Virus record (IMG/VR): IMGVR_UViG_3300025015_000001
Origin: a virus
Direction: 5' to 3' (one strand)
Length of the DNA: 64,000 bases
Part shown: positions 1 through 64,000 of the stretch, piece after piece
Numbering within the stretch: position 1 is the first letter of the stretch
How the letters are laid out: every line of letters begins with the position of its first letter
Notes under the pieces: model-generated
What the model was told of the DNA's origin: nothing
What the model saw: only the letters and a program-made list of their open reading frames with translations
Databases searched by the model: none
Position numbers and translations under genes: made by a program

Positions 1-2189
1 ATACCCGACAAAAGCTTACCATACCATCCAGGTAAGCCCGAATAGAGTTTAAAATACTTATTTCTTATCTCTTCCGCTTGCTCTAATGTAAAATCAGTAT
101 CATACCCTTTTTTCGCATATATTACAAGACCTTGAGCGGACATACCATAAATTAGTCCAAAATTTATTGACTTCCCAGCCTGCCTTTCTTTTTTTGTGAT
201 ATCCTCTATTCTTTTATTAAAAATAGTTGCCGGTGTTATTTTATGAATATCTTTGTCTTCAATATAAGCCTGCAGCATATTTGTCTCATTAGCTATTATA
301 GCAGCTATTCTTAATTCTATCTGAGAATAATCGGCCTGTAATATATACCAATCAGGATGAGAGGGAACAAACATTTTCTTAATTTCTTTTCCCATATCCC
401 CCCTAGAGGGTACGTTTTGAAGATTTGGTGTGCTGGATGAGCTGCGGCCTGTAGCTGTTACAGCTTGATTATAATTACAATGTATTTTACCATCATTTTT
501 TAAATGATCTTGTGTTAATGGTGTTATATACGTTCCTATAGCCTTCTCGTATTTTCTATATGCCAATAAGTCTGCTACAAATGAACTTTGATTTTCTAAC
601 TTCTTAAGAGAATCAACGTCAACAGATCTTTTACCTGTATCAGTTAATTTTGGGCATTTTAATTTTAACTCATCATATATAAAATTAGCTATATCATTAC
701 TAGAATTAATATTAAAAAAGTCCTCTGCTTTCATTTTTTCAAATTCAGTTAGTAGCTTAACCGACTTAATAAAAGAATTCTGCCCATTTATATACTCATT
801 ATATGTCCATCTTTGTATTTCATTTTCTTTTTCTGGGTATAGCTCTGCGCCTAATTTTTTAATTGCCCTAAATCTTCCCGGTTCGTATAAGTTTCCTAGT
901 AGCTGATTTTTACTATCTTCATACTGCTTGAGTAATTTAACACCTTGCGCTACATCTATTTTAGATCCAGTTAATTCTATTTCGGTAAGAACTTCATTAC
1001 CGGGCATAACTACACTAAAAAATAAATCGTATAGTTCTTCTTGCTTAAGTTTTTCCATTAGTATACTATAGACTAGCATTGTATTGTGCGTGTCTTCACA
1101 ATTATATCGTGCTAAATCATTTAATGGAATCTTATCATTCTCCACACCGTCTTTTAGTACAGAATAATTTTCTGTGTATCCTAATAATTCTACTGCTAAA
1201 CGTTTAAGATTATTAGAGCTACCATCCCCTTGTGCGAGCAGGGAATTGGCTAGCATAGTATCAGCATAAGCATCTATATTAGACAATCCCAATAATTGCA
1301 TGGTATTTTTAATATCAAATTTAATATTGTGGCCTAAACGCTTAGAATTATTATGTAATATCTCATCTAAATATTTTACTACCATATCTTTTGTATAGTC
1401 TGCTATTGTTTCTGGATGATCCACTGGAATACAAAAACTCTCTAATTTATCTGTAGTAAATCCTATCGTCATAATCTTATTATGTGGAGAAAAAGCATCT
1501 AACCCATAATCTCCTCCTATAGTCTCTATGTCAAATGAATAGTATTCTGCTTCATTTAATTTTTGTTTAGCATATTCTAAATCTTCTATAGTTTTACATA
1601 GCAAAAATTTAATATCCTGCCCTGATTTTATCTCATTATTAACTATTTTACGTGCTTTTATTAAATCATTATTAAATATTTCTATTTCATTCTTATTATT
1701 AAGAACGTATTCAATATCATATATAGGAAAAATATTCAGATTATTTTTCTTAAATAATTCCCCTCTGGTCTTTTTGGGCTGAGCTTTTCCTAAGAAAAAT
1801 TTCTGAGGATAATCTCCTATAGCAATTATAAGTTTAAGATTGGGCATTTGCTCTATTAAAGCTATTAGATTTATCCCACAGGATTTAACTTGATCAATGG
1901 GGAGTGTGAATGGTAATTTAGGAAGATTGCATAATAACGAATATGTTACTACACAATTTTCTGTTGCTATATTTGCATCAATTAAGGATTGTTTTAGAAA
2001 ACGACCTTCTTGGGAGGCGAATGGGCTTTTATACTTTAGTTCCACTAAAGATGGGAAATTTCTTACTATTAGTATTTCTGATGTATCTATGTCACCAAAT
2101 ACTGGTATTTTATTCTGATCTAATTTACAGGTACTGCAATCATAAACTTTTTTTCTGCTGGTTTTAACCAACTTAGGTAATGCCGCCAT
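1..2189 (-). CDS. polA: Family A DNA polymerase with N-terminal UDG-like domain and 3'-5' exonuclease (3' end beyond window edge)
   Basis: Not in the ORF track; translated by hand from ATG 2189 (RBS AAGGAG): MAALPKLVK... ExoI FDIET, ExoII HNIKFD, ExoIII YNCED, PolA motif A ADYSQIELR and motif B RQAGKSINFGLIYG; frame open to the edge. Confidence 0.95.
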   Translation of the reverse strand, partial: MAALPKLVKTSRKKVYDCSTCKLDQNKIPVFGDIDTSEILIVRNFPSLVELKYKSPFASQEGRFLKQSLIDANIATENCVVTYSLLCNLPKLPFTLPIDQVKSCGINLIALIEQMPNLKLIIAIGDYPQKFFLGKAQPKKTRGELFKKNNLNIFPIYDIEYVLNNKNEIEIFNNDLIKARKIVNNEIKSGQDIKFLLCKTIEDLEYAKQKLNEAEYYSFDIETIGGDYGLDAFSPHNKIMTIGFTTDKLESFCIPVDHPETIADYTKDMVVKYLDEILHNNSKRLGHNIKFDIKNTMQLLGLSNIDAYADTMLANSLLAQGDGSSNNLKRLAVELLGYTENYSVLKDGVENDKIPLNDLARYNCEDTHNTMLVYSILMEKLKQEELYDLFFSVVMPGNEVLTEIELTGSKIDVAQGVKLLKQYEDSKNQLLGNLYEPGRFRAIKKLGAELYPEKENEIQRWTYNEYINGQNSFIKSVKLLTEFEKMKAEDFFNINSSNDIANFIYDELKLKCPKLTDTGKRSVDVDSLKKLENQSSFVADLLAYRKYEKAIGTYITPLTQDHLKNDGKIHCNYNQAVTATGRSSSSTPNLQNVPSRGDMGKEIKKMFVPSHPDWYILQADYSQIELRIAAIIANETNMLQAYIEDKDIHKITPATIFNKRIEDITKKERQAGKSINFGLIYGMSAQGLVIYAKKGYDTDFTLEQAEEIRNKYFKLYSGLPGWYGKLLSG

Positions 2190-2363
2190 AGTATTTCTCC
2201 TTGATAACCGCCTGTTCGGATTATTCCTACTTATTTTGGTTATTATTTATACGTATTAGGTATACTAAATTTAGTGTTATTAACTTTTTACTGGAGTAAA
2301 GACATTATTATGACAAACATAATCCATGCTCCTAAGAAAAACCCACCGAAAAAATCACGCATA

Positions 2364-2693
2364 TCACGCATTTATTATCCTATACAATTGTTTTACGGTT
2401 TTTATCTTAACTAATTTCTTATCTGGGGAGGCTTTGGCTTGCATCCCCTTTTTACCAAAGTCATTCTCAAACACAAACCAACTTATCCAATTAAAATTAT
2501 CACCAAATGATTTTTCTAATACGTTAATATAAGCATCTATGAAATAATTACCAAACTCTACTACGCCAGTATTAGACGGAGAGATCGCTTTTAGGAGCAA
2601 ATCCAACTTCTTCTGCTCTTCAAAAAAATTCTGTAAGTCTCGTACAGCAATTTCTAGATCTTCACAAGTTAAATTTGAGTTATTTTCAGACAT
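2364..2693 (-). CDS. Hypothetical protein
   Basis: Track ORF 2364-2714; ATG 2693 has AGGAG RBS; co-oriented with neighbours. Confidence 0.7.
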   Translation of the reverse strand: MSENNSNLTCEDLEIAVRDLQNFFEEQKKLDLLLKAISPSNTGVVEFGNYFIDAYINVLEKSFGDNFNWISWFVFENDFGKKGMQAKASPDKKLVKIKTVKQLYRIINA

Positions 2694-2990
2694 TATGTAT
2701 CTCCTACATAGCAATCATTATCATAATCCCAATGACAAGTATCATCAATATAAAATATGAAATATATTCCAAAAAAGAATATTTCCAAAGTGATACCAGC
2801 ATGGTCTATTTTTCTTGACCAAAAAAGTTTGTTGCTAATAAACTTACTATATTTAGTACAAAATTAAAATAGTGCTCTGTCGTGAGAATAGAAAAATTTA
2901 ATTTTAGAAATGTACTAAAGTATGGTTTAGACAAGGCTATAAATATGCGTGTTTGTTGTGGATGTCGCACCCCCCCATAACTAATATTAC

Positions 2991-3263
2991 TTAGTTAAGT
3001 ACCTCCGATAATGCTGTTGCTGTCTTAAACTTAACTACTTTCTTTGCTGGGATCTTAAGTGCCTCCCCTGTCTTAGGGTTCCTGCCATTGCGTGCTGCCT
3101 TCTGCTGCACAACCAACTTACCTACACCCTTTATAAGGAATTCATCCCCATTTTCAAGTGTCTCCCTGATTGCATTTGAGATTACTTCAAGTGTACCTGC
3201 CGCTGCTTTCTTTGAAATATCAAGCTCACTTGCTAGCGTCTCTACTAATTCTGCTGTGTTCAT
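2991..3263 (-). CDS. hup: HU/IHF-family histone-like DNA-binding protein
   Basis: MNTAELVETLA...GVGKL...ARNGRNPKTGEALKIPAKKVVKFK, the classic HU signature; GGAG RBS before ATG 3263. Confidence 0.95.
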   Translation of the reverse strand: MNTAELVETLASELDISKKAAAGTLEVISNAIRETLENGDEFLIKGVGKLVVQQKAARNGRNPKTGEALKIPAKKVVKFKTATALSEVLN

Positions 3264-3296
3264 TCTAGTCTCCATTTTTTTTAATTTAATTTTTTA

Positions 3297-3476
3297 TTAA
3301 AATATAATTTTCTTAATATAAGTACTCTTAATCTGATTAAGAGTCATAGAAGCTACTTCCTTCTCCACAGTGCTTTTGCGCTTTGCCATTACAGCAAGAT
3401 CGCTATTCACACATTTTACCAGATTTCCTATCTTATCTACTGCCACAAACCATTCATTCTTTTTTAAGCTGGCCAT
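3297..3476 (-). CDS. 59-aa hypothetical protein
   Basis: Hand-translated MASLKKNEWFVAVDKIGNLVKC...; strong AGGAGG RBS. Confidence 0.65.
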   Translation of the reverse strand: MASLKKNEWFVAVDKIGNLVKCVNSDLAVMAKRKSTVEKEVASMTLNQIKSTYIKKIIF

Positions 3477-3617
3477 TTTTTTAACCTCCTTTCTTTAATT
3501 TTTTTCTGCTCGCTCTCGCTATGTCCCAATGTCTAGTTTTGGTAGAATTACTTTTCTTCTCATGTCTTTCGGCGAATCACCGACAGTATGTGACACATTA
3601 GCAATCTTTATAAATAG

Positions 3618-3646
3618 ATATTACCATGAATTTAGTGCAAAGTCAA
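3618..3646 (-). promoter_or_regulatory. sigma70-type promoter
   Basis: TTGACT-17 nt-TAATAT upstream of the 59-aa ORF and hup. Confidence 0.65.
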
Positions 3647-3746
3647 GAAAAATCTTATCCGCATTTATTGTAATTACAAGATAGACATTTTCTACAGCCT
3701 TCTTGAAACACTAAAGCATCGCCGCAATTAGGGCAGGTGTTTTTAT

Positions 3747-6700
3747 TTAAAGTTCACAACTACCAGAAGTACAGGCTAATTCCTGACTACCAATAGTCTT
3801 ATCCTCCTGTTCATATATTTTCAGTAAATCCCAATCAATTTTAACAGGCATATCTTCTATTAAAGAAAGATATTCTTTTTCTGAGATACTTTCATAAGGT
3901 TGTTGTTTATATGTATGCTCTGCTAAAGGTAAAAAAGAAACCCCACCTATTGAATCAAAATGCTTGTAAACCCATGCTCCCACATCTAACCATTCTTCTT
4001 CTTTAACGTATACAGTTATGGAAGGATTATGCTCACACCAACTTTCTCGATAATGTAGCCAATGCTCTAATTGTTTAATAGCATTAATATCCTCTACACA
4101 TATAGCAGAATCTGGACTTTTTTGGGGGAAACTAAATATATACAAAGAAGTGTTTAGGAGGTCTTCCTCATATGGAATTTTATGTTCAATAAGAACAGAA
4201 GATATTGGATCTTTTTTATCTAATCTAATCCTTCTTATAAAGAACTTTGAAAACCTTGGATGAATGCCTGACGAAGAATTAACTAACTGTGAAACTGTAC
4301 CAGAAGGCTTAACTGCTGTTATAGCCATAGCAGAATTTATTCCCAATATCTCAGCATATTCCTTGTTAGTTGTAATAGCTATATTTTTTAGAGAGTCTAG
4401 TAGACTTGGAAGTTTTTCCATATTTGATAATATTGAAAAATTTATGTTATCCATAATACCTGTCAAAGAGACACCTAGTAATGCCTCTTCTTTTGTATTA
4501 TCTGTCCATATCTTTCGTAAATATCTAAAATCAGACAGTGTTGCCTGTAGCGTCCCTAAAATAGTTGCTAATTTTACTTTAGTTTGAATAGCCTCTATAG
4601 TATCAAAATCTCGTATAATGACCTCTGAAAGATTACATACTTGATTTGGTCGTAAAATTATCTCAGCGCAGGGGTTCATTCCAAAATCTCTACCACTATC
4701 CCTCCTACCTGTTTTTTCTGCCTGTGCTTGTAGTGCTTTTCTATTAATAATCCCTCGTTCCCCACTTTTACTATTATAAAGAGATAACCATTCCTGTATA
4801 AAAATACCTGTATCTGGACGCTCTGTATAAACTGCTGAGTTATTGGCAAGCTGTCTTTGTGGATTTTCTATCCACCACTGCCCATTTTTTGCAACACGCA
4901 TTCTATCATCAGAAACATTTGATAAACTTATCAATGATGAATTATGGGTGAGAATCCCACTTACTAAGAAACAGGCATCATTCTCCACCTGAATATCATA
5001 AGTATTTTTTTCTATTTCTGTCTTTTCAACACCTACAACTTTAATTGGTAGGTAAGTAAATTCTTTATTAGTAGTTTTAATGAATTTATGAAAACTTAAG
5101 TATATAGCTGATTTTCTTCTACAACTACAGTAGGAAGATGAAAACAATTTTTTATAAGAGGATTTTTTTAATAGATTTTCGGGGACAACATATCCTCGTT
5201 CAGCTCTTTTTTCTACAAAAGAAGAGTCTTTTTCCCATTTAGAAGAGTATTTACCTATCTTCTGTCCAAAATCTTTAACTATGAATTGTCCTATAAGATT
5301 TAATCTATATAAACTTTTCCAATTAGGCTTATAATTTTCTTTTCTATCCAATTTTAAACAGGAAGGGATTCCTAAAGATGCTAATAATCCCTGTACCTGC
5401 TTTAGATATTCAGGGTACACTGAAGAAGCAACACAAATGGGTCTATTTCTTAGACTTCCATCAGCATCAAAAAGTCCTGCTATATATGCAGCCCGTATTT
5501 CAGATGTTCCTTCTAATATAAAGGTAGGAATATCAATACTTATTTTAGGTTTTTTAAATTGAGAAAGATATTCCGCTAATTGTTTAGAGGCAACTTCTGG
5601 TTTAGAACAATTTTCAGTAGTCATATGTTTAGGATTTATTTTTATACCAAAGCGTTCTAATTGTCTCATGACTCTCTTATGCTGCTCTGGTAGAGTATTA
5701 GCACATGCTATTGTGACTTTATCTGAACAATCATTTATCTTCCTATCAAATGTTCCTACATAACCATCCCCATGTAGCTGTCCAAAAAACCAAGCTAATT
5801 CTTCATCTAATTCAGGAATGGTAATATCTTTACAAGTTGAGGACATTTTAGGTTTATTGTACAACCATGAAGGTAATTGAGTTTTAGTGCCCTCAGTGGT
5901 TTCTGGAATAAACACTAAAGTATCAGTCTCTGCTAAATCTTTAGCCTCTTTATAAGAAACACCCCCCTCTAAATCTGACAATACTGCCCATCTATGCTCA
6001 TAACTACTCTCAAATACCCCCAACTGTGTTTTAATAGCTATCATATTTTTTAAACCTGTATTCTCAACAGCAATAACTTTAGAATATTTATCTTTCCCTG
6101 TAGCTACTTCATCATCTATAGTGATATCTTTTATTTTTTTCAATCCTTTTCGTGTACTTATCATAGAATTTTCAGGTAAACATCTACGAACTCCACCAGA
6201 TACTACAACTTCAGCTACTTTGCACATCAAATCATGACATTCAATAGAAGTCAACTTTCGACCAGAAGCCCCTTTAAAAATCTGAACAGCAAATTTAAAT
6301 AATGCTTCCAAAGGTTCTTTTCCAGAAGCTCGACCACCAAAAGTTTTCAGTTTTGCCCCTTTAGGTCTAATTTTAGACATATCCCATTTAGGCACTTGTC
6401 CATTCCATAGTAAAGAAAGTAACTCCCTAAAAGCAGTTGCCCACCCTATTTTGGAATCCTTAATAATAATAATTGTATCAGTATCACTAAAAGTTTCAGC
6501 TATTTCTGGCAGTTGGTTAATGTACTGTCTTTCTACACTGAACCCAATTCCTGCACCACACATAAGAATATACATGGCCTCATCAAAAACTTTAGGTGAG
6601 TCAATTGGTGAGTAACTACAGTTAAAGGCAGCGATGTTGTCTTTTTCTAGTGCTTTTCCAGCAGTCATTAAAGCCCTCATTGAAGGCATTATTTCTTGCT

Positions 6701-6869
6701 TATACACAGCATCTCTTAATTCCTGCCAAGGAATATCTTTATCAGAGTATCTATTTTTAAAAAATCCAATATACCTATCTACCGTTTCCTCCCAATTCTC
6801 TCGCCTACCTTCTGAATCTACCCACTTTGCATATTTTGATTTATAAATAATTTCTTGGTACAAATTCAT
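3747..6869 (-). CDS. nrdJ: Class II (B12-dependent, monomeric RTPR-type) ribonucleotide reductase with intein
   Basis: PSMRALMTAG, FNCSY, GGVRR/SSLISLS, NPCAEI, CNLSEV, VKPSGTVSQL, C-terminal CTSGSCEL; 626 aa after intein removal. Confidence 0.95.
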   Translation of the reverse strand: MNLYQEIIYKSKYAKWVDSEGRRENWEETVDRYIGFFKNRYSDKDIPWQELRDAVYKQEIMPSMRALMTAGKALEKDNIAAFNCSYSPIDSPKVFDEAMYILMCGAGIGFSVERQYINQLPEIAETFSDTDTIIIIKDSKIGWATAFRELLSLLWNGQVPKWDMSKIRPKGAKLKTFGGRASGKEPLEALFKFAVQIFKGASGRKLTSIECHDLMCKVAEVVVSGGVRRCLPENSMISTRKGLKKIKDITIDDEVATGKDKYSKVIAVENTGLKNMIAIKTQLGVFESSYEHRWAVLSDLEGGVSYKEAKDLAETDTLVFIPETTEGTKTQLPSWLYNKPKMSSTCKDITIPELDEELAWFFGQLHGDGYVGTFDRKINDCSDKVTIACANTLPEQHKRVMRQLERFGIKINPKHMTTENCSKPEVASKQLAEYLSQFKKPKISIDIPTFILEGTSEIRAAYIAGLFDADGSLRNRPICVASSVYPEYLKQVQGLLASLGIPSCLKLDRKENYKPNWKSLYRLNLIGQFIVKDFGQKIGKYSSKWEKDSSFVEKRAERGYVVPENLLKKSSYKKLFSSSYCSCRRKSAIYLSFHKFIKTTNKEFTYLPIKVVGVEKTEIEKNTYDIQVENDACFLVSGILTHNSSLISLSNVSDDRMRVAKNGQWWIENPQRQLANNSAVYTERPDTGIFIQEWLSLYNSKSGERGIINRKALQAQAEKTGRRDSGRDFGMNPCAEIILRPNQVCNLSEVIIRDFDTIEAIQTKVKLATILGTLQATLSDFRYLRKIWTDNTKEEALLGVSLTGIMDNINFSILSNMEKLPSLLDSLKNIAITTNKEYAEILGINSAMAITAVKPSGTVSQLVNSSSGIHPRFSKFFIRRIRLDKKDPISSVLIEHKIPYEEDLLNTSLYIFSFPQKSPDSAICVEDINAIKQLEHWLHYRESWCEHNPSITVYVKEEEWLDVGAWVYKHFDSIGGVSFLPLAEHTYKQQPYESISEKEYLSLIEDMPVKIDWDLLKIYEQEDKTIGSQELACTSGSCEL
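4941..6182 (-). mobile_element. 414-aa intein with LAGLIDADG homing endonuclease in nrdJ
   Basis: N-terminal CLPENS, LAGLIDADG blocks FFGQLHGDG and YIAGLFDADG, C-terminal THN followed by Ser. Confidence 0.95.
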
Positions 6870-6882
6870 CAGAATCTCCTCT

Positions 6883-7011
6883 TTAATTATTTTTATAGTA
6901 TGTATCTAAAATGCGCCTCAATAGCTCTGCTATGGAAATTCCTAATTTTTCAGAATTATTTTTTAATAAAGCATACTGGTTTTCTGTTAAACAGACTTGT
7001 GTTCTTTTCAT
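6883..7011 (-). CDS. CopG-like ribbon-helix-helix protein (42 aa)
   Basis: Hand-translated MKRTQVCLTENQYALLKNNSEKLGISIAELLRRILDTYY; GGAG RBS; directly upstream of nrdJ. Confidence 0.8.
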   Translation of the reverse strand: MKRTQVCLTENQYALLKNNSEKLGISIAELLRRILDTYYKNN

Positions 7012-7095
7012 AGTACATCTCCATGACATTAATCTTACATCAATTTTACACCATTTTTATTTTAAAATCCTAAAATTCATATAATATTTTTAAGC

Positions 7096-7243
7096 CTATA
7101 ATTCCTTACAATAATCACCTTTAGCCAAATGATTGGCTACACGCCTACATAAACCCTCCCAATCCTCAATAACATTACCATCTTTATCTTTAAGATAATA
7201 AGATTTTTTCAATAAGTTTTTCTGCGTGCGGCGTTAACTGCAT
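7096..7243 (-). pseudogene. Frameshifted N-terminal relic resembling a ribonucleotide reductase large subunit
   Basis: RBS + ATG; removing one A from the A6 run (7204-7209) gives MQLTPHAEKLIEKSYYLKDKDGNVIEDWEGLCRRVANHLAKG, similar to the L-x-x-NA-x-x-VLEKRYLLKD..G..IE......RRVA start of dimeric NrdJ/NrdA-type subunits. Confidence 0.55.
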
Positions 7244-7254
7244 GTTGTTCCCCT

Positions 7255-7542
7255 TTATATAAATTTTTTACTTTCTTCTATAATATCTTTAATATCACTT
7301 ATCTCATCTTGTGTTAAATGTACTTTTGCGTAATGCTCATTTAATTCTTTAAGTAGTTCCTTAGCAGTTCTACCTACCCATTCTGTCTTTGATTCATCTT
7401 GAGGTACATCATCATGCAATCCATAATGCGCCCTTTCAGCTATTACATGAGCCAATAATTTCATTAGCAATTGTTTATTATAATGCAATTCATATGCTAA
7501 GTCAACATTTATTTTTGCTACCTTTTGCGTAGACTTTTCCAT
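7255..7542 (-). CDS. Hypothetical protein
   Basis: 95-aa ORF with AGGAGG RBS, operonic. Confidence 0.7.
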   Translation of the reverse strand: MEKSTQKVAKINVDLAYELHYNKQLLMKLLAHVIAERAHYGLHDDVPQDESKTEWVGRTAKELLKELNEHYAKVHLTQDEISDIKDIIEESKKFI

Positions 7543-7560
7543 ATTTTCCTCCTAAATGCA

Positions 7561-7785
7561 TTAATGTACTGTTGTATTACCATCTTTGTTAACAATTTTA
7601 CTTATAGCTTGTTCTAATTCTATTGGTGTGACTATTTTTTTCATAAACAACGTATCCATCATTGCTGTTATTAGCAGCATAAGTTGATCATTCTGTTTTT
7701 CTGCCATTTCTAATCTGTTAGCTAAAGCTTTAATACTATTAATAGATTGCCTAAATATTAATAATTCTTCTTCATTATCATACAT
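7561..7785 (-). CDS. Hypothetical coiled-coil protein
   Basis: 74-aa operonic ORF. Confidence 0.65.
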   Translation of the reverse strand: MYDNEEELLIFRQSINSIKALANRLEMAEKQNDQLMLLITAMMDTLFMKKIVTPIELEQAISKIVNKDGNTTVH

Positions 7786-7787
7786 CT

Positions 7788-8102
7788 TTATACACCATTA
7801 TCTATCATATTCTTTATCTTAGTTAATTGTAATGCTTCTTCTAATTCACAATTTGGTACGGTTAACATATCATCTATAGCCTCTCTTAAGGATGGGTATT
7901 TTTTAGCAGATGAAATATTACTATATGCACCGACTAAAGTAAAGCCACCAAAAACACAAGGTGGATATATAGCTGCATGAGTAGAATTATTATAGTATAT
8001 TTGTAATACCTTAGTTGTACTTGCAGCTTCACATAAAGATTTAGGGCAAAGTATGCAATCTTTTGGTTTATTTTTTATAATCTTTTCTGCATCTACTATC
8101 AC
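7788..8102 (-). CDS. LTKIK-family small protein (copy 1, Cys-containing type)
   Basis: DCILCPKSLC...PPC...SLREAIDDML...LEEALQLTKIKN shared with other ORFs in the window. Confidence 0.75.
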   Translation of the reverse strand: MIVDAEKIIKNKPKDCILCPKSLCEAASTTKVLQIYYNNSTHAAIYPPCVFGGFTLVGAYSNISSAKKYPSLREAIDDMLTVPNCELEEALQLTKIKNMIDNGV

Positions 8103-8183
8103 AGCATACTCCTAATTTTAGTTATAATTTATATTATAAGAATAGAATATTCCTTAAATAAATTTAAAAAATTTTTAAAAAAA

Positions 8184-9530
8184 TTAAATAAATAACAATC
8201 GATTTGTTTCTATATCATCCATCTCTTCATTTATGTACGCCTTAGATCTATCGAATGTGAGGGAAATTTTATCCCACTTCTTGCCTTCTTTGTTTTTGGC
8301 TGTATAAACTATAAGTTTGTTATTGTCAAGAGCTTCTTTATCTTCGTTCAGAGAAAGTACACCATGTGCTATATGAGTTTTCTCCCTGCTCTCACCAGCA
8401 TTAGTCAAGTCAACAACTTCCTTATTAAATCCTTCTGAATTAGACTGACATGCGGTTATTACTGGTATTTTATATATTTGTGCTAACCTTTTTAGATCCC
8501 TATATATTTCAGATTGCTGGTCTCTTTTTAATTCATAGTTATCAACCGGTTTCATTATATCAGCGTAATCTATTATTATAAAATCAGGAACAAAATTATG
8601 ATATCCTTCCAATAATGATAAATGGGATATAATGGTATTAACGGATATACTTTTAGCGTGGTACTCTTTTATAAGCAAATCTGAATTTTTATATTTAATA
8701 CTGTGGCCTTTCATCTTATTTTCTACTGCCTCAAATGATATATTTACTTCCCTCATTCCTATATTAGTCATTACTGCATCTAATCTATTTTCTATAAGTT
8801 CCTTTGGATCGTCTATAGAATAGAATATTCCTTTTTTATCCTGCAATAATCCAGATACACCGATATTTAGCAAGAATGATGTTTTGCCTCTATTAACTGG
8901 GGCTAGCACTACCCATAGCTCACCTTTCCCCATTCCACCGTTACACAATTCTGTTAGTGTTGGGCTAAATACAAATCTAATCTTATCTGAATTTTCCACT
9001 TTATGTAATCTATCTTCTAATCTCTGCCTATAGTCTTTGATATAAAAACTACCTAAATCATTTTTATCAACCCCTATTTTTAAAGCTTCTTCTAATTTCT
9101 TTTTAATAATCTCATAGTTACCCCCTGTATTAAAGACATCTATACCAGCAGTCATAGCCTCAAATACAGCTTGTCTTTGAGCAAAGAATTTAGCCTCGTC
9201 TCTTATGTACTCTAAGTCTTCAACATCCATTGTAAATATCTGCTGAACTAGATCAACAGTATCACTCCAATCAGCGTTGGGTTTTAGTTTAGTTAGCTTA
9301 TCAATTTTCTTTTCTAATTCCTGAGTTACTACTGTAAATGTAGGAACTGATTTATACTTATAAAAATAATCCTTTATAATCTTACATACAGTTTTATGTT
9401 CAGCTAGGGTAAAGTATGATAATTGAATTATATCGTCATACCTGACCAAAAAATCCTTATCTCTAACTAAGAGAGCTAATATCTTAGTTTGAAACTGTGG
9501 ACTGTATTTATCTGTATATTCATTAGACAT
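8184..9530 (-). CDS. Replicative DNA helicase (DnaB/T4 gp41-like)
   Basis: Walker A APVNRGKT, Walker B IIIDYAD, IPVITACQSN. Confidence 0.9.
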   Translation of the reverse strand: MSNEYTDKYSPQFQTKILALLVRDKDFLVRYDDIIQLSYFTLAEHKTVCKIIKDYFYKYKSVPTFTVVTQELEKKIDKLTKLKPNADWSDTVDLVQQIFTMDVEDLEYIRDEAKFFAQRQAVFEAMTAGIDVFNTGGNYEIIKKKLEEALKIGVDKNDLGSFYIKDYRQRLEDRLHKVENSDKIRFVFSPTLTELCNGGMGKGELWVVLAPVNRGKTSFLLNIGVSGLLQDKKGIFYSIDDPKELIENRLDAVMTNIGMREVNISFEAVENKMKGHSIKYKNSDLLIKEYHAKSISVNTIISHLSLLEGYHNFVPDFIIIDYADIMKPVDNYELKRDQQSEIYRDLKRLAQIYKIPVITACQSNSEGFNKEVVDLTNAGESREKTHIAHGVLSLNEDKEALDNNKLIVYTAKNKEGKKWDKISLTFDRSKAYINEEMDDIETNRLLFI

Positions 9531-9574
9531 TTTTTAGCGCCCTTATTAGGTGTATATTACAATTTTCAATTTTG

Positions 9575-9853
9575 TTATCTATTCTTTCCTATACCTAAAC
9601 CTAGGTAATCTGGAAAATTATCACAAAAAGTTAAATTATGCGCGGATAAACCATCAGGTATTTGCCCCACGCCTATCTGCATATAATCTACATCGTCTAT
9701 AACCTTACCTGTCTTTAGTAAACGGACTGTACATCGGTTTTGTGATGGGTGTGGGTACTTTTTAATAATCTCCAGCTCTTCTCCAGAACTTATTAAATAA
9801 TTTATCGTCCTCATCATAAAAATTACTATATACCAAACATTTAATAAATGCAA
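9575..9853 (-). CDS. Hypothetical protein
   Basis: Operonic ORF; start uncertain. Confidence 0.5.
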   Translation of the reverse strand: MHLLNVWYIVIFMMRTINYLISSGEELEIIKKYPHPSQNRCTVRLLKTGKVIDDVDYMQIGVGQIPDGLSAHNLTFCDNFPDYLGLGIGKNR

Positions 9854-9968
9854 GTAAAATCTTTCGTTACTTAAAATTTACTAGATAATGAAATCGAAAA
9901 TCATTTTCAAAACCACTCACTTTGTTTAAAAATGTAGTCACTGATAAATGATCTGGTGGTGTACAGGT

Positions 9969-10727
9969 TTACACATAAGGGAGGATTGTTTCTTTTTCCT
10001 GCGTAGTAAGTTTGATTGTTTTAATTACTTCTTCTTTTTTTAATTGAAGCTTTTCTATATAAGCAGGTCCTCTATTATAAAGAGACTTATTCATTTTCTC
10101 TATTTTAGGTTTAAATATATTTAATCTTGGATCCTCTCTGTTCAGGTTTTTATTTAGGTACAAATAAGCAGGGCATACTGAGTTCTGGTTAATAGTAGGT
10201 ATTTTTCTCTCTTCAATAGACAAAATAATAGAAGTCAAGTCCTCGGTAGTTAGAGGACTTGTAGTCTTTTGAACTCTCTTTAGGTTTTGAACTACAAGAT
10301 TTATATCATCGCTGAGAGATAATATATTTTCGTCCGGTACTAAGGGTAGGTTTATGTAGTGGTCTAGATATTCTTCTATTTTAGGTTTTCCTACTTTATA
10401 TTGTAGGTCTTCTATAAATCTAGTAAATCTATCTATAGATTTTTTATTATAAAAAAGAGTTACTGGTAGTGGTTTATTCTTCCACTTCTTATATATAGGA
10501 GATCTCCAGACAGTTTCATGTTGTATACGCAGATATAGCTTTACTTGATTTAATTCTAGTAGGTTTAATTCTTGCAGGAATGTACATAAATTCTTAAATT
10601 TAGTATAATTAGTCCCTTTTTCTATAGTAGTAAGCTCTGGTAGTGAGTGATTAACTCTCTTTATTATTTGCTCTGTATAATCGTCATAGATCAACGAAAC
10701 AGATTTTATAAATTCATTATTCATCAC
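9969..10727 (-). CDS. Hypothetical protein (replication cluster)
   Basis: 252-aa ORF upstream of the helicase; no motif recognised. Confidence 0.65.
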   Translation of the reverse strand: MMNNEFIKSVSLIYDDYTEQIIKRVNHSLPELTTIEKGTNYTKFKNLCTFLQELNLLELNQVKLYLRIQHETVWRSPIYKKWKNKPLPVTLFYNKKSIDRFTRFIEDLQYKVGKPKIEEYLDHYINLPLVPDENILSLSDDINLVVQNLKRVQKTTSPLTTEDLTSIILSIEERKIPTINQNSVCPAYLYLNKNLNREDPRLNIFKPKIEKMNKSLYNRGPAYIEKLQLKKEEVIKTIKLTTQEKETILPYV

Positions 10728-10804
10728 AGATCCTTTTAGTTAATAAAAACAAACCAAAGTCAAGAGCAAGATCTTTAGAAACTCAGCTACGCTTCGTTTC
10801 GTTA

Positions 10805-11497
10805 CTAATATTTACGTTTACGTACAATCGGACCAGAGGAAAGTATTTGTTCAGTAAAACTTTTTTGTTTAACTTGTGTAATTACTTTATCTTTTTTTCT
10901 TTTCTTCTTTCTCTTTAAGGTCTTACTATCTATAGGCTTCTTATTAAGAGTTTTATTATTATCTATTTCATTTAAATTTGTAACTAACCCCGACTTGCAC
11001 CTTATAAGCACGTCAAAAATGTTAAAAAAATCACTCATGATTTCTTCATTTTTTAAGCGTACTACATGTTTAGGTAAGATATTTAAAAGGCGTTTATATC
11101 TAGCTTTATCATAAGCTTGTTGGGCTAAATCAGTATGATAACCCCCGTCAACTTCGATAATTATTTGCTCTTTTACTAGATAAAAATCTATTATATAACC
11201 CTTCAAAACCAATGCATTATTTTCTTTTTTTCTATAAGCTATAGGTTTTTGAAAATGATACATTATATTTTCTTTATCTAGTAGTTGCTTGAGTCGAAGC
11301 TCAGCTTCTGTAGGAGAAGTACGCATCTTTTTTGCCTTCCTCTCTAGCCAATCAAAAAGTTCTTTCTGCTTTTTAACTGTTCGATCTGCATCTGCTTCTT
11401 TCTTAGCTGCACTAGCTTTTTTAGTCCCTTGCCGATTTGCAATATAACGTTCATACGCAGCTAATGATAGAAATTTATGCCCGTCGATACTTAGCAT
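10805..11497 (-). CDS. DUF559/Vsr-like PD-(D/E)xK endonuclease
   Basis: MRTSPTEAE...FQKPI...YIIDFY...IIIEVDGGYH...YDKAR. Confidence 0.85.
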   Translation of the reverse strand: MLSIDGHKFLSLAAYERYIANRQGTKKASAAKKEADADRTVKKQKELFDWLERKAKKMRTSPTEAELRLKQLLDKENIMYHFQKPIAYRKKENNALVLKGYIIDFYLVKEQIIIEVDGGYHTDLAQQAYDKARYKRLLNILPKHVVRLKNEEIMSDFFNIFDVLIRCKSGLVTNLNEIDNNKTLNKKPIDSKTLKRKKKRKKDKVITQVKQKSFTEQILSSGPIVRKRKY

Positions 11498-11540
11498 TAC
11501 TTCTCCTATCCTACCTAATATGTCAACAAAATGCTTTCTT

Positions 11541-11676
11541 CAGCGTTACAGTAGATATTAGAAGCGCTGGCCGCTTCCGCTCTACATCCTAGGTAATGGT
11601 GTCAACCTGGAACTGAGTCACTCTGTATCCCTCGCCCTATTACAGTATCATAAAGTAGCTGGCCCACTTTCAACTG
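11541..11676 (-). ncRNA. Putative structured non-coding element with two GGCCAGC-loop hairpins
   Basis: GC-rich intergenic island; hairpins AAAGUGG-GCCAG-CUACUUU and GAAGCG-GCCAG-CGCUUC, each followed by ACUGUAA. Confidence 0.5.
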
Positions 11677-12075
11677 TCATAAATTTCCCCGGCAATTTAG
11701 GGTATTTGCTTTTCTAACTATTACTTTCTTCGTGCTACTAATATTTTCTTTTTTACTCTGCAACCAAGGATGAATTTCTGAATGACAAGCGTGACACAGA
11801 GTTTGCCCATTGTCTAAACTAAATCTTTCTTTTTTATAACTAGCCCATGGTACAATATGATGTACTTCTACACGAATTTTGGAATTGCATTTTACACAAC
11901 AATTATTATCCCTAATTAAGCAAAAATCTCTCCAATATTTATACTTACTACAAGACCTCAACTCCTTATTATTCTTACCTTGTATAGGAGTTTCTATAAC
12001 AATTTTTTTAGCTTTATAGTATTTTTTCTTTTTATTATATGTAAATCCACACCCACTTAGCCCACCCCAATTCAT
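11677..12075 (-). CDS. HNH endonuclease
   Basis: RDNNCCVKC...VHHIVPW...NGQTLCHACHSEIH. Confidence 0.9.
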   Translation of the reverse strand: MNWGGLSGCGFTYNKKKKYYKAKKIVIETPIQGKNNKELRSCSKYKYWRDFCLIRDNNCCVKCNSKIRVEVHHIVPWASYKKERFSLDNGQTLCHACHSEIHPWLQSKKENISSTKKVIVRKANTLNCRGNL

Positions 12076-12125
12076 ATTCAGTACCTAGCATGTTTTTACT
12101 TATCCAATTAGTTTTCTATTTAAAC

Positions 12126-12154
12126 ACTTTATCAGAAAATATTTCAATTGTCAA
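12126..12154 (-). promoter_or_regulatory. sigma70-type promoter
   Basis: TTGACA-17 nt-TAAAGT upstream of the HNH gene. Confidence 0.55.
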
Positions 12155-12163
12155 CAAAGAAAT

Positions 12164-12207
12164 AGTATACCACAAATATTTTTAAAAAATTTTCAAATTA
12201 TGAAAAT
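12164..12207 (-). promoter_or_regulatory. Phage-specific promoter motif
   Basis: ATTTTCATAATTTGAAAATTTTTTAAAAATATTTGTGGTATACT; same architecture as the other copies. Confidence 0.7.
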
Positions 12208-12212
12208 AATTC

Positions 12213-12241
12213 TTGACTATAGACTAAATATATGTTATTAT
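12213..12241 (+). promoter_or_regulatory. sigma70-type promoter at the strand switch
   Basis: TTGACT-17 nt-TATTAT with TG extension. Confidence 0.65.
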
Positions 12242-12294
12242 TATAATATAAATTTTTAATGCTATAAGCATAGCACAGAATAAAGGAGAAGTCA

Positions 12295-12618
12295 ATGATG
12301 AAAGTTTCAAGGGATAATTTTACATGTCCTGCTATGGATTTATCTGCACTCAGTATAACAACATCCATATCTACATCTACTATACCATCTAGCGTGGCTA
12401 GCCCTTACCATGGTTATTCAACTTATAAGCCACCATTTACAATTTATAAGCCACCATTTACAATTAGTAAAGATTCAGACGGAACATGGCAGATTGTTGT
12501 TACTACTAAAAATAATAAATTTGCCAGAAGTGTATTACAAGCTTTACTAAATGATTGTGATGACTTAGGATTAGAAGAATCTATAGAAGTTACCGAACAA
12601 ATTAATAAGGCCATATGA
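12295..12618 (+). CDS. Hypothetical Ser/Thr-rich protein
   Basis: AAGGAG RBS; internal YKPPFTI duplication. Confidence 0.7.
   Translation: MMKVSRDNFTCPAMDLSALSITTSISTSTIPSSVASPYHGYSTYKPPFTIYKPPFTISKDSDGTWQIVVTTKNNKFARSVLQALLNDCDDLGLEESIEVTEQINKAI
12424..12465 (+). repeat. Perfect 21-bp tandem duplication
   Basis: TATAAGCCACCATTTACAATT x2, in frame. Confidence 0.95.
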
Positions 12619-12923
12619 TGGAATGGGGAGATTGTAAAGAGTGTCCTAAGTTTGTTTGTGATTCTGGTATTTATAACAGAACAAAGGAAATTTTTACACG
12701 AGGTAACATACTAAAAACTCCAGAGGTCTCTATCAGACCTATCTGTTTACTTAAAGACCATTTTAGAATCGATTATTGGTTTATATCTAAAACAGACAGA
12801 GAGCAAAAATTTAATTCTCTACAAGAAGCTCTGATTTATTTAGTAGAAAACGTAGAACTATCCTTTGAAAACTTACTATATTATACTAAAATTAAGAATG
12901 AGATAAATGAATATAATAGTTAA
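12615..12923 (+). CDS. LTKIK-family small protein (copy 2, Cys type)
   Basis: DCKECPKFVC...RPIC...FNSLQEALIYL...FENLLYYTKIKN. Confidence 0.75.
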   Translation: MMEWGDCKECPKFVCDSGIYNRTKEIFTRGNILKTPEVSIRPICLLKDHFRIDYWFISKTDREQKFNSLQEALIYLVENVELSFENLLYYTKIKNEINEYNS

Positions 12924-14448
12924 CCCAATCTACTCAGAAATAGATGGGGTATTTCCCTCCTCACTAAAAGAGCATTTATCATTTTTCTCACCGGGCTATA
13001 AATTTAGCCCTAAGTATAAAGGGTTATGTATAGCAAATAGAAAATGTGATAGTTTATTATGTAATTGCATATTTTATTCTACCTGTGTAGATAAAATAAT
13101 TAGGTATAAAAATAAAAAAAAGATAACATTATGTAAAGATACCAAATCGTGTAAGCATCAAGTACGAAGATGTAATTCTAAAGATGAATGCAAATACAGA
13201 AAGAGACAATGGGACGGAAAGATATCCTTATTAACCAAAAATAAATTTCCAACAGGATTACTTTCAAAAGTAAAGCAGTTTTTTGATCTAAATAATATAA
13301 AATATATAATAGAGGATAATAGATCATTTGCTAAGAAAGACACATTTAAACTATCAGAAGATTTTACAGCATGGGAACATCAGACAAAAGCTCTTAAGAT
13401 TGGTATAGAAAAAAAGAACGGTATCTTCTCAGTAGCAACATCTGGGGGAAAGACTAATATTGCTGCAATGATAATTGCTGATATAGGGCAGCCTACCATA
13501 TTTTTAACACATCTAAAAGGACTTCTACACCAGACAAAAGAAAGATTTGAGAATTTATTAAATTGCGAGGTTGGTATTGTTGGTGACAATAAATTTAATG
13601 TAAAGCCTATTACAGTTGCTAGTATACAAACTATAATTAGTCATATAGAATCAGAAAAAGATTTAGAATGGCTTAAACAATTTAAAGTAATGATATGTGA
13701 CGAAGTTCACCATCTCTCTAGTAATACTTGGGTTAACGTATGCAGACGTTTAGATGCCCCCTATAGATTTGGATTAAGCGGGACGGTAGACTTATCAGAT
13801 AATGGCATGCTATTGGAAGCGTATACTGGCCCTATCTTATATAGTATTAATTTAGATTATCTTGAGAAAAACAAACACATATCACCATTCTCAGTTAAAA
13901 TTATAAATATAGACAAACCTAAAGTATTTAAACAGAATTATAAAGATGTATATGATATCGGTATTATTAATAATACTTATAGAAATGAACAGATTGTAAA
14001 ATTAGCAAAACTATACTATAAAAAAGATAAACCAACTTTAATATTGTTTCGTTACATAAAACATGGTATACTATTATGTAGTATGTTGAAGAAGATGAAG
14101 CTTCGGCACGAGTTCATCTATCAGAATACTAAAACAGAGGAGCGTATAAGAATTAAAAATGATGTAGAAAATGGTAACTGTAAAATTTTAGTAGCATCAT
14201 CTGTATTTGATGAGGGGGAAAATTTACCATCTGTTAGTGTTTTAGTATTGGCCGGAGGAGAAAAAGGAGGCTTATCTGGGCGTAGATTACTTCAAAGAAT
14301 AGGAAGGGTGCTTAGACTAGCAGAAGGCAAGACAGAAGCCATTATATTTGATTTTAGTGATAATATACATAAGTATCTCAAAGACCACTCAGATCAGAGG
14401 TTGCGGGTGTATAAAGATAACAAAATTAAGTGGAAGGTTTTGGAATGA
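12907..14448 (+). CDS. uvsW: UvsW-like superfamily 2 helicase
   Basis: WDGKI, ATSGGKT, DEVHH, GLSGT, SSVFDEG, QRIGRVLR. Confidence 0.9.
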   Translation: MNIIVNPIYSEIDGVFPSSLKEHLSFFSPGYKFSPKYKGLCIANRKCDSLLCNCIFYSTCVDKIIRYKNKKKITLCKDTKSCKHQVRRCNSKDECKYRKRQWDGKISLLTKNKFPTGLLSKVKQFFDLNNIKYIIEDNRSFAKKDTFKLSEDFTAWEHQTKALKIGIEKKNGIFSVATSGGKTNIAAMIIADIGQPTIFLTHLKGLLHQTKERFENLLNCEVGIVGDNKFNVKPITVASIQTIISHIESEKDLEWLKQFKVMICDEVHHLSSNTWVNVCRRLDAPYRFGLSGTVDLSDNGMLLEAYTGPILYSINLDYLEKNKHISPFSVKIINIDKPKVFKQNYKDVYDIGIINNTYRNEQIVKLAKLYYKKDKPTLILFRYIKHGILLCSMLKKMKLRHEFIYQNTKTEERIRIKNDVENGNCKILVASSVFDEGENLPSVSVLVLAGGEKGGLSGRRLLQRIGRVLRLAEGKTEAIIFDFSDNIHKYLKDHSDQRLRVYKDNKIKWKVLE

Positions 14449-14678
14449 ATAAGTATGTTTTATTTCATACCGGGAGGTATGAAATAACCGAGCATAGTCG
14501 AGCTTTACTAGATAGTAAATATGTCACTTACTATAAAGTAAGAGATAAGTGGTATAATTGGGTAAATGAGTACTTTAACATATACGAAGCCATCGATTAT
14601 TTATTCGATTGCCCTATGTCTCTTGAGGATGTTATACAACTTACTAAATTAAAAATTCATTATGATAATAATAGATGA
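14445..14678 (+). CDS. LTKIK-family small protein (copy 3)
   Basis: YFNIYEAIDYL...LEDVIQLTKLK; ATG 14445 overlaps the uvsW stop. Confidence 0.75.
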   Translation: MNKYVLFHTGRYEITEHSRALLDSKYVTYYKVRDKWYNWVNEYFNIYEAIDYLFDCPMSLEDVIQLTKLKIHYDNNR

Positions 14679-14877
14679 TGGTAAGTATAGATTATATTCT
14701 TTCCGCGAAGAACTAAAATTTGTAGATTTTTCTACAGTTTTATTAGGAAGGGAGCATAGTATGTATTTTAAGACACCAGAAGACGGTGTAGACTACTTAT
14801 TAACGTGTAGTGATTTATCTTTAGAAAGTACCCTTAAACTAACCAAAATTAAAAATGAAGGATTCCAAAATGAATAG
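14662..14877 (+). CDS. LTKIK-family small protein (copy 4)
   Basis: YFKTPEDGVDYL...LESTLKLTKIKN. Confidence 0.75.
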   Translation: MIIIDDGKYRLYSFREELKFVDFSTVLLGREHSMYFKTPEDGVDYLLTCSDLSLESTLKLTKIKNEGFQNE

Positions 14878-14976
14878 GTTTATATAGAGTTTCATGGATG
14901 GTATTTAGATAAAAAAGAAATGGTATTATAAACAAATATAAATTTTTATGAAAATCCTGATTTATTAAATGAATAA
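14870..14976 (+). pseudogene. Possible YopX-like relic
   Basis: GAAGGA RBS + ATG AAT AGG, then in another frame VYIEFHGWY...*...FYENPDLLNE*, resembling the YopX C-terminal YENPELL. Confidence 0.4.
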
Positions 14977-15910
14977 TTACATAATTAACATACAACAGAA
15001 ATATAAAACAAAATTAGTATCATCTGATAATATTGGTATTAATTGCCCATGTTGTGTAGATAGTGGTCACACCACTGATACCGGCTATAACCTATGGGTA
15101 AGTATATCAAAGCCAGTGTATCATTGCTGGAGATGTGGTGCCGCTGGTAGAATTAATAAGTTATTAAAATTATTAGGAATTTCTGTAGAAGACGAGGTAC
15201 TATACGAAGATTCAGACTATGATTTAGATATTAACCTATACGATGAATTAAGTAAAATAAAAAAAATTAAAAATATTGAGTTACCACAAGATTATATACC
15301 ACTTCATAGGGGTACTACGTCAATTACGGGTAAACAAGTTTTAGATTACTTATTAAATAGAAATATATCATACGACAAAATAGAAAGATACAGATTAGGA
15401 TTTTGTGTATCTGGCTATTATAGTGGTAGAATAATCATTCCGGTATACGATTATAAAAATGAATTAATATTTTTTGTGGCCCGTAGCTATTTTGCTAATG
15501 TTGATAAGAAAATATTAAATCCATCTAAAGAGTTAACTGGAACAGGAAAATCAGAGATATTATTTAATATAAACAATAATATAAACAAAGACGAAGTAAT
15601 TGTGAATGAAGGACCATTTGATGCTATGTCCACTGATGGTGTAGCTTTATTTGGAAAGATTGCATCTGATGAGCAGATACATAAAATTAAAAAGTTAAAA
15701 GCTAATAGTATAATTATAATGCTAGACAGTGATGCTACTAAATATGCATACGAATTAGCGGATAAGTTATATGGATACAAAAAAGTTTATATCTGTGAAT
15801 TAGTAGAAGGTGATCCTAACACGAATATAGATAAACTAGGCGAAATACTAAAAAACAAGAAGGAGTATAATAAAATTAGTGGGTTACTAAATAAGCTAAG
15901 AATATGTTAA
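14969..15910 (+). CDS. dnaG: DNA primase (Zn finger + TOPRIM)
   Basis: CPCC...HCWRC, GRIIIPV, NEGPFDAM, MLDSDA. Confidence 0.9.
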   Translation: MNNYIINIQQKYKTKLVSSDNIGINCPCCVDSGHTTDTGYNLWVSISKPVYHCWRCGAAGRINKLLKLLGISVEDEVLYEDSDYDLDINLYDELSKIKKIKNIELPQDYIPLHRGTTSITGKQVLDYLLNRNISYDKIERYRLGFCVSGYYSGRIIIPVYDYKNELIFFVARSYFANVDKKILNPSKELTGTGKSEILFNINNNINKDEVIVNEGPFDAMSTDGVALFGKIASDEQIHKIKKLKANSIIIMLDSDATKYAYELADKLYGYKKVYICELVEGDPNTNIDKLGEILKNKKEYNKISGLLNKLRIC

Positions 15911-15945
15911 GACGAAATCAAGAATTATATGTATAGGGTGGTGAG

Positions 15946-16461
15946 ATGATAAGAAAAAAGCACGAACACAGAAAATGTCGGTTGACAAACTGCAGTACAC
16001 CATGGTGTACTAATCAAGTATCAAGCTATACAGATAGTCGAAATAGAAAAAAGAAATATTGTGCAGACTGCCTAATAGAGCACGATACTACAGTTTTAGA
16101 ATTACAAACACAGCATAATAGGCCCATAAAAGAGCTCATCATATTAACTGCACAAATGTTTAATTACAAATCAATGTCAGCAATAGCTGATTATTTTGAA
16201 TCACAAATTCCTATTATTAGATATATGATTAAAAAATACTATGGGCTTGAGTGGGATGATTTTAAGCGTATTAATTATTGTAAAGTAGAAGTATGTGAAA
16301 AAGTAGACGTATCCCATGTAAAGAATAAATACTATCTTTCGGACAAAATTAAAAGTAAAAAAGTATGTAATTGTTTAAGTAAAGATGGTATATCACTTAA
16401 TATATTAATTAAAAATGATAATGATATAGCCGTAGTAGAGAAAATTTTGAGGGAGGCATAA
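15946..16461 (+). CDS. Zn-finger/HTH-like putative DNA-binding protein
   Basis: C-x4-C..C / YCADC and a helix-turn-helix-like MSAIADYF...IRYMIKKY segment. Confidence 0.5.
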   Translation: MIRKKHEHRKCRLTNCSTPWCTNQVSSYTDSRNRKKKYCADCLIEHDTTVLELQTQHNRPIKELIILTAQMFNYKSMSAIADYFESQIPIIRYMIKKYYGLEWDDFKRINYCKVEVCEKVDVSHVKNKYYLSDKIKSKKVCNCLSKDGISLNILIKNDNDIAVVEKILREA

Positions 16462-16507
16462 TTTTTTTCATTTTTTAAAAATTTTTTAAAAATATATGTG
16501 GTATACT
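16462..16507 (+). promoter_or_regulatory. Phage-specific promoter motif
   Basis: TTTTTTTCATTTTTTAAAAATTTTTTAAAAATATATGTGGTATACT. Confidence 0.75.
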
Positions 16508-16543
16508 ATATGAGTAATTTTATAATTATATAGGAGACACATT

Positions 16544-18238
16544 ATGCTGCATGGAAAAAATCAAACTGTTTATGGGGACTGTCTAGCACTTTCTGATGAA
16601 TTTGTTAGTAAATTCTATAAAAAATCAGATAAAGAAATCATAGCCGGAATTCCTACTGGAAAATATCGTGTGACAAAGGGTATATTTAAAGGTCATATAT
16701 TTAATGGGCACGAGATAATCGAATCCAAACCAGCATGGCTTTATCCAGAGGATGAAGGAGAAGTAAGAATTTGGGATGATGATTCTGTCGGCAGAAGTTA
16801 CCCTGTAGAGCACACCGAATTATTATCTGAGGCAAATGAAGCTTCTATTAAAATTTCATCCAAACAAGAATTACCTAAATTAGGATATACATCTGTAGCC
16901 CCGGGAATATACCGCGATGCAAAACATCACCTGTGGCAATTATCACGGGATGGGGAAGGTTATGTCATAGAAAGAACTGCTGATGAAGAAACTATAAGAA
17001 AAGCAAAAGAAACAAAGACTGCTAAATTATCTTTTGAGCAGTTTATTAAAGCTACAAATTTAAGTGCTTTAAGATGGTTTATACACAATAAAGTTCCTTA
17101 TCATGGGACAGAGTCTTTTGATAAAGACTACTATAAAATTAATATTGAGGAAGGCGATATAAGTTTAGCTAGAGTTGCTGAACTCTACCCAGACATTTAT
17201 AATGTATATTTTGATGCTATTAAAGAATATTATTATTTTTATAAAGACAAAGGCGTAAAAAATTCATTCAGAAAATCAGCTACCATTTTTAAAGTAGAGC
17301 AGGAGTTCACCATTCCAGGATTTGAGGATGTGGTTTTTTCTCCCGATGAAGAAATAGAAACTTTCAAAACTTCAGTATCATCTGATAAATATCAAACATC
17401 CATAATTCAGAATATGTTGGGTAGAGAAGTTCCTATTATGGATACCACCCTATCCAATCTTATACAAAGTAGATATATTACAAAAATAGCCAAAATCTCA
17501 AGAAAATTTTTAGTTGTGGATTCTGAATTTAATCAAACACATTACCCTGATATTATTGGAGAAACTTTTGATGAAGCCCCTGGCTATGCTCAAGTTAGAA
17601 TAATTGATAATGATAAGATCTCCTCTAGGCTTACTACAAAATCAGATATGCCATTAGATGATTTTTCAAATGATCTTAATCAAAGTGGAGTATATTATCA
17701 AAAAGGAAGCCAAAGAACCGACACAGAATCCGGCAAACTTATTACTGATTTTGAGGTAGAGGATAAAGACTTGGATACATTTAAAACTATTGCTAGCGAT
17801 TATGGTATAATTGTAGAAGCTAATAAGACAGCACTAAATAAATATAAAGTCGGTGACAATGTTGTCTACGACCCTTTTGATAGAGGAGACCCACACTTTC
17901 CAGAATTAATTGGACACAAAGGAATTGTGCTTGAAGTTCAACAGCACTCAGATTATGAAGGGTATGTCCCCCCATCATACAAAGTAAAGTTTGACACGGG
18001 ATTTATTCCACAATATGGGATATCTGGAGAAGATCTAGTTTTATCCAAGTTTAGACAAGCAGAAATAGAAGAATCTAAAAAAGTATTCTCAGACGAAGCC
18101 ATTATTAAAGGTATATCATTACTGATTAATATGGGATTTACTAAAAATGAAGCTATTAAGGAATTCATAGCATCAAATGAATTAGATAGTGAATATAAGA
18201 AAAATATAGAAAATATTCTTGATAAATATAAAATATAA
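16544..18238 (+). CDS. Modular putative virion (head) protein with SH3/KOW-like modules
   Basis: YKVGDNVVY...GIVLEV...YKVKFD module; several K-x-A junctions. Confidence 0.6.
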   Translation: MLHGKNQTVYGDCLALSDEFVSKFYKKSDKEIIAGIPTGKYRVTKGIFKGHIFNGHEIIESKPAWLYPEDEGEVRIWDDDSVGRSYPVEHTELLSEANEASIKISSKQELPKLGYTSVAPGIYRDAKHHLWQLSRDGEGYVIERTADEETIRKAKETKTAKLSFEQFIKATNLSALRWFIHNKVPYHGTESFDKDYYKINIEEGDISLARVAELYPDIYNVYFDAIKEYYYFYKDKGVKNSFRKSATIFKVEQEFTIPGFEDVVFSPDEEIETFKTSVSSDKYQTSIIQNMLGREVPIMDTTLSNLIQSRYITKIAKISRKFLVVDSEFNQTHYPDIIGETFDEAPGYAQVRIIDNDKISSRLTTKSDMPLDDFSNDLNQSGVYYQKGSQRTDTESGKLITDFEVEDKDLDTFKTIASDYGIIVEANKTALNKYKVGDNVVYDPFDRGDPHFPELIGHKGIVLEVQQHSDYEGYVPPSYKVKFDTGFIPQYGISGEDLVLSKFRQAEIEESKKVFSDEAIIKGISLLINMGFTKNEAIKEFIASNELDSEYKKNIENILDKYKI

Positions 18239-18255
18239 TTTAGAGGATAAATAAA

Positions 18256-18672
18256 ATGGAAAATACTAAGCTAACATATCTCAAAGATAAGTCAATAGCA
18301 GTTAAGAATGGCCACAAAGTATCTAATGAACTTGATGACTTTTTTATGTGGTGCGCAGCTAATAAGCTTACATTTAGACATGCGTATATGGAGGATATAG
18401 ACAATAGGATTGTTTTATCTATGGGGGGGACTTCGATTACATATTTTACCATACCCGAAGAAATAATTCCTACCAAAGAAGATTTTTTATCGAATAAATC
18501 AGCCGCAATTAAAAAAATTAGGGATTACATATTTTCTAAAGCTCAGGCTGTAGAATATGCATACGAATCTTATGCCAAAGATGGCTCCTATCATACAACA
18601 GCTTATGTGGAGTTTAGGCAAGCAGATAAAGATATTGAAAAATATTTAGATAATAAGTATAAAGGAGAATAA
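18256..18672 (+). CDS. Putative head-associated protein
   Basis: Shares a 27-codon module with 43675-44334. Confidence 0.65.
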   Translation: MENTKLTYLKDKSIAVKNGHKVSNELDDFFMWCAANKLTFRHAYMEDIDNRIVLSMGGTSITYFTIPEEIIPTKEDFLSNKSAAIKKIRDYIFSKAQAVEYAYESYAKDGSYHTTAYVEFRQADKDIEKYLDNKYKGE

Positions 18673-18673
18673 A

Positions 18674-19675
18674 ATGAAAATACAAAGTTTATATAAAAAT
18701 AAAAGTCTATCTAATATGTTTGATAATCTGTTAGATAAATTTGAAGCAAAAGAAGTTACAAAAAAGGAATCATATTCTCTAGCAAGAGGGGCTTTTGATA
18801 AAGTTAAAAAGCAAGCCTCTACTGTTATGGAATTGGATAAGTCTACTATAGTGGTAGCAACTAAAGATGCTTATGAGAAGATAGCAGAGGTAGCCAATGA
18901 GCACCCAGAGAATAAAGGAATATTAAATTTAGCCTTTCATTTTAAATCTAAGTATGAGAGTGACCCTAATGGCTATCTTACTATGGCACATATAGAAGAT
19001 ATTAGAAAGTATGCCGACAGGATTCTTCCAAAAAGATTATTTGCTAAGTCATCCTCTTTAGTGCATGATGCTATTAGTGATATGATTACATCATCTATAA
19101 AAAATAGATTTGATTTTAGAAAGCTCGATAAAATAGCATCAGAGATCACTTCTCAGGATCAATTTGATATTGCTATGGAAGCAAATGGTTTTTCATTAGA
19201 TAGGCCTGATATGGAACAAATAAGAGAGTACATAGCATATAAGGTCAATACCAATTCAGGAAGCGAACTTACTACAAATAATTTCAAATCATCTGAGAAA
19301 GTTAAACGCACAATAGAATCTCTTAAAGGCAAAGGAGAATTTAATACAGATACTATTAAGGCTGTTTTTAACGAGGATTGGAAAACAATAATACAAGAAA
19401 AGAAAGCTAATAGTGCACAATTTGAGGGGGCTATGTTAGATTATCAGGATAACTCTAAATTATCATTAGAAGATGCTTTAGCTCAGAATGATATAGTGCA
19501 TTTGTTTGATACCAAAACAAGCAATACTTATATAGTAAGAAAAGATATGTTTGGTGGATTTAATTTATATTCATCTAAGCATGGTTCTTCTGATGCTATA
19601 CTGTTGGATAAGTATACTACAATTGAGGGTCTTAAGAACGATGTTAATGTACTCCCTGATATGTGGGCTATCTAA
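18674..19675 (+). CDS. Putative virion protein
   Basis: 333-aa operonic ORF with KQA/KIA/KKA motifs. Confidence 0.6.
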   Translation: MKIQSLYKNKSLSNMFDNLLDKFEAKEVTKKESYSLARGAFDKVKKQASTVMELDKSTIVVATKDAYEKIAEVANEHPENKGILNLAFHFKSKYESDPNGYLTMAHIEDIRKYADRILPKRLFAKSSSLVHDAISDMITSSIKNRFDFRKLDKIASEITSQDQFDIAMEANGFSLDRPDMEQIREYIAYKVNTNSGSELTTNNFKSSEKVKRTIESLKGKGEFNTDTIKAVFNEDWKTIIQEKKANSAQFEGAMLDYQDNSKLSLEDALAQNDIVHLFDTKTSNTYIVRKDMFGGFNLYSSKHGSSDAILLDKYTTIEGLKNDVNVLPDMWAI

Positions 19676-19697
19676 TTAATAATTTAAGGGGTTAAAA

Positions 19698-21095
19698 ATG
19701 ATAAATAAAAAATCTTTATTTGATAGAGTAGCAGAAAGTCTTATTACAAAAAAATCTGGCACTGGCATATCTATAGAAAAAACAGCAGAAGACAAAACTG
19801 AACGTAAGAATAAATTCAAAGGTTTAGATGATTATGAAAAAATGATACTAGCAATATGCAATACACCAAGAACTGATTCACATATCAAGCAGTTTTTCAA
19901 ATCACGTAATGAGCAAGGTCAGACTATTAATTTTGATAGCAAGATACAGAAGCTTACAAAAGAGGGCTATTTAGATCATGGTTATAATAAGTATGTAGTA
20001 AATCCTAAATTTAGAGAATTTATAACAGTTATACCTATGACAGCCTCTAAAAAGGAAGCAATGAATTACGAAGTAAACACACCAGAGGATTATATAAGCA
20101 AAGCAGTTGCATACGGTTTAGATGACCCCACTATAATAAATAAATTATCAGATAGTTATGGGATAGAGCATAACCAAGCATATAACATGCTTCAGGATGC
20201 TAAGTCAGGTAAAACAAGTTATACAGATACATCAAGGGGTGATTTAGGTGGCGGATTAATAGATAGAACCGAAAGGGAGGAATACAGAGAGTCTATTATC
20301 GCGACCAAGTCTTTTAAGTTGAGTGTCGAAGAAAAGGTGGCTATAGTAGAGGTAGAGGCGGCACGTTATGAATGGAACGGTTCGGATTTAGTAAACTATG
20401 AAACTCAGGAAAAGGTAGATGTTAGTTCTCTAAAATTAAATGACAAAATATTAGATAATCCAGATACAGAAGAAAATTCATTTTTAGATAGAGCAGTATT
20501 TATGCTACCATCACATCTTTATATAGATGAAGTTGGTTATCATAAAGATTTAGCTGCACCTATTCTAATGGTTTATAAAGAATCTAGCAGAGAAGCTAAA
20601 AATCTAAAACAAAAGAAAGCTAACAAAACTGCAGCATCTTTTGTTAACACAATCGGGAGTAGCAATTATAAGCTTAACCCAAATAATGTTTCTCAACGGG
20701 CAGTTACATTTGCACGTAAATTTTTATCAAATTATAGATTCCCATTAGCACCAACTATTAAATTTAATGCTATGAAAAATGCATCCACAAGTAATAATAT
20801 GCTAAATGGGGAAGTACATTTGACATTGGGATTCAAGACACTATCAAATGTGCACAAGTATATTGATATATCAATGCCTATTAAAGAGGGTAGTTTCATA
20901 GAGCCCTCCACTATGACTGTAGATGGCAAATCTTATATCATATCCCAATCCGCAATAGACGATCTAACCAAAAGTGGGACATTTTACACCACAGTTAATC
21001 CCAGGGCATCTTCCCAGCCGATGGACAGGAAAATTTTGGATACATTCAAAGATAGAGTCGTTCCTAAAATAAAAAGAAATTTGTTTTCAATCTGA
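19698..21095 (+). CDS. Putative virion protein
   Basis: 465 aa; N-terminal NKKSLF, internal KSFKLS, KTA/KVA motifs. Confidence 0.6.
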   Translation: MINKKSLFDRVAESLITKKSGTGISIEKTAEDKTERKNKFKGLDDYEKMILAICNTPRTDSHIKQFFKSRNEQGQTINFDSKIQKLTKEGYLDHGYNKYVVNPKFREFITVIPMTASKKEAMNYEVNTPEDYISKAVAYGLDDPTIINKLSDSYGIEHNQAYNMLQDAKSGKTSYTDTSRGDLGGGLIDRTEREEYRESIIATKSFKLSVEEKVAIVEVEAARYEWNGSDLVNYETQEKVDVSSLKLNDKILDNPDTEENSFLDRAVFMLPSHLYIDEVGYHKDLAAPILMVYKESSREAKNLKQKKANKTAASFVNTIGSSNYKLNPNNVSQRAVTFARKFLSNYRFPLAPTIKFNAMKNASTSNNMLNGEVHLTLGFKTLSNVHKYIDISMPIKEGSFIEPSTMTVDGKSYIISQSAIDDLTKSGTFYTTVNPRASSQPMDRKILDTFKDRVVPKIKRNLFSI

Positions 21096-21148
21096 GAGTT
21101 GTAATTGTGGGGTAAAAAATAAAACAGTATTTTGATAAAAATGATGAT

Positions 21149-24100
21149 TTGGTCTTATTGTTAGATAAGTACAAGGAACAACTAGATTTTAAATCAAAAA
21201 ATTATGAGGAGATAGAGGCTTTTGTTGGTGATAAGCCTCTTGTCGTTTCAACTAAAATAGATGGGATTTTGCATATAGCAAAATATCTTGATGGTAAGAC
21301 TTACCTTGCTACTCGCGAGGGGCGTATTACAGAAGAACTACCTGTATTGACTGAGATTTCTAAGATGTTAAATGATAAACAAGAAACAATTTTATTTGGT
21401 GAATTGTATGGTATAGATGCTGACGGTAGAGAACTACCGTTAAATGAGACAATATCAATCACAAGAAAACCAAAATCACCAGAAGATGAGCATAGAATTA
21501 AATTTGGCATATTTGATATTTATAAATATGATGGAAAATTAGTAGAGGAGAACGACTACTGGAAGAGATTGCTGTTAGTACAAGAATTATTTGAAGACGG
21601 TAAGTATGTTCATCCTGTATATGCAAAAAATGAAGACGGATCTTCTGCTATTAAAAAAATGTGGGAAGAGGAAGTTTTAAGAGAAGGGCACGAAGGTGTA
21701 GTTTTACATATAGAAGGTAATACTATTAAGATTAAGCCTACCAAAACTATAGATTGTTTAGTTATTGCGGTTAAGCCTAATTTAGAAAAAGGCTTTGCTA
21801 GTTCTTTATTTTTAGCATTGATGGATAAGGACGGCATATTCAGAAGTACTTCATTTGTTGGTACAGGATTGACAGACGAAGACAGAGTGGAGTGGTTAAA
21901 TTATGCAAACGAAAATAAAGCCCTAGCTCCTAATCATGATGAGCTTTTATGGATTGATATAAATAAAAATCCAAGAATTGTAGAAGTAGACTATGAACGC
22001 CCTATTGTAAAAGAAACAGAAAGTTTTAAATTCATTAATGGCGAATGGGGACAATTAGAAGAAGAAAGATTAGCTGCTACACTAATCAAACCCAGATTTA
22101 TTAGATTACGCGAGGATAAAAAAGTAACAGAGACCGATCTCAGACTTATTCAGATTCCTGATTTAGAAAAAGAATTGACTAAAAAAAGTTTTAAAATAAA
22201 TGCTGATCTTAAATCTTATGATGATTGGTTTTTGTCAGAGTATGGTGAACTACCTAAGTATGAGTATGTGTATATGCAAAGATTTTACGAAGGTCAGCCA
22301 CTAGATATAGCATTCAATGATACAAAAATACATTCTACTAGATTAGATAGATTTGATTTTAATTTAAATAAGTACTCCGATAGAATTACTAACTTGTCTC
22401 AATTAATTGCTGACATGGATAAAGTTAAGGCTATAGGGTATGATAAGATAAGTATTATCAAGCCATCTGGAGAAATAAAATTATTTGATAAAAAATCATT
22501 TAAACTAGAAGCTTATTACCCAAATCACCCTAATACAGTAATTTTTTCTAAAGGAGAATTTTTAAGATATGATCTTAGAGAAAAAGATGTGTGGGAATTT
22601 TATGATAAAGTAAAAGACAAAATATTACAACAAACTCGCGGTAAGAATGTTTTATTATATCTCAGAGTTAATGGTGATATATTAAAACGTAAACATGATG
22701 GTATAGTCAAGGTAGATAATTATAATGATTTTAACCGTATTAATAATGGTAGAATGATTGAGATACACTCTGAAATATGTCAAGAAAAAAGGGATACTTG
22801 TCTTACTGATATTATTTTTTGTGATGTAGACCCCAAAGAAAATTTCCCTTGGAAAGATACAAAAGAAATAACTAAAAAGATATATAATATTTTTAACAAG
22901 GACTCCAATGTAAAGCATGTAAAAATCCACTATAGCGGGAACAGAGGATTCCACTGTATAGCAAAACTTAGGGAATTATGGGAAGTTGATAGAGCAAGAG
23001 AGTATACAAAACGCTTGCTTAAATCATTAGAATCTGATAAAATAAAGTTGGGTATAGTGCGAGAAAATGATATGTTACGTTTAGATACCACTTTATTAAA
23101 AAGACGAGGCTCTTTGCGCACAGCGTATTCTTTAAATAAGACCACAGGATTAGTAGCAGTTCCTGTGGATATTAAATCTTTAGACACTTTTGAAAAGAAA
23201 GATGCTACTATAAAAAAAGTTTTAGAGAAGTTGAGTGCAAGTAAAAAATCATTTAAAATTAATGCCGAAGATATTATATATGGTCCTTGGGCTATATATG
23301 ATGATATAGTAGATGCCGCTACTGGAGATATTACTCACATAGAATGGTTTACCAATATAGGATTTCCAGTATCCCCAAATATTTTTGATAAGATTACCAG
23401 AGGTTCGTACATTATAAGAGATGGTATACTTAATATAATGATTTATCCTGAAGCTGGGTATGTAGAAGAAGCCCTAGATAAATCAAATAGGTTAATGGAT
23501 AAGATAGGTTATCATGATAAGTATAAAGAAGTTAGGTTTTTTAAAAGCCATAAAATTGGAATCAACAGGATAGCTAAAAAATCATTTAAAATAAATTCTT
23601 CTATATTAGATTATCCTAAGCCTGGATTAGAACCTAAAGTATGGAATTTTGATGGTACCATAAATGAGAATGTAAAATCACAAATACTCAATAAACTTAA
23701 CAAATTTATAGAATCGCAAGGATATAGTGCTAAAGAAATTATAACTAAAATTTATGTAGTGGGAAGTTTAACTTCATACCAGTATAATAGAAATACAGAT
23801 TTGGACGTTCACTGTTATTTGAATCTCCAAAATATGTTAGGAATATTTCAGGGCAATGAAGCCGACCTCATAGAATTAATAGATAAAAGTTGGCGTAAGA
23901 CATTAAATAAAGCCGAATCAGAGACTATAGAAGGAACGCAGCACCCATTAGAGTTCTATTTTGAAATACCAGAAGATTTATCCGTAGCACCTTCAGATGG
24001 TGTTTACGATTTATTAAATAATACTTGGATAAAAGAACCTAAAGTTATTACTGTGGATTTTGATATAGAGAAAATATATCCTGAAATTATTAATAGAGCT

Positions 24101-24784
24101 AAAGAGATTGCAAAAGAATTAGACATTCAAATAGGTGAATTAAAACGAGATGTCACAGATGCAGAGATGATTCAGGATTTGATTGACTACTTATCCGAAG
24201 AACAAAAAGGGTTATTTGTAGAGAAGTTAAATACCAAGATAGAAGAAATAGATAATAATATTGTAGATTTACTTAAAGTAGAGCAAAGTATTAGTGATAA
24301 GCGCCACGAAGATTATGCTTGGGATAGTGAAGGAAATATTTTATTTAAATTTTTACAAAGATTCGGCTATGTCGGGTTGTTAAAATCTATTGAAAAAGCT
24401 ATAGGCAATGATAAAAAATTTGATACGGATGACATAGAAAATACTCAAAAAGTACTAAACCCAATTAAGAGTTTTAGATTATATGCAGGATTCTACGATC
24501 CCAACAGCCCGATTTTACTCAATCCAGAAGGCGGAGGAGAAGGCAGGCATAGACTTGTAGATCCTAAAGCCTTTGATAAAGACTCATTTAGGCGCTGGTC
24601 AGAGTGGGCTGGAGTAAAAGCCCCAGCTGGGATTACATTCTTAGTCGGAGATTTAATTAAAGAAAAAAATAAAGCTCTTCAGGCCATACGTTTTGATACT
24701 AATATAATATCTGAAAAGGAAGCAGAAAAATTTTGGAATAAAGTAAAAAATAAAAAAGGTTTTGAAAAAACTTGGAAATGGTAG
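21149..24784 (+). CDS. Polyprotein: ATP-dependent DNA ligase + LigD-type primase-polymerase + Pol-beta-like nucleotidyltransferase + small modules
   Basis: Ligase KIDG, FGELY, FDIY, EGVVL, KIKP, PRFIRLREDK; AEP DVDP, SGNRGFH, YSL; NTase GSLTSYQYNRNTDLDVH; domains separated by KKSF-type motifs. Confidence 0.9.
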   Translation: MVLLLDKYKEQLDFKSKNYEEIEAFVGDKPLVVSTKIDGILHIAKYLDGKTYLATREGRITEELPVLTEISKMLNDKQETILFGELYGIDADGRELPLNETISITRKPKSPEDEHRIKFGIFDIYKYDGKLVEENDYWKRLLLVQELFEDGKYVHPVYAKNEDGSSAIKKMWEEEVLREGHEGVVLHIEGNTIKIKPTKTIDCLVIAVKPNLEKGFASSLFLALMDKDGIFRSTSFVGTGLTDEDRVEWLNYANENKALAPNHDELLWIDINKNPRIVEVDYERPIVKETESFKFINGEWGQLEEERLAATLIKPRFIRLREDKKVTETDLRLIQIPDLEKELTKKSFKINADLKSYDDWFLSEYGELPKYEYVYMQRFYEGQPLDIAFNDTKIHSTRLDRFDFNLNKYSDRITNLSQLIADMDKVKAIGYDKISIIKPSGEIKLFDKKSFKLEAYYPNHPNTVIFSKGEFLRYDLREKDVWEFYDKVKDKILQQTRGKNVLLYLRVNGDILKRKHDGIVKVDNYNDFNRINNGRMIEIHSEICQEKRDTCLTDIIFCDVDPKENFPWKDTKEITKKIYNIFNKDSNVKHVKIHYSGNRGFHCIAKLRELWEVDRAREYTKRLLKSLESDKIKLGIVRENDMLRLDTTLLKRRGSLRTAYSLNKTTGLVAVPVDIKSLDTFEKKDATIKKVLEKLSASKKSFKINAEDIIYGPWAIYDDIVDAATGDITHIEWFTNIGFPVSPNIFDKITRGSYIIRDGILNIMIYPEAGYVEEALDKSNRLMDKIGYHDKYKEVRFFKSHKIGINRIAKKSFKINSSILDYPKPGLEPKVWNFDGTINENVKSQILNKLNKFIESQGYSAKEIITKIYVVGSLTSYQYNRNTDLDVHCYLNLQNMLGIFQGNEADLIELIDKSWRKTLNKAESETIEGTQHPLEFYFEIPEDLSVAPSDGVYDLLNNTWIKEPKVITVDFDIEKIYPEIINRAKEIAKELDIQIGELKRDVTDAEMIQDLIDYLSEEQKGLFVEKLNTKIEEIDNNIVDLLKVEQSISDKRHEDYAWDSEGNILFKFLQRFGYVGLLKSIEKAIGNDKKFDTDDIENTQKVLNPIKSFRLYAGFYDPNSPILLNPEGGGEGRHRLVDPKAFDKDSFRRWSEWAGVKAPAGITFLVGDLIKEKNKALQAIRFDTNIISEKEAEKFWNKVKNKKGFEKTWKW

Positions 24785-24792
24785 GAGAGATT

Positions 24793-25437
24793 ATGCTAAA
24801 TAAAGAAGAACTAAAGATGACCTCGTTACTAAAGCTAGCCATAGAGGATACCTTAAAATTATATCTACAGTTTAAAGGTGTCGAAGTGCCTATAGCGTTC
24901 ATTTCTATAAAAGACGCCGCTAAGTTCATAGCAGGTGGCCTATCGGAAGAAGGTATAACTACAGTTGATTATTTGACTAAAGTGGAATGGAGAGAAAAAG
25001 GACTTTTTATAAACAATCTATTTTATAAACTTTTTTGGGGCAGCGCTTACGATGACGAAAGTGAGTATTTGACTATTAATGAAAGATTACAGATGGACAA
25101 CTCTATCACAGATAATCTCGACCGACACAAAGAGGAGATAAAAATGGCCTCTTTACTAAAATTAGCTAAACAAGAAGATATTGCATTCGATGCAAATGCT
25201 TTTATACGAGTATGGGTGGATATTACTGATTTAGAATATGAAACTGAGATAGAAAATATTAAGAAGATGAGCATCTCAGAAGATGAAAAGATTAAATTAG
25301 CTAAGAATTTTGCTAAACAGGTAGCTACTAATAAAATAAGTGAAAACGATGTTCAGATTAAAGGCTATGATGATCTGGATCAGACTTTTGATAGAATAAA
25401 TTGGGCTGCTCTGGTAAGCTCTGAAACAGAAGAATAA
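24793..25437 (+). CDS. Two-module putative head protein
   Basis: ATG 24793 with AGGAG; KM(T/A)SLLKLA occurs twice. Confidence 0.65.
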   Translation: MLNKEELKMTSLLKLAIEDTLKLYLQFKGVEVPIAFISIKDAAKFIAGGLSEEGITTVDYLTKVEWREKGLFINNLFYKLFWGSAYDDESEYLTINERLQMDNSITDNLDRHKEEIKMASLLKLAKQEDIAFDANAFIRVWVDITDLEYETEIENIKKMSISEDEKIKLAKNFAKQVATNKISENDVQIKGYDDLDQTFDRINWAALVSSETEE

Positions 25438-25457
25438 AATATTTATAAAGGGTATGT

Positions 25458-26219
25458 ATGTTAGAGCATCGTTGTAAGTTATGTAAATTAGGATTAGAAG
25501 ATAAGAGTATATTATTAAAAATACATAATCTTAGATTTAGAGAAGATGTAACATTGCGTTCTATGGAAGAAAAAGTTAAAGAGATTATAGCCACTAGTGA
25601 GAATGAAAAAATAAAGAATATGGACCCACCTTCTTACGTAGCAATATCTTATCATTTTAGAAGACATACTTCTCCTAGATTAAAAGCTAAATATAAGACG
25701 CAAGCTCTTATGCCGGCTTTGATGGAGAATGCAAAAAAAGAATTACTAGACATCCCAGAGGTATCTGCTGATCTAAAAAAGATAGAAAAAGAAAGATTTA
25801 GTTTATATGATGATTTAACTTTACTGTATAATACAATGAAAGCTAGATTCGAAGCTTTTGATGAATCCCAAGGCAAGATGATTAATTTAGGATTGCCTGG
25901 GGAAAAAGGAAATTTAGAAGGTTATACAGCATTATCAAAAGTTCTTAAAGATGTCTTATCAGAATTAAATAAGATGAGACAAACAGAGCAGTTAGCTAAG
26001 AATATATTTAATTTTGCATTAAAAGAATATACTATGCTAACTATAGAAACTATTATGAGAGAATCAGAAATGATGAAAAAGAATTTAGCTACGCATATTA
26101 AAGATGGTTTAATTGTAGAAGATTTAATAGAGGAATTGCAATGTAATATAGGAACACATTTGAAAAAAGGATTTAACGAAGTTATAAAGAAAACAGAAAC
26201 ACAGTTTAACTTAAAATAA
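25458..26219 (+). CDS. Probable terminase small subunit
   Basis: Directly upstream of terL; N-terminal CKLC, helical body; positional inference. Confidence 0.55.
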   Translation: MLEHRCKLCKLGLEDKSILLKIHNLRFREDVTLRSMEEKVKEIIATSENEKIKNMDPPSYVAISYHFRRHTSPRLKAKYKTQALMPALMENAKKELLDIPEVSADLKKIEKERFSLYDDLTLLYNTMKARFEAFDESQGKMINLGLPGEKGNLEGYTALSKVLKDVLSELNKMRQTEQLAKNIFNFALKEYTMLTIETIMRESEMMKKNLATHIKDGLIVEDLIEELQCNIGTHLKKGFNEVIKKTETQFNLK

Positions 26220-26222
26220 AAT

Positions 26223-29200
26223 ATGGCACGTCCTAAAAAAGATTCTCCCACAGTAGACATGCGGTCAAATATATCATTAGATGATATTGGTTCTGAGATA
26301 TCAGGATTATTTGATAAGCATATTATTGGCGGAGAAAAAATTGATTGGAATAAAGATAGCGTAGGCGAATCTACACAAGCAGTAGACAAATATGCTATAG
26401 ACTTTTCCATACAAGCTCCTAATATTATAGAATGGAGCACTAGTGAGAAGTTCTTAAATCAACCATCTTTGTTTGATTATAAAAGACAGTATCAAACAAT
26501 ACGAGATTTGTTTCAATTAAGATGCCCATTATGCAATAAATTAGATAGACAGTCTATAGATTGTTGGGATAAAGGAAGAGAATATTTAGAATCAGAGAAT
26601 TTATTAGCATGGTCCCCAAAGCACCATGACGATGTTTGCCCATCTTGCAATACTACAAGAAGAGAATTTGAAACAGATGGTATCTTTAAACGTTATAATA
26701 CTTTTGTGGCATGCGTTGGTATGCGTTCTGGTAAAAGTGTCATGGCAGGGGCTTATTTAGGCACCTACATAGAACATTTAATAATAACATTAGGTAACCC
26801 CTCATCTTACTTTGATGTTTTTCCTGGGCAGCCATTTGAGGTGGCATTTACAGCAACCACAGAGGTTCAATCGGAAGGAACCATTTATGCATATTTTAGA
26901 GCGGCACGAGAACAGTCCCCTTGGATACAAGCTTATATAGAACATTTGAAACAGGAAGAAACAAGAAGAGGGTTATTTAAGCAAACACTATATAACGAAA
27001 CAAATAAAACCATATATTACAAAGAACTAAATACAGAATTCAATTCCTTGCATTGCTTTACCAAAGGTACACAAATTTTATTAAGCAACTACACATATAA
27101 GAATATAGAAGACATACAGATTGGTGATCAAGTACTAGATAGAAAAGGCTACACACAAAAAGTAGAGAGTGTTTGGTGTGAGGGCGCACCCAAAGAAATT
27201 TTAGAAATAACAGTTTATGGTGGTACTAAATTTAAATGTACCAATAACCATAGATTTCCAGCATATGTGTGGCCCAAGAAATGTTACTGTGGATGTGGGG
27301 CTGAGCTCGATACAGGGCGCTCTTTTATAAAGGGGCATCAAGGTAATGGTAGAAAATTTAAGATGCGTATAGCAGAGGGTAGCGGAGGGCACGTAAGAAG
27401 ACTTCCTCTGGAATATAACCCACTACAAGACGTTATAGCGGAAGATCTCGGTGTAAACGATTACTTATTTATGCCTAGAAAATTTGAAGAGATCAAGACA
27501 GACGTCTCCCCAGAGCAAGCTAGATTATTAGGTTATTACATCGCCGAGGGCTGTAGTAATAGAACTACGTACAAATCTGGCTATAAAAGGTTGGGATCGG
27601 AGTTCACATTCCATAAAGATGAACTACATACATGGGTTAAAGATATATACTATATTTGTGATAAATATAAAATTCACTACAATACATATTTAAGAAAAGA
27701 CGCTAAGGCGTGTGTAACTTTTACATCTGGAAAAAATGCAATTGAGACAGCAGAATGGTTGGAGACAAACGGCGGCGTCTTTTCAAAAACAAAGAAACTC
27801 TCTGAGGATGTGATGAGATGGCCATTAAATCTTAAAATGGAACTTATCAGAGGGCTATTTAGGGGTGATGGTACTCATCATTTAAAAAAACAAAGATGCC
27901 CTAATATCACATATAACACGGCTTCAAAAATCTTAGCTCAACAGGTACAAATGATTTTATGCCAACTAGGTTATTATTCTGGAATTGTAGAGCATAAATA
28001 TAGAATTACTAAATTTAATAAGAATGGTAAATCTATTGGCTACTATGTTAATATGGGGGGTAATCAAACATTTAAGTTAGCCGAAGAAATCTGGGGCGCG
28101 AATAATAAATTTATTGATGTAAAAATAAGCCCTATTAAAAATTTATGTAAAGTAGACGACGATTATATTTACTTCCCAATTAAAAGTATTAAAAAGATAA
28201 TTAATTCTGATCCTGTATATAATCTAACAGTTTCAAATGACCACTCTTATATAGTAGGTAATATAGGTACCTATAATTCCAATTCCGGAGGGCTAGCTGG
28301 TAGAACACGTGTTTGGGCCGTAGTAGACGAGCTAAGCAGATTTGAAACTTCAGTAGGAGAAAGTCGTAGGGGGGCAAAAGAAGTTTATAATGTTATTGAT
28401 AATGGTTTAGCTACTGTAAGAGGAGAAACCGATAGAAGACAATTGCCATATATTTTTGGAATGATGAACGCAGTAAGTTCACCCATTCATAACAATGATA
28501 TGACAATGAAACTTCTTAAGACTGCTAAAAAAGATAAAAATGTTTTTGCTGTACATTACCCTACTTGGAAATTTAATCCTAAGATTACAAGAGAAAGTTT
28601 AGAATCAAGATTTCAGAGAGACCCTATTGGAGCAGAGAGAGACTTTGGCGCAAATCCACCCAATGCAGAAATGCCTCTTATTACAGATGAAGAACGTTTT
28701 AGAAAATGTATTAATCCAAATCTAAAACCAAAAGCAACATTTGAAGACACTACTCCTGTGGATGGTATGGGGAGAATGTATGCAGGTAAAATACTAAAGC
28801 ATGCTGATTTTGATAGATTAACATCATATTATATAGCTGGTGACGCAGGTAAATCCAAGGATAGTTTTGCTTTAGCTTGCGGTCATGGTGAGTATAAAGA
28901 TGTTCACACGCCAAACGGAATAGAAAAGAAATGGTGCACCATAATGGATTGGTGCGTTACGATAAGACCATCTGTCAAACCACGTAAAACTATTTATTAT
29001 GATTGTATTGTAGACATATTAAATAGAATTAAGCAAAGACAAAAAATACAATCAGTTGCATTTGACCATTGGCAATCAGAAAGTATTTTACAAGATCTAA
29101 GCAACATGCAAATCGAGACAGCAACATATAATGTCAAAGCTGAAGATTATATGAGATTTGTTATAGATGCGTATGAAAGTAAAGTTCAGTTAATACCCCC

Positions 29201-29489
29201 TGTAGCTGAAGATGAATATCTAGACCCGTACGCACCAGTTAAAGGTATGTCAGATTATGGAAGACTTGTGCATGAATTATTAAATTTAGAAAGAAGTGCA
29301 GATTTAAAGACAGTCGATCACAGATCAAATGAGCATAATGACTGCGCTGCAGTGGCTGTAATGGTGCACAAGAATGTACAAGAACAGGTATCCACTACAG
29401 GCAAGTCTAAGAATTTTAAAAATGCAATGAGTGTAGCAGTACAAAGTGGGCTAATGCCAACCTCAGCTAGAGTAGGATTCTGGCGATAG
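26223..29489 (+). CDS. terL: Terminase large subunit with intein
   Basis: Walker A GMRSGKS, Walker B AVVDE, nuclease IAGDAGKSKDSF and FDHWQS; 680 aa after intein removal. Confidence 0.92.
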   Translation: MARPKKDSPTVDMRSNISLDDIGSEISGLFDKHIIGGEKIDWNKDSVGESTQAVDKYAIDFSIQAPNIIEWSTSEKFLNQPSLFDYKRQYQTIRDLFQLRCPLCNKLDRQSIDCWDKGREYLESENLLAWSPKHHDDVCPSCNTTRREFETDGIFKRYNTFVACVGMRSGKSVMAGAYLGTYIEHLIITLGNPSSYFDVFPGQPFEVAFTATTEVQSEGTIYAYFRAAREQSPWIQAYIEHLKQEETRRGLFKQTLYNETNKTIYYKELNTEFNSLHCFTKGTQILLSNYTYKNIEDIQIGDQVLDRKGYTQKVESVWCEGAPKEILEITVYGGTKFKCTNNHRFPAYVWPKKCYCGCGAELDTGRSFIKGHQGNGRKFKMRIAEGSGGHVRRLPLEYNPLQDVIAEDLGVNDYLFMPRKFEEIKTDVSPEQARLLGYYIAEGCSNRTTYKSGYKRLGSEFTFHKDELHTWVKDIYYICDKYKIHYNTYLRKDAKACVTFTSGKNAIETAEWLETNGGVFSKTKKLSEDVMRWPLNLKMELIRGLFRGDGTHHLKKQRCPNITYNTASKILAQQVQMILCQLGYYSGIVEHKYRITKFNKNGKSIGYYVNMGGNQTFKLAEEIWGANNKFIDVKISPIKNLCKVDDDYIYFPIKSIKKIINSDPVYNLTVSNDHSYIVGNIGTYNSNSGGLAGRTRVWAVVDELSRFETSVGESRRGAKEVYNVIDNGLATVRGETDRRQLPYIFGMMNAVSSPIHNNDMTMKLLKTAKKDKNVFAVHYPTWKFNPKITRESLESRFQRDPIGAERDFGANPPNAEMPLITDEERFRKCINPNLKPKATFEDTTPVDGMGRMYAGKILKHADFDRLTSYYIAGDAGKSKDSFALACGHGEYKDVHTPNGIEKKWCTIMDWCVTIRPSVKPRKTIYYDCIVDILNRIKQRQKIQSVAFDHWQSESILQDLSNMQIETATYNVKAEDYMRFVIDAYESKVQLIPPVAEDEYLDPYAPVKGMSDYGRLVHELLNLERSADLKTVDHRSNEHNDCAAVAVMVHKNVQEQVSTTGKSKNFKNAMSVAVQSGLMPTSARVGFWR
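27054..28277 (+). mobile_element. 408-aa intein with LAGLIDADG endonuclease in terL
   Basis: CFTKGT start, TNNH block B, LLGYYIAEG and IRGLFRGDG, C-terminal VYNLTV...GTYN followed by Ser; splicing restores FNSLH/SNSGGLAGRT. Confidence 0.92.
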
Positions 29490-29749
29490 CTTGGTAAGAT
29501 ATATGGCACTTTCTAAAGATATGTTACATTCATTTAGTAGATATTTAATCGACTCTGCAAAATTGTTTAGTTTTTTAGCATCACTTAGTAGAGTATTGCA
29601 CCTCCCGACTATAAAATATGCACCACTACAAATTTCTTCGAAAAATGTAGTACACGGAGGCACTATGCAATACTTACCATCATTAAATATATTTGTCGCA
29701 GATACTTTGCATAGTTTTTCTGGACATTTTTACAGTCTTCATATTCCAT
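29463..29749 (-). pseudogene. LTKIK-family small protein (copy 5), frameshifted
   Basis: ATG 29749 MEYEDCK; one A missing in the run at 29727-29731; restoring it gives CKKCPEKLC...VPPC...LESAIYLTKL. Confidence 0.75.
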
Positions 29750-29755
29750 AAATAG

Positions 29756-29784
29756 ATGTTAACATAAATTTAAAAGTAAGTCAA
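29756..29784 (-). promoter_or_regulatory. sigma70-type promoter, probably leaderless transcript
   Basis: TTGACT-17-TAACAT, 6 nt before ATG, no SD. Confidence 0.65.
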
Positions 29785-29804
29785 TTATAATTTAATTATT
29801 ATTA

Positions 29805-29838
29805 TTTAAAAATTTTTTAAAAATATTTGTGATATAAT
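29805..29838 (+). promoter_or_regulatory. Phage-specific promoter motif (partial)
   Basis: TTTAAAAATTTTTTAAAAATATTTGTGATATAAT, 5 nt before ATG 29844. Confidence 0.7.
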
Positions 29839-29843
29839 ATAAA

Positions 29844-30212
29844 ATGCCGATTGACAAGTTCAGTAGATATCAAACAAAATTAGTAATGAGTGAAATGTAC
29901 CCAGCTAAAACAGATGGTACTTGTAGATGTGGTTGTGGTAAAAAAATAGAACCTCCACGTAGAATATGGCATAGTACAGAATGTTACACTAATGCTCTTA
30001 ATAATTATTTTGTTATTCGTGGCGATGTACCGACTATAAGAAAATTATTACAACAAAGAGACGATGGTGTATGTAATAATTGCAAGAAGAAACTATCCAG
30101 CTGGCAAGCTGATCACATCGTAGAAATTAGAGATGGTGGTGGTGGATGTGGATTAGATAATTTTCAGACGTTATGTTTAAAGTGCCACAAAAAGAAAACA
30201 CATAGTAGATAA
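29844..30212 (+). CDS. HNH endonuclease
   Basis: CRCGCG N-module; CNNC...ADHIVEI...NFQTLCLKCH. Confidence 0.9.
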   Translation: MPIDKFSRYQTKLVMSEMYPAKTDGTCRCGCGKKIEPPRRIWHSTECYTNALNNYFVIRGDVPTIRKLLQQRDDGVCNNCKKKLSSWQADHIVEIRDGGGGCGLDNFQTLCLKCHKKKTHSR

Positions 30213-30221
30213 GAGGTATGG

Positions 30222-30980
30222 ATGTTAAAGGTAAGCCACATAAGTAAAATATCAGAAGTAGCGACCATTAGTATTGATGAACTGGTTCCCTCTGAGCCAT
30301 CAGTCGTATATACATCGTATTTACCTCTATATAATAAACTTAAAAAAGGTGAAACTCTTCCCTACGTAAAAGTTGTTTTAATAGACGACGAATATATTAT
30401 TGTTGATGGCAATAATAGAGCTAAAGCTGCCAAAGATTTTGGTTACACGTCTATCCCAGTTGATGTGGTCACTCTACCTAAAAATAGAGAACTATTTTTC
30501 CGAAAAAGTTTAGACAAATTTAGGCACTTGAAAGGATTGGCTGATCTGCCTATATATAAAAATAGAACAGATAGAAGGGAGAGATACTCCAATATAAAAT
30601 TTGCACATTATTCTAAAAATGATATTGAACAACTCATCCCAGAAGATAATTCAATACTTATTTCTATCACAGGAACAGCTTCTGATTTTGCTAATGTAGA
30701 TGACAGTTTATATAAAGACATTCTACGAATCAGATTTAGTGATATACAAAAAGATTTTGGTAAATTTAGAGCATTTACTAAAAATCAAGCTAAAGATATA
30801 TTATCTTTTGTAGATAGTAATTTACCAATCAGCTATGTGTATATTAACTGTGAAAGAGGGCAGAGCAGATCAGCAGCCTGTCACTCTGCTTTAGAAAAGA
30901 TATATAATGATAAATTTGTGGATTTTCCAAAAAGCAATATTCATGTAAAGAATATTTTATTAAGTTTAGTCAAGGAGTAA
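30222..30980 (+). CDS. ParB/Srx-like domain fused to a tyrosine-phosphatase-like domain
   Basis: IIVDGNNRAKAA (ParB/Srx; usually DGHHR) and INCERGQSRS (CX5R). Confidence 0.75.
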   Translation: MLKVSHISKISEVATISIDELVPSEPSVVYTSYLPLYNKLKKGETLPYVKVVLIDDEYIIVDGNNRAKAAKDFGYTSIPVDVVTLPKNRELFFRKSLDKFRHLKGLADLPIYKNRTDRRERYSNIKFAHYSKNDIEQLIPEDNSILISITGTASDFANVDDSLYKDILRIRFSDIQKDFGKFRAFTKNQAKDILSFVDSNLPISYVYINCERGQSRSAACHSALEKIYNDKFVDFPKSNIHVKNILLSLVKE

Positions 30981-30982
30981 CT

Positions 30983-32797
30983 ATGCCAAAAGTAAACCAA
31001 GCATATCTTAAAATTGCAGATAAATTAGCAGAAGCTAAGAACTATCTTTATGAAGTAGTTCAGAAGAAGATAGAGGAAGGAAAAGATCAGACTACTATTA
31101 TTAAAGAAATTAAAAAAGAATTTTCTCCCAATGAATCTGTTATATGTGATATTGAGAATACATTTTTTAAGACAGCTTATATTGGTTCTGGAATAAATGA
31201 GTTATATGAGGAAGGTGAGATTTCAGATGATATATATACCACTATAGGCAAAAAGTATCGTGAGATGGAATCTCAAATAGCGCCTTTATTCGGGAAAGGC
31301 AAATATCAGAATCAAGAAGAATTTGAACGTGCTTTTGCTAAGTGGGTCAGAGCAGCATACCCTAATATTTATGATAGGGTAGCAAGTAAAGAAAATATAG
31401 ACTTCTCTGATATTCCCGAAATAGATTTTTCAAAAGTATCTTATATTAAGAAATTAAAAGATAAAGAAAAATGGAGAGTATACTCTGAATCAGGTAAGAA
31501 TATGGGTACATATGATTCTATGAAAGATGCTAAAAATCGTCTAAAAGAAATAGAAACATTCAAACATATAAAAAAATCTAATAATAATCCGTATTTACAG
31601 AAACAGGCTGCTACTCTTGTGGGAAAAGAAATACAACTTAAAAATGATACTGTTATAAAATTTAATGAATTTAATGTAGCCATCCCAACTACTGCATTTG
31701 GTATTATTACAAAAGAAAATCCAATAATTGCACAATTTGACATAGATGATATTCATATGTTTAAGGCCCCAAATGGTAAATTGTATTATACTAAGGAAGA
31801 GGTAGAAGAAGAATTTCAAAAACAATATGGGCATTATTGGGAAATGGAAGTTAATTTATCAGAAATCAATATAACAGGTGCAGAAAGTAATATAGAAGCC
31901 ATTAGTAGAAAAGTAGCATCTACTTTTATATGGGATGGTAAGATCTTGCTCAACGAAGAAGGGGATTCAGTAGAGCCTAATACAATACAAGATGGGGACT
32001 CAGTAAGATTAATAGGCCCGGAAGCCCACTTAAATATTTATGATGTTCTTCCTAAAGAAAAAATGTTATTACACAAGGCAGAGTCATGGCTAGACCAAGC
32101 TAAACCTGGAGATAAAGTTCAGTTAGACGGGGGAGAAACTGGGGAAGTTCTTAATGTTTCTGAAGAAAAAGTAGAAGTTAAAACGCCCACTAAGACTGAG
32201 ACTGTTTGGAAAACCAAGACTAGTTTTGATAAACATACTGCTATTAAGGATCAAATATTAAACTTACTAAATACAGTATTTGGAGGTAGTTGGGATAATG
32301 TTATAAAAGCTATTGAGGAATACAAACCAAAGAATAAAACATCTGGTATATTTGATAGAGCTAAGGTATGGTTAATGATTACCTTAATAGCCGGTTTATT
32401 AGGAGTGTCAGCGCAGGATATTTTAGCCGCCTCATCTCAAGATATCAAAGAGAGAGTTATTAAAATAATGCGAGGGGTCTACCATCCACCTGAAGTAATT
32501 AAGGATATTTTTGGAATACGTAAAGATAGTAACTTCGGGCAGTTACCCGATTCAGATATTTCCGATGAAATTGGGAGAGTAGATACCAGTTATTTTTCAG
32601 AAGAGAACAAAGTCAGATTAGTATTTATATTTTGGAAAATTTCTGAAAAAGATGCCACTTCTATTTTTAAAGATGTTTTAAACGATAAAATTAGCCGCTT
32701 ATCCATACAATTTAAAAATGCTACTCCCATTATAGAGGGGTTTAAAAAAATAGAAGATGGTAAGTATGAGGCCTATGTAGTTTTTAAAAATAAATAA
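30983..32797 (+). CDS. Modular putative virion/ejection protein
   Basis: Contains a YIKK...WRVYSESGKNMGTY...AKNRLKEIETFK module, a KOW-like module, a hydrophobic helix and K-x-A junctions. Confidence 0.6.
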   Translation: MPKVNQAYLKIADKLAEAKNYLYEVVQKKIEEGKDQTTIIKEIKKEFSPNESVICDIENTFFKTAYIGSGINELYEEGEISDDIYTTIGKKYREMESQIAPLFGKGKYQNQEEFERAFAKWVRAAYPNIYDRVASKENIDFSDIPEIDFSKVSYIKKLKDKEKWRVYSESGKNMGTYDSMKDAKNRLKEIETFKHIKKSNNNPYLQKQAATLVGKEIQLKNDTVIKFNEFNVAIPTTAFGIITKENPIIAQFDIDDIHMFKAPNGKLYYTKEEVEEEFQKQYGHYWEMEVNLSEINITGAESNIEAISRKVASTFIWDGKILLNEEGDSVEPNTIQDGDSVRLIGPEAHLNIYDVLPKEKMLLHKAESWLDQAKPGDKVQLDGGETGEVLNVSEEKVEVKTPTKTETVWKTKTSFDKHTAIKDQILNLLNTVFGGSWDNVIKAIEEYKPKNKTSGIFDRAKVWLMITLIAGLLGVSAQDILAASSQDIKERVIKIMRGVYHPPEVIKDIFGIRKDSNFGQLPDSDISDEIGRVDTSYFSEENKVRLVFIFWKISEKDATSIFKDVLNDKISRLSIQFKNATPIIEGFKKIEDGKYEAYVVFKNK

Positions 32798-32799
32798 TT

Positions 32800-35382
32800 A
32801 TGAAAAAATCATTTAATTTAAATAGTGTTTTTACTGATATGTATTTTGAGGATCGTAAATCTCCATCTATAGGATTGCAGAATCCTATCCGTATGCCCGC
32901 CCCATCCGATGGTTGGAATTTAGAGCCTAAAAATCAATCGGAAAGAACATTATCCCCTATCATGAGAAGAGAGCAAACAGATGATATTATGGTAAATGAC
33001 GACTCTAGAATTAAAAATAAATTACCGAATAAATCTAAAAAGAAAGAAAAATCATATAAAGAATTAGGAGTGTTACCTACCAAAAAACGTTTAAAATTTA
33101 TTACAGAGAATCCATCTGATAGTGGTCACAGTATGTTAGGACCAGGAAGTAGTGGGATAGAAACAAATAACGAAAATAAAGCTAAGCCTATTCCTGTGCG
33201 TAAACCACAACATACTGTACGCGAGAATAATGTAGAGTGGTTGGATAAATTAAGCAGCATATTACCCGATTGGTGCAGAGTAGCTTATAGAATACAAGAC
33301 ATCTTATCAGAAAAAATAAAAAAATATAATCTGCACTTAGATGACTTATTAGCACTAACAAAATCTGATATAAAAACATACTTTATGGGGAACAGAAGAG
33401 ATTTTGGTGGGTTTATAAGACAATGGGGAGGCGACGATGTTTTAGCAGCAGCATCTGTTAAATTATATAGAATCGCCCACCCAGAACAATTCTCAAGATT
33501 CTTTACTCCTAATCAAGAAAAAGAAGTATTGGATTGGGCTGAAAGTATTTTACAGCAGTATGATATGCAATCTAAAAAATCATTTAATCTAAACTCCTTT
33601 GAAACTCAAAATAGAGATGTTATGGAAGAAGGTTATCAATTAATGCCCAGGAGAGACTTTCCTGATGGATTTCATAAACGCCCAGTAACTCAGCCAGGAG
33701 AAGGCCATCTACCATTCATGCGTGGCAAGGAACCGGGAGAAAACTTATCTAAAATCCCAGTAGAGGATTTATCTCCCAGGCCATTTTTTGAAACAAAGGT
33801 ATTTAAGCCAAGAAGAAAATATATATATGATGTTAAGAAAGTAAAAACCTCCTCCGAAAAGTACGAAAATATCGTACTATCTGGAGATAAAAAATCATTT
33901 AATATTATGTCTATTAAATTAAACTGGGGGAGCAGTTTACAAAATAAGTATCTTAGCGAACTTACTTCTGAATATAAGGAAAAGTTAATCAATATGGCAG
34001 TAGAAGTATGGCAGAAAAAAGGAATAAGTAGAGAAGCTATAATAACTAAATGGGATGAATTATCAGATAAATTAGATAAAGTAAATAAGTCTGAATTTAT
34101 TGCTATATATAATTCATATGCTACAGAATTATATGGGGCATATGAAGAGTTTAGAAAAAGAACCGATGGTATAGAAAAAGACGAATCACGCGCGGATGGT
34201 CTAAATCCTAAACCTTATTACGGGGACTCTAATATTTATCCATATAGAGGCACAGGCGTAGGTTTACCCTCTTCTACATTTATAGAGCCATTTGAAACAG
34301 TAACGAGAGAAGTTAGAGTATCAAAGATTCTGCCAACACAATCTATCGGTAGTAAAAATAAATCATTCAAAGTAGTAGCACAGGACGAAGAAGATAAGCC
34401 AGCAGTTTCTCAAGAGGCATACGATGCATTTACTGAGAAGTCTTACGTATTTAAAAATTATCAATTAGCAGCCGAACAAATTGAAGACGCTATTGATAAA
34501 GGGAAAGATTTATCCATTTTATTAAAATATCAGAAAATGTCTGACACTCAGAAGCAGAGAGCAGTTAATAGAGCTATTGAGAAGAGTGTTGCACTTATAT
34601 ATTTATATGAGAATGAAAAAGAAAGTTTATCAGATGCTCAATATAAGCATCTTATCAATTCATTGTATAAAAAAGCAATGGATGATGGTACTAATTTAAT
34701 ATATATTCTTAGAAATTTTGATCTACCTGCAGAAAGAAAAACTGTATTAGTTCAAAAGGCATTAGAAGAAGGTGTTGGGTTACATTTCTTATTTAAGAAT
34801 AGATTACTTACCCCGGAGCAGCAGGATTACGCTGTTAAAAAAGCAATAGAGACTGGATTAGGTTTATTAGATCTACTTAAATATATTAGCTTAACTCCCG
34901 AACAAAAGAAAGTTGTTATTAATAAATGTATAGAAAAAGGAATAGCATTAATATATTTACTGCGCAAAGAAGATTTAAGTGAAGAACAAAAGACTAGTGT
35001 GTTTAGTAAAGCACTGAGAGAGGGAAAAGGTTATCATTTTATTTTAAGAACATATAAATTATCTCCCGAACAAATTAATTTAGCAATAAGAAGATCTAAG
35101 CATAAATATGATAATTTAAAAATGATAGCGAAATACCAAGATATTAGCCCAGAGCAGCAATCTTACATAGATAAAAGGATTGAAAAAATGAAATCAAAAA
35201 AAAGTTTTGTAAATGCTAAGTATGTATTCGTGCTGCCTGGTGAAGAAGGCTTCGAAGAATTACAGCAATTTTTCAGAGAAGCGGATGATGAGTCCGTAGT
35301 AAAGATGTATGACTATATAGAAAGTGATAATCTTGCAGATGCTAAAAAATTATTAGAAGAGTTTATAGGCACGGAAATATGA
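32800..35382 (+). CDS. Modular protein with five KKSF-type motifs and a helical-repeat domain
   Basis: KKSFNLNS x2, KKSFNIMS, NKSFKVVA, KKSFVNA. Confidence 0.75.
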   Translation: MKKSFNLNSVFTDMYFEDRKSPSIGLQNPIRMPAPSDGWNLEPKNQSERTLSPIMRREQTDDIMVNDDSRIKNKLPNKSKKKEKSYKELGVLPTKKRLKFITENPSDSGHSMLGPGSSGIETNNENKAKPIPVRKPQHTVRENNVEWLDKLSSILPDWCRVAYRIQDILSEKIKKYNLHLDDLLALTKSDIKTYFMGNRRDFGGFIRQWGGDDVLAAASVKLYRIAHPEQFSRFFTPNQEKEVLDWAESILQQYDMQSKKSFNLNSFETQNRDVMEEGYQLMPRRDFPDGFHKRPVTQPGEGHLPFMRGKEPGENLSKIPVEDLSPRPFFETKVFKPRRKYIYDVKKVKTSSEKYENIVLSGDKKSFNIMSIKLNWGSSLQNKYLSELTSEYKEKLINMAVEVWQKKGISREAIITKWDELSDKLDKVNKSEFIAIYNSYATELYGAYEEFRKRTDGIEKDESRADGLNPKPYYGDSNIYPYRGTGVGLPSSTFIEPFETVTREVRVSKILPTQSIGSKNKSFKVVAQDEEDKPAVSQEAYDAFTEKSYVFKNYQLAAEQIEDAIDKGKDLSILLKYQKMSDTQKQRAVNRAIEKSVALIYLYENEKESLSDAQYKHLINSLYKKAMDDGTNLIYILRNFDLPAERKTVLVQKALEEGVGLHFLFKNRLLTPEQQDYAVKKAIETGLGLLDLLKYISLTPEQKKVVINKCIEKGIALIYLLRKEDLSEEQKTSVFSKALREGKGYHFILRTYKLSPEQINLAIRRSKHKYDNLKMIAKYQDISPEQQSYIDKRIEKMKSKKSFVNAKYVFVLPGEEGFEELQQFFREADDESVVKMYDYIESDNLADAKKLLEEFIGTEI
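34510..35196 (+). repeat. Eight imperfect ~28-aa helical repeats
   Basis: Consensus L-x-Y-L-L-K/R-x-x-x-L-S/T-P-E-Q...A-I-E-x-G. Confidence 0.85.
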
Positions 35383-36056
35383 AAATTTTTAAACTATCTG
35401 AGTTAGGTGATATAAAAAAATCATTTAAACTAACAGACCTTATGAGTATGGATATTATTAAAAAATCATTTTTTATAATAGATGCCGCATATTATGCTTT
35501 AATTGATAATGCCAAAATATTTCATACAGAACAATTAAATAAGAGAGAATTTGAGAGAGCACAAAAACATTGGCAAAAAGATAATCCAAATGTTCAATTC
35601 CTGGAAATTAATAAAGATAAATATAACGAATTAGTAGAACGTTTTAAAGAAAATAAAGATGAAGAGATCTCTATTTCAGATGTAGGTATTTCTGTCCCAA
35701 TCAAAGAAGAGCCTATTGACGAAGTAGAAGAGGAACCTGTAGAGGATGAAGAGGAGATAGATGAGAAAGAAGAAGCAGACATATCTGATATATTATCAGC
35801 AATTAAAGAAGCTGCCAAAAAACAATTATTACTAAAAGTAACATACAGAGATCGTGATGGTAATGTTACAGAAGGACGTTACATTGAGCCGTGGGAAATA
35901 AGAGACCAATACGTGTTTGCTGGCGATAACTATGGCGACCCAAGCACATCTGGGGAAATCGGGACCAAGCAGTTTATAATGGCAGCTTTTAGTGATTGGG
36001 GATTATCAGAAGAACCTTACCAAAATCCAGCTGCCTACCCTATAAAAATAAAATAA
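35379..36056 (+). CDS. Protein with KKSF leader, acidic linker and C-terminal WYL-like domain
   Basis: AAKKQLLLKVTYRDRDGNVTEGRYIEPWEI resembles the WYL core. Confidence 0.65.
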   Translation: MKIFKLSELGDIKKSFKLTDLMSMDIIKKSFFIIDAAYYALIDNAKIFHTEQLNKREFERAQKHWQKDNPNVQFLEINKDKYNELVERFKENKDEEISISDVGISVPIKEEPIDEVEEEPVEDEEEIDEKEEADISDILSAIKEAAKKQLLLKVTYRDRDGNVTEGRYIEPWEIRDQYVFAGDNYGDPSTSGEIGTKQFIMAAFSDWGLSEEPYQNPAAYPIKIK

Positions 36057-36059
36057 TTA

Positions 36060-36106
36060 TTTTTTTCATTTTTTGAAAATTTTTAAAAAGTTAAATATGA
36101 TATACT
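36060..36106 (+). promoter_or_regulatory. Phage-specific promoter motif
   Basis: TTTTTTTCATTTTTTGAAAATTTTTAAAAAGTTAAATATGATATACT. Confidence 0.7.
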
Positions 36107-36137
36107 AACTGTATTATTAATACAGGAGGTTTTAGGT

Positions 36138-36317
36138 ATGCCATTTATAGAGTATCACTGTGAAAAATGTGGGAATGAATTTTGTGAGTTGCATCTAACA
36201 TTTAAATATCCCACTGAAATGAAATGTGAGAAGTGTGGGGAATTAGCTAAGAAATTAGAAGTTCCAACAAAACCATTTGGATTTAATGGAACAGATTTAG
36301 CTAGGGCACGGCAGTAA
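36138..36317 (+). CDS. FmdB-like zinc-ribbon protein (59 aa)
   Basis: Hand-translated MPFIEYHCEKCGNEF...CEKCG; AGGAGG RBS. Confidence 0.85.
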   Translation: MPFIEYHCEKCGNEFCELHLTFKYPTEMKCEKCGELAKKLEVPTKPFGFNGTDLARARQ

Positions 36318-36576
36318 TTTGTGATTTAATTTTAGTAAGTTTCAGTGTGTGCTCTAGCCCCCAATCCACAGTGTTTATTATATAAGCTAATGAGTCTGAT
36401 AAAGTACAAAAGTGTTTTATCTCATTATATAAGTAGACTTTGAATCTTTTTTGGGTTTTTTTACAAGGTCCATATATGTAAATATAGTCATAGTTATTAT
36501 TTTTTTCGTATATAATAGGTTTATTGGAACCAGCACATAATTCTTTAGGACATTTTTTACAATCTTTATACTTCAC
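36301..36576 (-). CDS. LTKIK-family small protein (copy 6, Cys type)
   Basis: DCKKCPKELC...GPC...LEHTLKLTKIKSQ. Confidence 0.8.
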   Translation of the reverse strand: MKYKDCKKCPKELCAGSNKPIIYEKNNNYDYIYIYGPCKKTQKRFKVYLYNEIKHFCTLSDSLAYIINTVDWGLEHTLKLTKIKSQITAVP

Positions 36577-36582
36577 GAATAA

Positions 36583-36611
36583 ATATTAACATAAATCTTT
36601 AAGTAAGTCAA
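36583..36611 (-). promoter_or_regulatory. sigma70-type promoter, probably leaderless transcript
   Basis: TTGACT-17-TAATAT, 6 nt before GTG; near-identical to 29756-29784. Confidence 0.7.
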
Positions 36612-36643
36612 TATTAATTTAATTGTAGTTAAAGGAAAACTTA

Positions 36644-38872
36644 ATGGCAAAAAAAGTTGCAAATCAAGCAGCGATTAAAAATTTATCATCTTTTGTCTCT
36701 CCTCAGATGGTGCATGGTAATAAGCAAGCTGCCGCTGTATCTGAATTACAAAAAGAAATGAACAAGACGGCAGATACTGGCGGGGTATTTTTTAGTGTAC
36801 CAACCCCGTACCAGCCCGAATTCGGCGACCCATCTAAGATAAATTTCCCTATAGATCGTCACCAGGCCAATAGATATTGGAGATTATTTTATCGGACCGA
36901 CCCCATTGTGGGTTCTGTTATAGATATGTTTTCTGAAATGCTTACATCCGATATGGATTTATATGGAGAGGGAATTACAGGAGAGGTTAAGAGAGCGTAT
37001 GAGCAAGCTATAGATAATACGTCTATAGTATCGCTATTTCAATACTTTATAAAAGAATTCTTAGTAGTGGGGGAAGTGATTCCTCATTTAATATTTGATG
37101 AGTCTAAGGGAGTATGGAGCGATTTAATATTCCATAATCCGGATCAAGTAAATGTGTTGAGTTCCTCATTTCTCAACGTTCCAACTATCTTGGAGTTCTG
37201 CCCAGATGAAGGTTTACGTAAGTTCATAACATCACAGCACCCCCAAGTATTGGATTATATACAGACATTACCTGCAGAGATAGTTTCGGCAATTGCGTCT
37301 GGGCAAAATGTACCACTAAATACAAAATTTAATGTTTCATTTTTAGCAAGAAAATTATTTCCGTATGATGTTCGTGGTACAAGTATTATGCCGAGAATGT
37401 GGCAGATTTCGATGTACGAATCCTCAATCATGAACGCTAGTATCCAAACAGCAAAACGTCATTCCGGCCCTATTAAAATCGTAAAAATCGGCTCCCCAGA
37501 GCATCAATTTATTCCACCCAAAGAATTTTTTGATGAGATAGTTCAACAATTTACTATAGCAGAATCAGACCCACATGCTATGATTGTACTGCCTAATTAT
37601 GGTATACAGTTTGAGGCGTTTGGGACTACTGATAGGATGATGAGTATTAGTAGAGAGTATGATATTATAGAGCGCGTAAAAATGACTGCATTAGGCGTTT
37701 CAGCAGGCATGATGCACGGCGAGTCAACGTTCGCAGCGAGCAAGACCAATCTTAATACTCTGCTACTCAGACTTAAAGGTATGCGCAAGTTCTTTGAATC
37801 TATGTGGTTTCATAATAAATTCTTCAAACCATTGGCTGAGATAAATGAGTGGCACCACAGATCAACTTCGGAGATCTCCCATCGCGTCCGTATTAAGAAA
37901 AATGCCAACGAACAACGTCTCATAGTACCTAAGATTAAATGGAGACAATTATTAGAGCCTGTAGTAGATAAGGATATGTTAGAAGCAATTAGGCTCCTTA
38001 ATGATCTTGGTGTTAAGTCAAGCAAGACCACGTCATTTGCTGCAGCGGGGCTTGACTTTGAAGGAGAAACTGTTAATGCTCTTACCGAGCAGAAGATAGA
38101 AAAGCAACTTAGAAAGAAAATATTACCTGAAGATGTCAAGGATAAACGTCCAGAAGATATAGCCCAAGAAATTCTTCCCGGTGGTGGGATGCCATTGTCA
38201 ATGTCAGAAGAACTACCAATGACACCAGTAGAAGAGGGTAGTTTACCAGAAGCAGCACCTGTCGGATTACCTCCAGAAGGAGAAGCACCAACTCCAGAAG
38301 AAGCTGCCGAGGTGGCCCCCGGGGCTCCTCCAATTACACCGGCCCCAGCATCTAAGCAAGCTCCCTCTAAAAGAGGCTTTAAAGTTACTGCTAACGATGT
38401 AGATGATTTAATTGATTTAATGGAAACTGGTAATACTGAATCCCAAATTTGGTCTTATATTAAATCTAAGGGAGAAGGTAATAACGAGTTTATTAAGAAT
38501 TGTAATTGGGATAGAATAAGTGAATATATGGAAGATGAGAATTTTAGTGATGCTGAAATAGAATATGTAAGAAAAGCATTAGTAAGAAAACATATAATTG
38601 AAGCTTCATTAAATGATAAATTAGAAGATGCAGTAGAAACTTTAAATTTAGCTGCTGCCACTGATGCGGAGCTACATTCTAAAATTGATAAAACTATTAG
38701 TGATATATTTAAGGATAAGATAGCTAAGATACAAGAAAAAGTCAAAGAGCAAGATGATGCGTTCTTAACTGGTGAAGGTAATATATATTCTGATAATGAT
38801 TTTCTTGTAAGAAGTGGTGGGAATTTATCAGATAAAGCTATCAAGAAATATCGGAAGACTAAGAAGAAATAG
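36644..38872 (+). CDS. Portal protein
   Basis: Located between terminase and protease; FYRTDPIVGSVIDMFSE, RKLFPYDVRGTSI patterns; Pro/Glu linker and C-terminal extension. Confidence 0.8.
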   Translation: MAKKVANQAAIKNLSSFVSPQMVHGNKQAAAVSELQKEMNKTADTGGVFFSVPTPYQPEFGDPSKINFPIDRHQANRYWRLFYRTDPIVGSVIDMFSEMLTSDMDLYGEGITGEVKRAYEQAIDNTSIVSLFQYFIKEFLVVGEVIPHLIFDESKGVWSDLIFHNPDQVNVLSSSFLNVPTILEFCPDEGLRKFITSQHPQVLDYIQTLPAEIVSAIASGQNVPLNTKFNVSFLARKLFPYDVRGTSIMPRMWQISMYESSIMNASIQTAKRHSGPIKIVKIGSPEHQFIPPKEFFDEIVQQFTIAESDPHAMIVLPNYGIQFEAFGTTDRMMSISREYDIIERVKMTALGVSAGMMHGESTFAASKTNLNTLLLRLKGMRKFFESMWFHNKFFKPLAEINEWHHRSTSEISHRVRIKKNANEQRLIVPKIKWRQLLEPVVDKDMLEAIRLLNDLGVKSSKTTSFAAAGLDFEGETVNALTEQKIEKQLRKKILPEDVKDKRPEDIAQEILPGGGMPLSMSEELPMTPVEEGSLPEAAPVGLPPEGEAPTPEEAAEVAPGAPPITPAPASKQAPSKRGFKVTANDVDDLIDLMETGNTESQIWSYIKSKGEGNNEFIKNCNWDRISEYMEDENFSDAEIEYVRKALVRKHIIEASLNDKLEDAVETLNLAAATDAELHSKIDKTISDIFKDKIAKIQEKVKEQDDAFLTGEGNIYSDNDFLVRSGGNLSDKAIKKYRKTKKK

Positions 38873-38881
38873 GAGATAAAA

Positions 38882-39013
38882 ATGTTCTTTAGGACAGGAA
38901 ACAGCCCAATCATAGCCACATCAGAAGATCAGATAGATTTATCTGAAAAAAAATCTGATGAAATTAAAGAAGAAGCACCTACAGTTTCAGTTCAAGCTGA
39001 GTCTGAAGCTTAG
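38882..39013 (+). CDS. 43-aa ORF, possibly truncated
   Basis: AGGAG RBS; MFFRTGNSPIIAT resembles the protease N-terminus MSFYKTSKADILA; its stop lies inside the antisense LTK codons. Confidence 0.5.
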   Translation: MFFRTGNSPIIATSEDQIDLSEKKSDEIKEEAPTVSVQAESEA

Positions 39014-39239
39014 TTAATTGCAAAGCGTCTTCTAATTCTAAATCAGATTTAATTATTAGATCTTGTATTGTATCTGATGTAGTTATTTTACATTTGTTGT
39101 GCATTATAAATTTTGAACATTTATAGACTATAATTTTATTAGTAATTAATAATGGGTGCACATTGCTGGTAGCACCCCACCTTTGGAGGCTGTCTATACT
39201 GTGATGTTGTTCTAACGTGATATATTCCACATTATTCAT
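38979..39239 (-). CDS. LTKIK-family small protein (copy 7)
   Basis: LELEDALQLTKL. Confidence 0.7.
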   Translation of the reverse strand: MNNVEYITLEQHHSIDSLQRWGATSNVHPLLITNKIIVYKCSKFIMHNKCKITTSDTIQDLIIKSDLELEDALQLTKLQTQLELKL

Positions 39240-40047
39240 TATACAGAATTCAATCGAATTTGATTACTGGATAACTATAGAGAACCAATTCGAGAGAAAG
39301 AAGGGTGTTAAATTGCCCTGTAAGTCCCACAAAAAGCTAAATCAGGCACTGCGTGATGGATGGGTTCTAAATGATACCGCTGAGTTTTTCAAAGACAAAA
39401 ACGGAAAGTTCTATGCAAGAGTCTTCGTTCAAAAAGAGGTAAGTAAAGCCGAAAAGAAAGAAGTCTCTCTTGGTTGTGATGTTGGTTATAGAAACTCCGT
39501 CATCCGTTCAGACAGATACATAGGCAGGAACATAAGCCGAATAATCAGAACAGAGAGGCAGAAACAGGCATCAAGACAGAAGAATGGCTTGGAGGTAAAG
39601 AAGTCATTGGGTTTAAAGTCAAGGATTAAACAGGTGTTGGATTTAGAGGCTAAGATAGCGGTGAGACGTTCTCAGAAAGCTAAACTTAACCTGGTTGTAG
39701 AAAGCCCGAAGGTTCTGGCAAACCTGAGCAGTGGTAAGCTGCACGGTTGGGGCCGATCTTATTTTGCTAACAGGTGTCAGGTGCTTGGGAAAGAGCAGGG
39801 AGTTTTTATATGGGAAGTCAACCCCGCATACACCTCTCAGACTTGCTTCAAGTGCGGACACGTGGACAAACAAAGTCGTGCTGGTGTTTCCTTCGTTTGT
39901 ACTAAGTGCGGTCATGCCGACCACGCCGACATAAACGCTGCTAGAAACATAGCACTGAAGGGCACGGAGAGCTTAGGGAAACTCAAGCGTTCAGGCTCCG
40001 TTAATGTTTTAGGGGGGTATGTAAATGAAAAGTACAAATCCCGCTAA
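39217..40047 (+). mobile_element. tnpB: 5'-truncated TnpB (IS200/IS605/IS607-type) RuvC nuclease relic
   Basis: GCDVG, VVES, VNPAYTSQTCFKCG...CTKCG..DHADINAARNI; GC-rich; N-terminal domain and tnpA absent. Confidence 0.85.
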
Positions 40048-40108
40048 AATGTACCTGATAAAAGTCAATATAAATTTATTCCTAATAAAAAAATTATATT
40101 ATAGTGCA

Positions 40109-40154
40109 TTTTTTTCATTTTTTGAAAATTTTTTAAAAAATAATGTGATATAAT
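40109..40154 (+). promoter_or_regulatory. Phage-specific promoter motif
   Basis: TTTTTTTCATTTTTTGAAAATTTTTTAAAAAATAATGTGATATAAT. Confidence 0.75.
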
Positions 40155-40239
40155 GTATACTGATTATATCATCAGTTCTATCTTTTTTATCTTAAATTTT
40201 TTAAAAATCATAGTAAATACGATAAATTAGAGGATAACT

Positions 40240-40362
40240 TTGGCTAATAAAAAAACTTTTAATACTGTAGAAGATATCAGAGATGCGATTATGGAAGAGG
40301 ATACAGCAGTATCAATGTATACTGATTTGCTTCATTCTATTAAATTTAATGCTAGTAAGTAG
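40240..40362 (+). CDS. 40-aa peptide upstream of the protease
   Basis: AGAGG RBS, TTG start; MANKKTFNTVEDIRDAIMEEDTAVSMYTDLLHSIKFNASK. Confidence 0.55.
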   Translation: MANKKTFNTVEDIRDAIMEEDTAVSMYTDLLHSIKFNASK

Positions 40363-40372
40363 GAGCTAACTT

Positions 40373-43300
40373 TTGTCATTTTACAAAACATCAAAGGCTG
40401 ACATATTAGCATTTCGTAATACCTCCGAAGCTGGTTTTACGAGAAATGCATCTCAAATAAAGACATCATCCTTTTTCCAAAATAACGGAACTAAGGTAGA
40501 CGTCAAAGCTGCTATTGAGAATGTGGCTGATACCTATAAAATTTCCAAGAATCCTAACGATTATATATTTGTAATATCAAGAGCACTTACAGCAGATGTA
40601 CCTAACGAAAATAATGATGCATTTCCTGCAGACGAACTTTTAAGATTTGATCCTAAATATGGTTGCAGAGTATTCCAGACGTTTAATTTAAAACCAAATC
40701 ATATCAACCATAGAGCAGACGATCCAACACAAGCTCGTGGTGTTATATTAGATGCTCATTATAATGATATGGATAGCGACAATAAGTTTGTAGAAATTCT
40801 TGTTGCTGTAGATAAGACCAAAGATAGAAAGATTGCAGAAGGCATACTTAAGGGTGATATTAATAGTATGTCAATGGGTTGTTTTAGCGAAGAATGTCAT
40901 TGTAGCATATGTGGGCACATAGCATCTTCTTCTGATGAACTATGTCCAGATCACATTCGTGGTGGATTAAAAGGTAAATTATTTGAAGGCAAGAAAGCCT
41001 ATGAAAAATGTTATAAAGTTTGTTTTCAAGAAGAATCTTGGGTAGACGACCCAGCGGATCCTCAAGCATTAGTTAGCGAAGTATTAGGTATTAATGCTAA
41101 ATTAAAAGAAGCTGAAAAGAAGCATAAGATGGAAGATGAATCTTCTATTTTAATATTATCTAATAGACTATCTAAAATTGAGGAGTCACTTGGGGCTATG
41201 AATAAAAAAGCAAATGAAGAGAGGCTTATTCATGATGTCAACGGTCCAAATTGGCACGTGTTTACAAAAATAAGATTAGAGAATAATGGCGTTACTATTC
41301 TAAAAAATTATAGTGTTAATGCATCTGATAGAGCGCTTACTGAAGAGGAGTATAATGCTATACCTAATACCGAACTTCGCCCCTGGAACGAAACTGGCGA
41401 GCTTGACGCTAAAGGTAATAGACTGTCTACAGAATATTTTGTACCTACTAAAGGGTGGTTAAAAATAAATAATCCAGAATGGGTGTACGCGTCTGATACT
41501 CCTGATTTAAAAAAACAAGCCTTTAAAGTTGAAACTAAATTTAAGCAGAAGAAAGTAGAAGACTCTGCTATTACTAATATAGAACAGGAATCAGAAACTG
41601 AAGTTGAAACTAACTTAGATAAATTTATAGAAAAATCAAATACAGAGGAGCTAAAGCCTATGTCAGCCAATGAGTTTGGAGCAGTTAGTGCTACTAAAAA
41701 TCCCTATGTCAAGATTGCAGAAGGAAAAGTACCTTCGGCATGGAAGAGCCCAGGGAAATCAACTGGAAAAGTTCCATCATTATGGAGCAATCCTGGGAAG
41801 GGTAGCGGTAAGGTTCCCTCTCTTTGGAAGGCGGCTTTCATAGAAAAGCTTGCTCTTGATAGTAAAGCAGAAGAGTACTGGAAGAAGTATTGGGGTTCTT
41901 ATGGTGAGGAGCTTGTCAAGGACATTAAGAAGAAGAAGCTTGCAGGTAAGCTCACAGTAGAGCAGATGAAAGCTATTGAGCCTAAGTTTGCTGGGATAAT
42001 GGAGTCCGCTGGAATAGACACCATCGCAGTAGATAACGTACTAGAGCTTGGTGACGCGATCAACTCAGTACAGGCAGCTAAGGACCAAAAATCTAAGCTC
42101 TGGTCTGACATAGATAATAAGATAAAGACTAAGAAGGCTGATTTAGAGATAGCTCTTTGTGGAGATGAGTGGATTTTTAAGGAAGGATCTAAGAATATTT
42201 TTGCTATAGATAATTCTTTTAATATTACAAAAGAAGCTTTTGAGAGCGATGAATTTGGTCAAAGTATATGCAAGTCACTTTTAGAAGATGGTGCTGAAAA
42301 GACTGCGGCTGAATACAGAGTTTCTCTTTATGATGCGACATCTAATGAGCCTGCTTCTATTTTAGAAGGGGCAGAAGATGATATTAGGGGAGAAGAGAAG
42401 AAGAAACCCACTAATGGTGTTGAAGAAGGCGGGTCAGATGATGTAGCTGATGTATACCGAGGCGATATCAAAGAAGAGGGTGGTGTAACAGAGGGTGCTA
42501 CTAATGATCTAAAAGCTACCAAAACTGCGGACATTAAGAGATTTAATGAAGTTATGCAGATAGCTGAGGATCTTATAGAAAAAGATAAACTTTCAGCACC
42601 AAAACAGGATAAGTTGGTTGATGTAATTAAAGAACTATATTTGCATCCCACAGAAGAGAAGAAAGAAAAAGAAGAAGATAAAATTGAAACCGAAATAGAA
42701 GCTCCTATTACTGATATAATGGAACCAAAAGAATCTAAGAAGGCCTCCACAGAAGATGTTAGAATGATAATTAAAGCTCTGACAGACCAGGCGATAGCAG
42801 AAGGCAAGTCAACCAGCTCACCAGAGATGCTGGACGCTATATCAGCGATTAAAATTGCATTTGATTTGGCGGAAACCCACCCAATATCAGAAACTCTTAG
42901 TAGCGGAGAAACCGTCACCTCAAATATTTACGCTAAAATGGTAGCAGAAAAGGTAGCTAATATTCTTGACAGTCCCATCACAGATTTAGCTGACAAGAAA
43001 GATGAGGCTAAAGATGGTGTGGTAGAGAATGGAATTGATGATATCAAAGGTGTAGATAGAGAATCAAACGCCGACCATATTTATGGTGGCGGACAAGACG
43101 ACATAGCAGAAGACAAGGGTGAAGTTATTAAGGTTGGTTCCAAAGAGTACGAAGAAGTAATCTCTAAGACAGCAACAGAAATAGCAGAAACCAGAATTGC
43201 TCAGGAGATGGATTTATTTAAGAAATCTTATGAAGCAAGACTAAAGAGGGCGCTCAATATATCAATAAGAAGGGCTAATCTTAATCTTATTGATAATGAG

Positions 43301-43672
43301 CTTAAGGCAGCAATGTACGATGTACTTACTTCTGAGTTTGAACTTCCTACTGGTGAAGTAGTTCCTGCATTAGAAGGTGTGGACGCAAACTGTCTTATCG
43401 AAGCAGCATTTAATAAAGGTGCTAAGAAGTTCTTCTCAAATATTTTAGCAGAGTCAGATAGAGCAATGAATCTTTCTGAGGATGCTCTTATTGAGGTAGA
43501 GAATGATTTGAATGGGCTTAATGTTGCACCAGTAACAGCTTCTTATGCTAAGAAAGAGGTTGTTGTTAATACCAAAGCCAAAGAAGCAGTAGAGGGTAAT
43601 CCTATATTTAAGTCTTCTTCGGAAGTAGCTAAGAGCAAGTTTCCAAGCATAAAAGGAATATTTAGGAGTTAA
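40373..43672 (+). CDS. Prohead protease-scaffold fusion
   Basis: N-domain PNENNDAF...HINH...ARGVILDA...SMSMGC...CSICG...FQEESWVDDPAD; long acidic scaffold-like C-region; upstream of capsid genes. Confidence 0.8.
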   Translation: MSFYKTSKADILAFRNTSEAGFTRNASQIKTSSFFQNNGTKVDVKAAIENVADTYKISKNPNDYIFVISRALTADVPNENNDAFPADELLRFDPKYGCRVFQTFNLKPNHINHRADDPTQARGVILDAHYNDMDSDNKFVEILVAVDKTKDRKIAEGILKGDINSMSMGCFSEECHCSICGHIASSSDELCPDHIRGGLKGKLFEGKKAYEKCYKVCFQEESWVDDPADPQALVSEVLGINAKLKEAEKKHKMEDESSILILSNRLSKIEESLGAMNKKANEERLIHDVNGPNWHVFTKIRLENNGVTILKNYSVNASDRALTEEEYNAIPNTELRPWNETGELDAKGNRLSTEYFVPTKGWLKINNPEWVYASDTPDLKKQAFKVETKFKQKKVEDSAITNIEQESETEVETNLDKFIEKSNTEELKPMSANEFGAVSATKNPYVKIAEGKVPSAWKSPGKSTGKVPSLWSNPGKGSGKVPSLWKAAFIEKLALDSKAEEYWKKYWGSYGEELVKDIKKKKLAGKLTVEQMKAIEPKFAGIMESAGIDTIAVDNVLELGDAINSVQAAKDQKSKLWSDIDNKIKTKKADLEIALCGDEWIFKEGSKNIFAIDNSFNITKEAFESDEFGQSICKSLLEDGAEKTAAEYRVSLYDATSNEPASILEGAEDDIRGEEKKKPTNGVEEGGSDDVADVYRGDIKEEGGVTEGATNDLKATKTADIKRFNEVMQIAEDLIEKDKLSAPKQDKLVDVIKELYLHPTEEKKEKEEDKIETEIEAPITDIMEPKESKKASTEDVRMIIKALTDQAIAEGKSTSSPEMLDAISAIKIAFDLAETHPISETLSSGETVTSNIYAKMVAEKVANILDSPITDLADKKDEAKDGVVENGIDDIKGVDRESNADHIYGGGQDDIAEDKGEVIKVGSKEYEEVISKTATEIAETRIAQEMDLFKKSYEARLKRALNISIRRANLNLIDNELKAAMYDVLTSEFELPTGEVVPALEGVDANCLIEAAFNKGAKKFFSNILAESDRAMNLSEDALIEVENDLNGLNVAPVTASYAKKEVVVNTKAKEAVEGNPIFKSSSEVAKSKFPSIKGIFRS
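41723..41830 (+). repeat. Three 14-aa GKVPS(A/L)W repeats
   Basis: GKVPSAWKSPGKST GKVPSLWSNPGKGS GKVPSLWK. Confidence 0.9.
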
Positions 43673-43674
43673 GC

Positions 43675-44334
43675 ATGAATAGAGTGCACATTAACGATAA
43701 GTTTGACTTAGTTTGGTCTGATAACGGCTTGAATAAAAATTTGTACTTCGGCTCAGAATGGCTCCCTGGTCCAGCTATTCGTTATAAAGATGATAATCCG
43801 TTCGCTCCAGTCAATATCCTACCCAGAACACTTGTACCACGATGGATTACACAAGAAGAGTATGATAGTGCTCTCAGTAAGGCTAAAGCACAAGGTGCTG
43901 ATATTAAAACAACTGGACCTTATATAACAGAGGTTAAACAATCCTATTTTAGAGATAAGTCAATAGCAATTAAGAATGGCCACAAAGTTACTAATGAGAT
44001 CGATGACTTTCTTATGTGGTGTGAAGCTAATAAGATAAAGATAGCCTCCTTAAACGTAACCAATCAATTTGAGGATGGGACTGGTTATTTTGAGTGGAAT
44101 CTTGATGAAGCATCTGTTGAAGAGTATGTCATACAAATCGAGGACAACCATCCCGATTATACTAAAGAAGAAAAATTAGAACTTTTAGAAGAGTTTTTGA
44201 TAGATGATTATAATAGTCTTGTTCATAACTTAACTTTTTATCTTGGAAAAGGATTAAAGGTAGTATTATCTAATTACCAATTAAAAACTCCTGTACCAAG
44301 TTTTAGAAGTGCTTTAGAAAAGTACATCAAATGA
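43675..44334 (+). CDS. Putative head-associated protein
   Basis: Contains the DKSIAIKNGHKVTNEIDDFLMWCEANK module shared with 18256. Confidence 0.65.
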   Translation: MNRVHINDKFDLVWSDNGLNKNLYFGSEWLPGPAIRYKDDNPFAPVNILPRTLVPRWITQEEYDSALSKAKAQGADIKTTGPYITEVKQSYFRDKSIAIKNGHKVTNEIDDFLMWCEANKIKIASLNVTNQFEDGTGYFEWNLDEASVEEYVIQIEDNHPDYTKEEKLELLEEFLIDDYNSLVHNLTFYLGKGLKVVLSNYQLKTPVPSFRSALEKYIK

Positions 44335-44382
44335 TTACAGCAAAATTTAGGTAGTAACTAAAATTCTAAGATAGGAGGTAAA

Positions 44383-44664
44383 ATGGCTACATCACTAATA
44401 ACTACAATTGCTACAGCAACAAGTGTATCAGAAGCTAATGTTACATTAGTATTAGAAGAGCTTTCTGATATTGTAGAGGCAATTAAAAACGGTAGTTACG
44501 AAGGCACTAATTTTTCTGGATTGGAGAAGTTTGTATATAGCACCAATGTTCCTGGCGCAGGATATGCAGTAAGTACTTTAACTCTTCCCGACAGAAATGT
44601 TAGTAAACTTTTTAACAAGGTATTTAACAGAATTTCTAGACTTTCAAGAGTCCAGAAGTCATAA
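44383..44664 (+). CDS. Hypothetical protein, weak HU-like N-terminus
   Basis: AGGAGG RBS; 93 aa. Confidence 0.65.
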   Translation: MATSLITTIATATSVSEANVTLVLEELSDIVEAIKNGSYEGTNFSGLEKFVYSTNVPGAGYAVSTLTLPDRNVSKLFNKVFNRISRLSRVQKS

Positions 44665-44688
44665 AAACGAAGAAAGGAGTGATACAAA

Positions 44689-45384
44689 ATGGCAATAGAT
44701 CTTAAAAAAGTGAGAAATCTTGGCGGGGCTGAATACGGTAACAACGTAGTTGATGCTAACTCATCCTGGCAGGCTGGGCAGATTGCTGCCTATACAACTG
44801 ACAGTGCTGGTAATACCACAGTTACTGTAGCTGGCACTGGAAGCAATGCTGCTGGTATTTTTAAGTGGGACAAGGCAACTACTCTTTATGGGGTGGTAGT
44901 CAGTGAGACCGTGACATTTGATGCAGTAGATTCTGTAGAGAATCTAGCACATGCTAATGTTTCCAATGTCAGAGTAATAGATTCTGATGGTTCTACAGAT
45001 AGAACATCTGGTGTCACAGTTAATGCTACGAATGGCACGCTTACCAATGGTGGCACAGGCAGTGGTATAGCCGCAGGCGAGACTGTTACAGTAACTTATA
45101 CTTATCAGAAGACCGAAGCAGAACTTCAGAGGGATGGTAAGAATCTTTACAATACTAATGATTTCACTGCAGGTTCTAATAGGATAACACTGTTCCAGGG
45201 CAACTGGAGGATCTACACTGATCAGTTCGATACTGCACAGAACTACACACTAGGTGCTGCTCTTTACGTCGGCGCTAATGGAAAGTTTACGTCACAAGTT
45301 CTTACTAATAGGGCAGGAAGAGTTGCAGATGTTCCTACGGCATCTAATCCATTTCTTGGCGTAGAAGGAAGTTTCATAGCATAA
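44689..45384 (+). CDS. Probable capsid decoration protein with Ig-like insertion
   Basis: Directly upstream of MCP with the same AAGGAGTGATACAAAA RBS context; Gly/Thr-rich. Confidence 0.7.
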   Translation: MAIDLKKVRNLGGAEYGNNVVDANSSWQAGQIAAYTTDSAGNTTVTVAGTGSNAAGIFKWDKATTLYGVVVSETVTFDAVDSVENLAHANVSNVRVIDSDGSTDRTSGVTVNATNGTLTNGGTGSGIAAGETVTVTYTYQKTEAELQRDGKNLYNTNDFTAGSNRITLFQGNWRIYTDQFDTAQNYTLGAALYVGANGKFTSQVLTNRAGRVADVPTASNPFLGVEGSFIA

Positions 45385-45417
45385 TCTAAAACTAATTAAG
45401 AAAGGAGTGATACAAAA

Positions 45418-46524
45418 ATGGTTAATCCATACAGAAAGACAGCAAAACATGTAGCCGCGGATGGTTCTGCTTACAATCCAGCCGCTTTTGGTGGGATAAA
45501 AGGAGACGGGTCTATTGCTAGGGGTGCTGGTAAGGCATTCGATGGTAATGGTCAGGTAAATGCCTATGATAAAAAAGATGCTCTCACACAGACCATCAAT
45601 GCTTATCAGTCAGCAGTAGCTGATGCTTCTAAGGGCGGTATTAGGAAAGAAAGCGCACTCGATAAGCAGGCTAAGAGAGAAGCTATTCAAGCTGCCCTTA
45701 ATGATACCGAGGGATTTAAGATGATCGGCTCTGAACTCTTGGCTCCAGTCAAGGAAATCATAGACTACGAGTCATGGTCAAGGAAGCTGCTCAGAGTAAG
45801 GCCTCTTGCTCAGGGCGAACAGTTCAGGATCACCAAGGACGTTGCTAAGCAGGTTACAGCGTGGATGGTTGGTCAGGACGGCCAGACCCCAGTTAGTCAG
45901 GTTACTGGTAAGTATATAATGCCTGCCGAATTTAAGATCACAAGCTTCGTTGATATCGATATCACTGATATCTATCAGATGCAGTATGATGGTCTTGATA
46001 GGGCGCAGGATTTTGCTCGCCAGGATATAGAGCGTCAGGAAGACAAGGCACTTGTAGCTGCTCTAGAAGCTGCCGCCGCAACCAGCAATGATGTTACTTA
46101 TTTCGCATCATTGGGCCTCACTGCTTTCGCTGATATTATGTATCAGGTAGAAAAGAACAGGCTTATGGTTGACAAGTTCCTTATCAGCAGGGCAGAGCTG
46201 GTTGATATACAGACCACAATGTCAGCTGGTGTTGACCCTGTTACCGAAAGGGAGTTAATTCTTTCTGGTTACATCGGTAATATATACAATGCACAGATAA
46301 TCACTTCTGCTGGTACCAATACATTTGAAGTAGTTCCTGCAGGAGTTGTATATGCCGTGACTGCCCCTGAATATTTGGGTGACTTCGGAATAAGGATTGA
46401 TCTCTTTTCCGAACCATTTAACAACTATGTTATTGGTCAGACAAGAAAAGGCTGGGCATTTATTGAGCAGATTGGTATTGGGCTCCCAAATTCCTTCGCT
46501 ATAGCTAAGGGTTCTAAGCAGTAG
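45418..46524 (+). CDS. Major capsid protein
   Basis: 368 aa after protease/scaffold and decoration genes; LLAPVKEIIDYESWSRKLL, E-loop-like QGEQFRITKD; biased codon usage; followed by a terminator. Confidence 0.85.
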   Translation: MVNPYRKTAKHVAADGSAYNPAAFGGIKGDGSIARGAGKAFDGNGQVNAYDKKDALTQTINAYQSAVADASKGGIRKESALDKQAKREAIQAALNDTEGFKMIGSELLAPVKEIIDYESWSRKLLRVRPLAQGEQFRITKDVAKQVTAWMVGQDGQTPVSQVTGKYIMPAEFKITSFVDIDITDIYQMQYDGLDRAQDFARQDIERQEDKALVAALEAAAATSNDVTYFASLGLTAFADIMYQVEKNRLMVDKFLISRAELVDIQTTMSAGVDPVTERELILSGYIGNIYNAQIITSAGTNTFEVVPAGVVYAVTAPEYLGDFGIRIDLFSEPFNNYVIGQTRKGWAFIEQIGIGLPNSFAIAKGSKQ

Positions 46525-46554
46525 TAATTACTCAATATTTTAATACTAATTATC

Positions 46555-46593
46555 AGGGAAGTATGGTGTAAAAGCCTACTTCCCTATTTTTTT
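46555..46593 (+). terminator. Rho-independent terminator after MCP
   Basis: AGGGAAGTA...TACTTCCCT stem followed by a T-tract. Confidence 0.85.
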
Positions 46594-46655
46594 ACTTGTT
46601 TTTATTAAGCATTTGTGCTATACTTTACTTATAAAATTTAAGTAAAGGAGAATGT

Positions 46656-47570
46656 ATGAAAATAAGTATCGAAAATATTGGTAAGGAGCAAGACAAATAC
46701 TTAAGAAGTCTACCCAAAGGATAAGAAATCTGGTGCACAGAAAATAATTTAGGTAGTATTCTGGCGATATTATTCCCTAAAACAGAAATCATCCACGATA
46801 AAAACCTAAAATTATCTGGGTTTACTATTAGGCCGGATTATTATTTACCGAAGCAAAAGCTAGCTATTGAGTACCAAGGACCGCGTCATTTTACTGAGGC
46901 AAAGACAATTAATAGAGATGAACTTAAGAGAATTATCTATAAAGATAATAATATTACTTGTATAGAACTTCCGTACTTTATCCAACCGACAAAAGAAGTA
47001 TTAACCTATTTATTTAAAGATAATAAATATATTGATGATTTTAGTAATGGATTTCCTCATGGATTTATCCACCCAGATGCTATATTATTAGGTGATTTTA
47101 ATCGGTGTGGGCTCATTACTGTCGAGCAAATACTCAATTCCTTTCCTACAGAAGTTAGGCACGACTGTTTTGCCTCATTGAGTAAGCAGGCGCAATCCGA
47201 TGGTGTTATAGATGTTATGTACAATCCATTCTTTATAAAGAATAGTCCTCATATAAAAAATGATTTTATTGATATGGGCAATGTTATATTAAATTTAATA
47301 GCCGAAGAAGACGATATTGTTGGTACATCCTATTGGGAAAAGGATAATAATTTTATCCTACTTATAGAAAATAAAATATCTTGCGTAATAGATAGTATTG
47401 ATAACTGTATGGTGGCGTCTGTTAGTCTATATAATTTATTATCACCATTAGAGGTTGCTAATATTATAGAAAAATTATACAGCATAAAAAACTTGTGTAC
47501 TGTGGTTATGGACGTTTTTACTGAAGAAGATCAAAAATTATGGGGAACAGACGCCACATCAAGTATATAG
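46656..47570 (+). pseudogene. PD-(D/E)xK/Vsr-like nuclease gene with one in-frame TAA (46722-46724)
   Basis: AAGGAG RBS; frame otherwise open for about 300 codons; RPDYYLPKQKLAIEYQGPRHF motif. Confidence 0.75.
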
Positions 47571-47628
47571 AGTAATTCGTTTATATTATTACACGTGATT
47601 GCGGAAATTTAGTATTTGAGTATGTGAT

Positions 47629-47916
47629 ATGAAAAATAAAGATTGTAAAAAATGTCCCAAAGAATTGTGTAAAGACTATCATGAGAGAATACTATCTGAA
47701 CAATTATTTTATTTATTATCAAGTAAACAATTTTCTCTATTTCCTCCGTGCAGAGAACTTCATATAGATAAAAAATTTTTTATCAAATTGTATGATAAAG
47801 ACTCTACCTGGTGCCGATACGATTCATTTTATGAAGCTATTGACGCATTATTACTATATAAAGACCTACAATTTGAAGACTGTTTCAGATTAACAAAAAT
47901 CAAATCCCAACTATAA
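47629..47916 (+). CDS. LTKIK-family small protein (copy 8, Cys type)
   Basis: DCKKCPKELC...FPPC...SFYEAIDALL...FEDCFRLTKIKSQL. Confidence 0.8.
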   Translation: MKNKDCKKCPKELCKDYHERILSEQLFYLLSSKQFSLFPPCRELHIDKKFFIKLYDKDSTWCRYDSFYEAIDALLLYKDLQFEDCFRLTKIKSQL

Positions 47917-47962
47917 TTTTTTTCATTTTTTAAAAATTTTTGAAAATTAATTGTGATATAAT
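47917..47962 (+). promoter_or_regulatory. Phage-specific promoter motif
   Basis: TTTTTTTCATTTTTTAAAAATTTTTGAAAATTAATTGTGATATAAT. Confidence 0.75.
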
Positions 47963-47971
47963 ATATTTATT

Positions 47972-48379
47972 ATGAACTACGAACGGCAATTATCCCTACA
48001 GGATGAAGATCTAATTTTACTTAATCTCTTAGAAGTTTCTTATAAACTTTTATCACAAGAAGTAGATGGGGAGGGTTATTGGCAAATTTCTGTTAAATAC
48101 AATCCTGTTGATAAGATTAATATAGGACAAGAAGAATATCTTATAAGTATATTTGATCAATTAATTCATGCACTTACACAGCGCGGCCAGAATGTATACT
48201 ATGCAGTAGAAACAATAGAAGATATAATAGATAGATGGAATGAGCAGTTTTCTACAAAAGTAAAAGACAGAATATATGACATCCTAACTAAGACTCTTGT
48301 GTATTATGTTGAAGTGGAAAATATGGCACAATTAACACAATCTGTTCCACATGATATGCCACAATATATGGGCAGCTAA
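47972..48379 (+). CDS. Hypothetical protein
   Basis: 135 aa, no SD, 9 nt after TATAAT. Confidence 0.65.
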   Translation: MNYERQLSLQDEDLILLNLLEVSYKLLSQEVDGEGYWQISVKYNPVDKINIGQEEYLISIFDQLIHALTQRGQNVYYAVETIEDIIDRWNEQFSTKVKDRIYDILTKTLVYYVEVENMAQLTQSVPHDMPQYMGS

Positions 48380-48590
48380 GAAAATCTATTCCAGATTTAG
48401 CTGATAGATAATCTTTTTTATTTTTGCATACCAATAATTTATATGTATTGGTGTGTAACACCAGTGCCAGTTCCTCCGATAAAGAGGAATAAGTAGCACC
48501 TTTAAAAAAATTATTGTATTCTTCGAGTAACTCATATTCTTTACCCTCTAAATTAAATTTTATGATTTCATCTTTTTTTAATTTTAACAT
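48288..48590 (-). CDS. Hypothetical protein (antisense cassette)
   Basis: GGAGG RBS before ATG 48590; own promoter TTGACT-17-TAGTAT at 48611-48639. Confidence 0.6.
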   Translation of the reverse strand: MLKLKKDEIIKFNLEGKEYELLEEYNNFFKGATYSSLSEELALVLHTNTYKLLVCKNKKDYLSAKSGIDFLSCPYIVAYHVEQIVLIVPYFPLQHNTQES

Positions 48591-48651
48591 TGTAGTCCTC
48601 CATGTAGGGAATACTAACACACTTAAATTTTAAAGTCAAGGAAAATACAAA

Positions 48652-49155
48652 ATGAGTAAGTTATTTTTTGATATATTTGACATACCTTATATTAGATTGG
48701 TAGCAAGTAAAACTAAATTAGCCGTCCATCCAGACTACATAGATAGAATCAATAAGTTACCCACCGATAGCCAATATAATAAGTTACTTGAATTTACAGA
48801 AAGCTTACTATTAGTCGAAGAGTCAGCATTTCCAAATTTAGAAGAAGAAGTAAAGAGACGACTGAGAGAGCAAGAGCATGATTCAGGTGGAACGTATAGT
48901 TCGAAAATTTATGAAATGATACCCAAAGCTATTAGGGAGCTTAAAAAGAGACATCCAGAAAAAGTAGAAGTAGTTAAATCAGAAGAAGAAAAAAAACTAG
49001 AGCAAGAGCAGATAAAAGAATTTTATGAGAACGTTAAGTCTAAAGAAGGGATCCCCGATTTGTCTTGGCCAGAACAATTTAAGAAAATGATAACAGAAAA
49101 AGAATCTTGCAAATTACCAAGTAAGTATAGACAAATTTTAAATAATAGGAGGTGA
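48652..49155 (+). CDS. Hypothetical, putative head-associated protein
   Basis: 167 aa; RLVAS/KTKLA junction-like motifs. Confidence 0.6.
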   Translation: MSKLFFDIFDIPYIRLVASKTKLAVHPDYIDRINKLPTDSQYNKLLEFTESLLLVEESAFPNLEEEVKRRLREQEHDSGGTYSSKIYEMIPKAIRELKKRHPEKVEVVKSEEEKKLEQEQIKEFYENVKSKEGIPDLSWPEQFKKMITEKESCKLPSKYRQILNNRR

Positions 49156-49286
49156 TGCAGATAGTACAGAAGTAATTTCACCATTATGTAACCATGCATA
49201 ATGAGGCACAGAAGTATTGGCTAGATGTACCTAGTGACATAGTGTCACAAGAGCTTGTCATATAAGTATGACATCTCCTAACTTAT
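49141..49286 (+). ncRNA. Putative closed multi-stem RNA upstream of a PLMP/RRXRR-like domain
   Basis: Closing stem TAGGAG/CTCCTA, perfect hairpins 49182-49203, 49234-49248, 49256-49273, and direct repeat ACAGAAGTA. Confidence 0.6.
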
Positions 49287-49300
49287 TAACAAAAGAATAA

Positions 49301-50194
49301 GTGAATACAATTATAGTAATAAATGATGATAATCAGATTATCTCCAAAACTACATCCGCGATGGCTAGGAAATTATTAGCCAAGAAAGATGCTGTTGTAG
49401 TTTCTAGGAATCCGTTCATTATTCAATTATTAAAATATGCTTCGTTTATTCCAATCAAGGAGACTTTTAAAATGGAACCAAGAAATTTAATGACTTTAAT
49501 TAAGAACGAAGAACCTATCTACCTCTTGAATCTCAAAGCCGATGGGCAAATAACAATGCACTTTAGGACGCTCTACGGAGAGCCTAAGCCATTCAGAGTA
49601 CCAAAAGGCTCCCTCCCTGTCAATATAAGTGATGAGTACACATACGAGGAGCTTAAGAATTTTACTGATCTTAGGAGAGTAATTTCTAAGGGATGGGTTC
49701 GTGTCATGAATCAGGAAGATAGGGATGCATTCCTATTGAGGAGAAGCTCCTCATCAAAGAAGTCTTTAGATAAGATAAAAGAAGAAACGGACAAAGCACA
49801 AAGAATGACTACAGCAGAACTTAAGGCTGAAAGAGTTACCGGAGAAGAACTAGAAGAAATGCGGCGTACCAAGGAAGCTATGGAAAAGGTAGAAATGGAT
49901 TCAATTGTCAGACCAAGAATTATAGGCCTATGTCAGAGATTAAGTAAAGACTCAGACAATCCTATCGATCCAATGGAAGCCCTAGAGGAATTGGAACTAC
50001 TCGCCCCAACAGAAGATGAGTCTAACTATATTTTAACCCATTCTGGTGGTAATGCTATAATTAAGAAATGGGTGTTAGCAAAACAGATTGACGGACTTGA
50101 GGAATCAGAAATAGAGGCAGCAATCGTAGTCTCAGAAATTTCAGATAAAAAAGTCCGACCGAAAATAAAAACTAAGAAATCTACCAAAAAATAA
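49301..50194 (+). CDS. N-terminal RRXRR/PLMP-like domain in frame with a hypothetical protein (internal start 49472)
   Basis: IIVINDDNQIISKTTSAMARKLLAKKDAVVVSRNPFIIQL; AAGGAG before ATG 49472. Confidence 0.65.
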   Translation: MNTIIVINDDNQIISKTTSAMARKLLAKKDAVVVSRNPFIIQLLKYASFIPIKETFKMEPRNLMTLIKNEEPIYLLNLKADGQITMHFRTLYGEPKPFRVPKGSLPVNISDEYTYEELKNFTDLRRVISKGWVRVMNQEDRDAFLLRRSSSSKKSLDKIKEETDKAQRMTTAELKAERVTGEELEEMRRTKEAMEKVEMDSIVRPRIIGLCQRLSKDSDNPIDPMEALEELELLAPTEDESNYILTHSGGNAIIKKWVLAKQIDGLEESEIEAAIVVSEISDKKVRPKIKTKKSTKK

Positions 50195-50241
50195 ATTATT
50201 TTCACTTTTTGAAAATTTTTTAAAAACTATTGTGTTATAAT
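50195..50241 (+). promoter_or_regulatory. Phage-specific promoter motif
   Basis: ATTATTTTCACTTTTTGAAAATTTTTTAAAAACTATTGTGTTATAAT. Confidence 0.75.
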
Positions 50242-50258
50242 ATTATTAATTCCTAAAT

Positions 50259-50310
50259 AAGGAAGAGCGTGGACAATTTTGATAGTTGGTTCCTACTCTT
50301 CCTTTTTTAT
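50259..50310 (+). terminator. Terminator-like hairpin in a 5' leader
   Basis: AAGGAAGAG...CTCTTCCTT followed by TTTTATTT, directly after the promoter. Confidence 0.6.
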
Positions 50311-50338
50311 TTTAGCCATTAAAATATGAGGGTAAATA

Positions 50339-50977
50339 ATGAGCAATTACAATAGCAAATCTGTTAAAAGAGTATTACAAAAAACTACATATGCAGTAGT
50401 AGTAACTGGAGACGTGTCTTCACCACACACCACATTCACTGCTGTAGCCACGGCTGGCAGTATATTTAATTCTGTTGACAACTATTACGTAGGAGACACT
50501 GCATACTTTACATCTACTCCTGGGGCATCTGGATTAGTTGGTAAAAGTAGTACTATAACAAGCTATAATGCTACTACTGGGGAATTTACAATAGAGGACG
50601 TAGGTGTTGATATAGCAAATGCTGCAACATTTTCTATATATGATACTGTAAAGGAGCTAGATAATTTTCATTCTAGTCCATTTAGTAATTTATCAATATT
50701 AATTCAGCCGATGGATATAACTACGTACAGTTATAGTATTTTATATGGAGACGAAGCTCAGCAATCTGGTGCAGTAACTAGTGCGAAAGAAATGGTCACC
50801 TACACGGATAATATACAAACGTTCCCAGCCAGTCAAAAAAATTCTAATTGGGCATTTCAAGATCATGGGGGTATTATAGTTGAATATCCTATTTATGTTA
50901 AGATTGTGCATAAAGCAGATAAAAAAGTAGTCTATAATATTGCAGTTAATAGTCAAACATTAAGTTCCATAATTTAA
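50339..50977 (+). CDS. Putative virion structural protein
   Basis: Thr/Ser-rich beta protein. Confidence 0.6.
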   Translation: MSNYNSKSVKRVLQKTTYAVVVTGDVSSPHTTFTAVATAGSIFNSVDNYYVGDTAYFTSTPGASGLVGKSSTITSYNATTGEFTIEDVGVDIANAATFSIYDTVKELDNFHSSPFSNLSILIQPMDITTYSYSILYGDEAQQSGAVTSAKEMVTYTDNIQTFPASQKNSNWAFQDHGGIIVEYPIYVKIVHKADKKVVYNIAVNSQTLSSII

Positions 50978-50987
50978 GGTAAGTTAA

Positions 50988-51569
50988 TTGTCCGAAAATA
51001 AGTTTCAAACTAAGACTAATAGTATAGCACAGATTTGTTATCAAGATAGTAATGATGACTGGATTCCTGTAACCGAAACATCACCATTACCTGTGCAAGG
51101 CACATCTATAGGAGTACCACTCAGTATTCGTATTGTGGGGGACGACGGTAATGCTGTAGATATTATATAAAGAATAGATGGATCCTACGCTTTAAAAGTA
51201 GATACAGAATTATCTGTTACTGTTGATAATCTAACTATAAGTAATATAGATGTTGGTCATGATGGAACTAACCTAACTAAGTTAGCTACAACCTCTGGTG
51301 TAGCAGGAACTAATTACTTAAAAATAGTCAATCCTGATGGGAGTTTAGTTACAGATATAAGACAGCTTACTATTGGGGATAAAATATCTATATATGGTGC
51401 AGACTACACAGAAACTTCTAAAGAAATAAAAACAACTGTAGATGGGAATATAGATGTTGTTTCAACAGAATTGTTCGCTTTATTTAGTGATATATTAAAA
51501 GAGCTTAAAAAAATTAATCTGCAATTAGCGTTTATTACGGATAATATAGTTACCAATGCAGAAATATAA
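50988..51569 (+). pseudogene. Virion-like gene with one in-frame TAA (51168-51170)
   Basis: Frame continues ...NAVDII*RIDGSYALKVDTEL... for 132 further codons. Confidence 0.75.
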
Positions 51570-51578
51570 GGATAAAAT

Positions 51579-52136
51579 ATGCCGGATATAATACTAGATG
51601 GTAGAGGAAAGGGGAATTTTAGGGCGGGGGTTAACGAAGAGAATCAATTATTAACACTCTCCACTACAATAGCACATCAACATTTTAGTGCTCATAGAAA
51701 AAGAACTTTTTTTACGATAGTACGTCAGACACCTTCTGCCCCTAATACACCGTTCCTTTACATAAAAAATAATTCTGTTTTACATGATATGACAATCTGG
51801 TCAGTTAGGTTTAAGGTAAACTCAGTAGAGACAATAGAGATGCACGGCCCAATAGTAGGAACTGTATCCGGAAGTACTGTAACACCTGTTAATGTGTATA
51901 TAGGGAGTGGTGTCGTTGCAGATGCTACGACCTTAAGTGCTAACGCTTTAACAGGTATCACAAGTAGTGGTACTCTTATTAGACGTTACTCAGTCCCAGC
52001 AGACAATTTGACTCATGAATTTCAGTTAATGTCAGGTATTATAATACCACAAGGAACTGCCATAGCCTATTATGCTGTTAGCGGTAGCATTCAGATAGAC
52101 ATAGATATAACTTTAGATTTTCATTTGCCCTTATAA
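51579..52136 (+). CDS. Putative virion protein (DG-x-G paralog 1)
   Basis: IILDGRGKG...AGVNEENQLLT. Confidence 0.65.
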   Translation: MPDIILDGRGKGNFRAGVNEENQLLTLSTTIAHQHFSAHRKRTFFTIVRQTPSAPNTPFLYIKNNSVLHDMTIWSVRFKVNSVETIEMHGPIVGTVSGSTVTPVNVYIGSGVVADATTLSANALTGITSSGTLIRRYSVPADNLTHEFQLMSGIIIPQGTAIAYYAVSGSIQIDIDITLDFHLPL

Positions 52137-52148
52137 GGAGTTTTAAGT

Positions 52149-52718
52149 ATGGGATTTACTATAGAGGATGGTACTGGTAAGGAAGGTTCGGCGAAAGTTC
52201 GTAATAATAGATTATATACTTTTGCTCTGATTGAAACTCCTATGGAAAAATTTGGTACATTGGGCGATGCTTTTTGGATAGCTACAGACTTTGTTAGTCT
52301 AACTACTACAGCAAGTTTCTCGGGTATTTTTTATTTAAAAAATATACATGTTAGTAAACAGTTGCATGTGGCTTTTTGGAGACAAAGTAGTTCTGTCACT
52401 GCTCAGTGGAGGGTTTTAAAAAATCCAACCGGAGGAACTCTAATTTCTGGAGGTACAGATATAGTACCAGAAAATTCTAATTTCTCGAGTGGCAAAACAG
52501 CAATCGCAACTATTAAAAAAGGCTCGGACGCACAAACAATTACAGGGGGAAGTTTACTAGGGCAGCATACGACTTCCGCTTATGCAGCCCTGCACTTACC
52601 TAATGATGGGGCCATAACTCTTATGACAGGTAATTCTATAGCGATAGAATGTAAACCAACAGCAGCAGCAGCCGTAGGATTGACTATGACTATATGGTTT
52701 GAAGATCCAGAAGAATAG
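52149..52718 (+). CDS. Putative virion protein (DG-x-G paralog 2)
   Basis: IEDGTGKEGSAKVRNNRLYT. Confidence 0.65.
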   Translation: MGFTIEDGTGKEGSAKVRNNRLYTFALIETPMEKFGTLGDAFWIATDFVSLTTTASFSGIFYLKNIHVSKQLHVAFWRQSSSVTAQWRVLKNPTGGTLISGGTDIVPENSNFSSGKTAIATIKKGSDAQTITGGSLLGQHTTSAYAALHLPNDGAITLMTGNSIAIECKPTAAAAVGLTMTIWFEDPEE

Positions 52719-52728
52719 GTGCCTAAAA

Positions 52729-53373
52729 GTGCTTACTAGTCATATAGGTGATGGGACAGGTACTAATGAAAAGGTAAAAGTTTCTGAGGAGTCGTTACAT
52801 GTTGTAGCTCTACCTTACCCACCATTTAAAGAACAAAAGATTTTACCATTACGCCAGTATCTAACTACAGATGGAACTCCATCCGGTTCTAATAATATGG
52901 TTGTGGTAGGTAGTGGTGCAGCTCCCATATCTTTTTATATAAAAGCACATGAGCATTATGATAGATATATAACAAACTTATCTGTACTAATAGCAGACGC
53001 TGGTGCAGTATTAAGTCAATTCGGTTCTTTACCAGTATTAACAAATGGATGTAGAGTTTATTATGAACGTAATTCAGGAATTGTAGAATTACATGAGGGA
53101 ATAAAAACTAATTTTGAATTTTTAAGGTTTGCATTATTTCAACCTGCATTTGGTACGGGGTCTAATGCTTTTCAAGTAACAAATGTTATAGGCACAAGCG
53201 AGTCATACATGCCAGTTATAGAATTAAGTAAACTGGTTCCTCCATTTGGTGTAAAGTTAGATGCAGGAACTACACAAAAATTGGTTATAGAGATACGAGA
53301 TAATTTAACAGGTATGGACGCTCTCAATGTTATTGCTTACGGTTTTGATAGATTTAAGAAAATAGAAGGATAG
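52729..53373 (+). CDS. Putative virion protein (DG-x-G paralog 3)
   Basis: GTG 52729 with AGGTG; IGDGTGTNEKVKVSEESLHV. Confidence 0.65.
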   Translation: MLTSHIGDGTGTNEKVKVSEESLHVVALPYPPFKEQKILPLRQYLTTDGTPSGSNNMVVVGSGAAPISFYIKAHEHYDRYITNLSVLIADAGAVLSQFGSLPVLTNGCRVYYERNSGIVELHEGIKTNFEFLRFALFQPAFGTGSNAFQVTNVIGTSESYMPVIELSKLVPPFGVKLDAGTTQKLVIEIRDNLTGMDALNVIAYGFDRFKKIEG

Positions 53374-53416
53374 AACGCATTGTGAACGAATATAAATTAA
53401 ATTCATGAGGGTATAA

Positions 53417-53785
53417 ATGAGAAAATTATTTTTAGTGTTTATTTTTTTTATATTTTTACTTTCTACCTCTTACGCTGGAATAATTACACTCTCATGGACC
53501 GCGCCAATTACAAACACAGATGGACTTCCCCTAACCAATCTTGCCGGGTTTAAAATTTATTATGGGAGCGGTTCTGGACAGTATACTAGTGTAGTAAATG
53601 TTGGTAATGTTACATCATACGTACTTAATCTATCACAGGGAACATATTATTTTGCAGTAACTGCGTACAACACATCAGGAAATGAGAGTGTTTATTCTAA
53701 TGAGGTTCTCAAGGTAGTGGGTGAATCTATTCCATCACCCCCATCTAATTTGGTTGGTGTAGTTACAGGGGTAAGCATTCTATGA
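53417..53785 (+). CDS. Exported fibronectin type III domain protein
   Basis: Signal peptide; LSWTAP...GFKIYYG...YYFAVTAYN..GNES.YSNEV. Confidence 0.85.
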   Translation: MRKLFLVFIFFIFLLSTSYAGIITLSWTAPITNTDGLPLTNLAGFKIYYGSGSGQYTSVVNVGNVTSYVLNLSQGTYYFAVTAYNTSGNESVYSNEVLKVVGESIPSPPSNLVGVVTGVSIL

Positions 53786-54138
53786 AAATACTTAGTATAT
53801 TTATATCCTTAATAGTATTATATTCTTGTGGGGGTAATACACCACCAAGTTCCCCAACTATCAGCACCATAACTAAGATATCATGGAATTCATTTACTAA
53901 AAATGACGATGGCTCTCTAGCACAGATAGATGGGTATAAAGTTATATGCACTAATGAAAATAATGTGACAATTACGGGAGTGGGTACTGTGACAGAGATT
54001 TATTTATCCATGTTAGCATTGCCTAATAATGGGCAATGGTGCTGTGGTGTAATAGCTTATAATCAATTTTCTGAAACTAGAATGTCAGAGAAAGCTTGTT
54101 TTTTAAAAAAATATTGGTCATTCACCAAATCTAGCTGA
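53782..54138 (+). CDS. Lipoprotein with FN3-like domain
   Basis: Lipobox-like LYSC-GG; ISW...DGYKV...GVIAYN. Confidence 0.7.
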   Translation: MKILSIFISLIVLYSCGGNTPPSSPTISTITKISWNSFTKNDDGSLAQIDGYKVICTNENNVTITGVGTVTEIYLSMLALPNNGQWCCGVIAYNQFSETRMSEKACFLKKYWSFTKSS

Positions 54139-54255
54139 AGCAACATTACAGAATAAGTACGTAATGAAATATCTAATATGTTTCTAAATCTATACTTAAA
54201 ATTCTCCCTATTTATGGTTTTTTAAACAGCAATTATAATAAAATTATTAAAGTGT

Positions 54256-54909
54256 ATGTTTAGGGGGGCATATAGCGTGACTCTTGCAGAAAGTATACAT
54301 CTAGTTAAAGTAATTCAACCTGGTGATATTCTCGTTGTCAATACCGATAATAGCATTATTTCCATAATGATTCAAAAATATGAACATAGCTTAGACAGGG
54401 ACAAATTTTTTATTTATGCTAACCACGTAGTACAGGTCTATGACAAAAGACTTTGTTTAGATCAGATGTTTCCTATATCTAAGTTTGACAATTTTGTAAA
54501 GTATCTTAACAAAAATCATCAAATAGCTATAATTAGACCTAATTTTACAACACAAGAACTGGAGAAATGTCAGTCACTTATGTTAAAGGCTAATGGAACA
54601 GTTTACAATATATTACAAATAATAGGTTTTTGTTTTTGTTGGGCTTCTATAAAAATTTTTAGATATCAAATAGAGAACTATTTTGATATTAAAAAAGCAG
54701 ACATTTGTAGTTCGGCTATCTTAAGAAGACTTATTGTAGTAGATAAAAGATTTAATATTGTGGAAAATGAATTCCATAAAGATGAGGGGCTAGTTACCCC
54801 TCAAGATTTTTTACGTGCAGTAAATTTAAATAATAATTTTAAATTTATATATGGTACTGGTAAATTCTTAAACATAGGAGGGCAACGTGTCAGAGGCAGA
54901 GTTAATTAA
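54256..54909 (+). CDS. Permuted papain-like (YiiX/YebB-type NlpC/P60) enzyme
   Basis: QPGDIL...NHV...YN...ICSS...TPQDF. Confidence 0.7.
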   Translation: MFRGAYSVTLAESIHLVKVIQPGDILVVNTDNSIISIMIQKYEHSLDRDKFFIYANHVVQVYDKRLCLDQMFPISKFDNFVKYLNKNHQIAIIRPNFTTQELEKCQSLMLKANGTVYNILQIIGFCFCWASIKIFRYQIENYFDIKKADICSSAILRRLIVVDKRFNIVENEFHKDEGLVTPQDFLRAVNLNNNFKFIYGTGKFLNIGGQRVRGRVN

Positions 54910-55294
54910 AAAAGTTGCTGTCCTAGAGGTACTTGTAGAGGGTATCAGAAAAGATATTGATAGGGTGGAAAAAAATTTTGATAGTATAAGTAGTGACTTG
55001 TCTTTATATAAAGAAGATTTACGGAGTGTAATACTACAATTTAAAGGCGTAATGAGCCAAATATCAGATTACTCCGTTCAGATTAAAGAAATTGAGGCTA
55101 AGTTAAGACTATCAGATGATAGGTTGGATGATTGTGAACAGGATAGAAAAAGTTCAGATCTAATACGATTTGTCAAAGACAATCCAGCTAAGTCCTTGCA
55201 AATAACATTGATAGTACTAGTGTTTATTTTCTCATATATATTTGTTAGTGCACCACTTAAAGCTATACTGTTAAAATTATTAGGGATGGGGTAA
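54887..55294 (+). CDS. Coiled-coil protein with C-terminal TM (holin-like)
   Basis: Long heptad repeat then ITLIVLVFIFSYIFVSA; upstream of the endolysin. Confidence 0.55.
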   Translation: MSEAELIKKVAVLEVLVEGIRKDIDRVEKNFDSISSDLSLYKEDLRSVILQFKGVMSQISDYSVQIKEIEAKLRLSDDRLDDCEQDRKSSDLIRFVKDNPAKSLQITLIVLVFIFSYIFVSAPLKAILLKLLGMG

Positions 55295-55295
55295 T

Positions 55296-55649
55296 ATGTG
55301 TTCTACGTGGATTCTGGAATCAAATGATTTTTATTCAAGCTATAATAAAAAATTACTGGATGATTATCCTGATGTACAATCAGAAGAGTTGAATCCAATA
55401 GAAGCGTTAAAAAAAATAGAACTGGGAGCTTTTCCGGACGTTGTAGTATTAGACACAATTCTTCCATTTATAGATGGAAAGAAGTTAATGTCTATTATAA
55501 AAAAAGCTAATCCGAAAGTAGAATTTATAATTATGGCGGATATGGAAGAGCATAGAACAGATATGCGTAATACACATATCTTACCTAAACCATTTTTTGT
55601 ATCTGAATTTAGAAAAATATTTACTGCTGTTAAGAAAAAAATTAAATAA
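55296..55649 (+). CDS. Stand-alone response-regulator receiver (CheY-like) domain
   Basis: EALKKI...PDVVVLDTILPFIDG...IIMAD...LPKPF. Confidence 0.85.
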   Translation: MCSTWILESNDFYSSYNKKLLDDYPDVQSEELNPIEALKKIELGAFPDVVVLDTILPFIDGKKLMSIIKKANPKVEFIIMADMEEHRTDMRNTHILPKPFFVSEFRKIFTAVKKKIK

Positions 55650-55685
55650 CAGGCGTGGGCTCCAAAGTACTAAAAAGAGGATACT

Positions 55686-56162
55686 ATGGCAAGTAGAAAT
55701 TTAGAGGACTTAACTCCGGAATTGCAAAGTAAGTGTATCTTATTGAAAGAAGCTGCTAACAAAGTAGGTTTAGATTTTATTGTAACATGCACTGCTAGAA
55801 CATTTAAAGAACAGGTAGCTCTATATGCCCAGGGACGGCAGTTATTAGAAGAAACAAATAAATTACGAAAAATAGCTAACCTTCCCGTGATAACAGCTAT
55901 AGAGAATAAGAAAAAAATAACTTGGACGTTAGCGTCCGAGCATATAGTAAATTTAGATGACAAGGATATTACTAATGATAAAGCTCGTGCTTTCGATATA
56001 GCTTTAGTAAAACCTGGTACTAGAGAAATATTCTGGAATGTCAAAGTTAATGTAAATAAAAATGATGTGCCTGATTATATGGAACTTGCTAAAATAGGCA
56101 GAGAGATAGGGCTTACTTGTGGTGCGTTCTGGGGCACTCCAGACTTTCCTCACTATCAGTAA
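55686..56162 (+). CDS. Endolysin, peptidase M15 (L-Ala-D-Glu type)
   Basis: SRNLEDL..., RTFKEQVALYAQGR, SEH, AFD, W..PDFPHYQ. Confidence 0.9.
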   Translation: MASRNLEDLTPELQSKCILLKEAANKVGLDFIVTCTARTFKEQVALYAQGRQLLEETNKLRKIANLPVITAIENKKKITWTLASEHIVNLDDKDITNDKARAFDIALVKPGTREIFWNVKVNVNKNDVPDYMELAKIGREIGLTCGAFWGTPDFPHYQ

Positions 56163-56171
56163 TCCCGATAA

Positions 56172-57125
56172 ATGTACAAGGTGATCATGGATACTAAACA
56201 ACTCATACTAACCAAAATTATTAATTCTCTAGTGGTCATATTTGTAACAGTTGGGGTGTTACTGTGGCTACAATACAACATCAAGAATTATTTTGATACT
56301 ACTAGTAAGACTAACTTGGCAAAAATAAGCGAATTAGAACAGCAAGTAAGTGAGCTTAAAAGATTTAATGATACAGCTATGGTGCAGTTGCAGCATACTA
56401 TTATGTCAGCAGAAGAACTAAAAAAAGAAACGAATAAGTTACTGACAGATGAAGTAAGAGCATATATAAAAAATAATAGTGAGCAAGTAAGTAGACTAAT
56501 AGATGCTAAGTTTAATTTTAAAGATCAAAAAGGAGAAGGGGAAGGTGAGATTAAAGAAACAAGATCCGAAGCGGGTGATGTTACTTCACGTATGTATACC
56601 TTTAGCGATAAGTATTTGGATTTTAATGTAGATACCTTAACTTCTGGAGCAGCATACACTATCAAACTTAGTAATATTCCATTAAGAGCTTTAATAGTGC
56701 AGACCGAGTTGCCTGATGGGCGTTTCAAAATTAATGACTATATAGTCCTAACTAGGATGGACACCGGGGAAGAGCTTTCTATTGAAAGCGCAGAAGTTAG
56801 GACAACTCTTAACAAAGATAAAACATTCATATATAGTTTGACTTCTCTAATAGGGATTGATTATGATAAGACCATTAATGCTAATGTTGGTGTTTCTTTG
56901 TTTAGCTATGGCAGAACATTACACCCTAAAGATACTGAGTACAGATTTTTGAATATAGGTATAAGCGGGAATAGAGAAAATATTGGTATATATTTTATAC
57001 CAATTACGTGGAATTTGGGTAGACTGCTTCCATTTATACAAGAAGCACAGATAGGTCCTGGTTATAAGTTTGAAATTACAAATAATGATAATTTATTTAC
57101 TATGGGTCTATTACATAATTTTTAA
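56172..57125 (+). CDS. Spanin-like envelope protein
   Basis: N-terminal TM, coiled coil, beta-strand-rich C-terminus ending in Phe; directly after the endolysin. Confidence 0.55.
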   Translation: MYKVIMDTKQLILTKIINSLVVIFVTVGVLLWLQYNIKNYFDTTSKTNLAKISELEQQVSELKRFNDTAMVQLQHTIMSAEELKKETNKLLTDEVRAYIKNNSEQVSRLIDAKFNFKDQKGEGEGEIKETRSEAGDVTSRMYTFSDKYLDFNVDTLTSGAAYTIKLSNIPLRALIVQTELPDGRFKINDYIVLTRMDTGEELSIESAEVRTTLNKDKTFIYSLTSLIGIDYDKTINANVGVSLFSYGRTLHPKDTEYRFLNIGISGNRENIGIYFIPITWNLGRLLPFIQEAQIGPGYKFEITNNDNLFTMGLLHNF

Positions 57126-57140
57126 AGAAGGGATTCTTAC

Positions 57141-58043
57141 TTGAAAATACTTTTAGTATTATTACTTTTTATTCTACCGACATCAGTCTTTGCTATAGAA
57201 GCTATTTGTCCCGGTGGGGCCAGTCCTGCTTCAGGTGTCGTCTGGTGCGATGACTTTGAAGATGGAACATGGTCGGACTGGGACGCTAGTGCCGGATATG
57301 CTCCAGACGGAAGAGAAGCAGTGAAGTGCACCAACAATAGCTTTGGTTTTCAAGACAAATGCGCTGCATATAGTGGAGACTTGCACTTTGATAATGCATG
57401 GGGACACGACAACCACTATGGAACCCATATGTTTCCTTCAAGTTATACTGAACTTCATCTACGGATGTATCTCTATTTCTCAAATCCTTACCCTTGGGGG
57501 TCGATGACGGATAAAGGAATATACCTTCGTAATAGCTCTGATGATAGCGTTAAGATAAGATTGGAATATAGCCGAGAGAGGGAGACAGCGACAGAATATT
57601 TCCCAGGGTCAGGCAAGCCAGCTATTGGTTCGTATGCGTTCGCAAATCCAGGGGTTGTTTTTCAGAATCAAGGGAATGATATTACTTTTCAACCCGGGAA
57701 ATGGTATCTTGTCGAATTTTATGTAAAACTGAACGATCCGGGGGTTGCGAATGGAATAGTAAAGTTCTGGGTCGATGATGCCAGCCTGCCCATCACATCG
57801 CAAACCCTCAGGTTGTCTTACAACAATATACTGATCCGCGGTTCAGGCAACAACTCAGGATATAATATGGTGTGGCTCACAGACTATCGTGAAGACTGTC
57901 GTAATGACAGTGGTGGTTGTGCTCAAACCCTCAATCAATGGGTGAAGTGGGACAACGTCGTGGTAAGAAGCGGCAATAATCAAATTGGGCCCCAAGGTTC
58001 ATTGGGCATACCTAATCCACCGGTACTCGGAACACCAAAATAA
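57141..58043 (+). CDS. Exported polysaccharide-lyase/lectin-like jelly-roll protein
   Basis: Signal peptide; WCDDFEDG, GKWYLVEFYVKLNDPG..NGIVKFWVD; GC-rich. Confidence 0.6.
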   Translation: MKILLVLLLFILPTSVFAIEAICPGGASPASGVVWCDDFEDGTWSDWDASAGYAPDGREAVKCTNNSFGFQDKCAAYSGDLHFDNAWGHDNHYGTHMFPSSYTELHLRMYLYFSNPYPWGSMTDKGIYLRNSSDDSVKIRLEYSRERETATEYFPGSGKPAIGSYAFANPGVVFQNQGNDITFQPGKWYLVEFYVKLNDPGVANGIVKFWVDDASLPITSQTLRLSYNNILIRGSGNNSGYNMVWLTDYREDCRNDSGGCAQTLNQWVKWDNVVVRSGNNQIGPQGSLGIPNPPVLGTPK

Positions 58044-58059
58044 GAAACAGGAGCTAGCC

Positions 58060-58491
58060 TTGTTCAGCACCATTAGAGGTAATCATTTTTTAGTAGAGCT
58101 GTATAATTGTGATTATGAGACATTAAATAATAAGGAATTATTAGTGGATACCCTTATTAGTAGTGCAATAAAAGGCAAAGCTGGAGTTTTGGGGCAAGTA
58201 AGTCATAAATTTTTTCCATTTGGTGTGACAGTTTTAGTTTTATTATCAGAGTCTCATTTATCTTTACATTCTTGGCCAGAAGATGGTTATGCTATGCTTG
58301 ATGTAGCTACATGCGGCACAACAGTTAATTCTAATATAATTTTTGAAGAGATACATAAAGTTCTGGGTGGGGAGGCCCTCCAAATAAGAACTAATAGAGG
58401 GATACCCAAAAACAATCTAACTAAAAAAGAAATACAATCCTATATTTTGTCATCCGTAGAAATTAAATTTTTAAATAAGAGGGTAGAATGA
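58060..58491 (+). CDS. speD: S-adenosylmethionine decarboxylase proenzyme family
   Basis: TTG start with AGGAG; HKFFPFGVT..LLSE/SHLSLHSWPE.GYA..DVATCG. Confidence 0.92.
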   Translation: MFSTIRGNHFLVELYNCDYETLNNKELLVDTLISSAIKGKAGVLGQVSHKFFPFGVTVLVLLSESHLSLHSWPEDGYAMLDVATCGTTVNSNIIFEEIHKVLGGEALQIRTNRGIPKNNLTKKEIQSYILSSVEIKFLNKRVE

Positions 58492-58733
58492 TTAATTTTA
58501 TAAAAGGTTTGATCGCAGAGGATTCATCGGCGTCATTAGGAAGGGTTGGTTTTTGGCTTGTTTTAGTTCCTGCAGTATATACATGGCTGTATAAGACACA
58601 GGATATACAAGTATACCATTTCTATACCATTTTGATTTTTTTAGCATATAATTTTTCAAAAAAAATACCGTTATTTATAGCTCTAATTAAAGCATGGAAG
58701 GGCACTGATGTTGTTGCGGATAATAAAGAGTAA
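58488..58733 (+). CDS. Small two-TM membrane protein (holin-like)
   Basis: SASLGRVGFWL...; two hydrophobic segments. Confidence 0.55.
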   Translation: MINFIKGLIAEDSSASLGRVGFWLVLVPAVYTWLYKTQDIQVYHFYTILIFLAYNFSKKIPLFIALIKAWKGTDVVADNKE

Positions 58734-59397
58734 GTTATTTACAAAATTATTTTTTATTAGTCTACTACTAGGTAGTCCAATAGCCAATGCAGCCCCTGTA
58801 AGATTACAGTGGGACAGTCCTACTACTAATACTGATAATAGTCCATTAACTGATTTAGCTGGGTTTAAAATTTATTATGGTACCACCTCAGGCAGCTACA
58901 CTAATAGTGTTACTATTGGTGTTATAAACAATTACGTAATAGATCTTCCTATTAACACTACTTATTATTTTGCAGCAACAGCAATTAACTTAGTTAGTGT
59001 TGAGAGTGGTTACTCCAATGAAGTAAGCAAATTAACCTCTGGCATAAGTACTCTTATAAAGAGTAAGGCATCGTACGGACCAGGAACATACGTGTCCTCT
59101 GGTATAAGTGTAACATATAATAGCAGTGATAATTACTATGTGATTTTAGATTTATCTCCTAGTATAATGGCAGACACCAATACAGACATTACTATTTTAG
59201 TAGAGCGCTACAGTTCTGGTGTGTGGGTGGAGGATTCAAAAGCTAGATATAAAGGGAGTGCAACCCCCGGTATTAAGGGGTATAAATCTCCTACTTTATT
59301 TACTAAATGGGAAAAAACCACACCAACTACACAACTGCGTGTCTCTGTCAGTACATCCACTAGCATAGATTTTGGAATAACATTGGAAGTGTTTTAA
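58708..59397 (+). CDS. Exported FN3 domain protein (paralog of 53417)
   Basis: LQWDSPTTNTD.SPLTDLAGFKIYYG...YSNEV. Confidence 0.85.
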   Translation: MLLRIIKSKLFTKLFFISLLLGSPIANAAPVRLQWDSPTTNTDNSPLTDLAGFKIYYGTTSGSYTNSVTIGVINNYVIDLPINTTYYFAATAINLVSVESGYSNEVSKLTSGISTLIKSKASYGPGTYVSSGISVTYNSSDNYYVILDLSPSIMADTNTDITILVERYSSGVWVEDSKARYKGSATPGIKGYKSPTLFTKWEKTTPTTQLRVSVSTSTSIDFGITLEVF

Positions 59398-60068
59398 TGT
59401 TTCTATTGCAGAAAAGATCTATTTATGCTGGGACAGTTCTGTCCTCAGAGTTGTTATTCGATTTAGCAAATCAGCAAGGTAGTCTTATCGTTGTGGGGGT
59501 AGTTTGGGGTGATAATATCACTACTTGTACAGTGACAGATACTAATAGTAATGTTATTAATTCTGTTCCCGTATATAGAGATACTACTAACATAAGCAGT
59601 TCTCAAATTTTCTATGTAATTAATTCTAATAGTGGTAGTAATAAGATTAATGTGACTCTATCTGGTATTAGTGATTTGGGATTTTCTATACTAGAATTTA
59701 GTCCTACTTTACAGATAGATTCTTTGACTGGGTATACTGCGAGTAATACAGCTGGGGTTAGTAGCTCTAGTAATAATATAAATACTTCAAAGAATAATTC
59801 ATTGTTGTTTGGCTTATATGGTAATTTAGTTGATCTAGGGGAATTAACAAACGGGGCTAATTTTGCTTCTGCAACCGAAGAGCATTATCATCAGCATGCC
59901 ACTAACTATAGAGAAGTATTTACTGGGGGTACTTATAACATAACATGGGGACACCCTTCTAGTAATAAGGGTATGAGTTACTTTGCTTTATTTGGAGGTA
60001 ATATGGTGCTACACAACGCCTCAAGAAAAAGTAGAGGCGCCTCTAGTAAAATGCGAAGATTTTTTTAG
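59397..60068 (+). CDS. Putative virion/tail accessory protein
   Basis: Ser/Thr/Gly-rich beta protein. Confidence 0.55.
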   Translation: MFLLQKRSIYAGTVLSSELLFDLANQQGSLIVVGVVWGDNITTCTVTDTNSNVINSVPVYRDTTNISSSQIFYVINSNSGSNKINVTLSGISDLGFSILEFSPTLQIDSLTGYTASNTAGVSSSSNNINTSKNNSLLFGLYGNLVDLGELTNGANFASATEEHYHQHATNYREVFTGGTYNITWGHPSSNKGMSYFALFGGNMVLHNASRKSRGASSKMRRFF

Positions 60069-60090
60069 TAGTGCTTAACGGGAGATATTC

Positions 60091-62358
60091 ATGGCAACAA
60101 ACATAGTCAGTGCAGGGACAGTCACGAATTCCACTGGTAGAGGGATGCAGAATCATCTTATCTATGCCGTGAATTCAGCACGTTGGTGGATATTTTACAT
60201 TGATAGCACAGACGGAGCTACACTCAAAACCAGATATTCAACTGATTTACTGTCGTGGTCTTCAGGAGCATCTTTAACACTTGCACAGAATCATAACAGT
60301 GTCGGGCTGAATTTTGCAGTTGCCTACAAGAATATAGCATCTACTGATGTTATTCACATAGCTTTCTCATATCAACTTAGTACCACAGACAGACGCTCTT
60401 ACCATACAAGAGCGACTATTTCCGGCACGACTATCTCTTTTGGTAGTGAGGTTCAGGTAGGCAGTACAAACACAGACTCTGATTCCAACGCTTCTCCAGA
60501 TGGACCAAATCTAGGATATGATTCAGACAACAAGATATGGCATGCTTGTGGTTGGGATTATGTTGGGGATTGGAATTGCGAAGTAGATGCAAGGTCAACC
60601 AATGCAGATACTGGGTCATCGTGGACAGGGGGATTTGATACACCAACACGACGTGAGACAACCCCAGGAGGTTATGTTCGTACTAGGGTTCTAGCTGATA
60701 TTGGGTCAGGAAATATGCTGGTTGTATGGGGAAATGGTACCGGAGCAGGTGCTGGATGGGACAATCTCCGCTGGGCCAAATGGACGACATCATGGTCATC
60801 TCCTGCAAATGTCAGAGGTACGAGTTTTGGGAGTCCATTACTACACAATAATTGGGGAATGGTTACCAGAGCAGCTACGGACGTGCATATTGTTATGCGT
60901 ACAGGAGCAGATACATACGAACATTTTAGGTTTGACGGCTCTGCGTGGAGTACTGGACAAGCGATAACCACACAAACTAGTAAGGATGATGCTGGAATTT
61001 TTTTGGCCTCAGATGGTACTAATGTTTGGTTATTCATTATTGATTCTGATGCAGCCAACACTATCAGATATTCAAAATGGAATGGGTCATCTTGGGGTAG
61101 CTGGGTTGTATTAGAAACAGTAACTGGAGCCAGAACTTTCATCTCAGGTTATTTCGGTGTCTCAAATAATAAAATCGGGATTATTTACTCACAGGTAAAT
61201 GGAAGTAATTATGATATTTATTCTACTTCCTTGACTACTGTAATTGATACAAGTGTTCCTACAAATAGCCCTGGGCTAACATCCTTACTCCTTGGTCTTG
61301 CTTCTGATGCTGGCACACAGACTAATTATCAGGTCGATTCCACCTATACTTTCGGAACCAGTGGAGAAGCTGTTTTCTGCCGATTCTTAAGTCCTGTATC
61401 TCAGACTAGTGGGAACCTCACGTTCTATCCCTACTGTTCTGCTATTGCAGGCAGTCCTATGTATAAAGTGGAGCTTCGTAATGGCCCAGCATCCGGGAAT
61501 GATGCTGACAGACCTGAATCTGGAGGGGCACAGTTAGCTGTATCCGCTTCAGATGTTGTTCCTTCAGCATCATCATGGATTCAATTCGCTCTCACAGGGG
61601 TGACTCTGGTGGCGGGGCAGCAATACTATTTAGTAATATACAATACAGCGGCGGCACCTACAACGGACTATGCCTCGTGGTGTTACCGTGGGGCTGTTGA
61701 TGGGCATAACACTACAAGCACAAGCGCATCAACATCCCCCATGCAGGCCGGGTATACTACTGATGGATTTACTACCGATCCATTAGGAGTAGTTACCAAT
61801 CAACTGAGCCCTATGGTAATCAAATTTAATGATTCATCTATTATTGGTATGCCTTATGTTGCCACAGAAACTATAGCTAACAATGCAAATTACCGAGGGA
61901 ATAGAATCTATCTACCACAGTCAACTATTTACTTCGGACATAGCATAGTGGCAACATTTGTGGCGGCGACAACTTGGAACAACAGAATATACAATGGCGC
62001 ATCCCTTATAAAAGATATAGTGGTCGATACCTTTGGTCGTCAGAGATTTGGAGGGACAATAGACGGGGACGTTACCCTATCCGCAAACACCTATTATGAC
62101 ATTGTTGCAGTCCCTGGGGCTGCTAATTCTTGGGGGTATGCGTACAACATGGGCATGGCCGAGGGGTCAGTCCCTGCGGATGTTTTGGCAGCAAGACCAC
62201 AGGGTTTGATCGGATATGTAAATGGTGCAACACCAGGTTCATTTACTCCAGATACAAGCAAAATAATGGCTCAATTAATATATCTGGCATTCGCAACGGA
62301 AGCTGGTGGGGGTGGTCCTGTGAGCGGCAATATGAGAGGAGGATTTATAAATGGCTGA
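60091..62358 (+). CDS. Tail fibre/receptor-binding-like protein with propeller-like N-half
   Basis: Trp-rich blades (RWAKWTTSWS, RYSKWNGSSWG); elevated GC. Confidence 0.6.
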   Translation: MATNIVSAGTVTNSTGRGMQNHLIYAVNSARWWIFYIDSTDGATLKTRYSTDLLSWSSGASLTLAQNHNSVGLNFAVAYKNIASTDVIHIAFSYQLSTTDRRSYHTRATISGTTISFGSEVQVGSTNTDSDSNASPDGPNLGYDSDNKIWHACGWDYVGDWNCEVDARSTNADTGSSWTGGFDTPTRRETTPGGYVRTRVLADIGSGNMLVVWGNGTGAGAGWDNLRWAKWTTSWSSPANVRGTSFGSPLLHNNWGMVTRAATDVHIVMRTGADTYEHFRFDGSAWSTGQAITTQTSKDDAGIFLASDGTNVWLFIIDSDAANTIRYSKWNGSSWGSWVVLETVTGARTFISGYFGVSNNKIGIIYSQVNGSNYDIYSTSLTTVIDTSVPTNSPGLTSLLLGLASDAGTQTNYQVDSTYTFGTSGEAVFCRFLSPVSQTSGNLTFYPYCSAIAGSPMYKVELRNGPASGNDADRPESGGAQLAVSASDVVPSASSWIQFALTGVTLVAGQQYYLVIYNTAAAPTTDYASWCYRGAVDGHNTTSTSASTSPMQAGYTTDGFTTDPLGVVTNQLSPMVIKFNDSSIIGMPYVATETIANNANYRGNRIYLPQSTIYFGHSIVATFVAATTWNNRIYNGASLIKDIVVDTFGRQRFGGTIDGDVTLSANTYYDIVAVPGAANSWGYAYNMGMAEGSVPADVLAARPQGLIGYVNGATPGSFTPDTSKIMAQLIYLAFATEAGGGGPVSGNMRGGFING

Positions 62359-63127
62359 TTTACGGAAACACTCATCTACAAGCAATATTCTCAGGTTCAC
62401 TCTCAAGAATTCCTCAACCGGCGTTGGTCTCACGGGGTTATCCTCTGCCTCCAGCGGGCTGATTATCTCAACCATATGCGACAATGAGGCAACGGCCACA
62501 GCATATACAGTCGCTGGGTCCACTATTGAGAGCATCACAACATTAGGCACCTTTGCGGCTCCAACAGCGACAAAATGCAGATTTAAAGAGGTAGACGCTA
62601 CAAATCACAAGGGCTTGTACGAGTTCCAGTTTGCAGACGCTCGTTTCAGTGTGGCAAGCGCAAAGAGACTGATAATCAGCGTTACGGGGGCCACAAGCTT
62701 GCTCGATGCAGATTATGAAATACAACTTGTATCTTTTGATATGTATACAGCTATTGCTCAGACAGGTGATGGGTATGCTGTTCTTACTAACGGGACCTAT
62801 GGATTATCAGCAATTGAGACTCAGCTTTCTACAAACCCAGAAGTACTCATAAGTACAACAATAGCCACACTAGCCTCCCAGACTAGTTTTACCTTAACCA
62901 GTGGTAGTGCTGATAATAATGCTTACATTGATGCTACTATCATCGTTACAGATGCCACCACAGCAACACAAAAAGCAGTCGGTAGTATTGGTGCATATAC
63001 TGGCAGCACCAAAACAATTACATTGATAAAAGATCCTGCTATATTTACTATGGCTGTAGGTGACACAGTTGATATTATAGCTGTAGGAACAATTGCTGGC
63101 AATCAGATGTTTAACATACTAGAGTAA
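62351..63127 (+). CDS. Tail-fibre-associated protein
   Basis: Ala/Thr-rich; C-terminal TLASQTSFTL...YTGSTKTITL module. Confidence 0.6.
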   Translation: MADLRKHSSTSNILRFTLKNSSTGVGLTGLSSASSGLIISTICDNEATATAYTVAGSTIESITTLGTFAAPTATKCRFKEVDATNHKGLYEFQFADARFSVASAKRLIISVTGATSLLDADYEIQLVSFDMYTAIAQTGDGYAVLTNGTYGLSAIETQLSTNPEVLISTTIATLASQTSFTLTSGSADNNAYIDATIIVTDATTATQKAVGSIGAYTGSTKTITLIKDPAIFTMAVGDTVDIIAVGTIAGNQMFNILE

Positions 63128-63147
63128 CTATTTCATAGGGGAAATAC

Positions 63148-64000
63148 ATGGCACTTATAGGGAGAACAATTTATCCAGATTTTAATACTTACCACCCTAA
63201 AACAGGGGTAGCTACAGTAGCAGATTCTACGCCTTCATACTCTGTATACAAAAATGATTCAGGTACCCCCTTATCCTTGTCCGGTAATTCTATAGCGGTG
63301 CGATCTGGAACTACGTCAAACTATGTTATAACTTTGCCCCTAACAGTAGGAAATGGATTTACACATGGAGATACATTTATTTTAAAAGTTTCTGTCACGG
63401 TAGCTGGTATTACCAAGATAGTAACCTTATTAACCTTTATTGCTACAACATATGAAGCAGACAGTATTGTACAAGGAAGTGACAATAAGGTTCTACTTAG
63501 TAATAATGCTCACACTGGGGCCACAATACCTACAGTTACCACAGTCACTAATGATGTTGGTATTACTCAAGCTGGAGCTGATAAAGCATGGAGCACAGCA
63601 ACAAGAGTGCTCACGGCAGGCACTAACATAGCCTTGGCTAAAGGAACAGGAGTTACTGGCTTTAACGATATAAGTACCACTGATGTGGCTACAGCAGTAT
63701 GGAATGCTGCAACAGCAACTTATGGAACAGCTGGTAGCTATGGATTACTTGTAGAGACTAACCTAGATGCGGCTGTAAGCAGCATTACTGTACCCACTAC
63801 AGGTGCTATCGCTGATGCAGTCTGGAACGAAGCTATTGCTGACCATCTAGGAGCCGGATCAACTGGATTAGCCCTGAACTCGGCTAGCTCTGCCGGTGAT
63901 CCTTGGAGCACTGCAGTCCCAGGTGCCTACGGTGCAGGAACTGCCGGATACATACTGGGTACTAATCTTAATACTACGGTAAGCAGCAGGTCTACTCACA
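63148..64000 (+). CDS. Tail-fibre-like protein with A(D/T)AVW repeats (runs off window)
   Basis: Hand-translated from ATG 63148; VATAVWN, IADAVWNE; open to the edge. Confidence 0.75.
   Translation, partial: MALIGRTIYPDFNTYHPKTGVATVADSTPSYSVYKNDSGTPLSLSGNSIAVRSGTTSNYVITLPLTVGNGFTHGDTFILKVSVTVAGITKIVTLLTFIATTYEADSIVQGSDNKVLLSNNAHTGATIPTVTTVTNDVGITQAGADKAWSTATRVLTAGTNIALAKGTGVTGFNDISTTDVATAVWNAATATYGTAGSYGLLVETNLDAAVSSITVPTTGAIADAVWNEAIADHLGAGSTGLALNSASSAGDPWSTAVPGAYGAGTAGYILGTNLNTTVSSRSTH

Follow-up and report, generated by a model that had tools for sequence, protein, structure and literature searches.

An eight-residue tag at the joints of polyproteins encoded beside the head genes of a groundwater phage, and its possible role in loading enzymes into the capsid

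Beside its head genes, the 194-kb genome of an uncultured groundwater phage encodes long proteins made up of unrelated enzymes, and one eight-residue tag is common to all the joints of these polyproteins. What might such a tag do? Giant polyvalent proteins of phages raise two questions, namely by which route they enter the capsid and whether they are cut into working enzymes, and both are directly testable here because the joint is a sharply defined, mutable and transplantable 8-mer that can be assayed with one recombinant protease. We analysed the window, a stretch of 64,000 nucleotides from this genome (IMG/VR record IMGVR_UViG_3300025015_000001), within its genome and against related phages. 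The best explanation, to which we give about an even chance, is that the tag resembles the capsid-targeting sequence (CTS) of T4, serving as a targeting-plus-cleavage tag on polyvalent cargo proteins and also as an in-frame recombination joint.

The original prediction listed 13 copies of the pattern KKSF[KN][IL]x[AS]. A six-frame scan finds that pattern exactly at seven of these (22181, 22490, 23243, 23576, 32803, 33574 and 33889), and three more (24464, 34357 and 35415) are variants kept in relatives: IKSFRLYA at 24464 and NKSFKVVA at 34357 retain the KSF core alone, both being conserved as tag sites, and KKSFKLTD at 35415 deviates at the last position. The copy at 35197 is doubtful, as it reads KKSFVNA, one residue short, and is KKSSVDP in the Hainich contig L026, the one close relative (67-82% identical) yielded by a metagenome scan; so is that at 35460, KKSFFIID, which is missing from the L026 orthologue. 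The remaining copy is weak:

20304..20327, + strand: tag-like site TKSFKLSV in ORF 19698-21095 (12.2 bits)

This site lies in the non-conserved N-terminal part of its protein; the C-terminal domain of the same ORF counts among the core genes of the wider family of phages.

The longest array of tags lies in a polyprotein with a ligase and a PrimPol:

21149..24784, + strand: polyprotein of 1,211 aa, six modules with five tags between them (Pfam; alignment with six homologues)
aa 22-324: ATP-dependent DNA ligase module (Pfam)
22181..22204, + strand: tag KKSFKINA (serine codon AGT), 3' of the ligase module (24.3 bits)
aa 353-447: module without assignment
22490..22513, + strand: tag KKSFKLEA, ahead of the PrimPol module; K-S-F-K invariant in 7 homologues
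aa 514-699: LigD-type PrimPol module (Pfam)
23243..23266, + strand: tag KKSFKINA, immediately past the PrimPol domain, whose Pfam match ends at aa 699
aa 707-809: second module without assignment
23576..23599, + strand: tag KKSFKINS, ahead of the nucleotidyltransferase module; degenerate in four homologues
aa 818-1105: Pol-beta-like nucleotidyltransferase (NTase) module
24464..24487, + strand: tag variant IKSFRLYA, ahead of the conserved C-terminal module (16.7 bits); K-S-F invariant in 7/7 homologues
aa 1114-1211: conserved C-terminal module

The AF2 model of this polyprotein is poor (overall pLDDT 44) and was not used for fold searches. All five tags are low-pLDDT coil in it, which is weak evidence for linkers because the whole model scores so low; the single small domain modelled with confidence, at model residues 341-434 (roughly aa 353-446 of the protein), starts and ends at tags 1 and 2. 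The gene sits on the side of the terminase gene that faces the replication genes and adjoins helicase and primase genes; against a role as cargo, the protein could be an ordinary repair protein.

Two further tagged ORFs lie upstream of the portal gene:

32800..35382, + strand: polyprotein of 860 aa with one N-terminal and three internal tags, two ORFs upstream of the portal gene
32803..32826, + strand: N-terminal tag M-KKSFNLNS, residues 2-9 of the 860-aa ORF
33574..33597, + strand: tag KKSFNLNS, kept in relatives
33889..33912, + strand: tag KKSFNIMS; the module that follows has stand-alone homologues of 65-84 aa
34357..34380, + strand: tag variant NKSFKVVA (17.7 bits)
35379..36056, + strand: ORF of 225 aa, with a 4-nt overlap with the previous stop
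35415..35438, + strand: tag KKSFKLTD; its L026 counterpart is KKSFRLFA

No Pfam domains were found in the 860-aa polyprotein, whose module 4 has internal helical repeats. Its orthologues begin MSKKSF, MIKKSF, MPKKSF, MPKKTF or MEAVVIRKSF, and the sites orthologous to the 34357 tag read KKSFKITS, RKSFKLVA and AKSFKLKA. The 225-aa ORF begins with a tagged N-terminus, continues with an acidic linker and ends in a WYL-like domain, and in the relative P0075 its counterpart forms the final module of a fusion with the upstream polyprotein.

Could so short a word arise by chance, or mark the edge of a repeated domain? The proteome is AT-rich in its coding and lysine-rich, and the helical repeats of module 4 might likewise invite this explanation. 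However, among the 58,443 residues scanned, KKSF[KN][IL] occurs 8 times against 0.03 expected (a ~260-fold excess; maximum 1 in 300 shuffles), KSF[KNR][ILV] 12 times against 0.6, and a PSSM scan returned 10 hits of at least 15 bits against 0.18, all in ORFs 21149-24784, 32800-35382 and 35379-36056. A de novo 8-mer search gave the tag as the sole family with at least 3 copies in the region, and its flanks are unrelated, with no conservation in the flank columns, as would be found neither for a repeated domain nor for a tandem repeat. Chance or a domain edge is thus effectively refuted. The strong copies occur in 3 ORFs only, flanking the terminase and portal genes, and with these genes the tagged ORFs form one co-directional block, to which the motif is confined in a genome-wide scan, as had been expected of a head-module feature.

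The tag is also conserved. Its consensus, K-K-S-F-x-[ILV]-x-[AS], is found 79 times in some 25 metagenomic proteins related at 45-85% identity, always between domains or 1-7 residues from the start codon (the latter in P0011, P0012, P0019, P0075, P0077, P0078, P0080 and P0084), and L026 has the same layout of tagged ORFs around terminase and portal. Tags adjoin ligase, PrimPol, NTase, NUDIX, GNAT, 2H/Acb1-like, DUF5661 and cREC modules as well as modules without assignment. Every Pfam domain lies between tags and none crosses one, and whole modules (ligase, PrimPol, NUDIX, GNAT, 2H/Acb1-like, cREC) are gained or lost exactly at a tag, which bears out the proposal that the motif demarcates domains. 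P0006 has a precise module deletion, the single surviving tag copy corresponding to the 23576 site; in P0005 and P0008 each inserted module brings one tag; and P0010 carries tandem bare tags. The multi-enzyme cargo of the relatives includes NUDIX+DUF5661+GNAT, 2H/Acb1-like and cREC, modules typical of injected polyvalent proteins (PMC5512222).

Such cassette behaviour raises the possibility that the motif acts mainly at the DNA level, with microhomology of the AAAAAATCATTTAA type driving the shuffling of cassettes and the peptide a tolerated passenger. Indeed, as first noted, AAAAAATCATTTAA occurs exactly 7 times, and this holds for the whole 194-kb genome, with strand (+) and codon phase the same each time. 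The tag serine is TCA in 9 of the 13 copies (AGT in 3, TCT in 1) compared with 21% genome-wide (P=2.5e-4), and AAA is over-used as well; this 14-mer bias points to spread of the tag by duplication or recombination, as had been suggested, and the insertions and deletions exactly at the motif and the tandem copies in P0010 fit the same explanation. However, residues are fixed while codons vary, both in this genome and in L026: serine is also AGT, TCT or TCG, lysine also AAG, and the [ILV] and [AS] positions use all possible codons. Moreover, frame and strand are the same for every copy, the consensus outlasts the divergence of the DNA, down to 45% identity, and the motif is conserved at N-termini too. 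Since synonymous codons vary and the consensus is kept down to ~45% identity, the sequences support the earlier suggestion of protein-level selection on the tag peptide, and recombination at the tag is more readily explained as following from selection on that peptide. We therefore regard a mainly DNA-level motif as very unlikely. A frameshift or slippage signal was considered and rejected, as the zero-frame AAA AAA TCA TTT does not match the heptamer X XXY YYZ and a run of six A's is too short for slippage.

If the peptide is what is selected, the phage's own head genes become relevant:

26223..29489, + strand: large terminase with intein, between the two tag-bearing gene groups
36644..38872, + strand: portal protein (PHROG portal, E=9e-76; tblastn hits to phage portals)
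38369..38392, + strand: portal site KRGFKVTA, aa 576-583
40373..43672, + strand: prohead protease (aa 1-~240) with a scaffold-like tail of ~860 aa (PHROG head maturation protease, E=1e-39)
41090..41098, + strand: I-N-A, candidate self-release site at the C-terminal edge of the protease domain, aa 240-242
45418..46524, + strand: major capsid protein (PHROG major head protein, E=2e-59)
45556-45564, + strand: candidate capsid maturation site V47-N48-A49|Y50 (here and below a vertical bar marks the cut)

The protease domain of ORF 40373 is predicted to have the T4 gp21/herpesvirus assemblin fold. Its AF2 model (pLDDT 85) matches T4 gp21 (5jbl) by VIA-align with Z=10.1 and an rmsd of 2.9 Å over 126 residues, and herpesvirus proteases with Z=9.2-7, and the top Foldseek rows are all of the assemblin / T4 gp21 fold; a sequence search of the PDB with the protease gave no match, nor did a search of IMG/VR with the protease domain alone. 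H113, S167 and H194 are invariant in 44 protease sequences, at a spacing that we take to match the herpes triad. The catalytic triad of the herpesvirus protease is of the Ser-His-His type (PMC4498786).

This fold matters for the second half of the tag. Proteases of this family cut behind a tripeptide that is hydrophobic at P3 and specific at P1, namely L/I-x-E in T4 and S/A-x-E in phiKZ (PMC9026906), and in PrV at YLQA|T and VQA|S (PMC4498786). The [ILV]-x-[AS] end of the tag fits this P3/P1 rule of the assemblin/gp21 family, and similar tripeptides are found at the end of the protease domain, at the N-terminus of the capsid protein and in the portal. In the close clade the site at the protease end reads [IL]-x-A-[KQS], and family-wide it is I-L-A-S or L-x-A-[AS]; by analogy with the herpesvirus R-site (PMC4498786), I-N-A is a candidate self-release site. 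An M-like site (VTA|S) near the scaffold C-terminus was rejected because it is not conserved. In the capsid protein, [VIL]-N-A-[YSWN] follows directly on an N-terminal stretch of very variable length and is kept in the 14 relatives whose retrieved capsid N-terminus reaches the site, although by a rough estimate from approximate residue frequencies the tripeptide shared with the capsid protein would occur ~90 times by chance in the proteome. Neither the capsid protein nor the scaffold, the canonical protease substrates, carries the full eight-residue tag, which counts against a CTS-like role.

Three looser sites had also been named. The one in the portal, KRGFKVTA, is real: it lies between a Pro/Ala/Glu-rich linker and the portal C-terminal domain, is the only relaxed 8-position match outside the polyproteins (0.05 expected genome-wide) and is conserved as RRGFKITA in L026, with [YF]GNWxA at this place in distant relatives, so that the full-length tag-like site belongs to this clade only. 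The other two fall away, as KKQAFKVET in the protease is not conserved even in relatives 79-83% identical, and the KKTFN at 40240 belongs to a separate 40-codon ORF and misfits at the hydrophobic and small positions of the motif.

A CTS-like tag would bring these elements together. The polyproteins would be made late, from the co-directional block shared with terminase and portal, and the basic/aromatic K-K-S-F half would dock them to the scaffold or the interior of the procapsid shell. The protease of ORF 40373 (aa 1-240) would then cut at the end of the [ILV]-x-[AS] half, behind [AS], releasing as separate enzymes the ligase, PrimPol, nucleotidyltransferase and modules without assignment here, and NUDIX, GNAT, 2H/Acb1-like and cREC modules in relatives. 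The released enzymes would exit with the DNA and act ahead of any phage gene expression, and the near-identical 14-17 nt of tag DNA would allow in-frame insertion, deletion and exchange of modules. We infer cleavage, the cut position and the enzyme responsible, as well as docking, packaging, late expression and ejection.

Alternatively, the tag may be a cleavage linker only, at which a specific protease (the prohead protease outside the capsid, a phage ClpP-like enzyme or a host enzyme) separates the enzymes in the cytoplasm, with neither capsid loading nor injection. The sites of polyprotein-processing proteases of eukaryotic viruses resemble such an eight-residue alternating pattern. The ligase/PrimPol/NTase polyprotein adjoins helicase and primase genes, the genome encodes a ClpP homologue, and a MuF-type head anchor gave no match in the genome (PF04233), all of which would suit a cytoplasmic role. 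However, ClpP breaks its substrates down and does not cut them at defined sites, the tagged ORFs are all contiguous with terminase and portal, and the portal itself carries a tag-like site. Importantly, the conserved tags 1-7 residues from the start codon leave nothing to separate, which counts for targeting and against a role in cleavage only. Furthermore, operons already give phages separate proteins, so that a polyprotein would bring no obvious benefit unless its parts are co-packaged. On balance we consider a linker that is only cleaved rather unlikely.

The opposite possibility, that the tag is never cut, would make it a short linear motif, a beta-strand peptide docking the modules of intact, multivalent polyproteins to a common partner such as the scaffold, the portal, a DNA-bound hub or a host factor. 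The alternation F-x-[ILV]-x-[AS] after two lysines would be typical of strand-addition peptides, and N4 vRNAP and some other polyvalent proteins are packaged unprocessed (PMC5512222). Known prohead-protease motifs have ~3 informative residues and the tag 8, a counter-point to the CTS-like reading, since its information content is above what those proteases need. Yet the tags lie strictly between domains, in low-confidence coil of the AF2 model (pLDDT 44), and their [ILV]-x-[AS] end follows the rule by which proteases of the family of the phage's own enzyme cut (PMC4498786). Modules also exist as stand-alone proteins elsewhere, and tethering is thus not needed. An uncleaved motif appears quite improbable to us. 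Other kinds of peptide were also considered: a Prp-type cut at F|A (L27/phage 80alpha) was rejected as the genome has no Peptidase_Prp and K or N follows the F, a signal-peptidase site as the tag has no hydrophobic H-region, a clamp-binding motif as it has no Q-x-x-L-x-F-type pattern, and an isopeptide tag as Asn is not conserved.

How far does the likeness to T4 go? The T4 CTS, carried by IPI-III and Alt and removed by gp21, has 10 residues, of which positions 4 and 7 determine targeting and positions 8 and 10 processing (PMC9026906). Both are short tags of 8-10 residues (Mullaney & Black 1996; PMC9026906, PMC3012670), common to unrelated, fast-evolving cargo proteins thought to counter host defences; both can be placed directly after the initiator Met; and both combine an upstream part with a P3-hydrophobic/P1 cleavage-type end and belong with the same protease fold. 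The likeness that had been proposed thus agrees in length, N-terminal use and two-part build. In contrast to T4, the tag here is found mostly inside polyproteins, where it links one module to the next; its P1 is Ala/Ser where T4 has Glu; and its conserved part, K-K-S-F, is basic and extends over more residues. The phage is not T4-like, with a portal and a capsid protein of the type known from phage G/Rctr197k.

Polyvalent proteins (Iyer, Burroughs, Anand, de Souza & Aravind 2017, PMC5512222) likewise have at least 2 and up to many unrelated domains per polypeptide (NUDIX, GNAT, 2H, primase-type and other enzymes), extensive domain shuffling and genes beside portal and terminase, and for them injection with the DNA and processing by embedded zincin-like peptidase domains have been proposed. 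That account describes no conserved junction peptide, and the word 'linker' is absent from it, whereas here the joint is a defined 8-mer and the MuF anchor is unmatched; an HExxH module, a candidate for such an embedded peptidase, is seen in the relative P0005 only. Herpesvirus UL26 (R and M sites; PMC4498786) shares an assemblin-fold protease fused to a scaffold-like tail, the [ILV]-x-A at the protease domain end (compare the R-site above) and a small P1, but processes itself and the scaffold only, with no enzyme cargo and no K-K-S-F-like element. In phiKZ, 201phi2-1 and SPN3US a gp21-like protease cuts many internal head proteins, ejection and inner-body proteins among them, at a short motif with several sites per protein (PMC10052503, PMC5694885); there, however, the motif is S/A/G-x-E, and what is removed are long N-terminal propeptides that are discarded, not module joints. 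The wider family of this phage provides a further comparison: an IMG/VR search with the polyprotein alignment gave two distant NTase matches only, and no 8-mer joint was seen in more distant phages that share the protease family, namely Rctr197k and 21 IMG/VR loci whose portals are 35-45% identical. This counts against the CTS-like reading, though a 3-residue motif would escape that search. The sole recurrent word in distant relatives comes from a protein of L007 and L008 with tandem repeats of 30 aa. Two modules queried against the ESM Atlas gave no usable lead.

In encapsulins, too, a short conserved peptide, the cargo-loading peptide, directs diverse enzymes into an HK97-fold shell. Those peptides differ in being usually C-terminal and uncleaved, with no sequence similarity to the tag and no polyproteins.

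A bolder version of the CTS-like reading would make the tag a three-in-one joint, at once procapsid address, cut site of the assemblin-fold protease and microhomology for in-frame recombination; we think it unlikely, if worth stating. It would amount to a protein-level 'integron' of injected enzymes, in which a tagged module fits any polyprotein, and this we also hold to be doubtful. If it were true, a clade of large groundwater phages could exchange repair and anti-defence enzymes, delivered by the virion, like plug-in units, and the tag would be a portable handle for loading chosen proteins into capsids. The CTS-like reading itself, if true, would extend the T4 CTS principle beyond T4-like phages with a different chemistry (P1 Ala/Ser), would make end-joining enzymes (ligase, PrimPol, NTase) deliverable with the genome, and would explain the turnover of the cargo repertoire by in-frame cassette exchange.

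The motif K-K-S-F-x-[ILV]-x-[AS] (the tag) and the modular behaviour of the putative cargo polyproteins that carry it are solidly established in this phage. In its proteome of 58,443 residues, KKSF[KN][IL] occurs 8 times against 0.03 expected (300 shuffles, maximum 1) and KSF[KNR][ILV] 12 times against 0.6, and scanning with a position matrix derived from the relatives gives 10 matches at 15 bits or above (0.18 expected). All 10 lie in ORFs 21149, 32800 and 35379. A search of the region for repeated 8-mers, blind to the motif, returned no family of at least three copies other than the tag; with counts so far above expectation, we give chance virtually no credence. The sequences flanking the copies show no relatedness to one another, and the tag is thus a short linear motif rather than the edge of a repeated domain. 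The original prediction counted 13 copies, of which seven match its pattern KKSF[KN][IL]x[AS]; the other six are looser variants.

Looser variants of the tag
20307, TKSFKLSV, a weak tag-like site in ORF 19698-21095
24467, IKSFRLYA
34357, NKSFKVVA
35197, KKSFVNA
35415, KKSFKLTD
35460, KKSFFIID

Protein-level and DNA-level signals are both present in the tag. Its Ser codons vary (TCA, AGT, TCT, TCG) and the [ILV] and [AS] positions take any codon; since the residues are kept through such synonymous changes, the proposed selection on the peptide is upheld. TCA nevertheless encodes Ser in 9 of 13 copies, compared with a genome-wide share of 21% among Ser codons (P=2.5e-4), the K-K pairs are AAA AAA in 10/10, and the 14-mer AAAAAATCATTTAA does recur exactly seven times, confined to tag-bearing ORFs and in a single codon phase. 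The codon bias and the indels at tag sites point the same way, to the suggested spread by duplication, and indicate that copies derive from, and recombine with, one another. A recombination word carrying the peptide as a passenger would fit these DNA-level signals and sits poorly with the selection on the peptide; we consider it improbable.

The phage genome is complete (194,269 bp, terminal repeats, 34% G+C), the window being its final 63.9 kb in reverse strand; among named phages, Virus Rctr197k (44%) and Bacillus phage G (27%) come closest by portal identity. Beyond about 12.3 kb in the window, the + strand carries nearly every gene.

Gene order around the tagged ORFs (window positions)
12907-15910, UvsW-like helicase and DnaG-type primase, then unknown ORFs
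21149-24784, + strand, ligase-type 1211-aa polyprotein, then two small ORFs
26223-29489, + strand, intein-split large terminase, followed by an HNH gene
ORFs 30222 and 30983, between the HNH gene and ORF 32800-35382
32800-35382, + strand, 860-aa polyprotein
35379-36056, + strand, 225-aa WYL-like ORF
36644-38872, + strand, portal, first of the head genes, then a TnpB-like insertion
40373-43672, + strand, prohead protease fused to a long scaffold-like tail
45418-46524, + strand, major capsid protein (MCP)

The terminase intein includes a LAGLIDADG domain. L026, a closely related locus from Hainich groundwater, has intein-like inserts in both its portal and prohead protease genes (6346-9762, 11096-12490), that in the protease directly after the S-M-G-C active-site motif, and intein Pfam domains occur in protease homologues P0025, P0040, P0062, P0065, P0067, P0073 and P0074. 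The insertion between portal and protease genes is a TnpB/Cas12f-like ORF (39217-40047; PF07282, E=7e-18); in another part of the genome, a further TnpB-like ORF has a chance tag-like match, IKSFIVTS, in its RuvC motif.

Searches with both polyproteins yielded about 25 metagenomic proteins (45-85% identity) that together hold 79 distinct tag instances. K, F and [ILVM] were fixed by the search pattern; at the free positions S is found in 76/79, an upstream K/R in 60/79 and A/S two residues after [ILV] in 66/79, which gives the consensus K-K-S-F-x-[ILV]-x-[AS]. The predicted location between recognisable domains holds throughout, all Pfam domains of the polyproteins sitting between tags: ligase (22-324) and PrimPol (514-699) in the window and, in relatives, among others NUDIX (296-391), GNAT (872-940, tags at 866 and 963), a 2H/Acb1-like domain (593-709, tags at 539 and 718), DUF5661, which stops one residue short of a tag, and cREC_REC, which begins 7 residues past one. 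In an AF2 model of the 1211-aa polyprotein that is poor overall (pLDDT 44, alignment of seven sequences), 5/5 tags are low-confidence coil, and the sole confident small domain (model residues 341-434, pLDDT about 80) spans from one residue after tag 1 to one residue before tag 2.

Aligning seven ligase polyproteins revealed cassette behaviour of the tagged modules. One module is exactly absent from P0006, where a single hybrid tag remains; P0005 and P0008 carry extra modules, each with one additional tag; and P0010 has lost modules and kept four to five bare tags in tandem at 8-residue spacing. A small helical module ending '...QQYD-Q-KKSF' is common to ligase-type and 860-aa-type polyproteins. 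Copies had also been noted at N-termini and, indeed, the 860-aa ORF opens M-KKSFNLNS, orthologues of about 45% identity open MSKKSF, MIKKSF, MPKKSF, MPKKTF or MEAVVIRKSF, and P0011 and P0019 have the tag at their start on other modules. Compared as DNA, L026 keeps the order polyprotein, WYL-like ORF, portal, and its tags use different codons (TCG, AGA). A 3973-aa metagenomic protein, P0081, has no KKSF tag; it opens with the nucleotidyltransferase module known from the ligase polyprotein and matches the 860-aa ORF's helical repeats 15 times.

The nearest functional precedent for the tag is the capsid-targeting sequence (CTS) of phage T4, a 10-residue N-terminal peptide common to diverse, fast-evolving internal proteins, with targeting determined at residues 4 and 7 and processing at 8 and 10, which is taken off within the prohead by the protease gp21 (PMC9026906, PMC3012670). 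For the architecture of the tagged ORFs, the nearest precedent lies in the polyvalent proteins described by Iyer et al., whose paper reports no junction peptide (PMC5512222). By analogy, we see about an even chance that the tag is a CTS-like mark of address and cut, multiplied to join cargo modules: it would address them to the capsid, as the T4 CTS does, and would there be cut after [AS]. This mechanism of targeting and cutting is one that we infer with good motivation. That copies occur at N-termini argues that the tag does more than separate modules, which counts against processing in the cytoplasm only, as does the restriction of tags to ORFs that form one block with terminase and portal, which together with a portal site (below) points to the capsid as the site of action. 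Cytoplasmic processing is therefore unlikely; the Prp protease was not found in the genome, and a ClpP-family protease (G000:C1:142251-142772, locus L027; PF00574, E=4e-37) is encoded in an accessory region distant from the head genes. Marginally less probable again is a docking peptide that stays uncleaved; the many internal copies argue for cutting. Behind a CTS-like tag would stand known kinds, namely the T4 CTS, polyvalent proteins and assemblin-type processing; what sets this tag apart is its length, its basic character and its Ala/Ser end, in a phage lineage outside T4.

The first 240 residues of ORF 40373 give a match to the PHROG 'head maturation protease'. Top Foldseek rows for the AF2 model of this domain (pLDDT 85, 44-sequence alignment) are herpesvirus proteases and T4 gp21, nothing else; VIA-align gives Z=10.1 with gp21 (rmsd 2.9 Å, 126 residues) and Z=9.2 with VZV protease, and H113, S167 and H194 are invariant in the 44 protease sequences. 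Two related sites proposed nearby did not stand: that in the protease ORF ends a phage-unique insert missing from 79-83% identical relatives, and KKTFNTVE, without the hydrophobic and small positions, belongs to a separate 40-codon ORF. The latter (40240-40362, just upstream of the protease gene) has a TTG start and a good Shine-Dalgarno sequence.

Enzymes of the assemblin/gp21 fold cut after a tripeptide with hydrophobic P3 and fixed P1 (PMC9026906, PMC4498786), such as L/I-x-E in T4 and S/A-x-E in phiKZ (PMC9026906), or YLQA↓T and VQA↓S in pseudorabies virus (PMC4498786). The second half of the tag, [ILV]-x-[AS], follows this scheme. Three observations on head proteins may tie it to them. 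Just past the final strand of the protease domain, [IL]-x-A-[KQS] (here I-N-A) or I-L-A-S is kept in the family, at the same position as the herpesvirus release site. The MCP has a candidate site, V47-N48-A49↓Y50, directly after an N-terminal stretch of highly variable length, and the 14 relatives with a retrieved N-terminus long enough to include it all keep [VIL]-N-A-[YSWN]. Finally, the proposed portal site fits a relaxed pattern, [KR][KR][SGAT]F[KRN][ILV]x[AS], of which it is the sole match outside the polyproteins (0.05 expected in the proteome, for a pattern drawn up post hoc with this site already seen); at the border of a Pro/Ala-rich linker and the C-terminal domain, it is conserved in L026 as RRGFKITA, while distant relatives read [YF]-G-N-W-x-A at this place. 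Neither the capsid protein nor the scaffold of the phage contains the full tag. Upstream of [VIL]-N-A, the MCP N-terminus ranges from about 10 to >200 residues (loci L002, L012, L015, L017, L022) and is Gln-rich in high-GC relatives.

Large ORFs also lie between terminase and portal in distant family members, that of Rctr197k (2175 aa) having HExxH, PRTase-like and GNAT-like stretches by eye; none shows an 8-mer joint, so the long tag is a single-clade innovation. A MuF domain was not found in the phage genome. In loci L007 (12124-14100) and L008 (12058-14079), a protein between portal and protease has about ten tandem 30-residue repeats centred on A-R-S-D-H-K-H-D. The C-terminal 150 or so residues of ORF 19698-21095 recur in 14 or more distant relatives and, wherever the locus was checked, precede the portal; its N-terminal 300 residues, with the weak tag-like site, are not conserved in them. 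Possibly a further, untagged cargo enzyme is encoded by the 252-aa ORF 30222-30980, which follows the HNH gene and precedes the cargo ORFs; it combines a stretch resembling ParB-N ('DGNNR', with a Pfam E of just 0.24) with a Cys-phosphatase-like C-x5-R signature (CERGQSR) near the C-terminus. A 27-residue module, DKSIA[VI]KNGHKV...MWC.ANK, is found at 18286-18366, the N-terminus of ORF 18256-18672, and at 43954-44034, the middle of ORF 43675-44334, which directly follows the protease-scaffold gene; with 72/81 nt identical, it is a second shuffled element of head-region genes, unrelated to the tag.

Follow-up and report, generated by a model that had tools for sequence, protein, structure and literature searches.

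A polyprotein gene of six modules

The window, i.e. the whole stretch of DNA that was analysed, comprises 64,000 nucleotides of the IMG/VR virus record IMGVR_UViG_3300025015_000001, and belongs to the 194-kb genome of an uncultured phage. It contains, on the plus strand, a reading frame of 1211 codons that is open throughout. The gene and its parts are listed below.

21149..24784, plus strand: polyprotein gene, 1211 codons counted from TTG 21149
21149..22180, plus strand: M1, ATP-dependent DNA ligase with nucleotidyltransferase and OB domains and motifs I-VI, without the N-terminal DNA-binding domain
22181..22204, plus strand: border motif 1, KKSFKINA, residues 345-352
22205..22489, plus strand: M2, about 95 aa, no recognised family, no Pfam or PHROG match
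22490..22513, plus strand: border motif 2, KKSFKLEA, residues 448-455
22514..23242, plus strand: M3, archaeo-eukaryotic primase (AEP) fold of the LigD polymerase-domain type, with DVDP, SGNRGFH and RLD
23243..23266, plus strand: border motif 3, KKSFKINA, residues 699-706
23267..23575, plus strand: M4, 'WAIY' module, about 103 aa, no recognised family, upstream of the nucleotidyltransferase in distant lineages too
23576..23599, plus strand: border motif 4, KKSFKINS, residues 810-817
23600..24463, plus strand: M5, phage-specific nucleotidyltransferase (NTase) of the Pol-beta superfamily, GS...DLD core and C-terminal helical bundle
24464..24487, plus strand: border motif 5, IKSFRLYA, residues 1106-1113
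24488..24781, plus strand: M6, about 98 aa, no recognised family, C-terminal in the 7 close relatives bearing M6 and internal in 4 distant polyproteins

The real start codon is probably TTG 21158, at which the database cluster and the relatives begin. The first-pass annotation had described the product as a polyprotein uniting a ligase, a primase-polymerase and an NTase, and this was borne out by Pfam matches, conserved motifs, homologue profiles and AF2 models. Three of the six modules are enzymes, the other three, each of approximately 100 aa, have no assigned family. Searching PHROGs gave no match for the polyprotein or for its six nearest neighbours, and an ESM search with M6 yielded no meaningful lead. 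A kinship between M2 and M4, suggested by eye, was dropped because profile comparison gave no signal. No Pfam peptidase match was detected in the polyprotein (P0001); the folds of M2, M4 and M6 are unassigned. Scanning for promoters and terminators gave results no better than with shuffled sequences.

The enzyme modules

M1 matched the Pfam family DNA_ligase_A_M (PF01068) at residues 22-186 (2.9e-11) and, weakly, the ligase OB domain (PF04679) at residues 215-324. It could be aligned to the P. furiosus ligase 2cfm through motif VI, and the ligase motifs KIDG, GELY, FDIY, EGVV, KIKP and PRFIRLREDK are invariant among the relatives. M3 matched LigD_Prim-Pol (PF21686) at residues 514-699 (5e-13) with 49.6 bits against a curated cut-off of 27.4, and its AEP motifs DVDP, SGNRGFH, RLD and GSLR..YS are likewise invariant. 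For M5 (296 aa as a module) the catalytic signature hG[GS] x9-13 DxD is present on an NTase core fold: G59, D71 and D73 are invariant and S60 near-invariant in 38 sequences, 15 of which matched NTP_transf_2 models (PF01909/PF22600). The AF2 model of M5 had a pLDDT of 91. Its best Foldseek matches were ANT/AAD, CD-NTases, LinB and MNT, with weak E-values (1e-3 or more), and the ESM feature score to NTP_transf_2 clusters was 0.97. A wide VIA-align search with M5 was swamped by generic helical bundles. The earlier assignments to the ligase, AEP and NTase families hold on the strength of Pfam, alignment and invariant motifs. The catalytic motifs of all three enzymes are intact and conserved, and activity is predicted from the sequence.

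The genome encodes a second, stand-alone ATP-dependent ligase of 377 aa elsewhere, and therefore the ligase of the polyprotein is not needed for replication. Neither Ku nor a phosphoesterase had been recognised in the window, and the absence of both was confirmed over the whole phage genome: Ku (PF02735) had no match in the complete 194 kb, though a Ku might be supplied by the host, and the LigD 3'-phosphoesterase (PF13298) had none across the genome at E<=1.

A repeated peptide marks the module borders

An octapeptide conforming to KKSF[KNR][LIV]x[AS] was found at every module border. Its five copies lie exactly between the modules, as had been noted from the sequence at first sight. Genome-wide, the shorter pattern KSF[KNR][LIVF] matched 12 times versus 1.4 times in shuffles, and 11 of the matches fell within four genes (19.7-36 kb). 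These four late genes flank the terminase gene and adjoin the portal gene. When a PSSM was trained on the relatives only (background, 2.05 hits per shuffle), nine of the ten best matches in the genome were in three of the four motif-bearing genes. The other three of these genes, together with further late genes of the window, are as follows.

19698..21095, plus strand: 465-aa protein upstream of the polyprotein, one motif copy (TKSFKLSV) at about residue 204, gene order kept in relatives
26223..29489, plus strand: terminase large subunit, split by a LAGLIDADG intein
32800..35382, plus strand: second polyprotein-like gene, 860 aa, four strict motif copies and a fifth, degenerate one (KKSFVNA) at about residue 800
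35379..36056, plus strand: 225-aa protein, two to three tandem motif copies near the N-terminus, directly upstream of the portal gene
36644..38872, plus strand: portal protein, context gene
40373..43672, plus strand: head-maturation protease with a long scaffold-like tail, N-terminal assemblin/T4 gp21 fold, invariant His113 and Ser167
45418..46524, plus strand: major capsid protein, without the motif

One of the strict copies in the 860-aa protein, MKKSFNLNS, begins at the start methionine. By position, the gene is homologous to P0009 and to the gene for the 1197-aa protein of L014. The motif was not found in the major capsid protein or the portal protein.

The serine of the motif is encoded by AGT in two copies and by TCA or TCT in the others, lysine by AAA or AAG, and leucine by CTA, TTA or TTG. 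Since the serine codons come from both codon families, selection appears to act on the peptide. Prepilin-type, signal-peptidase and clamp-binding motifs are unlikely identities of the repeat and were set aside, there being no hydrophobic segment or consensus match. A scan of viral contigs with peptide patterns found nothing.

The first-pass annotation placed the gene in the head module, among virion genes and not replication genes. This placement calls for a qualification. The gene belongs to the same strand block as the terminase, portal, protease and capsid protein genes, 1.4 kb upstream of the terminase gene, and gene order and motif sharing agree with the placement, but it sits between the replication genes and the terminase (26.2 kb), with no recognised head gene adjoining. 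A UvsW-type helicase and a DnaG primase are encoded on the same strand at 12.9-15.9 kb, 5 kb upstream of the polyprotein gene. Because the immediate neighbours have no recognisable function, assignment to the head module rests on strand, order and motif sharing. The 'terminal repeat' of the genome proved to be a 30-bp assembly overlap.

Module exchange in relatives and other lineages

It had been suggested that relatives might swap cargo between the same motifs, and this was directly seen. The polyproteins of relatives consist of five to eight modules in varying combinations; modules are gained, lost and swapped exactly at the motif, also between two different polyprotein genes. For instance, a copy of M2, 60% identical, is present in the different polyprotein gene of a relative (P0009). 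In more than 100 distant M5 proteins homology begins at the first residue after the motif (SILDYP), and this start is preceded in all cases by A, S or T. The same module borders recur in two other phage lineages, marked there by different, equally uniform motifs, LSMRKKA, with 12 copies in one protein of 3263 aa, and ISSLELEA, which precedes the PolDom and an M6-like module. In P0013, P0009, the L014 protein and P0096 the motif directly follows Met1, which fits a propeptide that is removed. P0008 and the 225-aa protein contain tandem empty copies of the motif, which look like scars of module loss.

In the distant relative P0149 a single chain unites a ligase OB domain, a LigD PolDom and an SLT transglycosylase. 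DarA_C and ART-PolyVal domains are present on giant M5 proteins, and 2H and GNAT domains also occur in proteins sharing M5. The SLT, DarA_C and ART-PolyVal domains are hallmarks of virion-delivered proteins (PMC5512222). Polyproteins that share modules with the one studied here also carry 2H/Acb1-like phosphoesterases (12 of 26), poly(A)/CCA polymerase with HD, NUDIX and a cyclic-phosphate-processing receiver domain. When the whole polyprotein was compared with 50,697 phage records by tblastn, matches were obtained through M5 only, and no similar ligase or PolDom was found in isolated phages at E<=1e-5. In Maribacter phage Molly, stand-alone homologues of M5 lie among early-type genes.

A candidate processing protease

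The protein encoded at 40373..43672 matched phrog_18299 at 1.2e-39. The core of its AF2 model had a pLDDT above 90, and the top Foldseek matches were T4 gp21 and herpesvirus proteases, with probabilities of 0.93-1.0 and weak E-values (7e-3 and above). Cleavage by assemblins and T4 gp21 follows a P1 residue that is small or acidic, with an aliphatic residue in position P3, a pattern to which [LIV]-x-[AS] conforms. The assemblin/gp21-fold head protease is the best candidate for the processing enzyme. It carries a motif-like site of its own, KQAFKVET (residues 381-388), just past the catalytic domain, a weak match to a pattern widened post hoc and only half conserved in relatives.

A phage with a 63%-identical protease uses the same motif, and in a phage with a protease about 48% identical the motif was missing from one candidate protein, chosen solely by its Pfam 2H match. 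The genome G001 yielded no homologue of this head protease, and its fragment of the capsid protein lacked the motif. In the two other lineages (B and C) trypsin-like proteases are encoded beside the polyproteins, and therefore a dedicated protease other than the head protease is possible; homologues of these enzymes were not found in the present genome. Different lineage-specific motifs at identical borders are what a cleavage site co-evolving with its protease would look like. Taken with the copies after the initiator methionine and with the assemblin/gp21-fold protease in the genome, they lend the processing idea partial, comparative support.

Discussion

The polyprotein is probably a kit of repair enzymes that is packed into the capsid. 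A phage protease would most likely cut after the final Ala or Ser of each border motif; the best candidate is the head-maturation protease, whose gene lies 16 kb downstream, acting within the prohead. Once released, the ligase, the LigD-type polymerase and the NTase would be carried in the capsid and reach the next host together with the DNA. There they would repair nicks, gaps or breaks of the incoming genome by filling and sealing, ahead of all phage gene expression. The substrate would be DNA rather than RNA. We consider this reading, in which cargo modules on a polyprotein of the polyvalent or internal-protein type are cut apart by the head protease, packaged, ejected and used to repair incoming DNA, to have an even chance of being correct. 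A more specific version can be put forward only tentatively: that uncultured phages of a widespread class load the capsid with a polyprotein holding a Ku-independent end-joining set of ligase, LigD-type polymerase and a further NTase, which is cut by the head protease at a lineage-specific, co-evolving site and ejected with the genome to mend restriction or CRISPR breaks or to join the genome ends before phage expression. The proposal that the enzymes circularise the genome or repair breaks stands as one possible reading, but the 2H, poly(A)/CCA, NUDIX and cyclic-phosphate domains of related polyproteins equally point to RNA or signal nucleotides.

The same enzymes might instead act in the cytoplasm late in infection, cut or uncut and unpackaged, repairing nicks and gaps in concatemers before packaging or supporting recombination-dependent replication. 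The UvsW-type helicase and DnaG primase just upstream, the neighbours without recognisable function, the early or metabolic gene surroundings of stand-alone M5 homologues in isolated phages and the capsid protein devoid of the motif would all suit such a role. We regard it as rather unlikely, because replication is already served by the separate ligase and the DnaG primase, the motif is common only to genes flanking the terminase and portal genes, and uniform cut sites are of no obvious use to cytoplasmic enzymes in a DNA phage. Moreover, the same enzymes occur in relatives joined to an SLT transglycosylase, and DarA_C and ART-PolyVal are present in related proteins. Delivered cargo could also have a target other than DNA ends, such as RNA cut by the host (e.g. 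tRNA) or nucleotide signals of host defence. This seems unlikely to us. It would account for the phosphoesterases and other partner domains enumerated above, for the match of the ligase of relative P0006 to Pfam RNA_ligase as well, for the database entry of PF09414 (RNA_ligase) for the polyprotein's own cluster P0002 and for the match of M5 homologues to a poly(A)-polymerase palm model. Yet M1 can be aligned to DNA ligases of archaea and has the OB domain and motif VI that are typical of a DNA ligase, M3 scores best with the LigD polymerase model, and the pairing of ligase and PolDom, as in LigD, recurs in a distant lineage.

Two further explanations concern the repeat itself. If it were a docking or capsid-targeting peptide or a linker, the protein would be a single multidomain LigD-like enzyme; bacterial LigD does function as a single chain, and capsid-targeting sequences of the T4 type are short N-terminal peptides. 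We find this distinctly improbable, a protease site being the simpler explanation for a peptide that is repeated between all module pairs, is uniform within a lineage and different between lineages, and ends in A, S or T before the next module, and the tandem empty copies resemble scars of module loss. That the repeat is a recombination signal at the DNA level only is very improbable. Modules are exchanged at a recurring A/T-rich coding sequence, AAAAAATCATTTAAA, but synonymous Ser, Lys and Leu codons differ among the copies and the peptides of other lineages differ at the same borders; on codon usage, a purely DNA-level signal was rejected. The motif may aid shuffling, yet it is selected as a peptide.

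Comparison with known systems

Returning to the preferred reading of a packaged repair kit, the closest parallels are the polyvalent proteins, large multidomain phage proteins with a late-gene context that are predicted to be packaged and injected and that have PrimPol among their cargo (Iyer, Burroughs, Anand, de Souza and Aravind 2017, PMC5512222). The present polyprotein resembles them in joining many unrelated enzyme domains in one chain of variable architecture (six modules here), in its PrimPol, and in the ART-PolyVal, DarA_C, 2H, GNAT and NUDIX domains of its relatives. It differs in that neither an ATP-dependent DNA ligase nor a ligase plus LigD-PolDom pair is listed as cargo in PMC5512222, where 'ligase' is mentioned three times, always for RNA ligases. 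Processing by embedded peptidases (MPTase) is proposed there and the word 'linker' does not occur, whereas in our case no embedded peptidase was found and the modules are separated by a uniform motif instead.

Internal and ejection proteins processed by prohead proteases offer a second parallel: IPI-III and Alt of T4, cut by gp21, and the inner-body and ejection proteins of phiKZ and SPN3US, with gp175 and gp245 (PMC5694885, PMC10052503). The features in common are a head-cluster gene for a protease of this fold and a short consensus that is present several times per protein; removal of an N-terminal propeptide is predicted here. In contrast to the known sites, which end in Glu (LxE, AxE), the present motif ends in Ala or Ser after a basic/aromatic pattern. 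The capsid protein of those phages shares the site, the one here lacks the motif, and their cargo is not a string of repair enzymes. To call the locus an undescribed system is therefore too strong; it is better viewed as varying a known theme, that of polyvalent or processed internal proteins.

The predicted protease fold is also that of herpesvirus assemblin, and the proteases of EBV, HSV-2, PRV, KSHV and HCMV fill the top Foldseek matches. In the assemblin consensus P3 is aliphatic and P1 is Ala, as in the presumed P3 and P1 of the border motif. Unlike with assemblin, to which sequence similarity is undetectable, the putative substrates are cargo polyproteins and not a scaffold.

Bacterial LigD acts in Ku-dependent non-homologous end joining; its Bacillus subtilis form is a two-domain ligase-polymerase, and many but not all LigD proteins have a 3'-phosphoesterase domain. 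The polyprotein shares with LigD, especially that of B. subtilis, the ATP-dependent ligase core, the AEP polymerase domain and their order from ligase to polymerase. It departs from LigD in that the phage genome encodes neither Ku nor a phosphoesterase domain, an additional module and two putative cut sites lie between the ligase and the PolDom, and a further NTase and unassigned modules are present, in what is probably a late-gene setting of a phage. Mycobacteriophages Omega and Corndog reportedly encode Ku and borrow host LigD to circularise. They thus apply end joining to their own genomes, as is proposed for the present phage, but the division of labour is reversed: Omega and Corndog contribute Ku and rely on the ligase of the host, and the present phage contributes ligase and polymerase without Ku.

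Significance

Should the polyprotein indeed be cut and packaged, ready-made DNA-repair enzymes would enter the cell with this phage and its relatives. This would be a form of counter-defence by pre-loaded repair, distinct from inhibitor proteins or DNA modification. For biochemical study the locus would provide ligase, polymerase and NTase modules that are compact and separable by nature, along with a protease and its putative site. A modular grammar of cut sites would let phages swap cargo freely, and a site that is uniform within a lineage would be readable as a grammar for finding capsid cargo in metagenomic phage genomes. The repertoire of injected phage proteins, largely unknown, would in this way be opened to systematic survey.

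The polyprotein gene and its surroundings

The complete virus record is 194,269 bp long, and the window is the reverse strand of its first 63.9 kb. Since the 'terminal repeat' of this record is a mere 30-bp overlap, the assembly is circular. The polyprotein frame has 1211 open codons, and in the database cluster and in the relatives translation starts three codons further in, at TTG 21158. Gene order around it is conserved in relatives, with four genes lacking an assigned function upstream, and two such genes plus the terminase gene downstream. The features of the window used below are:

21149-24784 (+), polyprotein: ligase (M1), M2, LigD-type PolDom (M3), M4, nucleotidyltransferase (M5), M6
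26223-29489, terminase large subunit, split by a LAGLIDADG-type intein
29844-30212, HNH endonuclease gene, after the intein-bearing terminase
32800-35382, 860-aa gene between terminase and portal
39217-40047, transposase-like gene (phrog_506, 1.3e-24) between portal and head protease genes
40373-43672 (+), head protease

In relatives this terminase occurs with or without the intein; the intein-less form, in a relative's locus (L001), is 667 aa long. Residues ~154-214 of the 30983-32797 product share 51% identity over 45 residues with a stretch of a lineage C protein that contains DUF5661 and is 1168 aa long (locus L005), and also match phrog_3684.

Enzymatic modules

Pfam searches placed an ATP-dependent DNA ligase adenylation domain at polyprotein residues 22-186 (2.9e-11), a weakly matching ligase OB domain at residues 215-324, and LigD_Prim-Pol at residues 514-699 (5e-13; 49.6 bits, cut-off 27.4). 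The ligase could be aligned to Pyrococcus furiosus DNA ligase as far as motif VI. In an alignment of the close relatives and one distant relative, the ligase motifs KIDG, GELY, FD, EGxV, KIKP and PRFIRxREDK and the polymerase motifs DxDP, SGxRGFH, LD and GSLR..YS were kept. Bacillus has a two-domain LigD that the polyprotein resembles in its ligase-then-polymerase order and its absence of a phosphoesterase. Outside the window, at G000:C1:131898-132446 of the complete genome, lies another ATP-dependent DNA ligase that stands alone (377-aa frame, 74.5 bits, motif I KLDG) and is presumably the phage's replicative enzyme; a DnaG primase is also encoded apart from the polyprotein. The ligase and polymerase of the polyprotein are therefore surplus to what replication needs. 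NAD ligase, Ku and LigD phosphoesterase were not found in the genome.

M5 (residues 818-1105) has no Pfam match itself, but several lines of evidence assign it to the Pol-beta nucleotidyltransferase superfamily. Its family comprises 1224 representatives among 1.8 billion proteins. In an alignment of 38 members G59, D71 and D73 were invariant and S60 nearly so; 15 of these 38 homologues matched NTP_transf_2 and the MTPAP palm model, and the ESM atlas grouped M5 with NTP_transf_2 clusters at 0.97. In the AF2 model (pLDDT 91.3) a helical bundle comes after a Pol-beta-type core. Weak PDB matches were all Pol-beta-superfamily transferases (ANT/AAD, CD-NTases, LinB, MNT; best E 1e-3), and BFVD matches, to E 1e-15, were uncharacterised proteins of uncultured tailed phages. 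Maribacter phage Molly_1 (L004) encodes a stand-alone M5-family nucleotidyltransferase at 8896-9693, annotated as hypothetical, two genes past a NUDIX gene; T4-like cyanophages and Caulobacter phage Cr30 have homologues as well. No recognisable family was found for M2, M4 and M6.

A motif at the module borders

All five borders carry K-K/I-S-F-K/R-[LIV]-x-[AS]. Scanning all six frames of the complete genome for KSF[KNR][LIVF] gave 12 matches, against 1.4 in shuffles, 11 of them confined to four genes: the polyprotein ORF (five), the 465-aa gene directly upstream of it (one), the 860-aa gene (four, one right behind the start Met) and the 225-aa gene directly after the latter (one strict match, plus variant copies). 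A weight matrix trained solely on relatives from other samples placed nine of its ten best genome matches in three of these genes, whereas shuffles gave 2.05 matches each. The motif Ser codons are AGT in two copies and TCA or TCT in the others, and Lys and Leu codons vary too, which shows selection on the peptide, not the DNA. The 860-aa product also contains several copies of a helical repeat, LTPEQ...AIEKG (residues ~560-790), which was noted in proteins P0023, P0025 and P0039 and occurs ~20 times in a 3973-aa relative beginning with an M5 domain.

Among seven closely related polyproteins (48-85% identity) the ligase and PolDom were present in all, M5 in all but one, and module gain or loss fell exactly at the motif. 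One relative lacks M4, another M2, and in a third M4 and M5 give way to several empty motif copies in tandem; two others have extra inserted modules, including a cyclic-phosphate-processing receiver domain. Tandem copies with no module between them are seen in residues 676-712 of the relative P0008 (KKSFRLVA-HKSFRLVI-RKSFRLVI-...) and are encoded at window positions 35379-35500 (MKIFKLSE..KKSFKLTD..KKSFFIIDA). Such runs look like scars of module deletion through recombination between motif copies. A 60% identical copy of M2 opens a different polyprotein, P0009 (NUDIX, DUF5661, GNAT; seven motif copies), whose gene, like the 860-aa gene, occupies the terminase-to-portal slot, so the exchange of modules extends to two cargo genes. 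In a phage with a 63%-identical head protease this slot encodes a 1197-aa protein that has five or six copies of the motif, one right behind the start Met.

In distant M5 proteins homology starts one residue past the motif (SILDYP). The preceding residue is always A, S or T and follows directly on mostly basic or polar residues, and many giant M5 proteins have the N-terminus MKKxA-SILDYP. Compared with lineage A, to which the window phage belongs, lineages B and C have unchanged module borders and different but uniform motifs. In lineage B a 3263-aa protein has 12 copies of [KS]L[SN][ML]RK[KT][AS] and a 2830-aa protein eight; the motif also occurs once right behind a start Met and once in a small protein encoded before the terminase gene. 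In lineage C, ISSLELE[AS] directly precedes the PolDom and an M6-like module of a 2659-aa protein. A site uniform within each lineage, different between lineages, fixed relative to domain starts and also found as an N-terminal propeptide bears the mark of a protease recognition site that co-evolves with its enzyme. The main argument for cleavage is this indirect, comparative one. We regard the motif as a probable cleavage site.

The candidate processing enzyme

The candidate protease is the head-maturation protease, a 1099-aa protein fused to a scaffold-like tail of ~800 aa (phrog_18299, 1.2e-39). His113 and Ser167 are invariant in 47 homologues. The core of its AF2 model has pLDDT >90, and the best Foldseek matches were nearly all T4 gp21 and herpesvirus assemblins, the first ten with probability 0.93-1.0, yet with weak E-values of at least 7e-3. 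Enzymes of this type recognise sites with an aliphatic residue at P3 and a small or acidic one at P1, which fits [LIV]-x-[AS] of lineages A and C but not the lineage B motif. The protease domain also has an invariant Cys/His cluster (C170, C177, C180, C191, H194), and several homologues carry inteins within the protease gene; these observations cover P0168, P0186, P0188, P0220 and P0225-P0227 besides the window protein.

Some observations speak against the head protease as the enzyme that cuts the polyprotein: the motif is absent from the capsid protein and portal, and trypsin-like proteases are encoded beside the lineage B and C polyproteins. Only a few genes separate the giant polyproteins of those two lineages from Trypsin_2/Trypsin genes and a gene for an S49 peptidase with a membrane anchor (L006, 21228-22995 and 29041-29688; L005, 9061-9681), whose products are possible alternative processing enzymes there; no trypsin-like protease was found in the genome of the window phage. 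A relaxed pattern, widened post hoc once the protease site had been seen, matched the genome nine times (shuffles, 0.9), each time within the late block; one match falls in the protease, just past the catalytic domain, and another in a neighbour of 564 aa. The site in the protease is only half conserved in relatives. A related phage's portal gene (L014, 6264-9761) has an intein and encodes a motif-like RRGFKVTS near the C-terminus.

Proposed packaging and function

A single lineage C chain combines 2H phosphoesterase, ligase OB, LigD PolDom, SLT lytic transglycosylase and poly(A)/CCA polymerase domains, and the giant M5 proteins contain 2H domains (12 of 26), DarA_C (1 of 26) and ART-PolyVal (1 of 26). 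The latter three are hallmarks defining injected polyvalent proteins, an established class (PMC5512222). The SLT-bearing chain and the domains of the giant M5 proteins lend indirect support to packaging of the polyprotein. Established packaged, protease-processed phage proteins include T4 internal proteins and Alt, phiKZ/SPN3US ejection proteins and P1 Dar proteins (PMC5694885, PMC10052503, PMC12810830). In the literature searched we found no report of a DNA ligase and LigD-type polymerase as packaged, processed cargo, or of a regular inter-module site ending in Ala/Ser.

In the simplest reading the enzymes would repair nicks, gaps or breaks in incoming phage DNA. Alternatively they may repair RNA or attack signalling nucleotides, a possibility left by the modules that accompany them in related proteins (2H, CCA/poly(A) polymerase, NUDIX, cyclic-phosphate domain). 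We give the full reading, a packaged and ejected repair kit, about an even chance. The presence of the M5 family in cultured phages (Molly_1, T4-like cyanophages, Cr30) opens this enzyme family to study there.

What the first reader, a model, noticed from the sequence alone, without database searches (positions are those of the whole stretch)
49141..49471. Closed multi-hairpin RNA + mini-ORF + PLMP/RRXRR domain: possible domesticated OMEGA (IscB/IsrB-type) relic
Seen: AGGAGG-ATG-MQIVQK* coupled to the upstream stop; this SD can pair with CTCCTA (49275-80), closing a ~140-nt structure with three perfect hairpins and two ACAGAAGTA repeats. It is followed by a 57-aa segment resembling the IscB N-terminal PLMP/RRXRR domain (V..D....PL.P...ARKLL....A.V....PF.IQL), fused in frame to a gene that has its own SD and ATG (49472). 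Known: IscB/IsrB carry PLMP and an upstream omega/HEARO RNA. Inference: either a nuclease-less mobile remnant or an RNA-protein switch controlling the downstream gene.
Basis: partly seen in the sequence, partly recalled or inferred. Interest (0 to 1): 0.7.

Follow-up and report, generated by a model that had tools for sequence, protein, structure and literature searches.

The report
Nuclease-free IscB PLMP gene, structured leader
A 194-kb groundwater phage has a gene near its capsid gene that starts with the small RNA-hairpin-binding "PLMP" domain of IscB (the Cas9 ancestor) but carries no nuclease, and a new conserved multi-hairpin RNA precedes it that probably controls how much of the PLMP-tagged protein is made.

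Summary

**RNA.** Positions 49146-49280 fold into a closed multi-hairpin RNA. Three hairpins keep pairing through compensatory changes in four or five phage lineages: 95-97% of cells are paired, against 71-76% in shuffles. No Rfam family matches, and the genome holds one copy.

**Protein.** Residues 1-47 of ORF 49301-50194 are a true PLMP domain:
- Pfam RRXRR: 28 bits, above the cut-off of 25.
- Family profile against TbaIscB: E 5.7e-15.
- AF2 model on IscB/IsrB N-termini: Z 7-8.

There is no RuvC, HNH or HEARO RNA.

**Not a relic.** More than 40 distant homologues (24-48% identity) carry the same PLMP-X fusion, mostly right after the capsid gene. The PLMP codons are under purifying selection (pN/pS 0.13-0.27). 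All 13 loci checked keep an in-frame SD+ATG at the PLMP/X junction, so two products are expected, PLMP-X and X.

**Leader and start codon.** Lineages with the RNA have no SD at the long-form start, and four of five use GTG. Lineages without it have an SD.

**Best reading (inferred, about 0.45).** The leader governs initiation of the PLMP-tagged isoform, probably through PLMP binding its own hairpins.

This scan has noted nuclease-free PLMP genes beside capsid genes in at least 9 other genomes. I found no paper describing them.

The parts
48652..49155 (+). Upstream 167-aa ORF of unknown function. Its last codons and TGA stop overlap the 5' motif of the leader. It is not part of the unit.
   Evidence: no Pfam or PHROG hit. 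In L004 a different gene sits here, and in L011/L023 a TnpB element is inserted here, yet the RNA stays attached to the PLMP gene.
49146..49152 (+). 5' strand of closing helix P0 (UAGGAGG). It lies within the conserved SD-like motif RGGUGAU (49147-49156 = AGGAGGUGAU).
   Evidence: MFE and RNAalifold. 87.5% of cells are paired; the core is invariant and only the 2 outer pairs covary. The motif is kept in all 8 loci.
49155..49175 (+). Mini-ORF MQIVQK*. Probably not a gene.
   Evidence: Not conserved in presence, length or sequence. SD-ATG spacing is 2 nt.
49182..49203 (+). Hairpin H1: 9 bp here, 7 bp conserved. The loop holds a conserved CCAU and the hairpin is followed by a conserved GAGG.
   Evidence: One search shows stems of different sequence in every lineage; 100% paired, 4 of 7 pairs with changes on both sides.
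49205..49222 (+). Short, weak helix H2 (3 bp) enclosing the conserved UAUUGGC stretch.
   Evidence: RNAalifold and (1 pair covaries). One search finds other possible short stems here, so this helix is poorly defined.
49231..49251 (+). Hairpin H3: 6 bp (49234-39 with 49243-48) plus an outer CU/AG extension. It runs into a conserved AAGAG.
   Evidence: 3 pairs change on both sides. L004 keeps pairing through two G-U pairs, which fits only the + strand.
49256..49273 (+). Hairpin H4: 7 bp with loop UAAG.
   Evidence: 100% paired, 6 of 7 pairs with compensatory changes.
49274..49280 (+). 3' strand of P0 (UCUCCUA), an anti-SD-like CUCC.
49281..49302 (+). A/U-rich hairpin H5 (7 bp) that includes the first two bases of the GTG start. 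Specific to this lineage.
   Evidence: present in the window, L003 and L004 only; not found in L010, L011/L022, L012 or L023.
49301..50194 (+). Long isoform PLMP-X, 297 aa. GTG start without an SD, directly after an in-frame TAA.
   Evidence: GTG-AAT is conserved in window, L003, L004, L010, L011 and L022; L013/L023 also start at GTG and L012 at ATG. Residues 2-20 are conserved in homologues at 33-49% identity, so this region is translated.
49301..49441 (+). PLMP domain, residues 1-47 (strand-strand-helix-strand-strand).
   Evidence: Pfam PF14239 positions 1-44, 28 bits against a cut-off of 25. 39 of 50 family members hit it. Family profile against TbaIscB E 5.7e-15 and OgeuIscB 8e-10. AF2 pLDDT 89-96. 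VIA Z 7.0-8.0, rmsd 2.5-3.4 A over 51-52 residues on IscB/IsrB N-termini. pN/pS 0.13-0.27.
49457..49474 (+). Internal ribosome-binding site (AAGGAGA, 8-nt spacer) and ATG 49472 (Met58), inside the disordered PLMP-X linker.
   Evidence: an SD-like motif plus ATG at the junction in all 13 long-form loci, including members at or below 30% identity. Lys57-Met58-Glu59 is invariant in the 6-member subclade. The linker has pLDDT below 50.
49472..50194 (+). Short isoform X, 240 aa: PHROG 17686, function unknown. A strand-rich N-domain, long helices and a Lys-rich tail.
   Evidence: phrog_17686 E 3.4e-11. Homologues of 200-246 aa without PLMP exist, also in PaBG, Motura, BcepSaruman and phiRSL1. No informative match in the PDB.

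Best explanation
SHOWN. The unit is a structured 5' leader RNA of about 135-160 nt, followed by one gene with two in-frame starts.
- The leader has a closing helix of GGAGG with CUCC, three covarying hairpins and conserved single-stranded GAGG, UAUUGGC and AAGAG.
- GTG 49301 has no SD and gives PLMP-X (297 aa). ATG 49472 has a strong SD and gives X alone (240 aa).
- The PLMP domain is homologous to the N-terminal domain of IscB/IsrB. The rest of the protein is a phage protein of unknown function that, in distant relatives, is encoded right after the major capsid gene.

INFERRED.
- X is made constitutively from the internal site.
- The PLMP-tagged form is made at a low, controlled level, because its start depends on the leader.
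- The leader holds an SD-like element locked in P0 and offers hairpin-plus-purine junctions. In IsrB the PLMP domain grips this kind of site: tandem terminal hairpins, one of which carries the SD.
- The most likely mechanism is therefore autogenous. PLMP-X binds its own leader and sets the PLMP-X : X ratio.
- This is a working phage gene that reuses the PLMP-hairpin module. It is neither an OMEGA nuclease nor a decayed element.
For: RNA is real and acts on the + strand.
- Hairpin stems differ in sequence but stay complementary in the window group, L010, L011/L022, L012 and L023.
- On A11, 97.1% of cells are paired against 71.1% in shuffles, 13 of 20 pairs change on both sides, and the covariation score is 0.767 against 0.245 (0/500). 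Slid controls reach at most 0.15.
- With the RNAalifold structure the figures are 95.3% against 76.1% and 0.585 against 0.207.
- Five stem substitutions among close relatives all give G-U pairs on the + strand.
- The leader DNA is 90-98% identical where the synonymous sites of the gene itself are near saturation (pS 0.55-0.65).

PLMP homology.

Old fusion: 105 homologues, many of 270-315 aa aligning from residue 2-6 (alignment A3).

PLMP is translated and selected: 12 synonymous against 7 non-synonymous changes, window versus L003.

Dual start: SD plus ATG at the junction in 13 of 13 loci, although the linker residues differ.

Link between leader and start codon.
- All 5 RNA-bearing lineages lack an SD at the long-form start, and 4 of 5 use GTG.
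- The RNA-less lineages L019, L020 and L021 have a clear SD. L014/15 and L016 have weaker AAGG-type ones, read by eye.

RNA and gene travel together. The upstream neighbour is replaced in L004 and interrupted by TnpB in L011/L023, yet the RNA stays 21-50 nt before the start.

Precedent. In DtIsrB the PLMP domain binds the tandem hairpins SL7/SL8 at the 3' end of the omegaRNA. SL7 holds the SD of isrB, and PLMP 'contacts the Shine-Dalgarno sequence' (PMC9581776).
Against: - No binding, expression or isoform data exist. No RNA run holds this phage (see Tried and rejected).
- PLMP is family-wide, but this RNA is found only in the subclade at or above about 32% identity. Distant members have a terminator hairpin and an ordinary SD instead, so PLMP does not need this RNA.
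- The P0 core is invariant, so it cannot be tested by covariation. It is weakened in L011 and L012.
- No similarity to omegaRNA is detectable.
- The covariation rests on 7-8 sequences in 4-5 lineages, and the alignments were fitted to a model.
- The function of X is unknown, so the purpose of tagging a fraction of it is unknown too.
Confidence: 0.45

Rival explanations
1. The leader is a cis-regulatory RNA that works without PLMP. Possible forms are a ribosome standby or discontinuous ribosome-binding site, a riboswitch-like junction that senses a ligand or another phage or host factor, or an RNase-processing or stabilising element. In the discontinuous-site version, the 5' AGGAGGUGAU is brought next to the SD-less GUG by the folded domain. 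Under this rival, the PLMP domain has a different target.
For: - The RNA occurs in only part of the PLMP-X family.
- The 5' motif AGGAGGUGAU reads as an extended SD, complementary to the 3' end of 16S rRNA (my knowledge of that sequence). It is kept even where P0 is weak.
- The RNA correlates with the lack of an SD at the start codon.
- The conserved unpaired GAGG, UAUUGGC and AAGAG suggest tertiary structure or a bound factor.
Against: - A separation of about 145 nt between SD and start has no bacterial precedent that I know of.
- P0 would hide that SD.
- No known riboswitch or leader family matches.
- The strict adjacency to a gene whose first domain is a hairpin/SD-binding fold in IsrB would then be coincidence.
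Confidence: 0.3
2. The RNA is a stable non-coding RNA in its own right. It forms a ribonucleoprotein with PLMP-X, for example in head assembly or packaging or inside the virion, so that a few PLMP-tagged copies of X anchor an RNA to a structure built of X.
For: - The gene lies in the head module, and directly after the capsid gene in distant members.
- Two isoforms would give mixed oligomers in which only a few subunits carry the tag.
- X has long helices and a Lys-rich tail.
- In L012 a sigma-70-like promoter (TTGACA, 17 nt, TACAAT) lies just 5' of the RNA.
- The conservation of loops and junctions is stronger than a simple operator would need.
Against: - No terminator or processing signal lies between the RNA and the ORF.
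- There is no evidence that the RNA accumulates.
- RNA-less family members would lack the partner.
- There is no evidence that X is a virion protein.
Confidence: 0.1
3. The conservation is at the DNA level (a recombination, packaging or homing site), or the segment is the inert remnant of an IscB, IshB or HNH homing element that happened to fuse in frame.
For: - TnpB elements have inserted at exactly the 5' edge of the block in two lineages, so the DNA is a recurrent target.
- Synonymous divergence in the PLMP codons (0.14-0.33) is about half that in X. This could reflect recent exchange of the block.
- Some family members also hit HNH-endonuclease PHROGs through the PLMP part.
Against: - All stem changes are G-U-compatible only on the + strand, and compensatory pairs are kept.
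- PLMP pN/pS is 0.13-0.27.
- The fusion is kept down to 24% identity, with an internal SD+ATG in 13 of 13 loci.
- The genome holds a single copy, with no nuclease remnant and no IS ends.
Confidence: 0.05

Closest known systems
PLMP domain of the OMEGA effectors IscB/IsrB, with the 3'-terminal hairpins of their omegaRNA (PDB 9K30, 9K2Z, 7XHT/7UTN, 8DMB; N-terminal 44 positions of Pfam PF14239 RRXRR)
   Same: - Homologous domain by sequence and by fold.
- It is N-terminal.
- A structured RNA with tandem hairpins and SD-like purine tracts lies directly 5' of the codons for the domain. In IsrB, PLMP holds SL7/SL8 and touches the SD.
   Different: - No RuvC, bridge helix, HNH or TI domain.
- No guide segment, no HEARO match, no IS200/IS605 ends or TnpA, and a single copy.
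- The domain is fused to a phage protein of unknown function.
- The literal P-L-M-P motif reads I-I-S-K here.
Autogenous translational operators of phages and ribosomal-protein operons (for example T4 gp32, gp43 and RegA, or r-protein leaders; from my knowledge)
   Same: An RNA-binding protein is encoded directly behind a structured leader that involves SD-like sequence. The expected outcome is self-limitation.
   Different: - Binding is untested.
- Here only the long isoform would be controlled, while a second in-frame start escapes control.
- The leader is a multi-helix junction, far larger than typical phage operators.
Nested in-frame genes with an internal start in phage morphogenesis (for example lambda C/Nu3, phiX174 A/A*; from my knowledge)
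   Same: One reading frame has two initiation sites and gives a full-length protein and an N-terminally shortened one.
   Different: The extra N-terminal part is an RNA-binding PLMP domain rather than a protease or enzymatic domain. The upstream start lacks an SD and mostly uses GTG.
Split ribosome-binding sites bridged by a hairpin (T4 genes 38 and 25; from my knowledge)
   Same: An SD-like element lies far from the start codon, with folded RNA in between.
   Different: The separation here is about 145 nt against 22-27 nt, and the SD-like element is itself paired in P0. This is only a rival idea.
Earlier findings of this scan: nuclease-free PLMP genes next to the capsid gene in other large uncultured phages
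   Same: The same family architecture, upstream hairpins, and an internal start noted in one of them.
   Different: - Here the leader is a larger closed junction with three covarying hairpins.
- It is single-copy: no look-alike hairpins stand before other genes.
- The long-form start has no SD at all.

Membership tests
PLMP domain (N-terminal part of Pfam PF14239 RRXRR) | Profile match above the curated cut-off | tested here: met
   28 bits against a cut-off of 25, residues 4-47 on profile positions 1-44. 39 of 50 family members match, best E 2.1e-11. The family profile hits IscB N-termini at E 5.7e-15 to 3e-5.
PLMP domain (N-terminal part of Pfam PF14239 RRXRR) | Four-stranded antiparallel sheet plus one helix, superposable on the IscB/IsrB N-terminus (IF3-N-like) | tested here: met
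   The AF2 model has strand-strand-helix-strand-strand with pLDDT 89-96. VIA Z 8.0 (9K30), 7.6, 7.3 and 7.0 (8DMB), rmsd 2.5-3.4 A over 51-52 residues. Foldseek also lists IF3-N.
PLMP domain (N-terminal part of Pfam PF14239 RRXRR) | The literal P-L-M-P motif in strand 2 | tested here: inconclusive
   The window reads IISK. Distant members read YLLPT and VLMPT. The motif is degenerate in this subclade, and the profile and fold still match.
IscB / IsrB / IshB OMEGA effectors | Split RuvC nuclease (IscB, IsrB) and/or HNH nuclease (IscB, IshB) | tested here: not met
   Only profile positions 1-44 of 174 match. No other Pfam domain matches at E<=1. Residues 58-297 show no nuclease-like fold match.
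IscB / IsrB / IshB OMEGA effectors | omegaRNA (HEARO, RF02033) upstream, with a guide segment at the element's end | tested here: not met
   No HEARO match at E<=10, either in 6 kb or in 201 nt.
IscB / IsrB / IshB OMEGA effectors | IS200/IS605-type mobile context (ends, TnpA, several copies) | tested here: not met
   A single copy of the RNA and of PLMP in the 194-kb genome. The position is syntenic across a phage family.
PLMP-bound terminal hairpins of omegaRNA (IsrB SL7/SL8) | Tandem hairpins directly 5' of the PLMP codons, one of them carrying the gene's SD | tested here: inconclusive
   The tandem covarying hairpins H3 and H4 end 28 nt before the start. The start has no SD. SD-like GGAGG, GAGG and AAGAG sit at helix junctions instead. 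No sequence or model similarity could be shown.
PLMP-bound terminal hairpins of omegaRNA (IsrB SL7/SL8) | Physical binding of the RNA by the PLMP domain | not testable with these tools
   The complex predictor takes proteins and small ligands only, and no RNA runs are available.
Genes with two in-frame initiation sites | A conserved internal SD plus start codon in frame, independent of the encoded residues | tested here: met
   13 of 13 long-form loci have a GGAG-type motif 5-9 nt before an ATG at the PLMP/X junction, while the linker peptides differ. Free-standing short forms also exist.
Known RNA families (Rfam 15) | A covariance-model match at or near the gathering score | tested here: not met
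   Only a sub-threshold H/ACA snoRNA match on the opposite strand (27.6 bits against 48) and a 15-bit sRNA match.

The most novel reading that the evidence does not exclude
PLMP plus hairpin is a portable RNA-recognition module with a life outside OMEGA nucleases. In these phages the roughly 135-nt junction RNA and the PLMP-tagged minority of protein X form a ribonucleoprotein that acts in head assembly or in late translation. This free-standing pair could be the kind of ancestor from which IscB/IsrB took both PLMP and the 3'-terminal omegaRNA hairpins, or a capture in the opposite direction.
Probability: 0.12. Interest if true: 0.85.

Novelty: new variant of a known kind. Interest (0 to 1): 0.66.

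Why it matters
- In the papers I could search, the PLMP domain is described only as part of the IscB/IsrB/IshB nucleases, where it grips the end of the guide RNA. Here it is used without any nuclease, in a conserved phage gene family. That bears on where the RNA-binding parts of the Cas9 lineage came from.
- It gives a small, natural protein-RNA pair (57 aa with about 135 nt) that can be tested directly.
- The leader is a new structured RNA with real covariation and no Rfam family.
- The arrangement of an SD-less GTG start behind a folded leader, with a strong internal start, is a tidy and testable case of isoform-ratio control in a phage.
- The repeated TnpB insertion at the edge of this RNA is a natural example of an RNA-guided transposon homing into a conserved phage sequence.

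Tried and rejected
- **Rfam.** On 6 kb and on 201 nt there was nothing real, and no HEARO match.
- **Other copies.** BLAST of the unit against its own genome and CM R2 over the whole genome each found only the one copy. A hairpin scan before 49 gene starts in the window found no look-alikes. A weak CM hit at 55287-55424 (E 0.42) was judged to be chance.
- **Second RRXRR hit in the genome.** The weak hit (E 0.011) is an ordinary RuvC-like resolvase next to an SbcC-like ATPase, not a PLMP or IscB piece.
- **Collections that gave nothing or little.**
  - IMG/VR: nothing with the protein, two RNA patterns, or P0011 and P0015. Only P0019 gave two loci.
  - GenBank phages: no DNA match and no match for the window's own protein. 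Queries P0015 and P0019 matched only Virus Rctr197k, which is unannotated.
  - GTDB genomes: nothing.
  - Alignments A3 and A6 were too divergent for the locus finder.
- **Sequencing runs.** No RNA holder was listed. All holders are groundwater or soil DNA metagenomes. Laying four runs gave only identical contigs and no new variants.
I therefore could not check whether short-form genes are preceded by a separate PLMP mini-gene, although the ESM Atlas lists stand-alone 58-64-aa RRXRR proteins, some from phages.
- **Function of X.** No informative hit in Pfam, PHROGs, Foldseek PDB or VIA-wide, on the whole protein or on the N-domain alone (best Z 3.8), and the Atlas gave nothing.
- **Terminator and promoter scan.** No terminator, and promoter-like sites at the level of the shuffles.
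- **Ideas rejected.**
  - The mini-ORF as a leader peptide: not conserved.
  - The ACAGAAGTA repeats: not conserved.
  - Hairpin H5 over the start codon: only in this lineage.
  - A uORF starting inside H4 (ATG 49268, ending TAA-GTG): not conserved.
  - Translational bypass from the upstream gene: the upstream gene is not constant.
- **Model R1.** It was built on a MAFFT alignment with register errors and gave only 76% pairing. It was replaced by R2 and R3.
- **Complex prediction was not used**, because it cannot take RNA.
Full report
**Setting.** The window is the minus strand of a 194,269-bp virus record with direct terminal repeats. It is about 32% G+C and comes from groundwater metagenomes. 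The finding lies in the head module, which holds the portal (36644-38872), a protease fusion (40373-43672) and the major head protein (45418-46524). Most genes in the window have GGAG-type Shine-Dalgarno (SD) sites 6-9 nt before the start codon.

**The observation.**
- AGGAGG lies at 49147-52. The TGA of the upstream 167-aa ORF overlaps an ATG that opens MQIVQK* (49155-75).
- Perfect hairpins lie at 49182-203, 49234-248 and 49256-273.
- There are two ACAGAAGTA copies.
- An ORF runs from GTG 49301 to 50194, with an internal AAGGAGA (49457-63) followed after 8 nt by ATG 49472.

Folded alone, 49130-49310 gives -42.3 kcal/mol with z = -3.24. Positions 49146-54 pair with 49271-79 and close a multi-branch loop.

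**The protein.**
- Residues 4-47 match Pfam RRXRR positions 1-44 of 174, at 28 bits against a cut-off of 25. This is the PLMP part only.
- An AF2 model built on a 50-sequence alignment gives strand-strand-helix-strand-strand for residues 1-45 (pLDDT 89-96). A disordered linker follows (residues 46-58), then a confident second part.
- Foldseek's top hits are IscB, IsrB and IF3-N.
- VIA-align places residues 2-52 on residues 1-52 of four IscB structures and on 6-59 of DtIsrB. Z is 7.0-8.0 and rmsd 2.5-3.4 A, with 24-31% identity.
- A profile of the domain from ten loci finds TbaIscB at E 5.7e-15 and OgeuIscB at 8e-10.
- Residues 68-268 match PHROG 17686, a 225-position family of unknown function.
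- That part has no informative solved relative, whether searched whole or as an isolated N-domain (best Z 3.8).
- Its viral look-alikes are uncharacterised 200-246-aa proteins of PaBG, Motura, BcepSaruman and phiRSL1.

**Not a relic.**
- An exhaustive HMMER search found 105 homologues. Many are 270-315 aa long and 24-48% identical, and they align from residue 2-6, so they include PLMP. A second group of 200-250 aa starts at about residue 62 (alignment A3).
- 39 of the 50 aligned members hit RRXRR.
- Among three close relatives, the PLMP codons have pN/pS of 0.13-0.27.
- In distant members the gene follows the capsid gene directly.
- The genome has no second PLMP, no IscB and no second copy of the RNA.

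**Two products.** In all 13 long-form loci examined, a GGAG-type motif sits 5-9 nt before an in-frame ATG at the PLMP/X junction. This includes members at or below 30% identity, and the linker peptides differ between them. Lys57-Met58-Glu59 is invariant in the six-member subclade. The gene should therefore give both PLMP-X and X.

**The RNA.**
- Relatives were recovered from Logan, ENA and JGI contigs.
- The block 49178-49540 is 90-98% identical among close relatives. The body of the gene is 75-88% identical, and the upstream gene is 50-80% identical or unrelated.
- The five stem substitutions among the close relatives all give G-U pairs on the + strand.
- In lineages whose proteins are 32-49% identical (L010, L011/L022, L012, L013/L023) the same layout recurs with different stem sequences.
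- A covariance model seeded from four sequences aligned seven sequences from four lineages. 97.1% of cells are paired against 71.1% in shuffles, and 13 of 20 pairs change on both sides. The covariation score is 0.767 against 0.245 (0/500), and slid controls reach at most 0.15.
- RNAalifold on a full-length alignment independently returned the closing helix P0 (49146-52 with 49274-80), H1, a weak H2, H3 with a CU/AG extension, and H4. Of 31 pairs, 16 are compensatory.
- Counting pairs on that structure gives 95.3% against 76.1% and 0.585 against 0.207.
- P0 is 87.5% paired. Its GGAGG/CUCC core does not vary, so covariation supports only its two outer pairs.
- Conserved unpaired sequence includes CCAU in the H1 loop, GAGG, UAUUGGC, ACCU and AAGAG.
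- Rfam has no match.
- These alignments were fitted to a model, and the number of lineages is small. The alignment-free hairpin list is the independent check.

**What is not conserved.** The mini-ORF, the ACAGAAGTA repeat and the A/U hairpin over the start codon (H5) are not conserved.

**Link between the RNA and the start codon.**
- The RNA always ends 21-50 nt before the long-form start. This holds where the upstream gene is replaced (L004) and where a TnpB element is inserted (L011, L023).
- All five RNA-bearing lineages lack an SD at that start, and four use GTG.
- The RNA-less lineages have an SD. It is clear in L019, L020 and L021 and weaker in L014/15 and L016.
- In those RNA-less members the capsid gene is followed by a terminator-like hairpin. 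In L014/15, L019 and L021 a second hairpin ending in AG(G/A) precedes the SD. I read this by eye and have not tested it.

**Mechanism.** In DtIsrB the PLMP domain binds the tandem hairpins SL7/SL8 at the 3' end of the omegaRNA. SL7 holds the SD of isrB, and PLMP contacts it. The fold resembles IF3-N (PMC9581776). On this basis I commit to the following reading.
- X is made from the internal site.
- The leader limits or gates initiation at the SD-less GUG.
- The PLMP end of the product binds the leader's hairpin-plus-purine junctions, which gives self-limitation of the tagged isoform.

The anatomy, the homology, the selection and the covariation are shown. Binding, regulation and the existence of both proteins are inferred. 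The rivals are a PLMP-independent leader (0.3), a stable RNA partner in a ribonucleoprotein (0.1), and a DNA-level or relic explanation (0.05).

**Comparison with what is known.** The domain is a member of the PLMP family. The gene is not a member of IscB, IsrB or IshB, because it has no nuclease, no HEARO RNA and no IS context. Searches for 'PLMP domain', 'RRXRR' and PLMP with phage or IshB returned only papers on OMEGA and Cas9. This scan had already noted nuclease-free PLMP genes beside capsid genes in at least 9 other genomes, some with hairpin copies before other late genes. In this genome I found only one copy.

Noticed in passing
L011:1516-2715 and L023:1-690, compared with the empty site L022:1843-1860; window equivalent about 49146: An IS605-type TnpB gene (Pfam OrfB_IS605, Cas12f1-like_TNB) with its 3' RNA scaffold ends exactly 5' of the conserved AGGTGA at the edge of the leader. 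This occurs in two phage lineages whose PLMP-X proteins have diverged well below 50% identity. L022 is the uninterrupted site. It looks like RNA-guided homing into a conserved phage sequence. The window itself has no TnpB here.
   Followed up: partly
L003:1151-3307 and L004:1957-3714, compared with window 46525-47177: Close relatives carry a 585-718-aa DUF7487 gene right after the capsid gene. The window has only a gap of about 650 nt with no ORF of 90 aa or more, followed by different small ORFs. The stretch between the capsid gene and the leader is a variable cargo region.
   Followed up: no
L012:530-610: A tRNA-like sequence ending in CCA lies upstream of the sigma-70-like promoter (TTGACA, 17 nt, TACAAT) that directly precedes the leader RNA in this relative. 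It was seen by eye and was not run through ARAGORN.
   Followed up: no
L014:2380-2500, L019:40-111, L021:990-1101: In distant PLMP-X genes that lack the big leader, a single hairpin whose 3' end runs into AG(G/A) lies 20-40 nt before the SD. This is reminiscent of H1-GAGG and H3-AAGAG in the window and could be a minimal PLMP site. It is not tested statistically.
   Followed up: no
L002:189-2040 (own genome, outside the window): A 442-aa SbcC-like ATPase is followed by a 176-aa RuvC-like resolvase. The resolvase gave the weak second RRXRR hit (E 0.011, profile positions 43-89). It is unrelated to the PLMP gene.
   Followed up: yes
window 49126-49146, and the same stretch in L003 and L004: The conserved block begins with AAATTTTAAATAAT just 5' of AGGAGG, even in L004 where the upstream gene is different. 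L010 and L022 also have TAWAWT-like hexamers at this place. This may be a -10-like promoter element that puts the 5' end of the RNA at P0. In DNA that is 68% A+T it may also be chance.
   Followed up: no
window 49301-49471 compared with 49472-50086: Synonymous divergence in the PLMP codons (0.14-0.33) is about half of that in the rest of the gene (0.55-0.65). The cause is either extra constraint at the RNA level reaching into the ORF, or more recent exchange of the leader-PLMP block between phages.
   Followed up: partly
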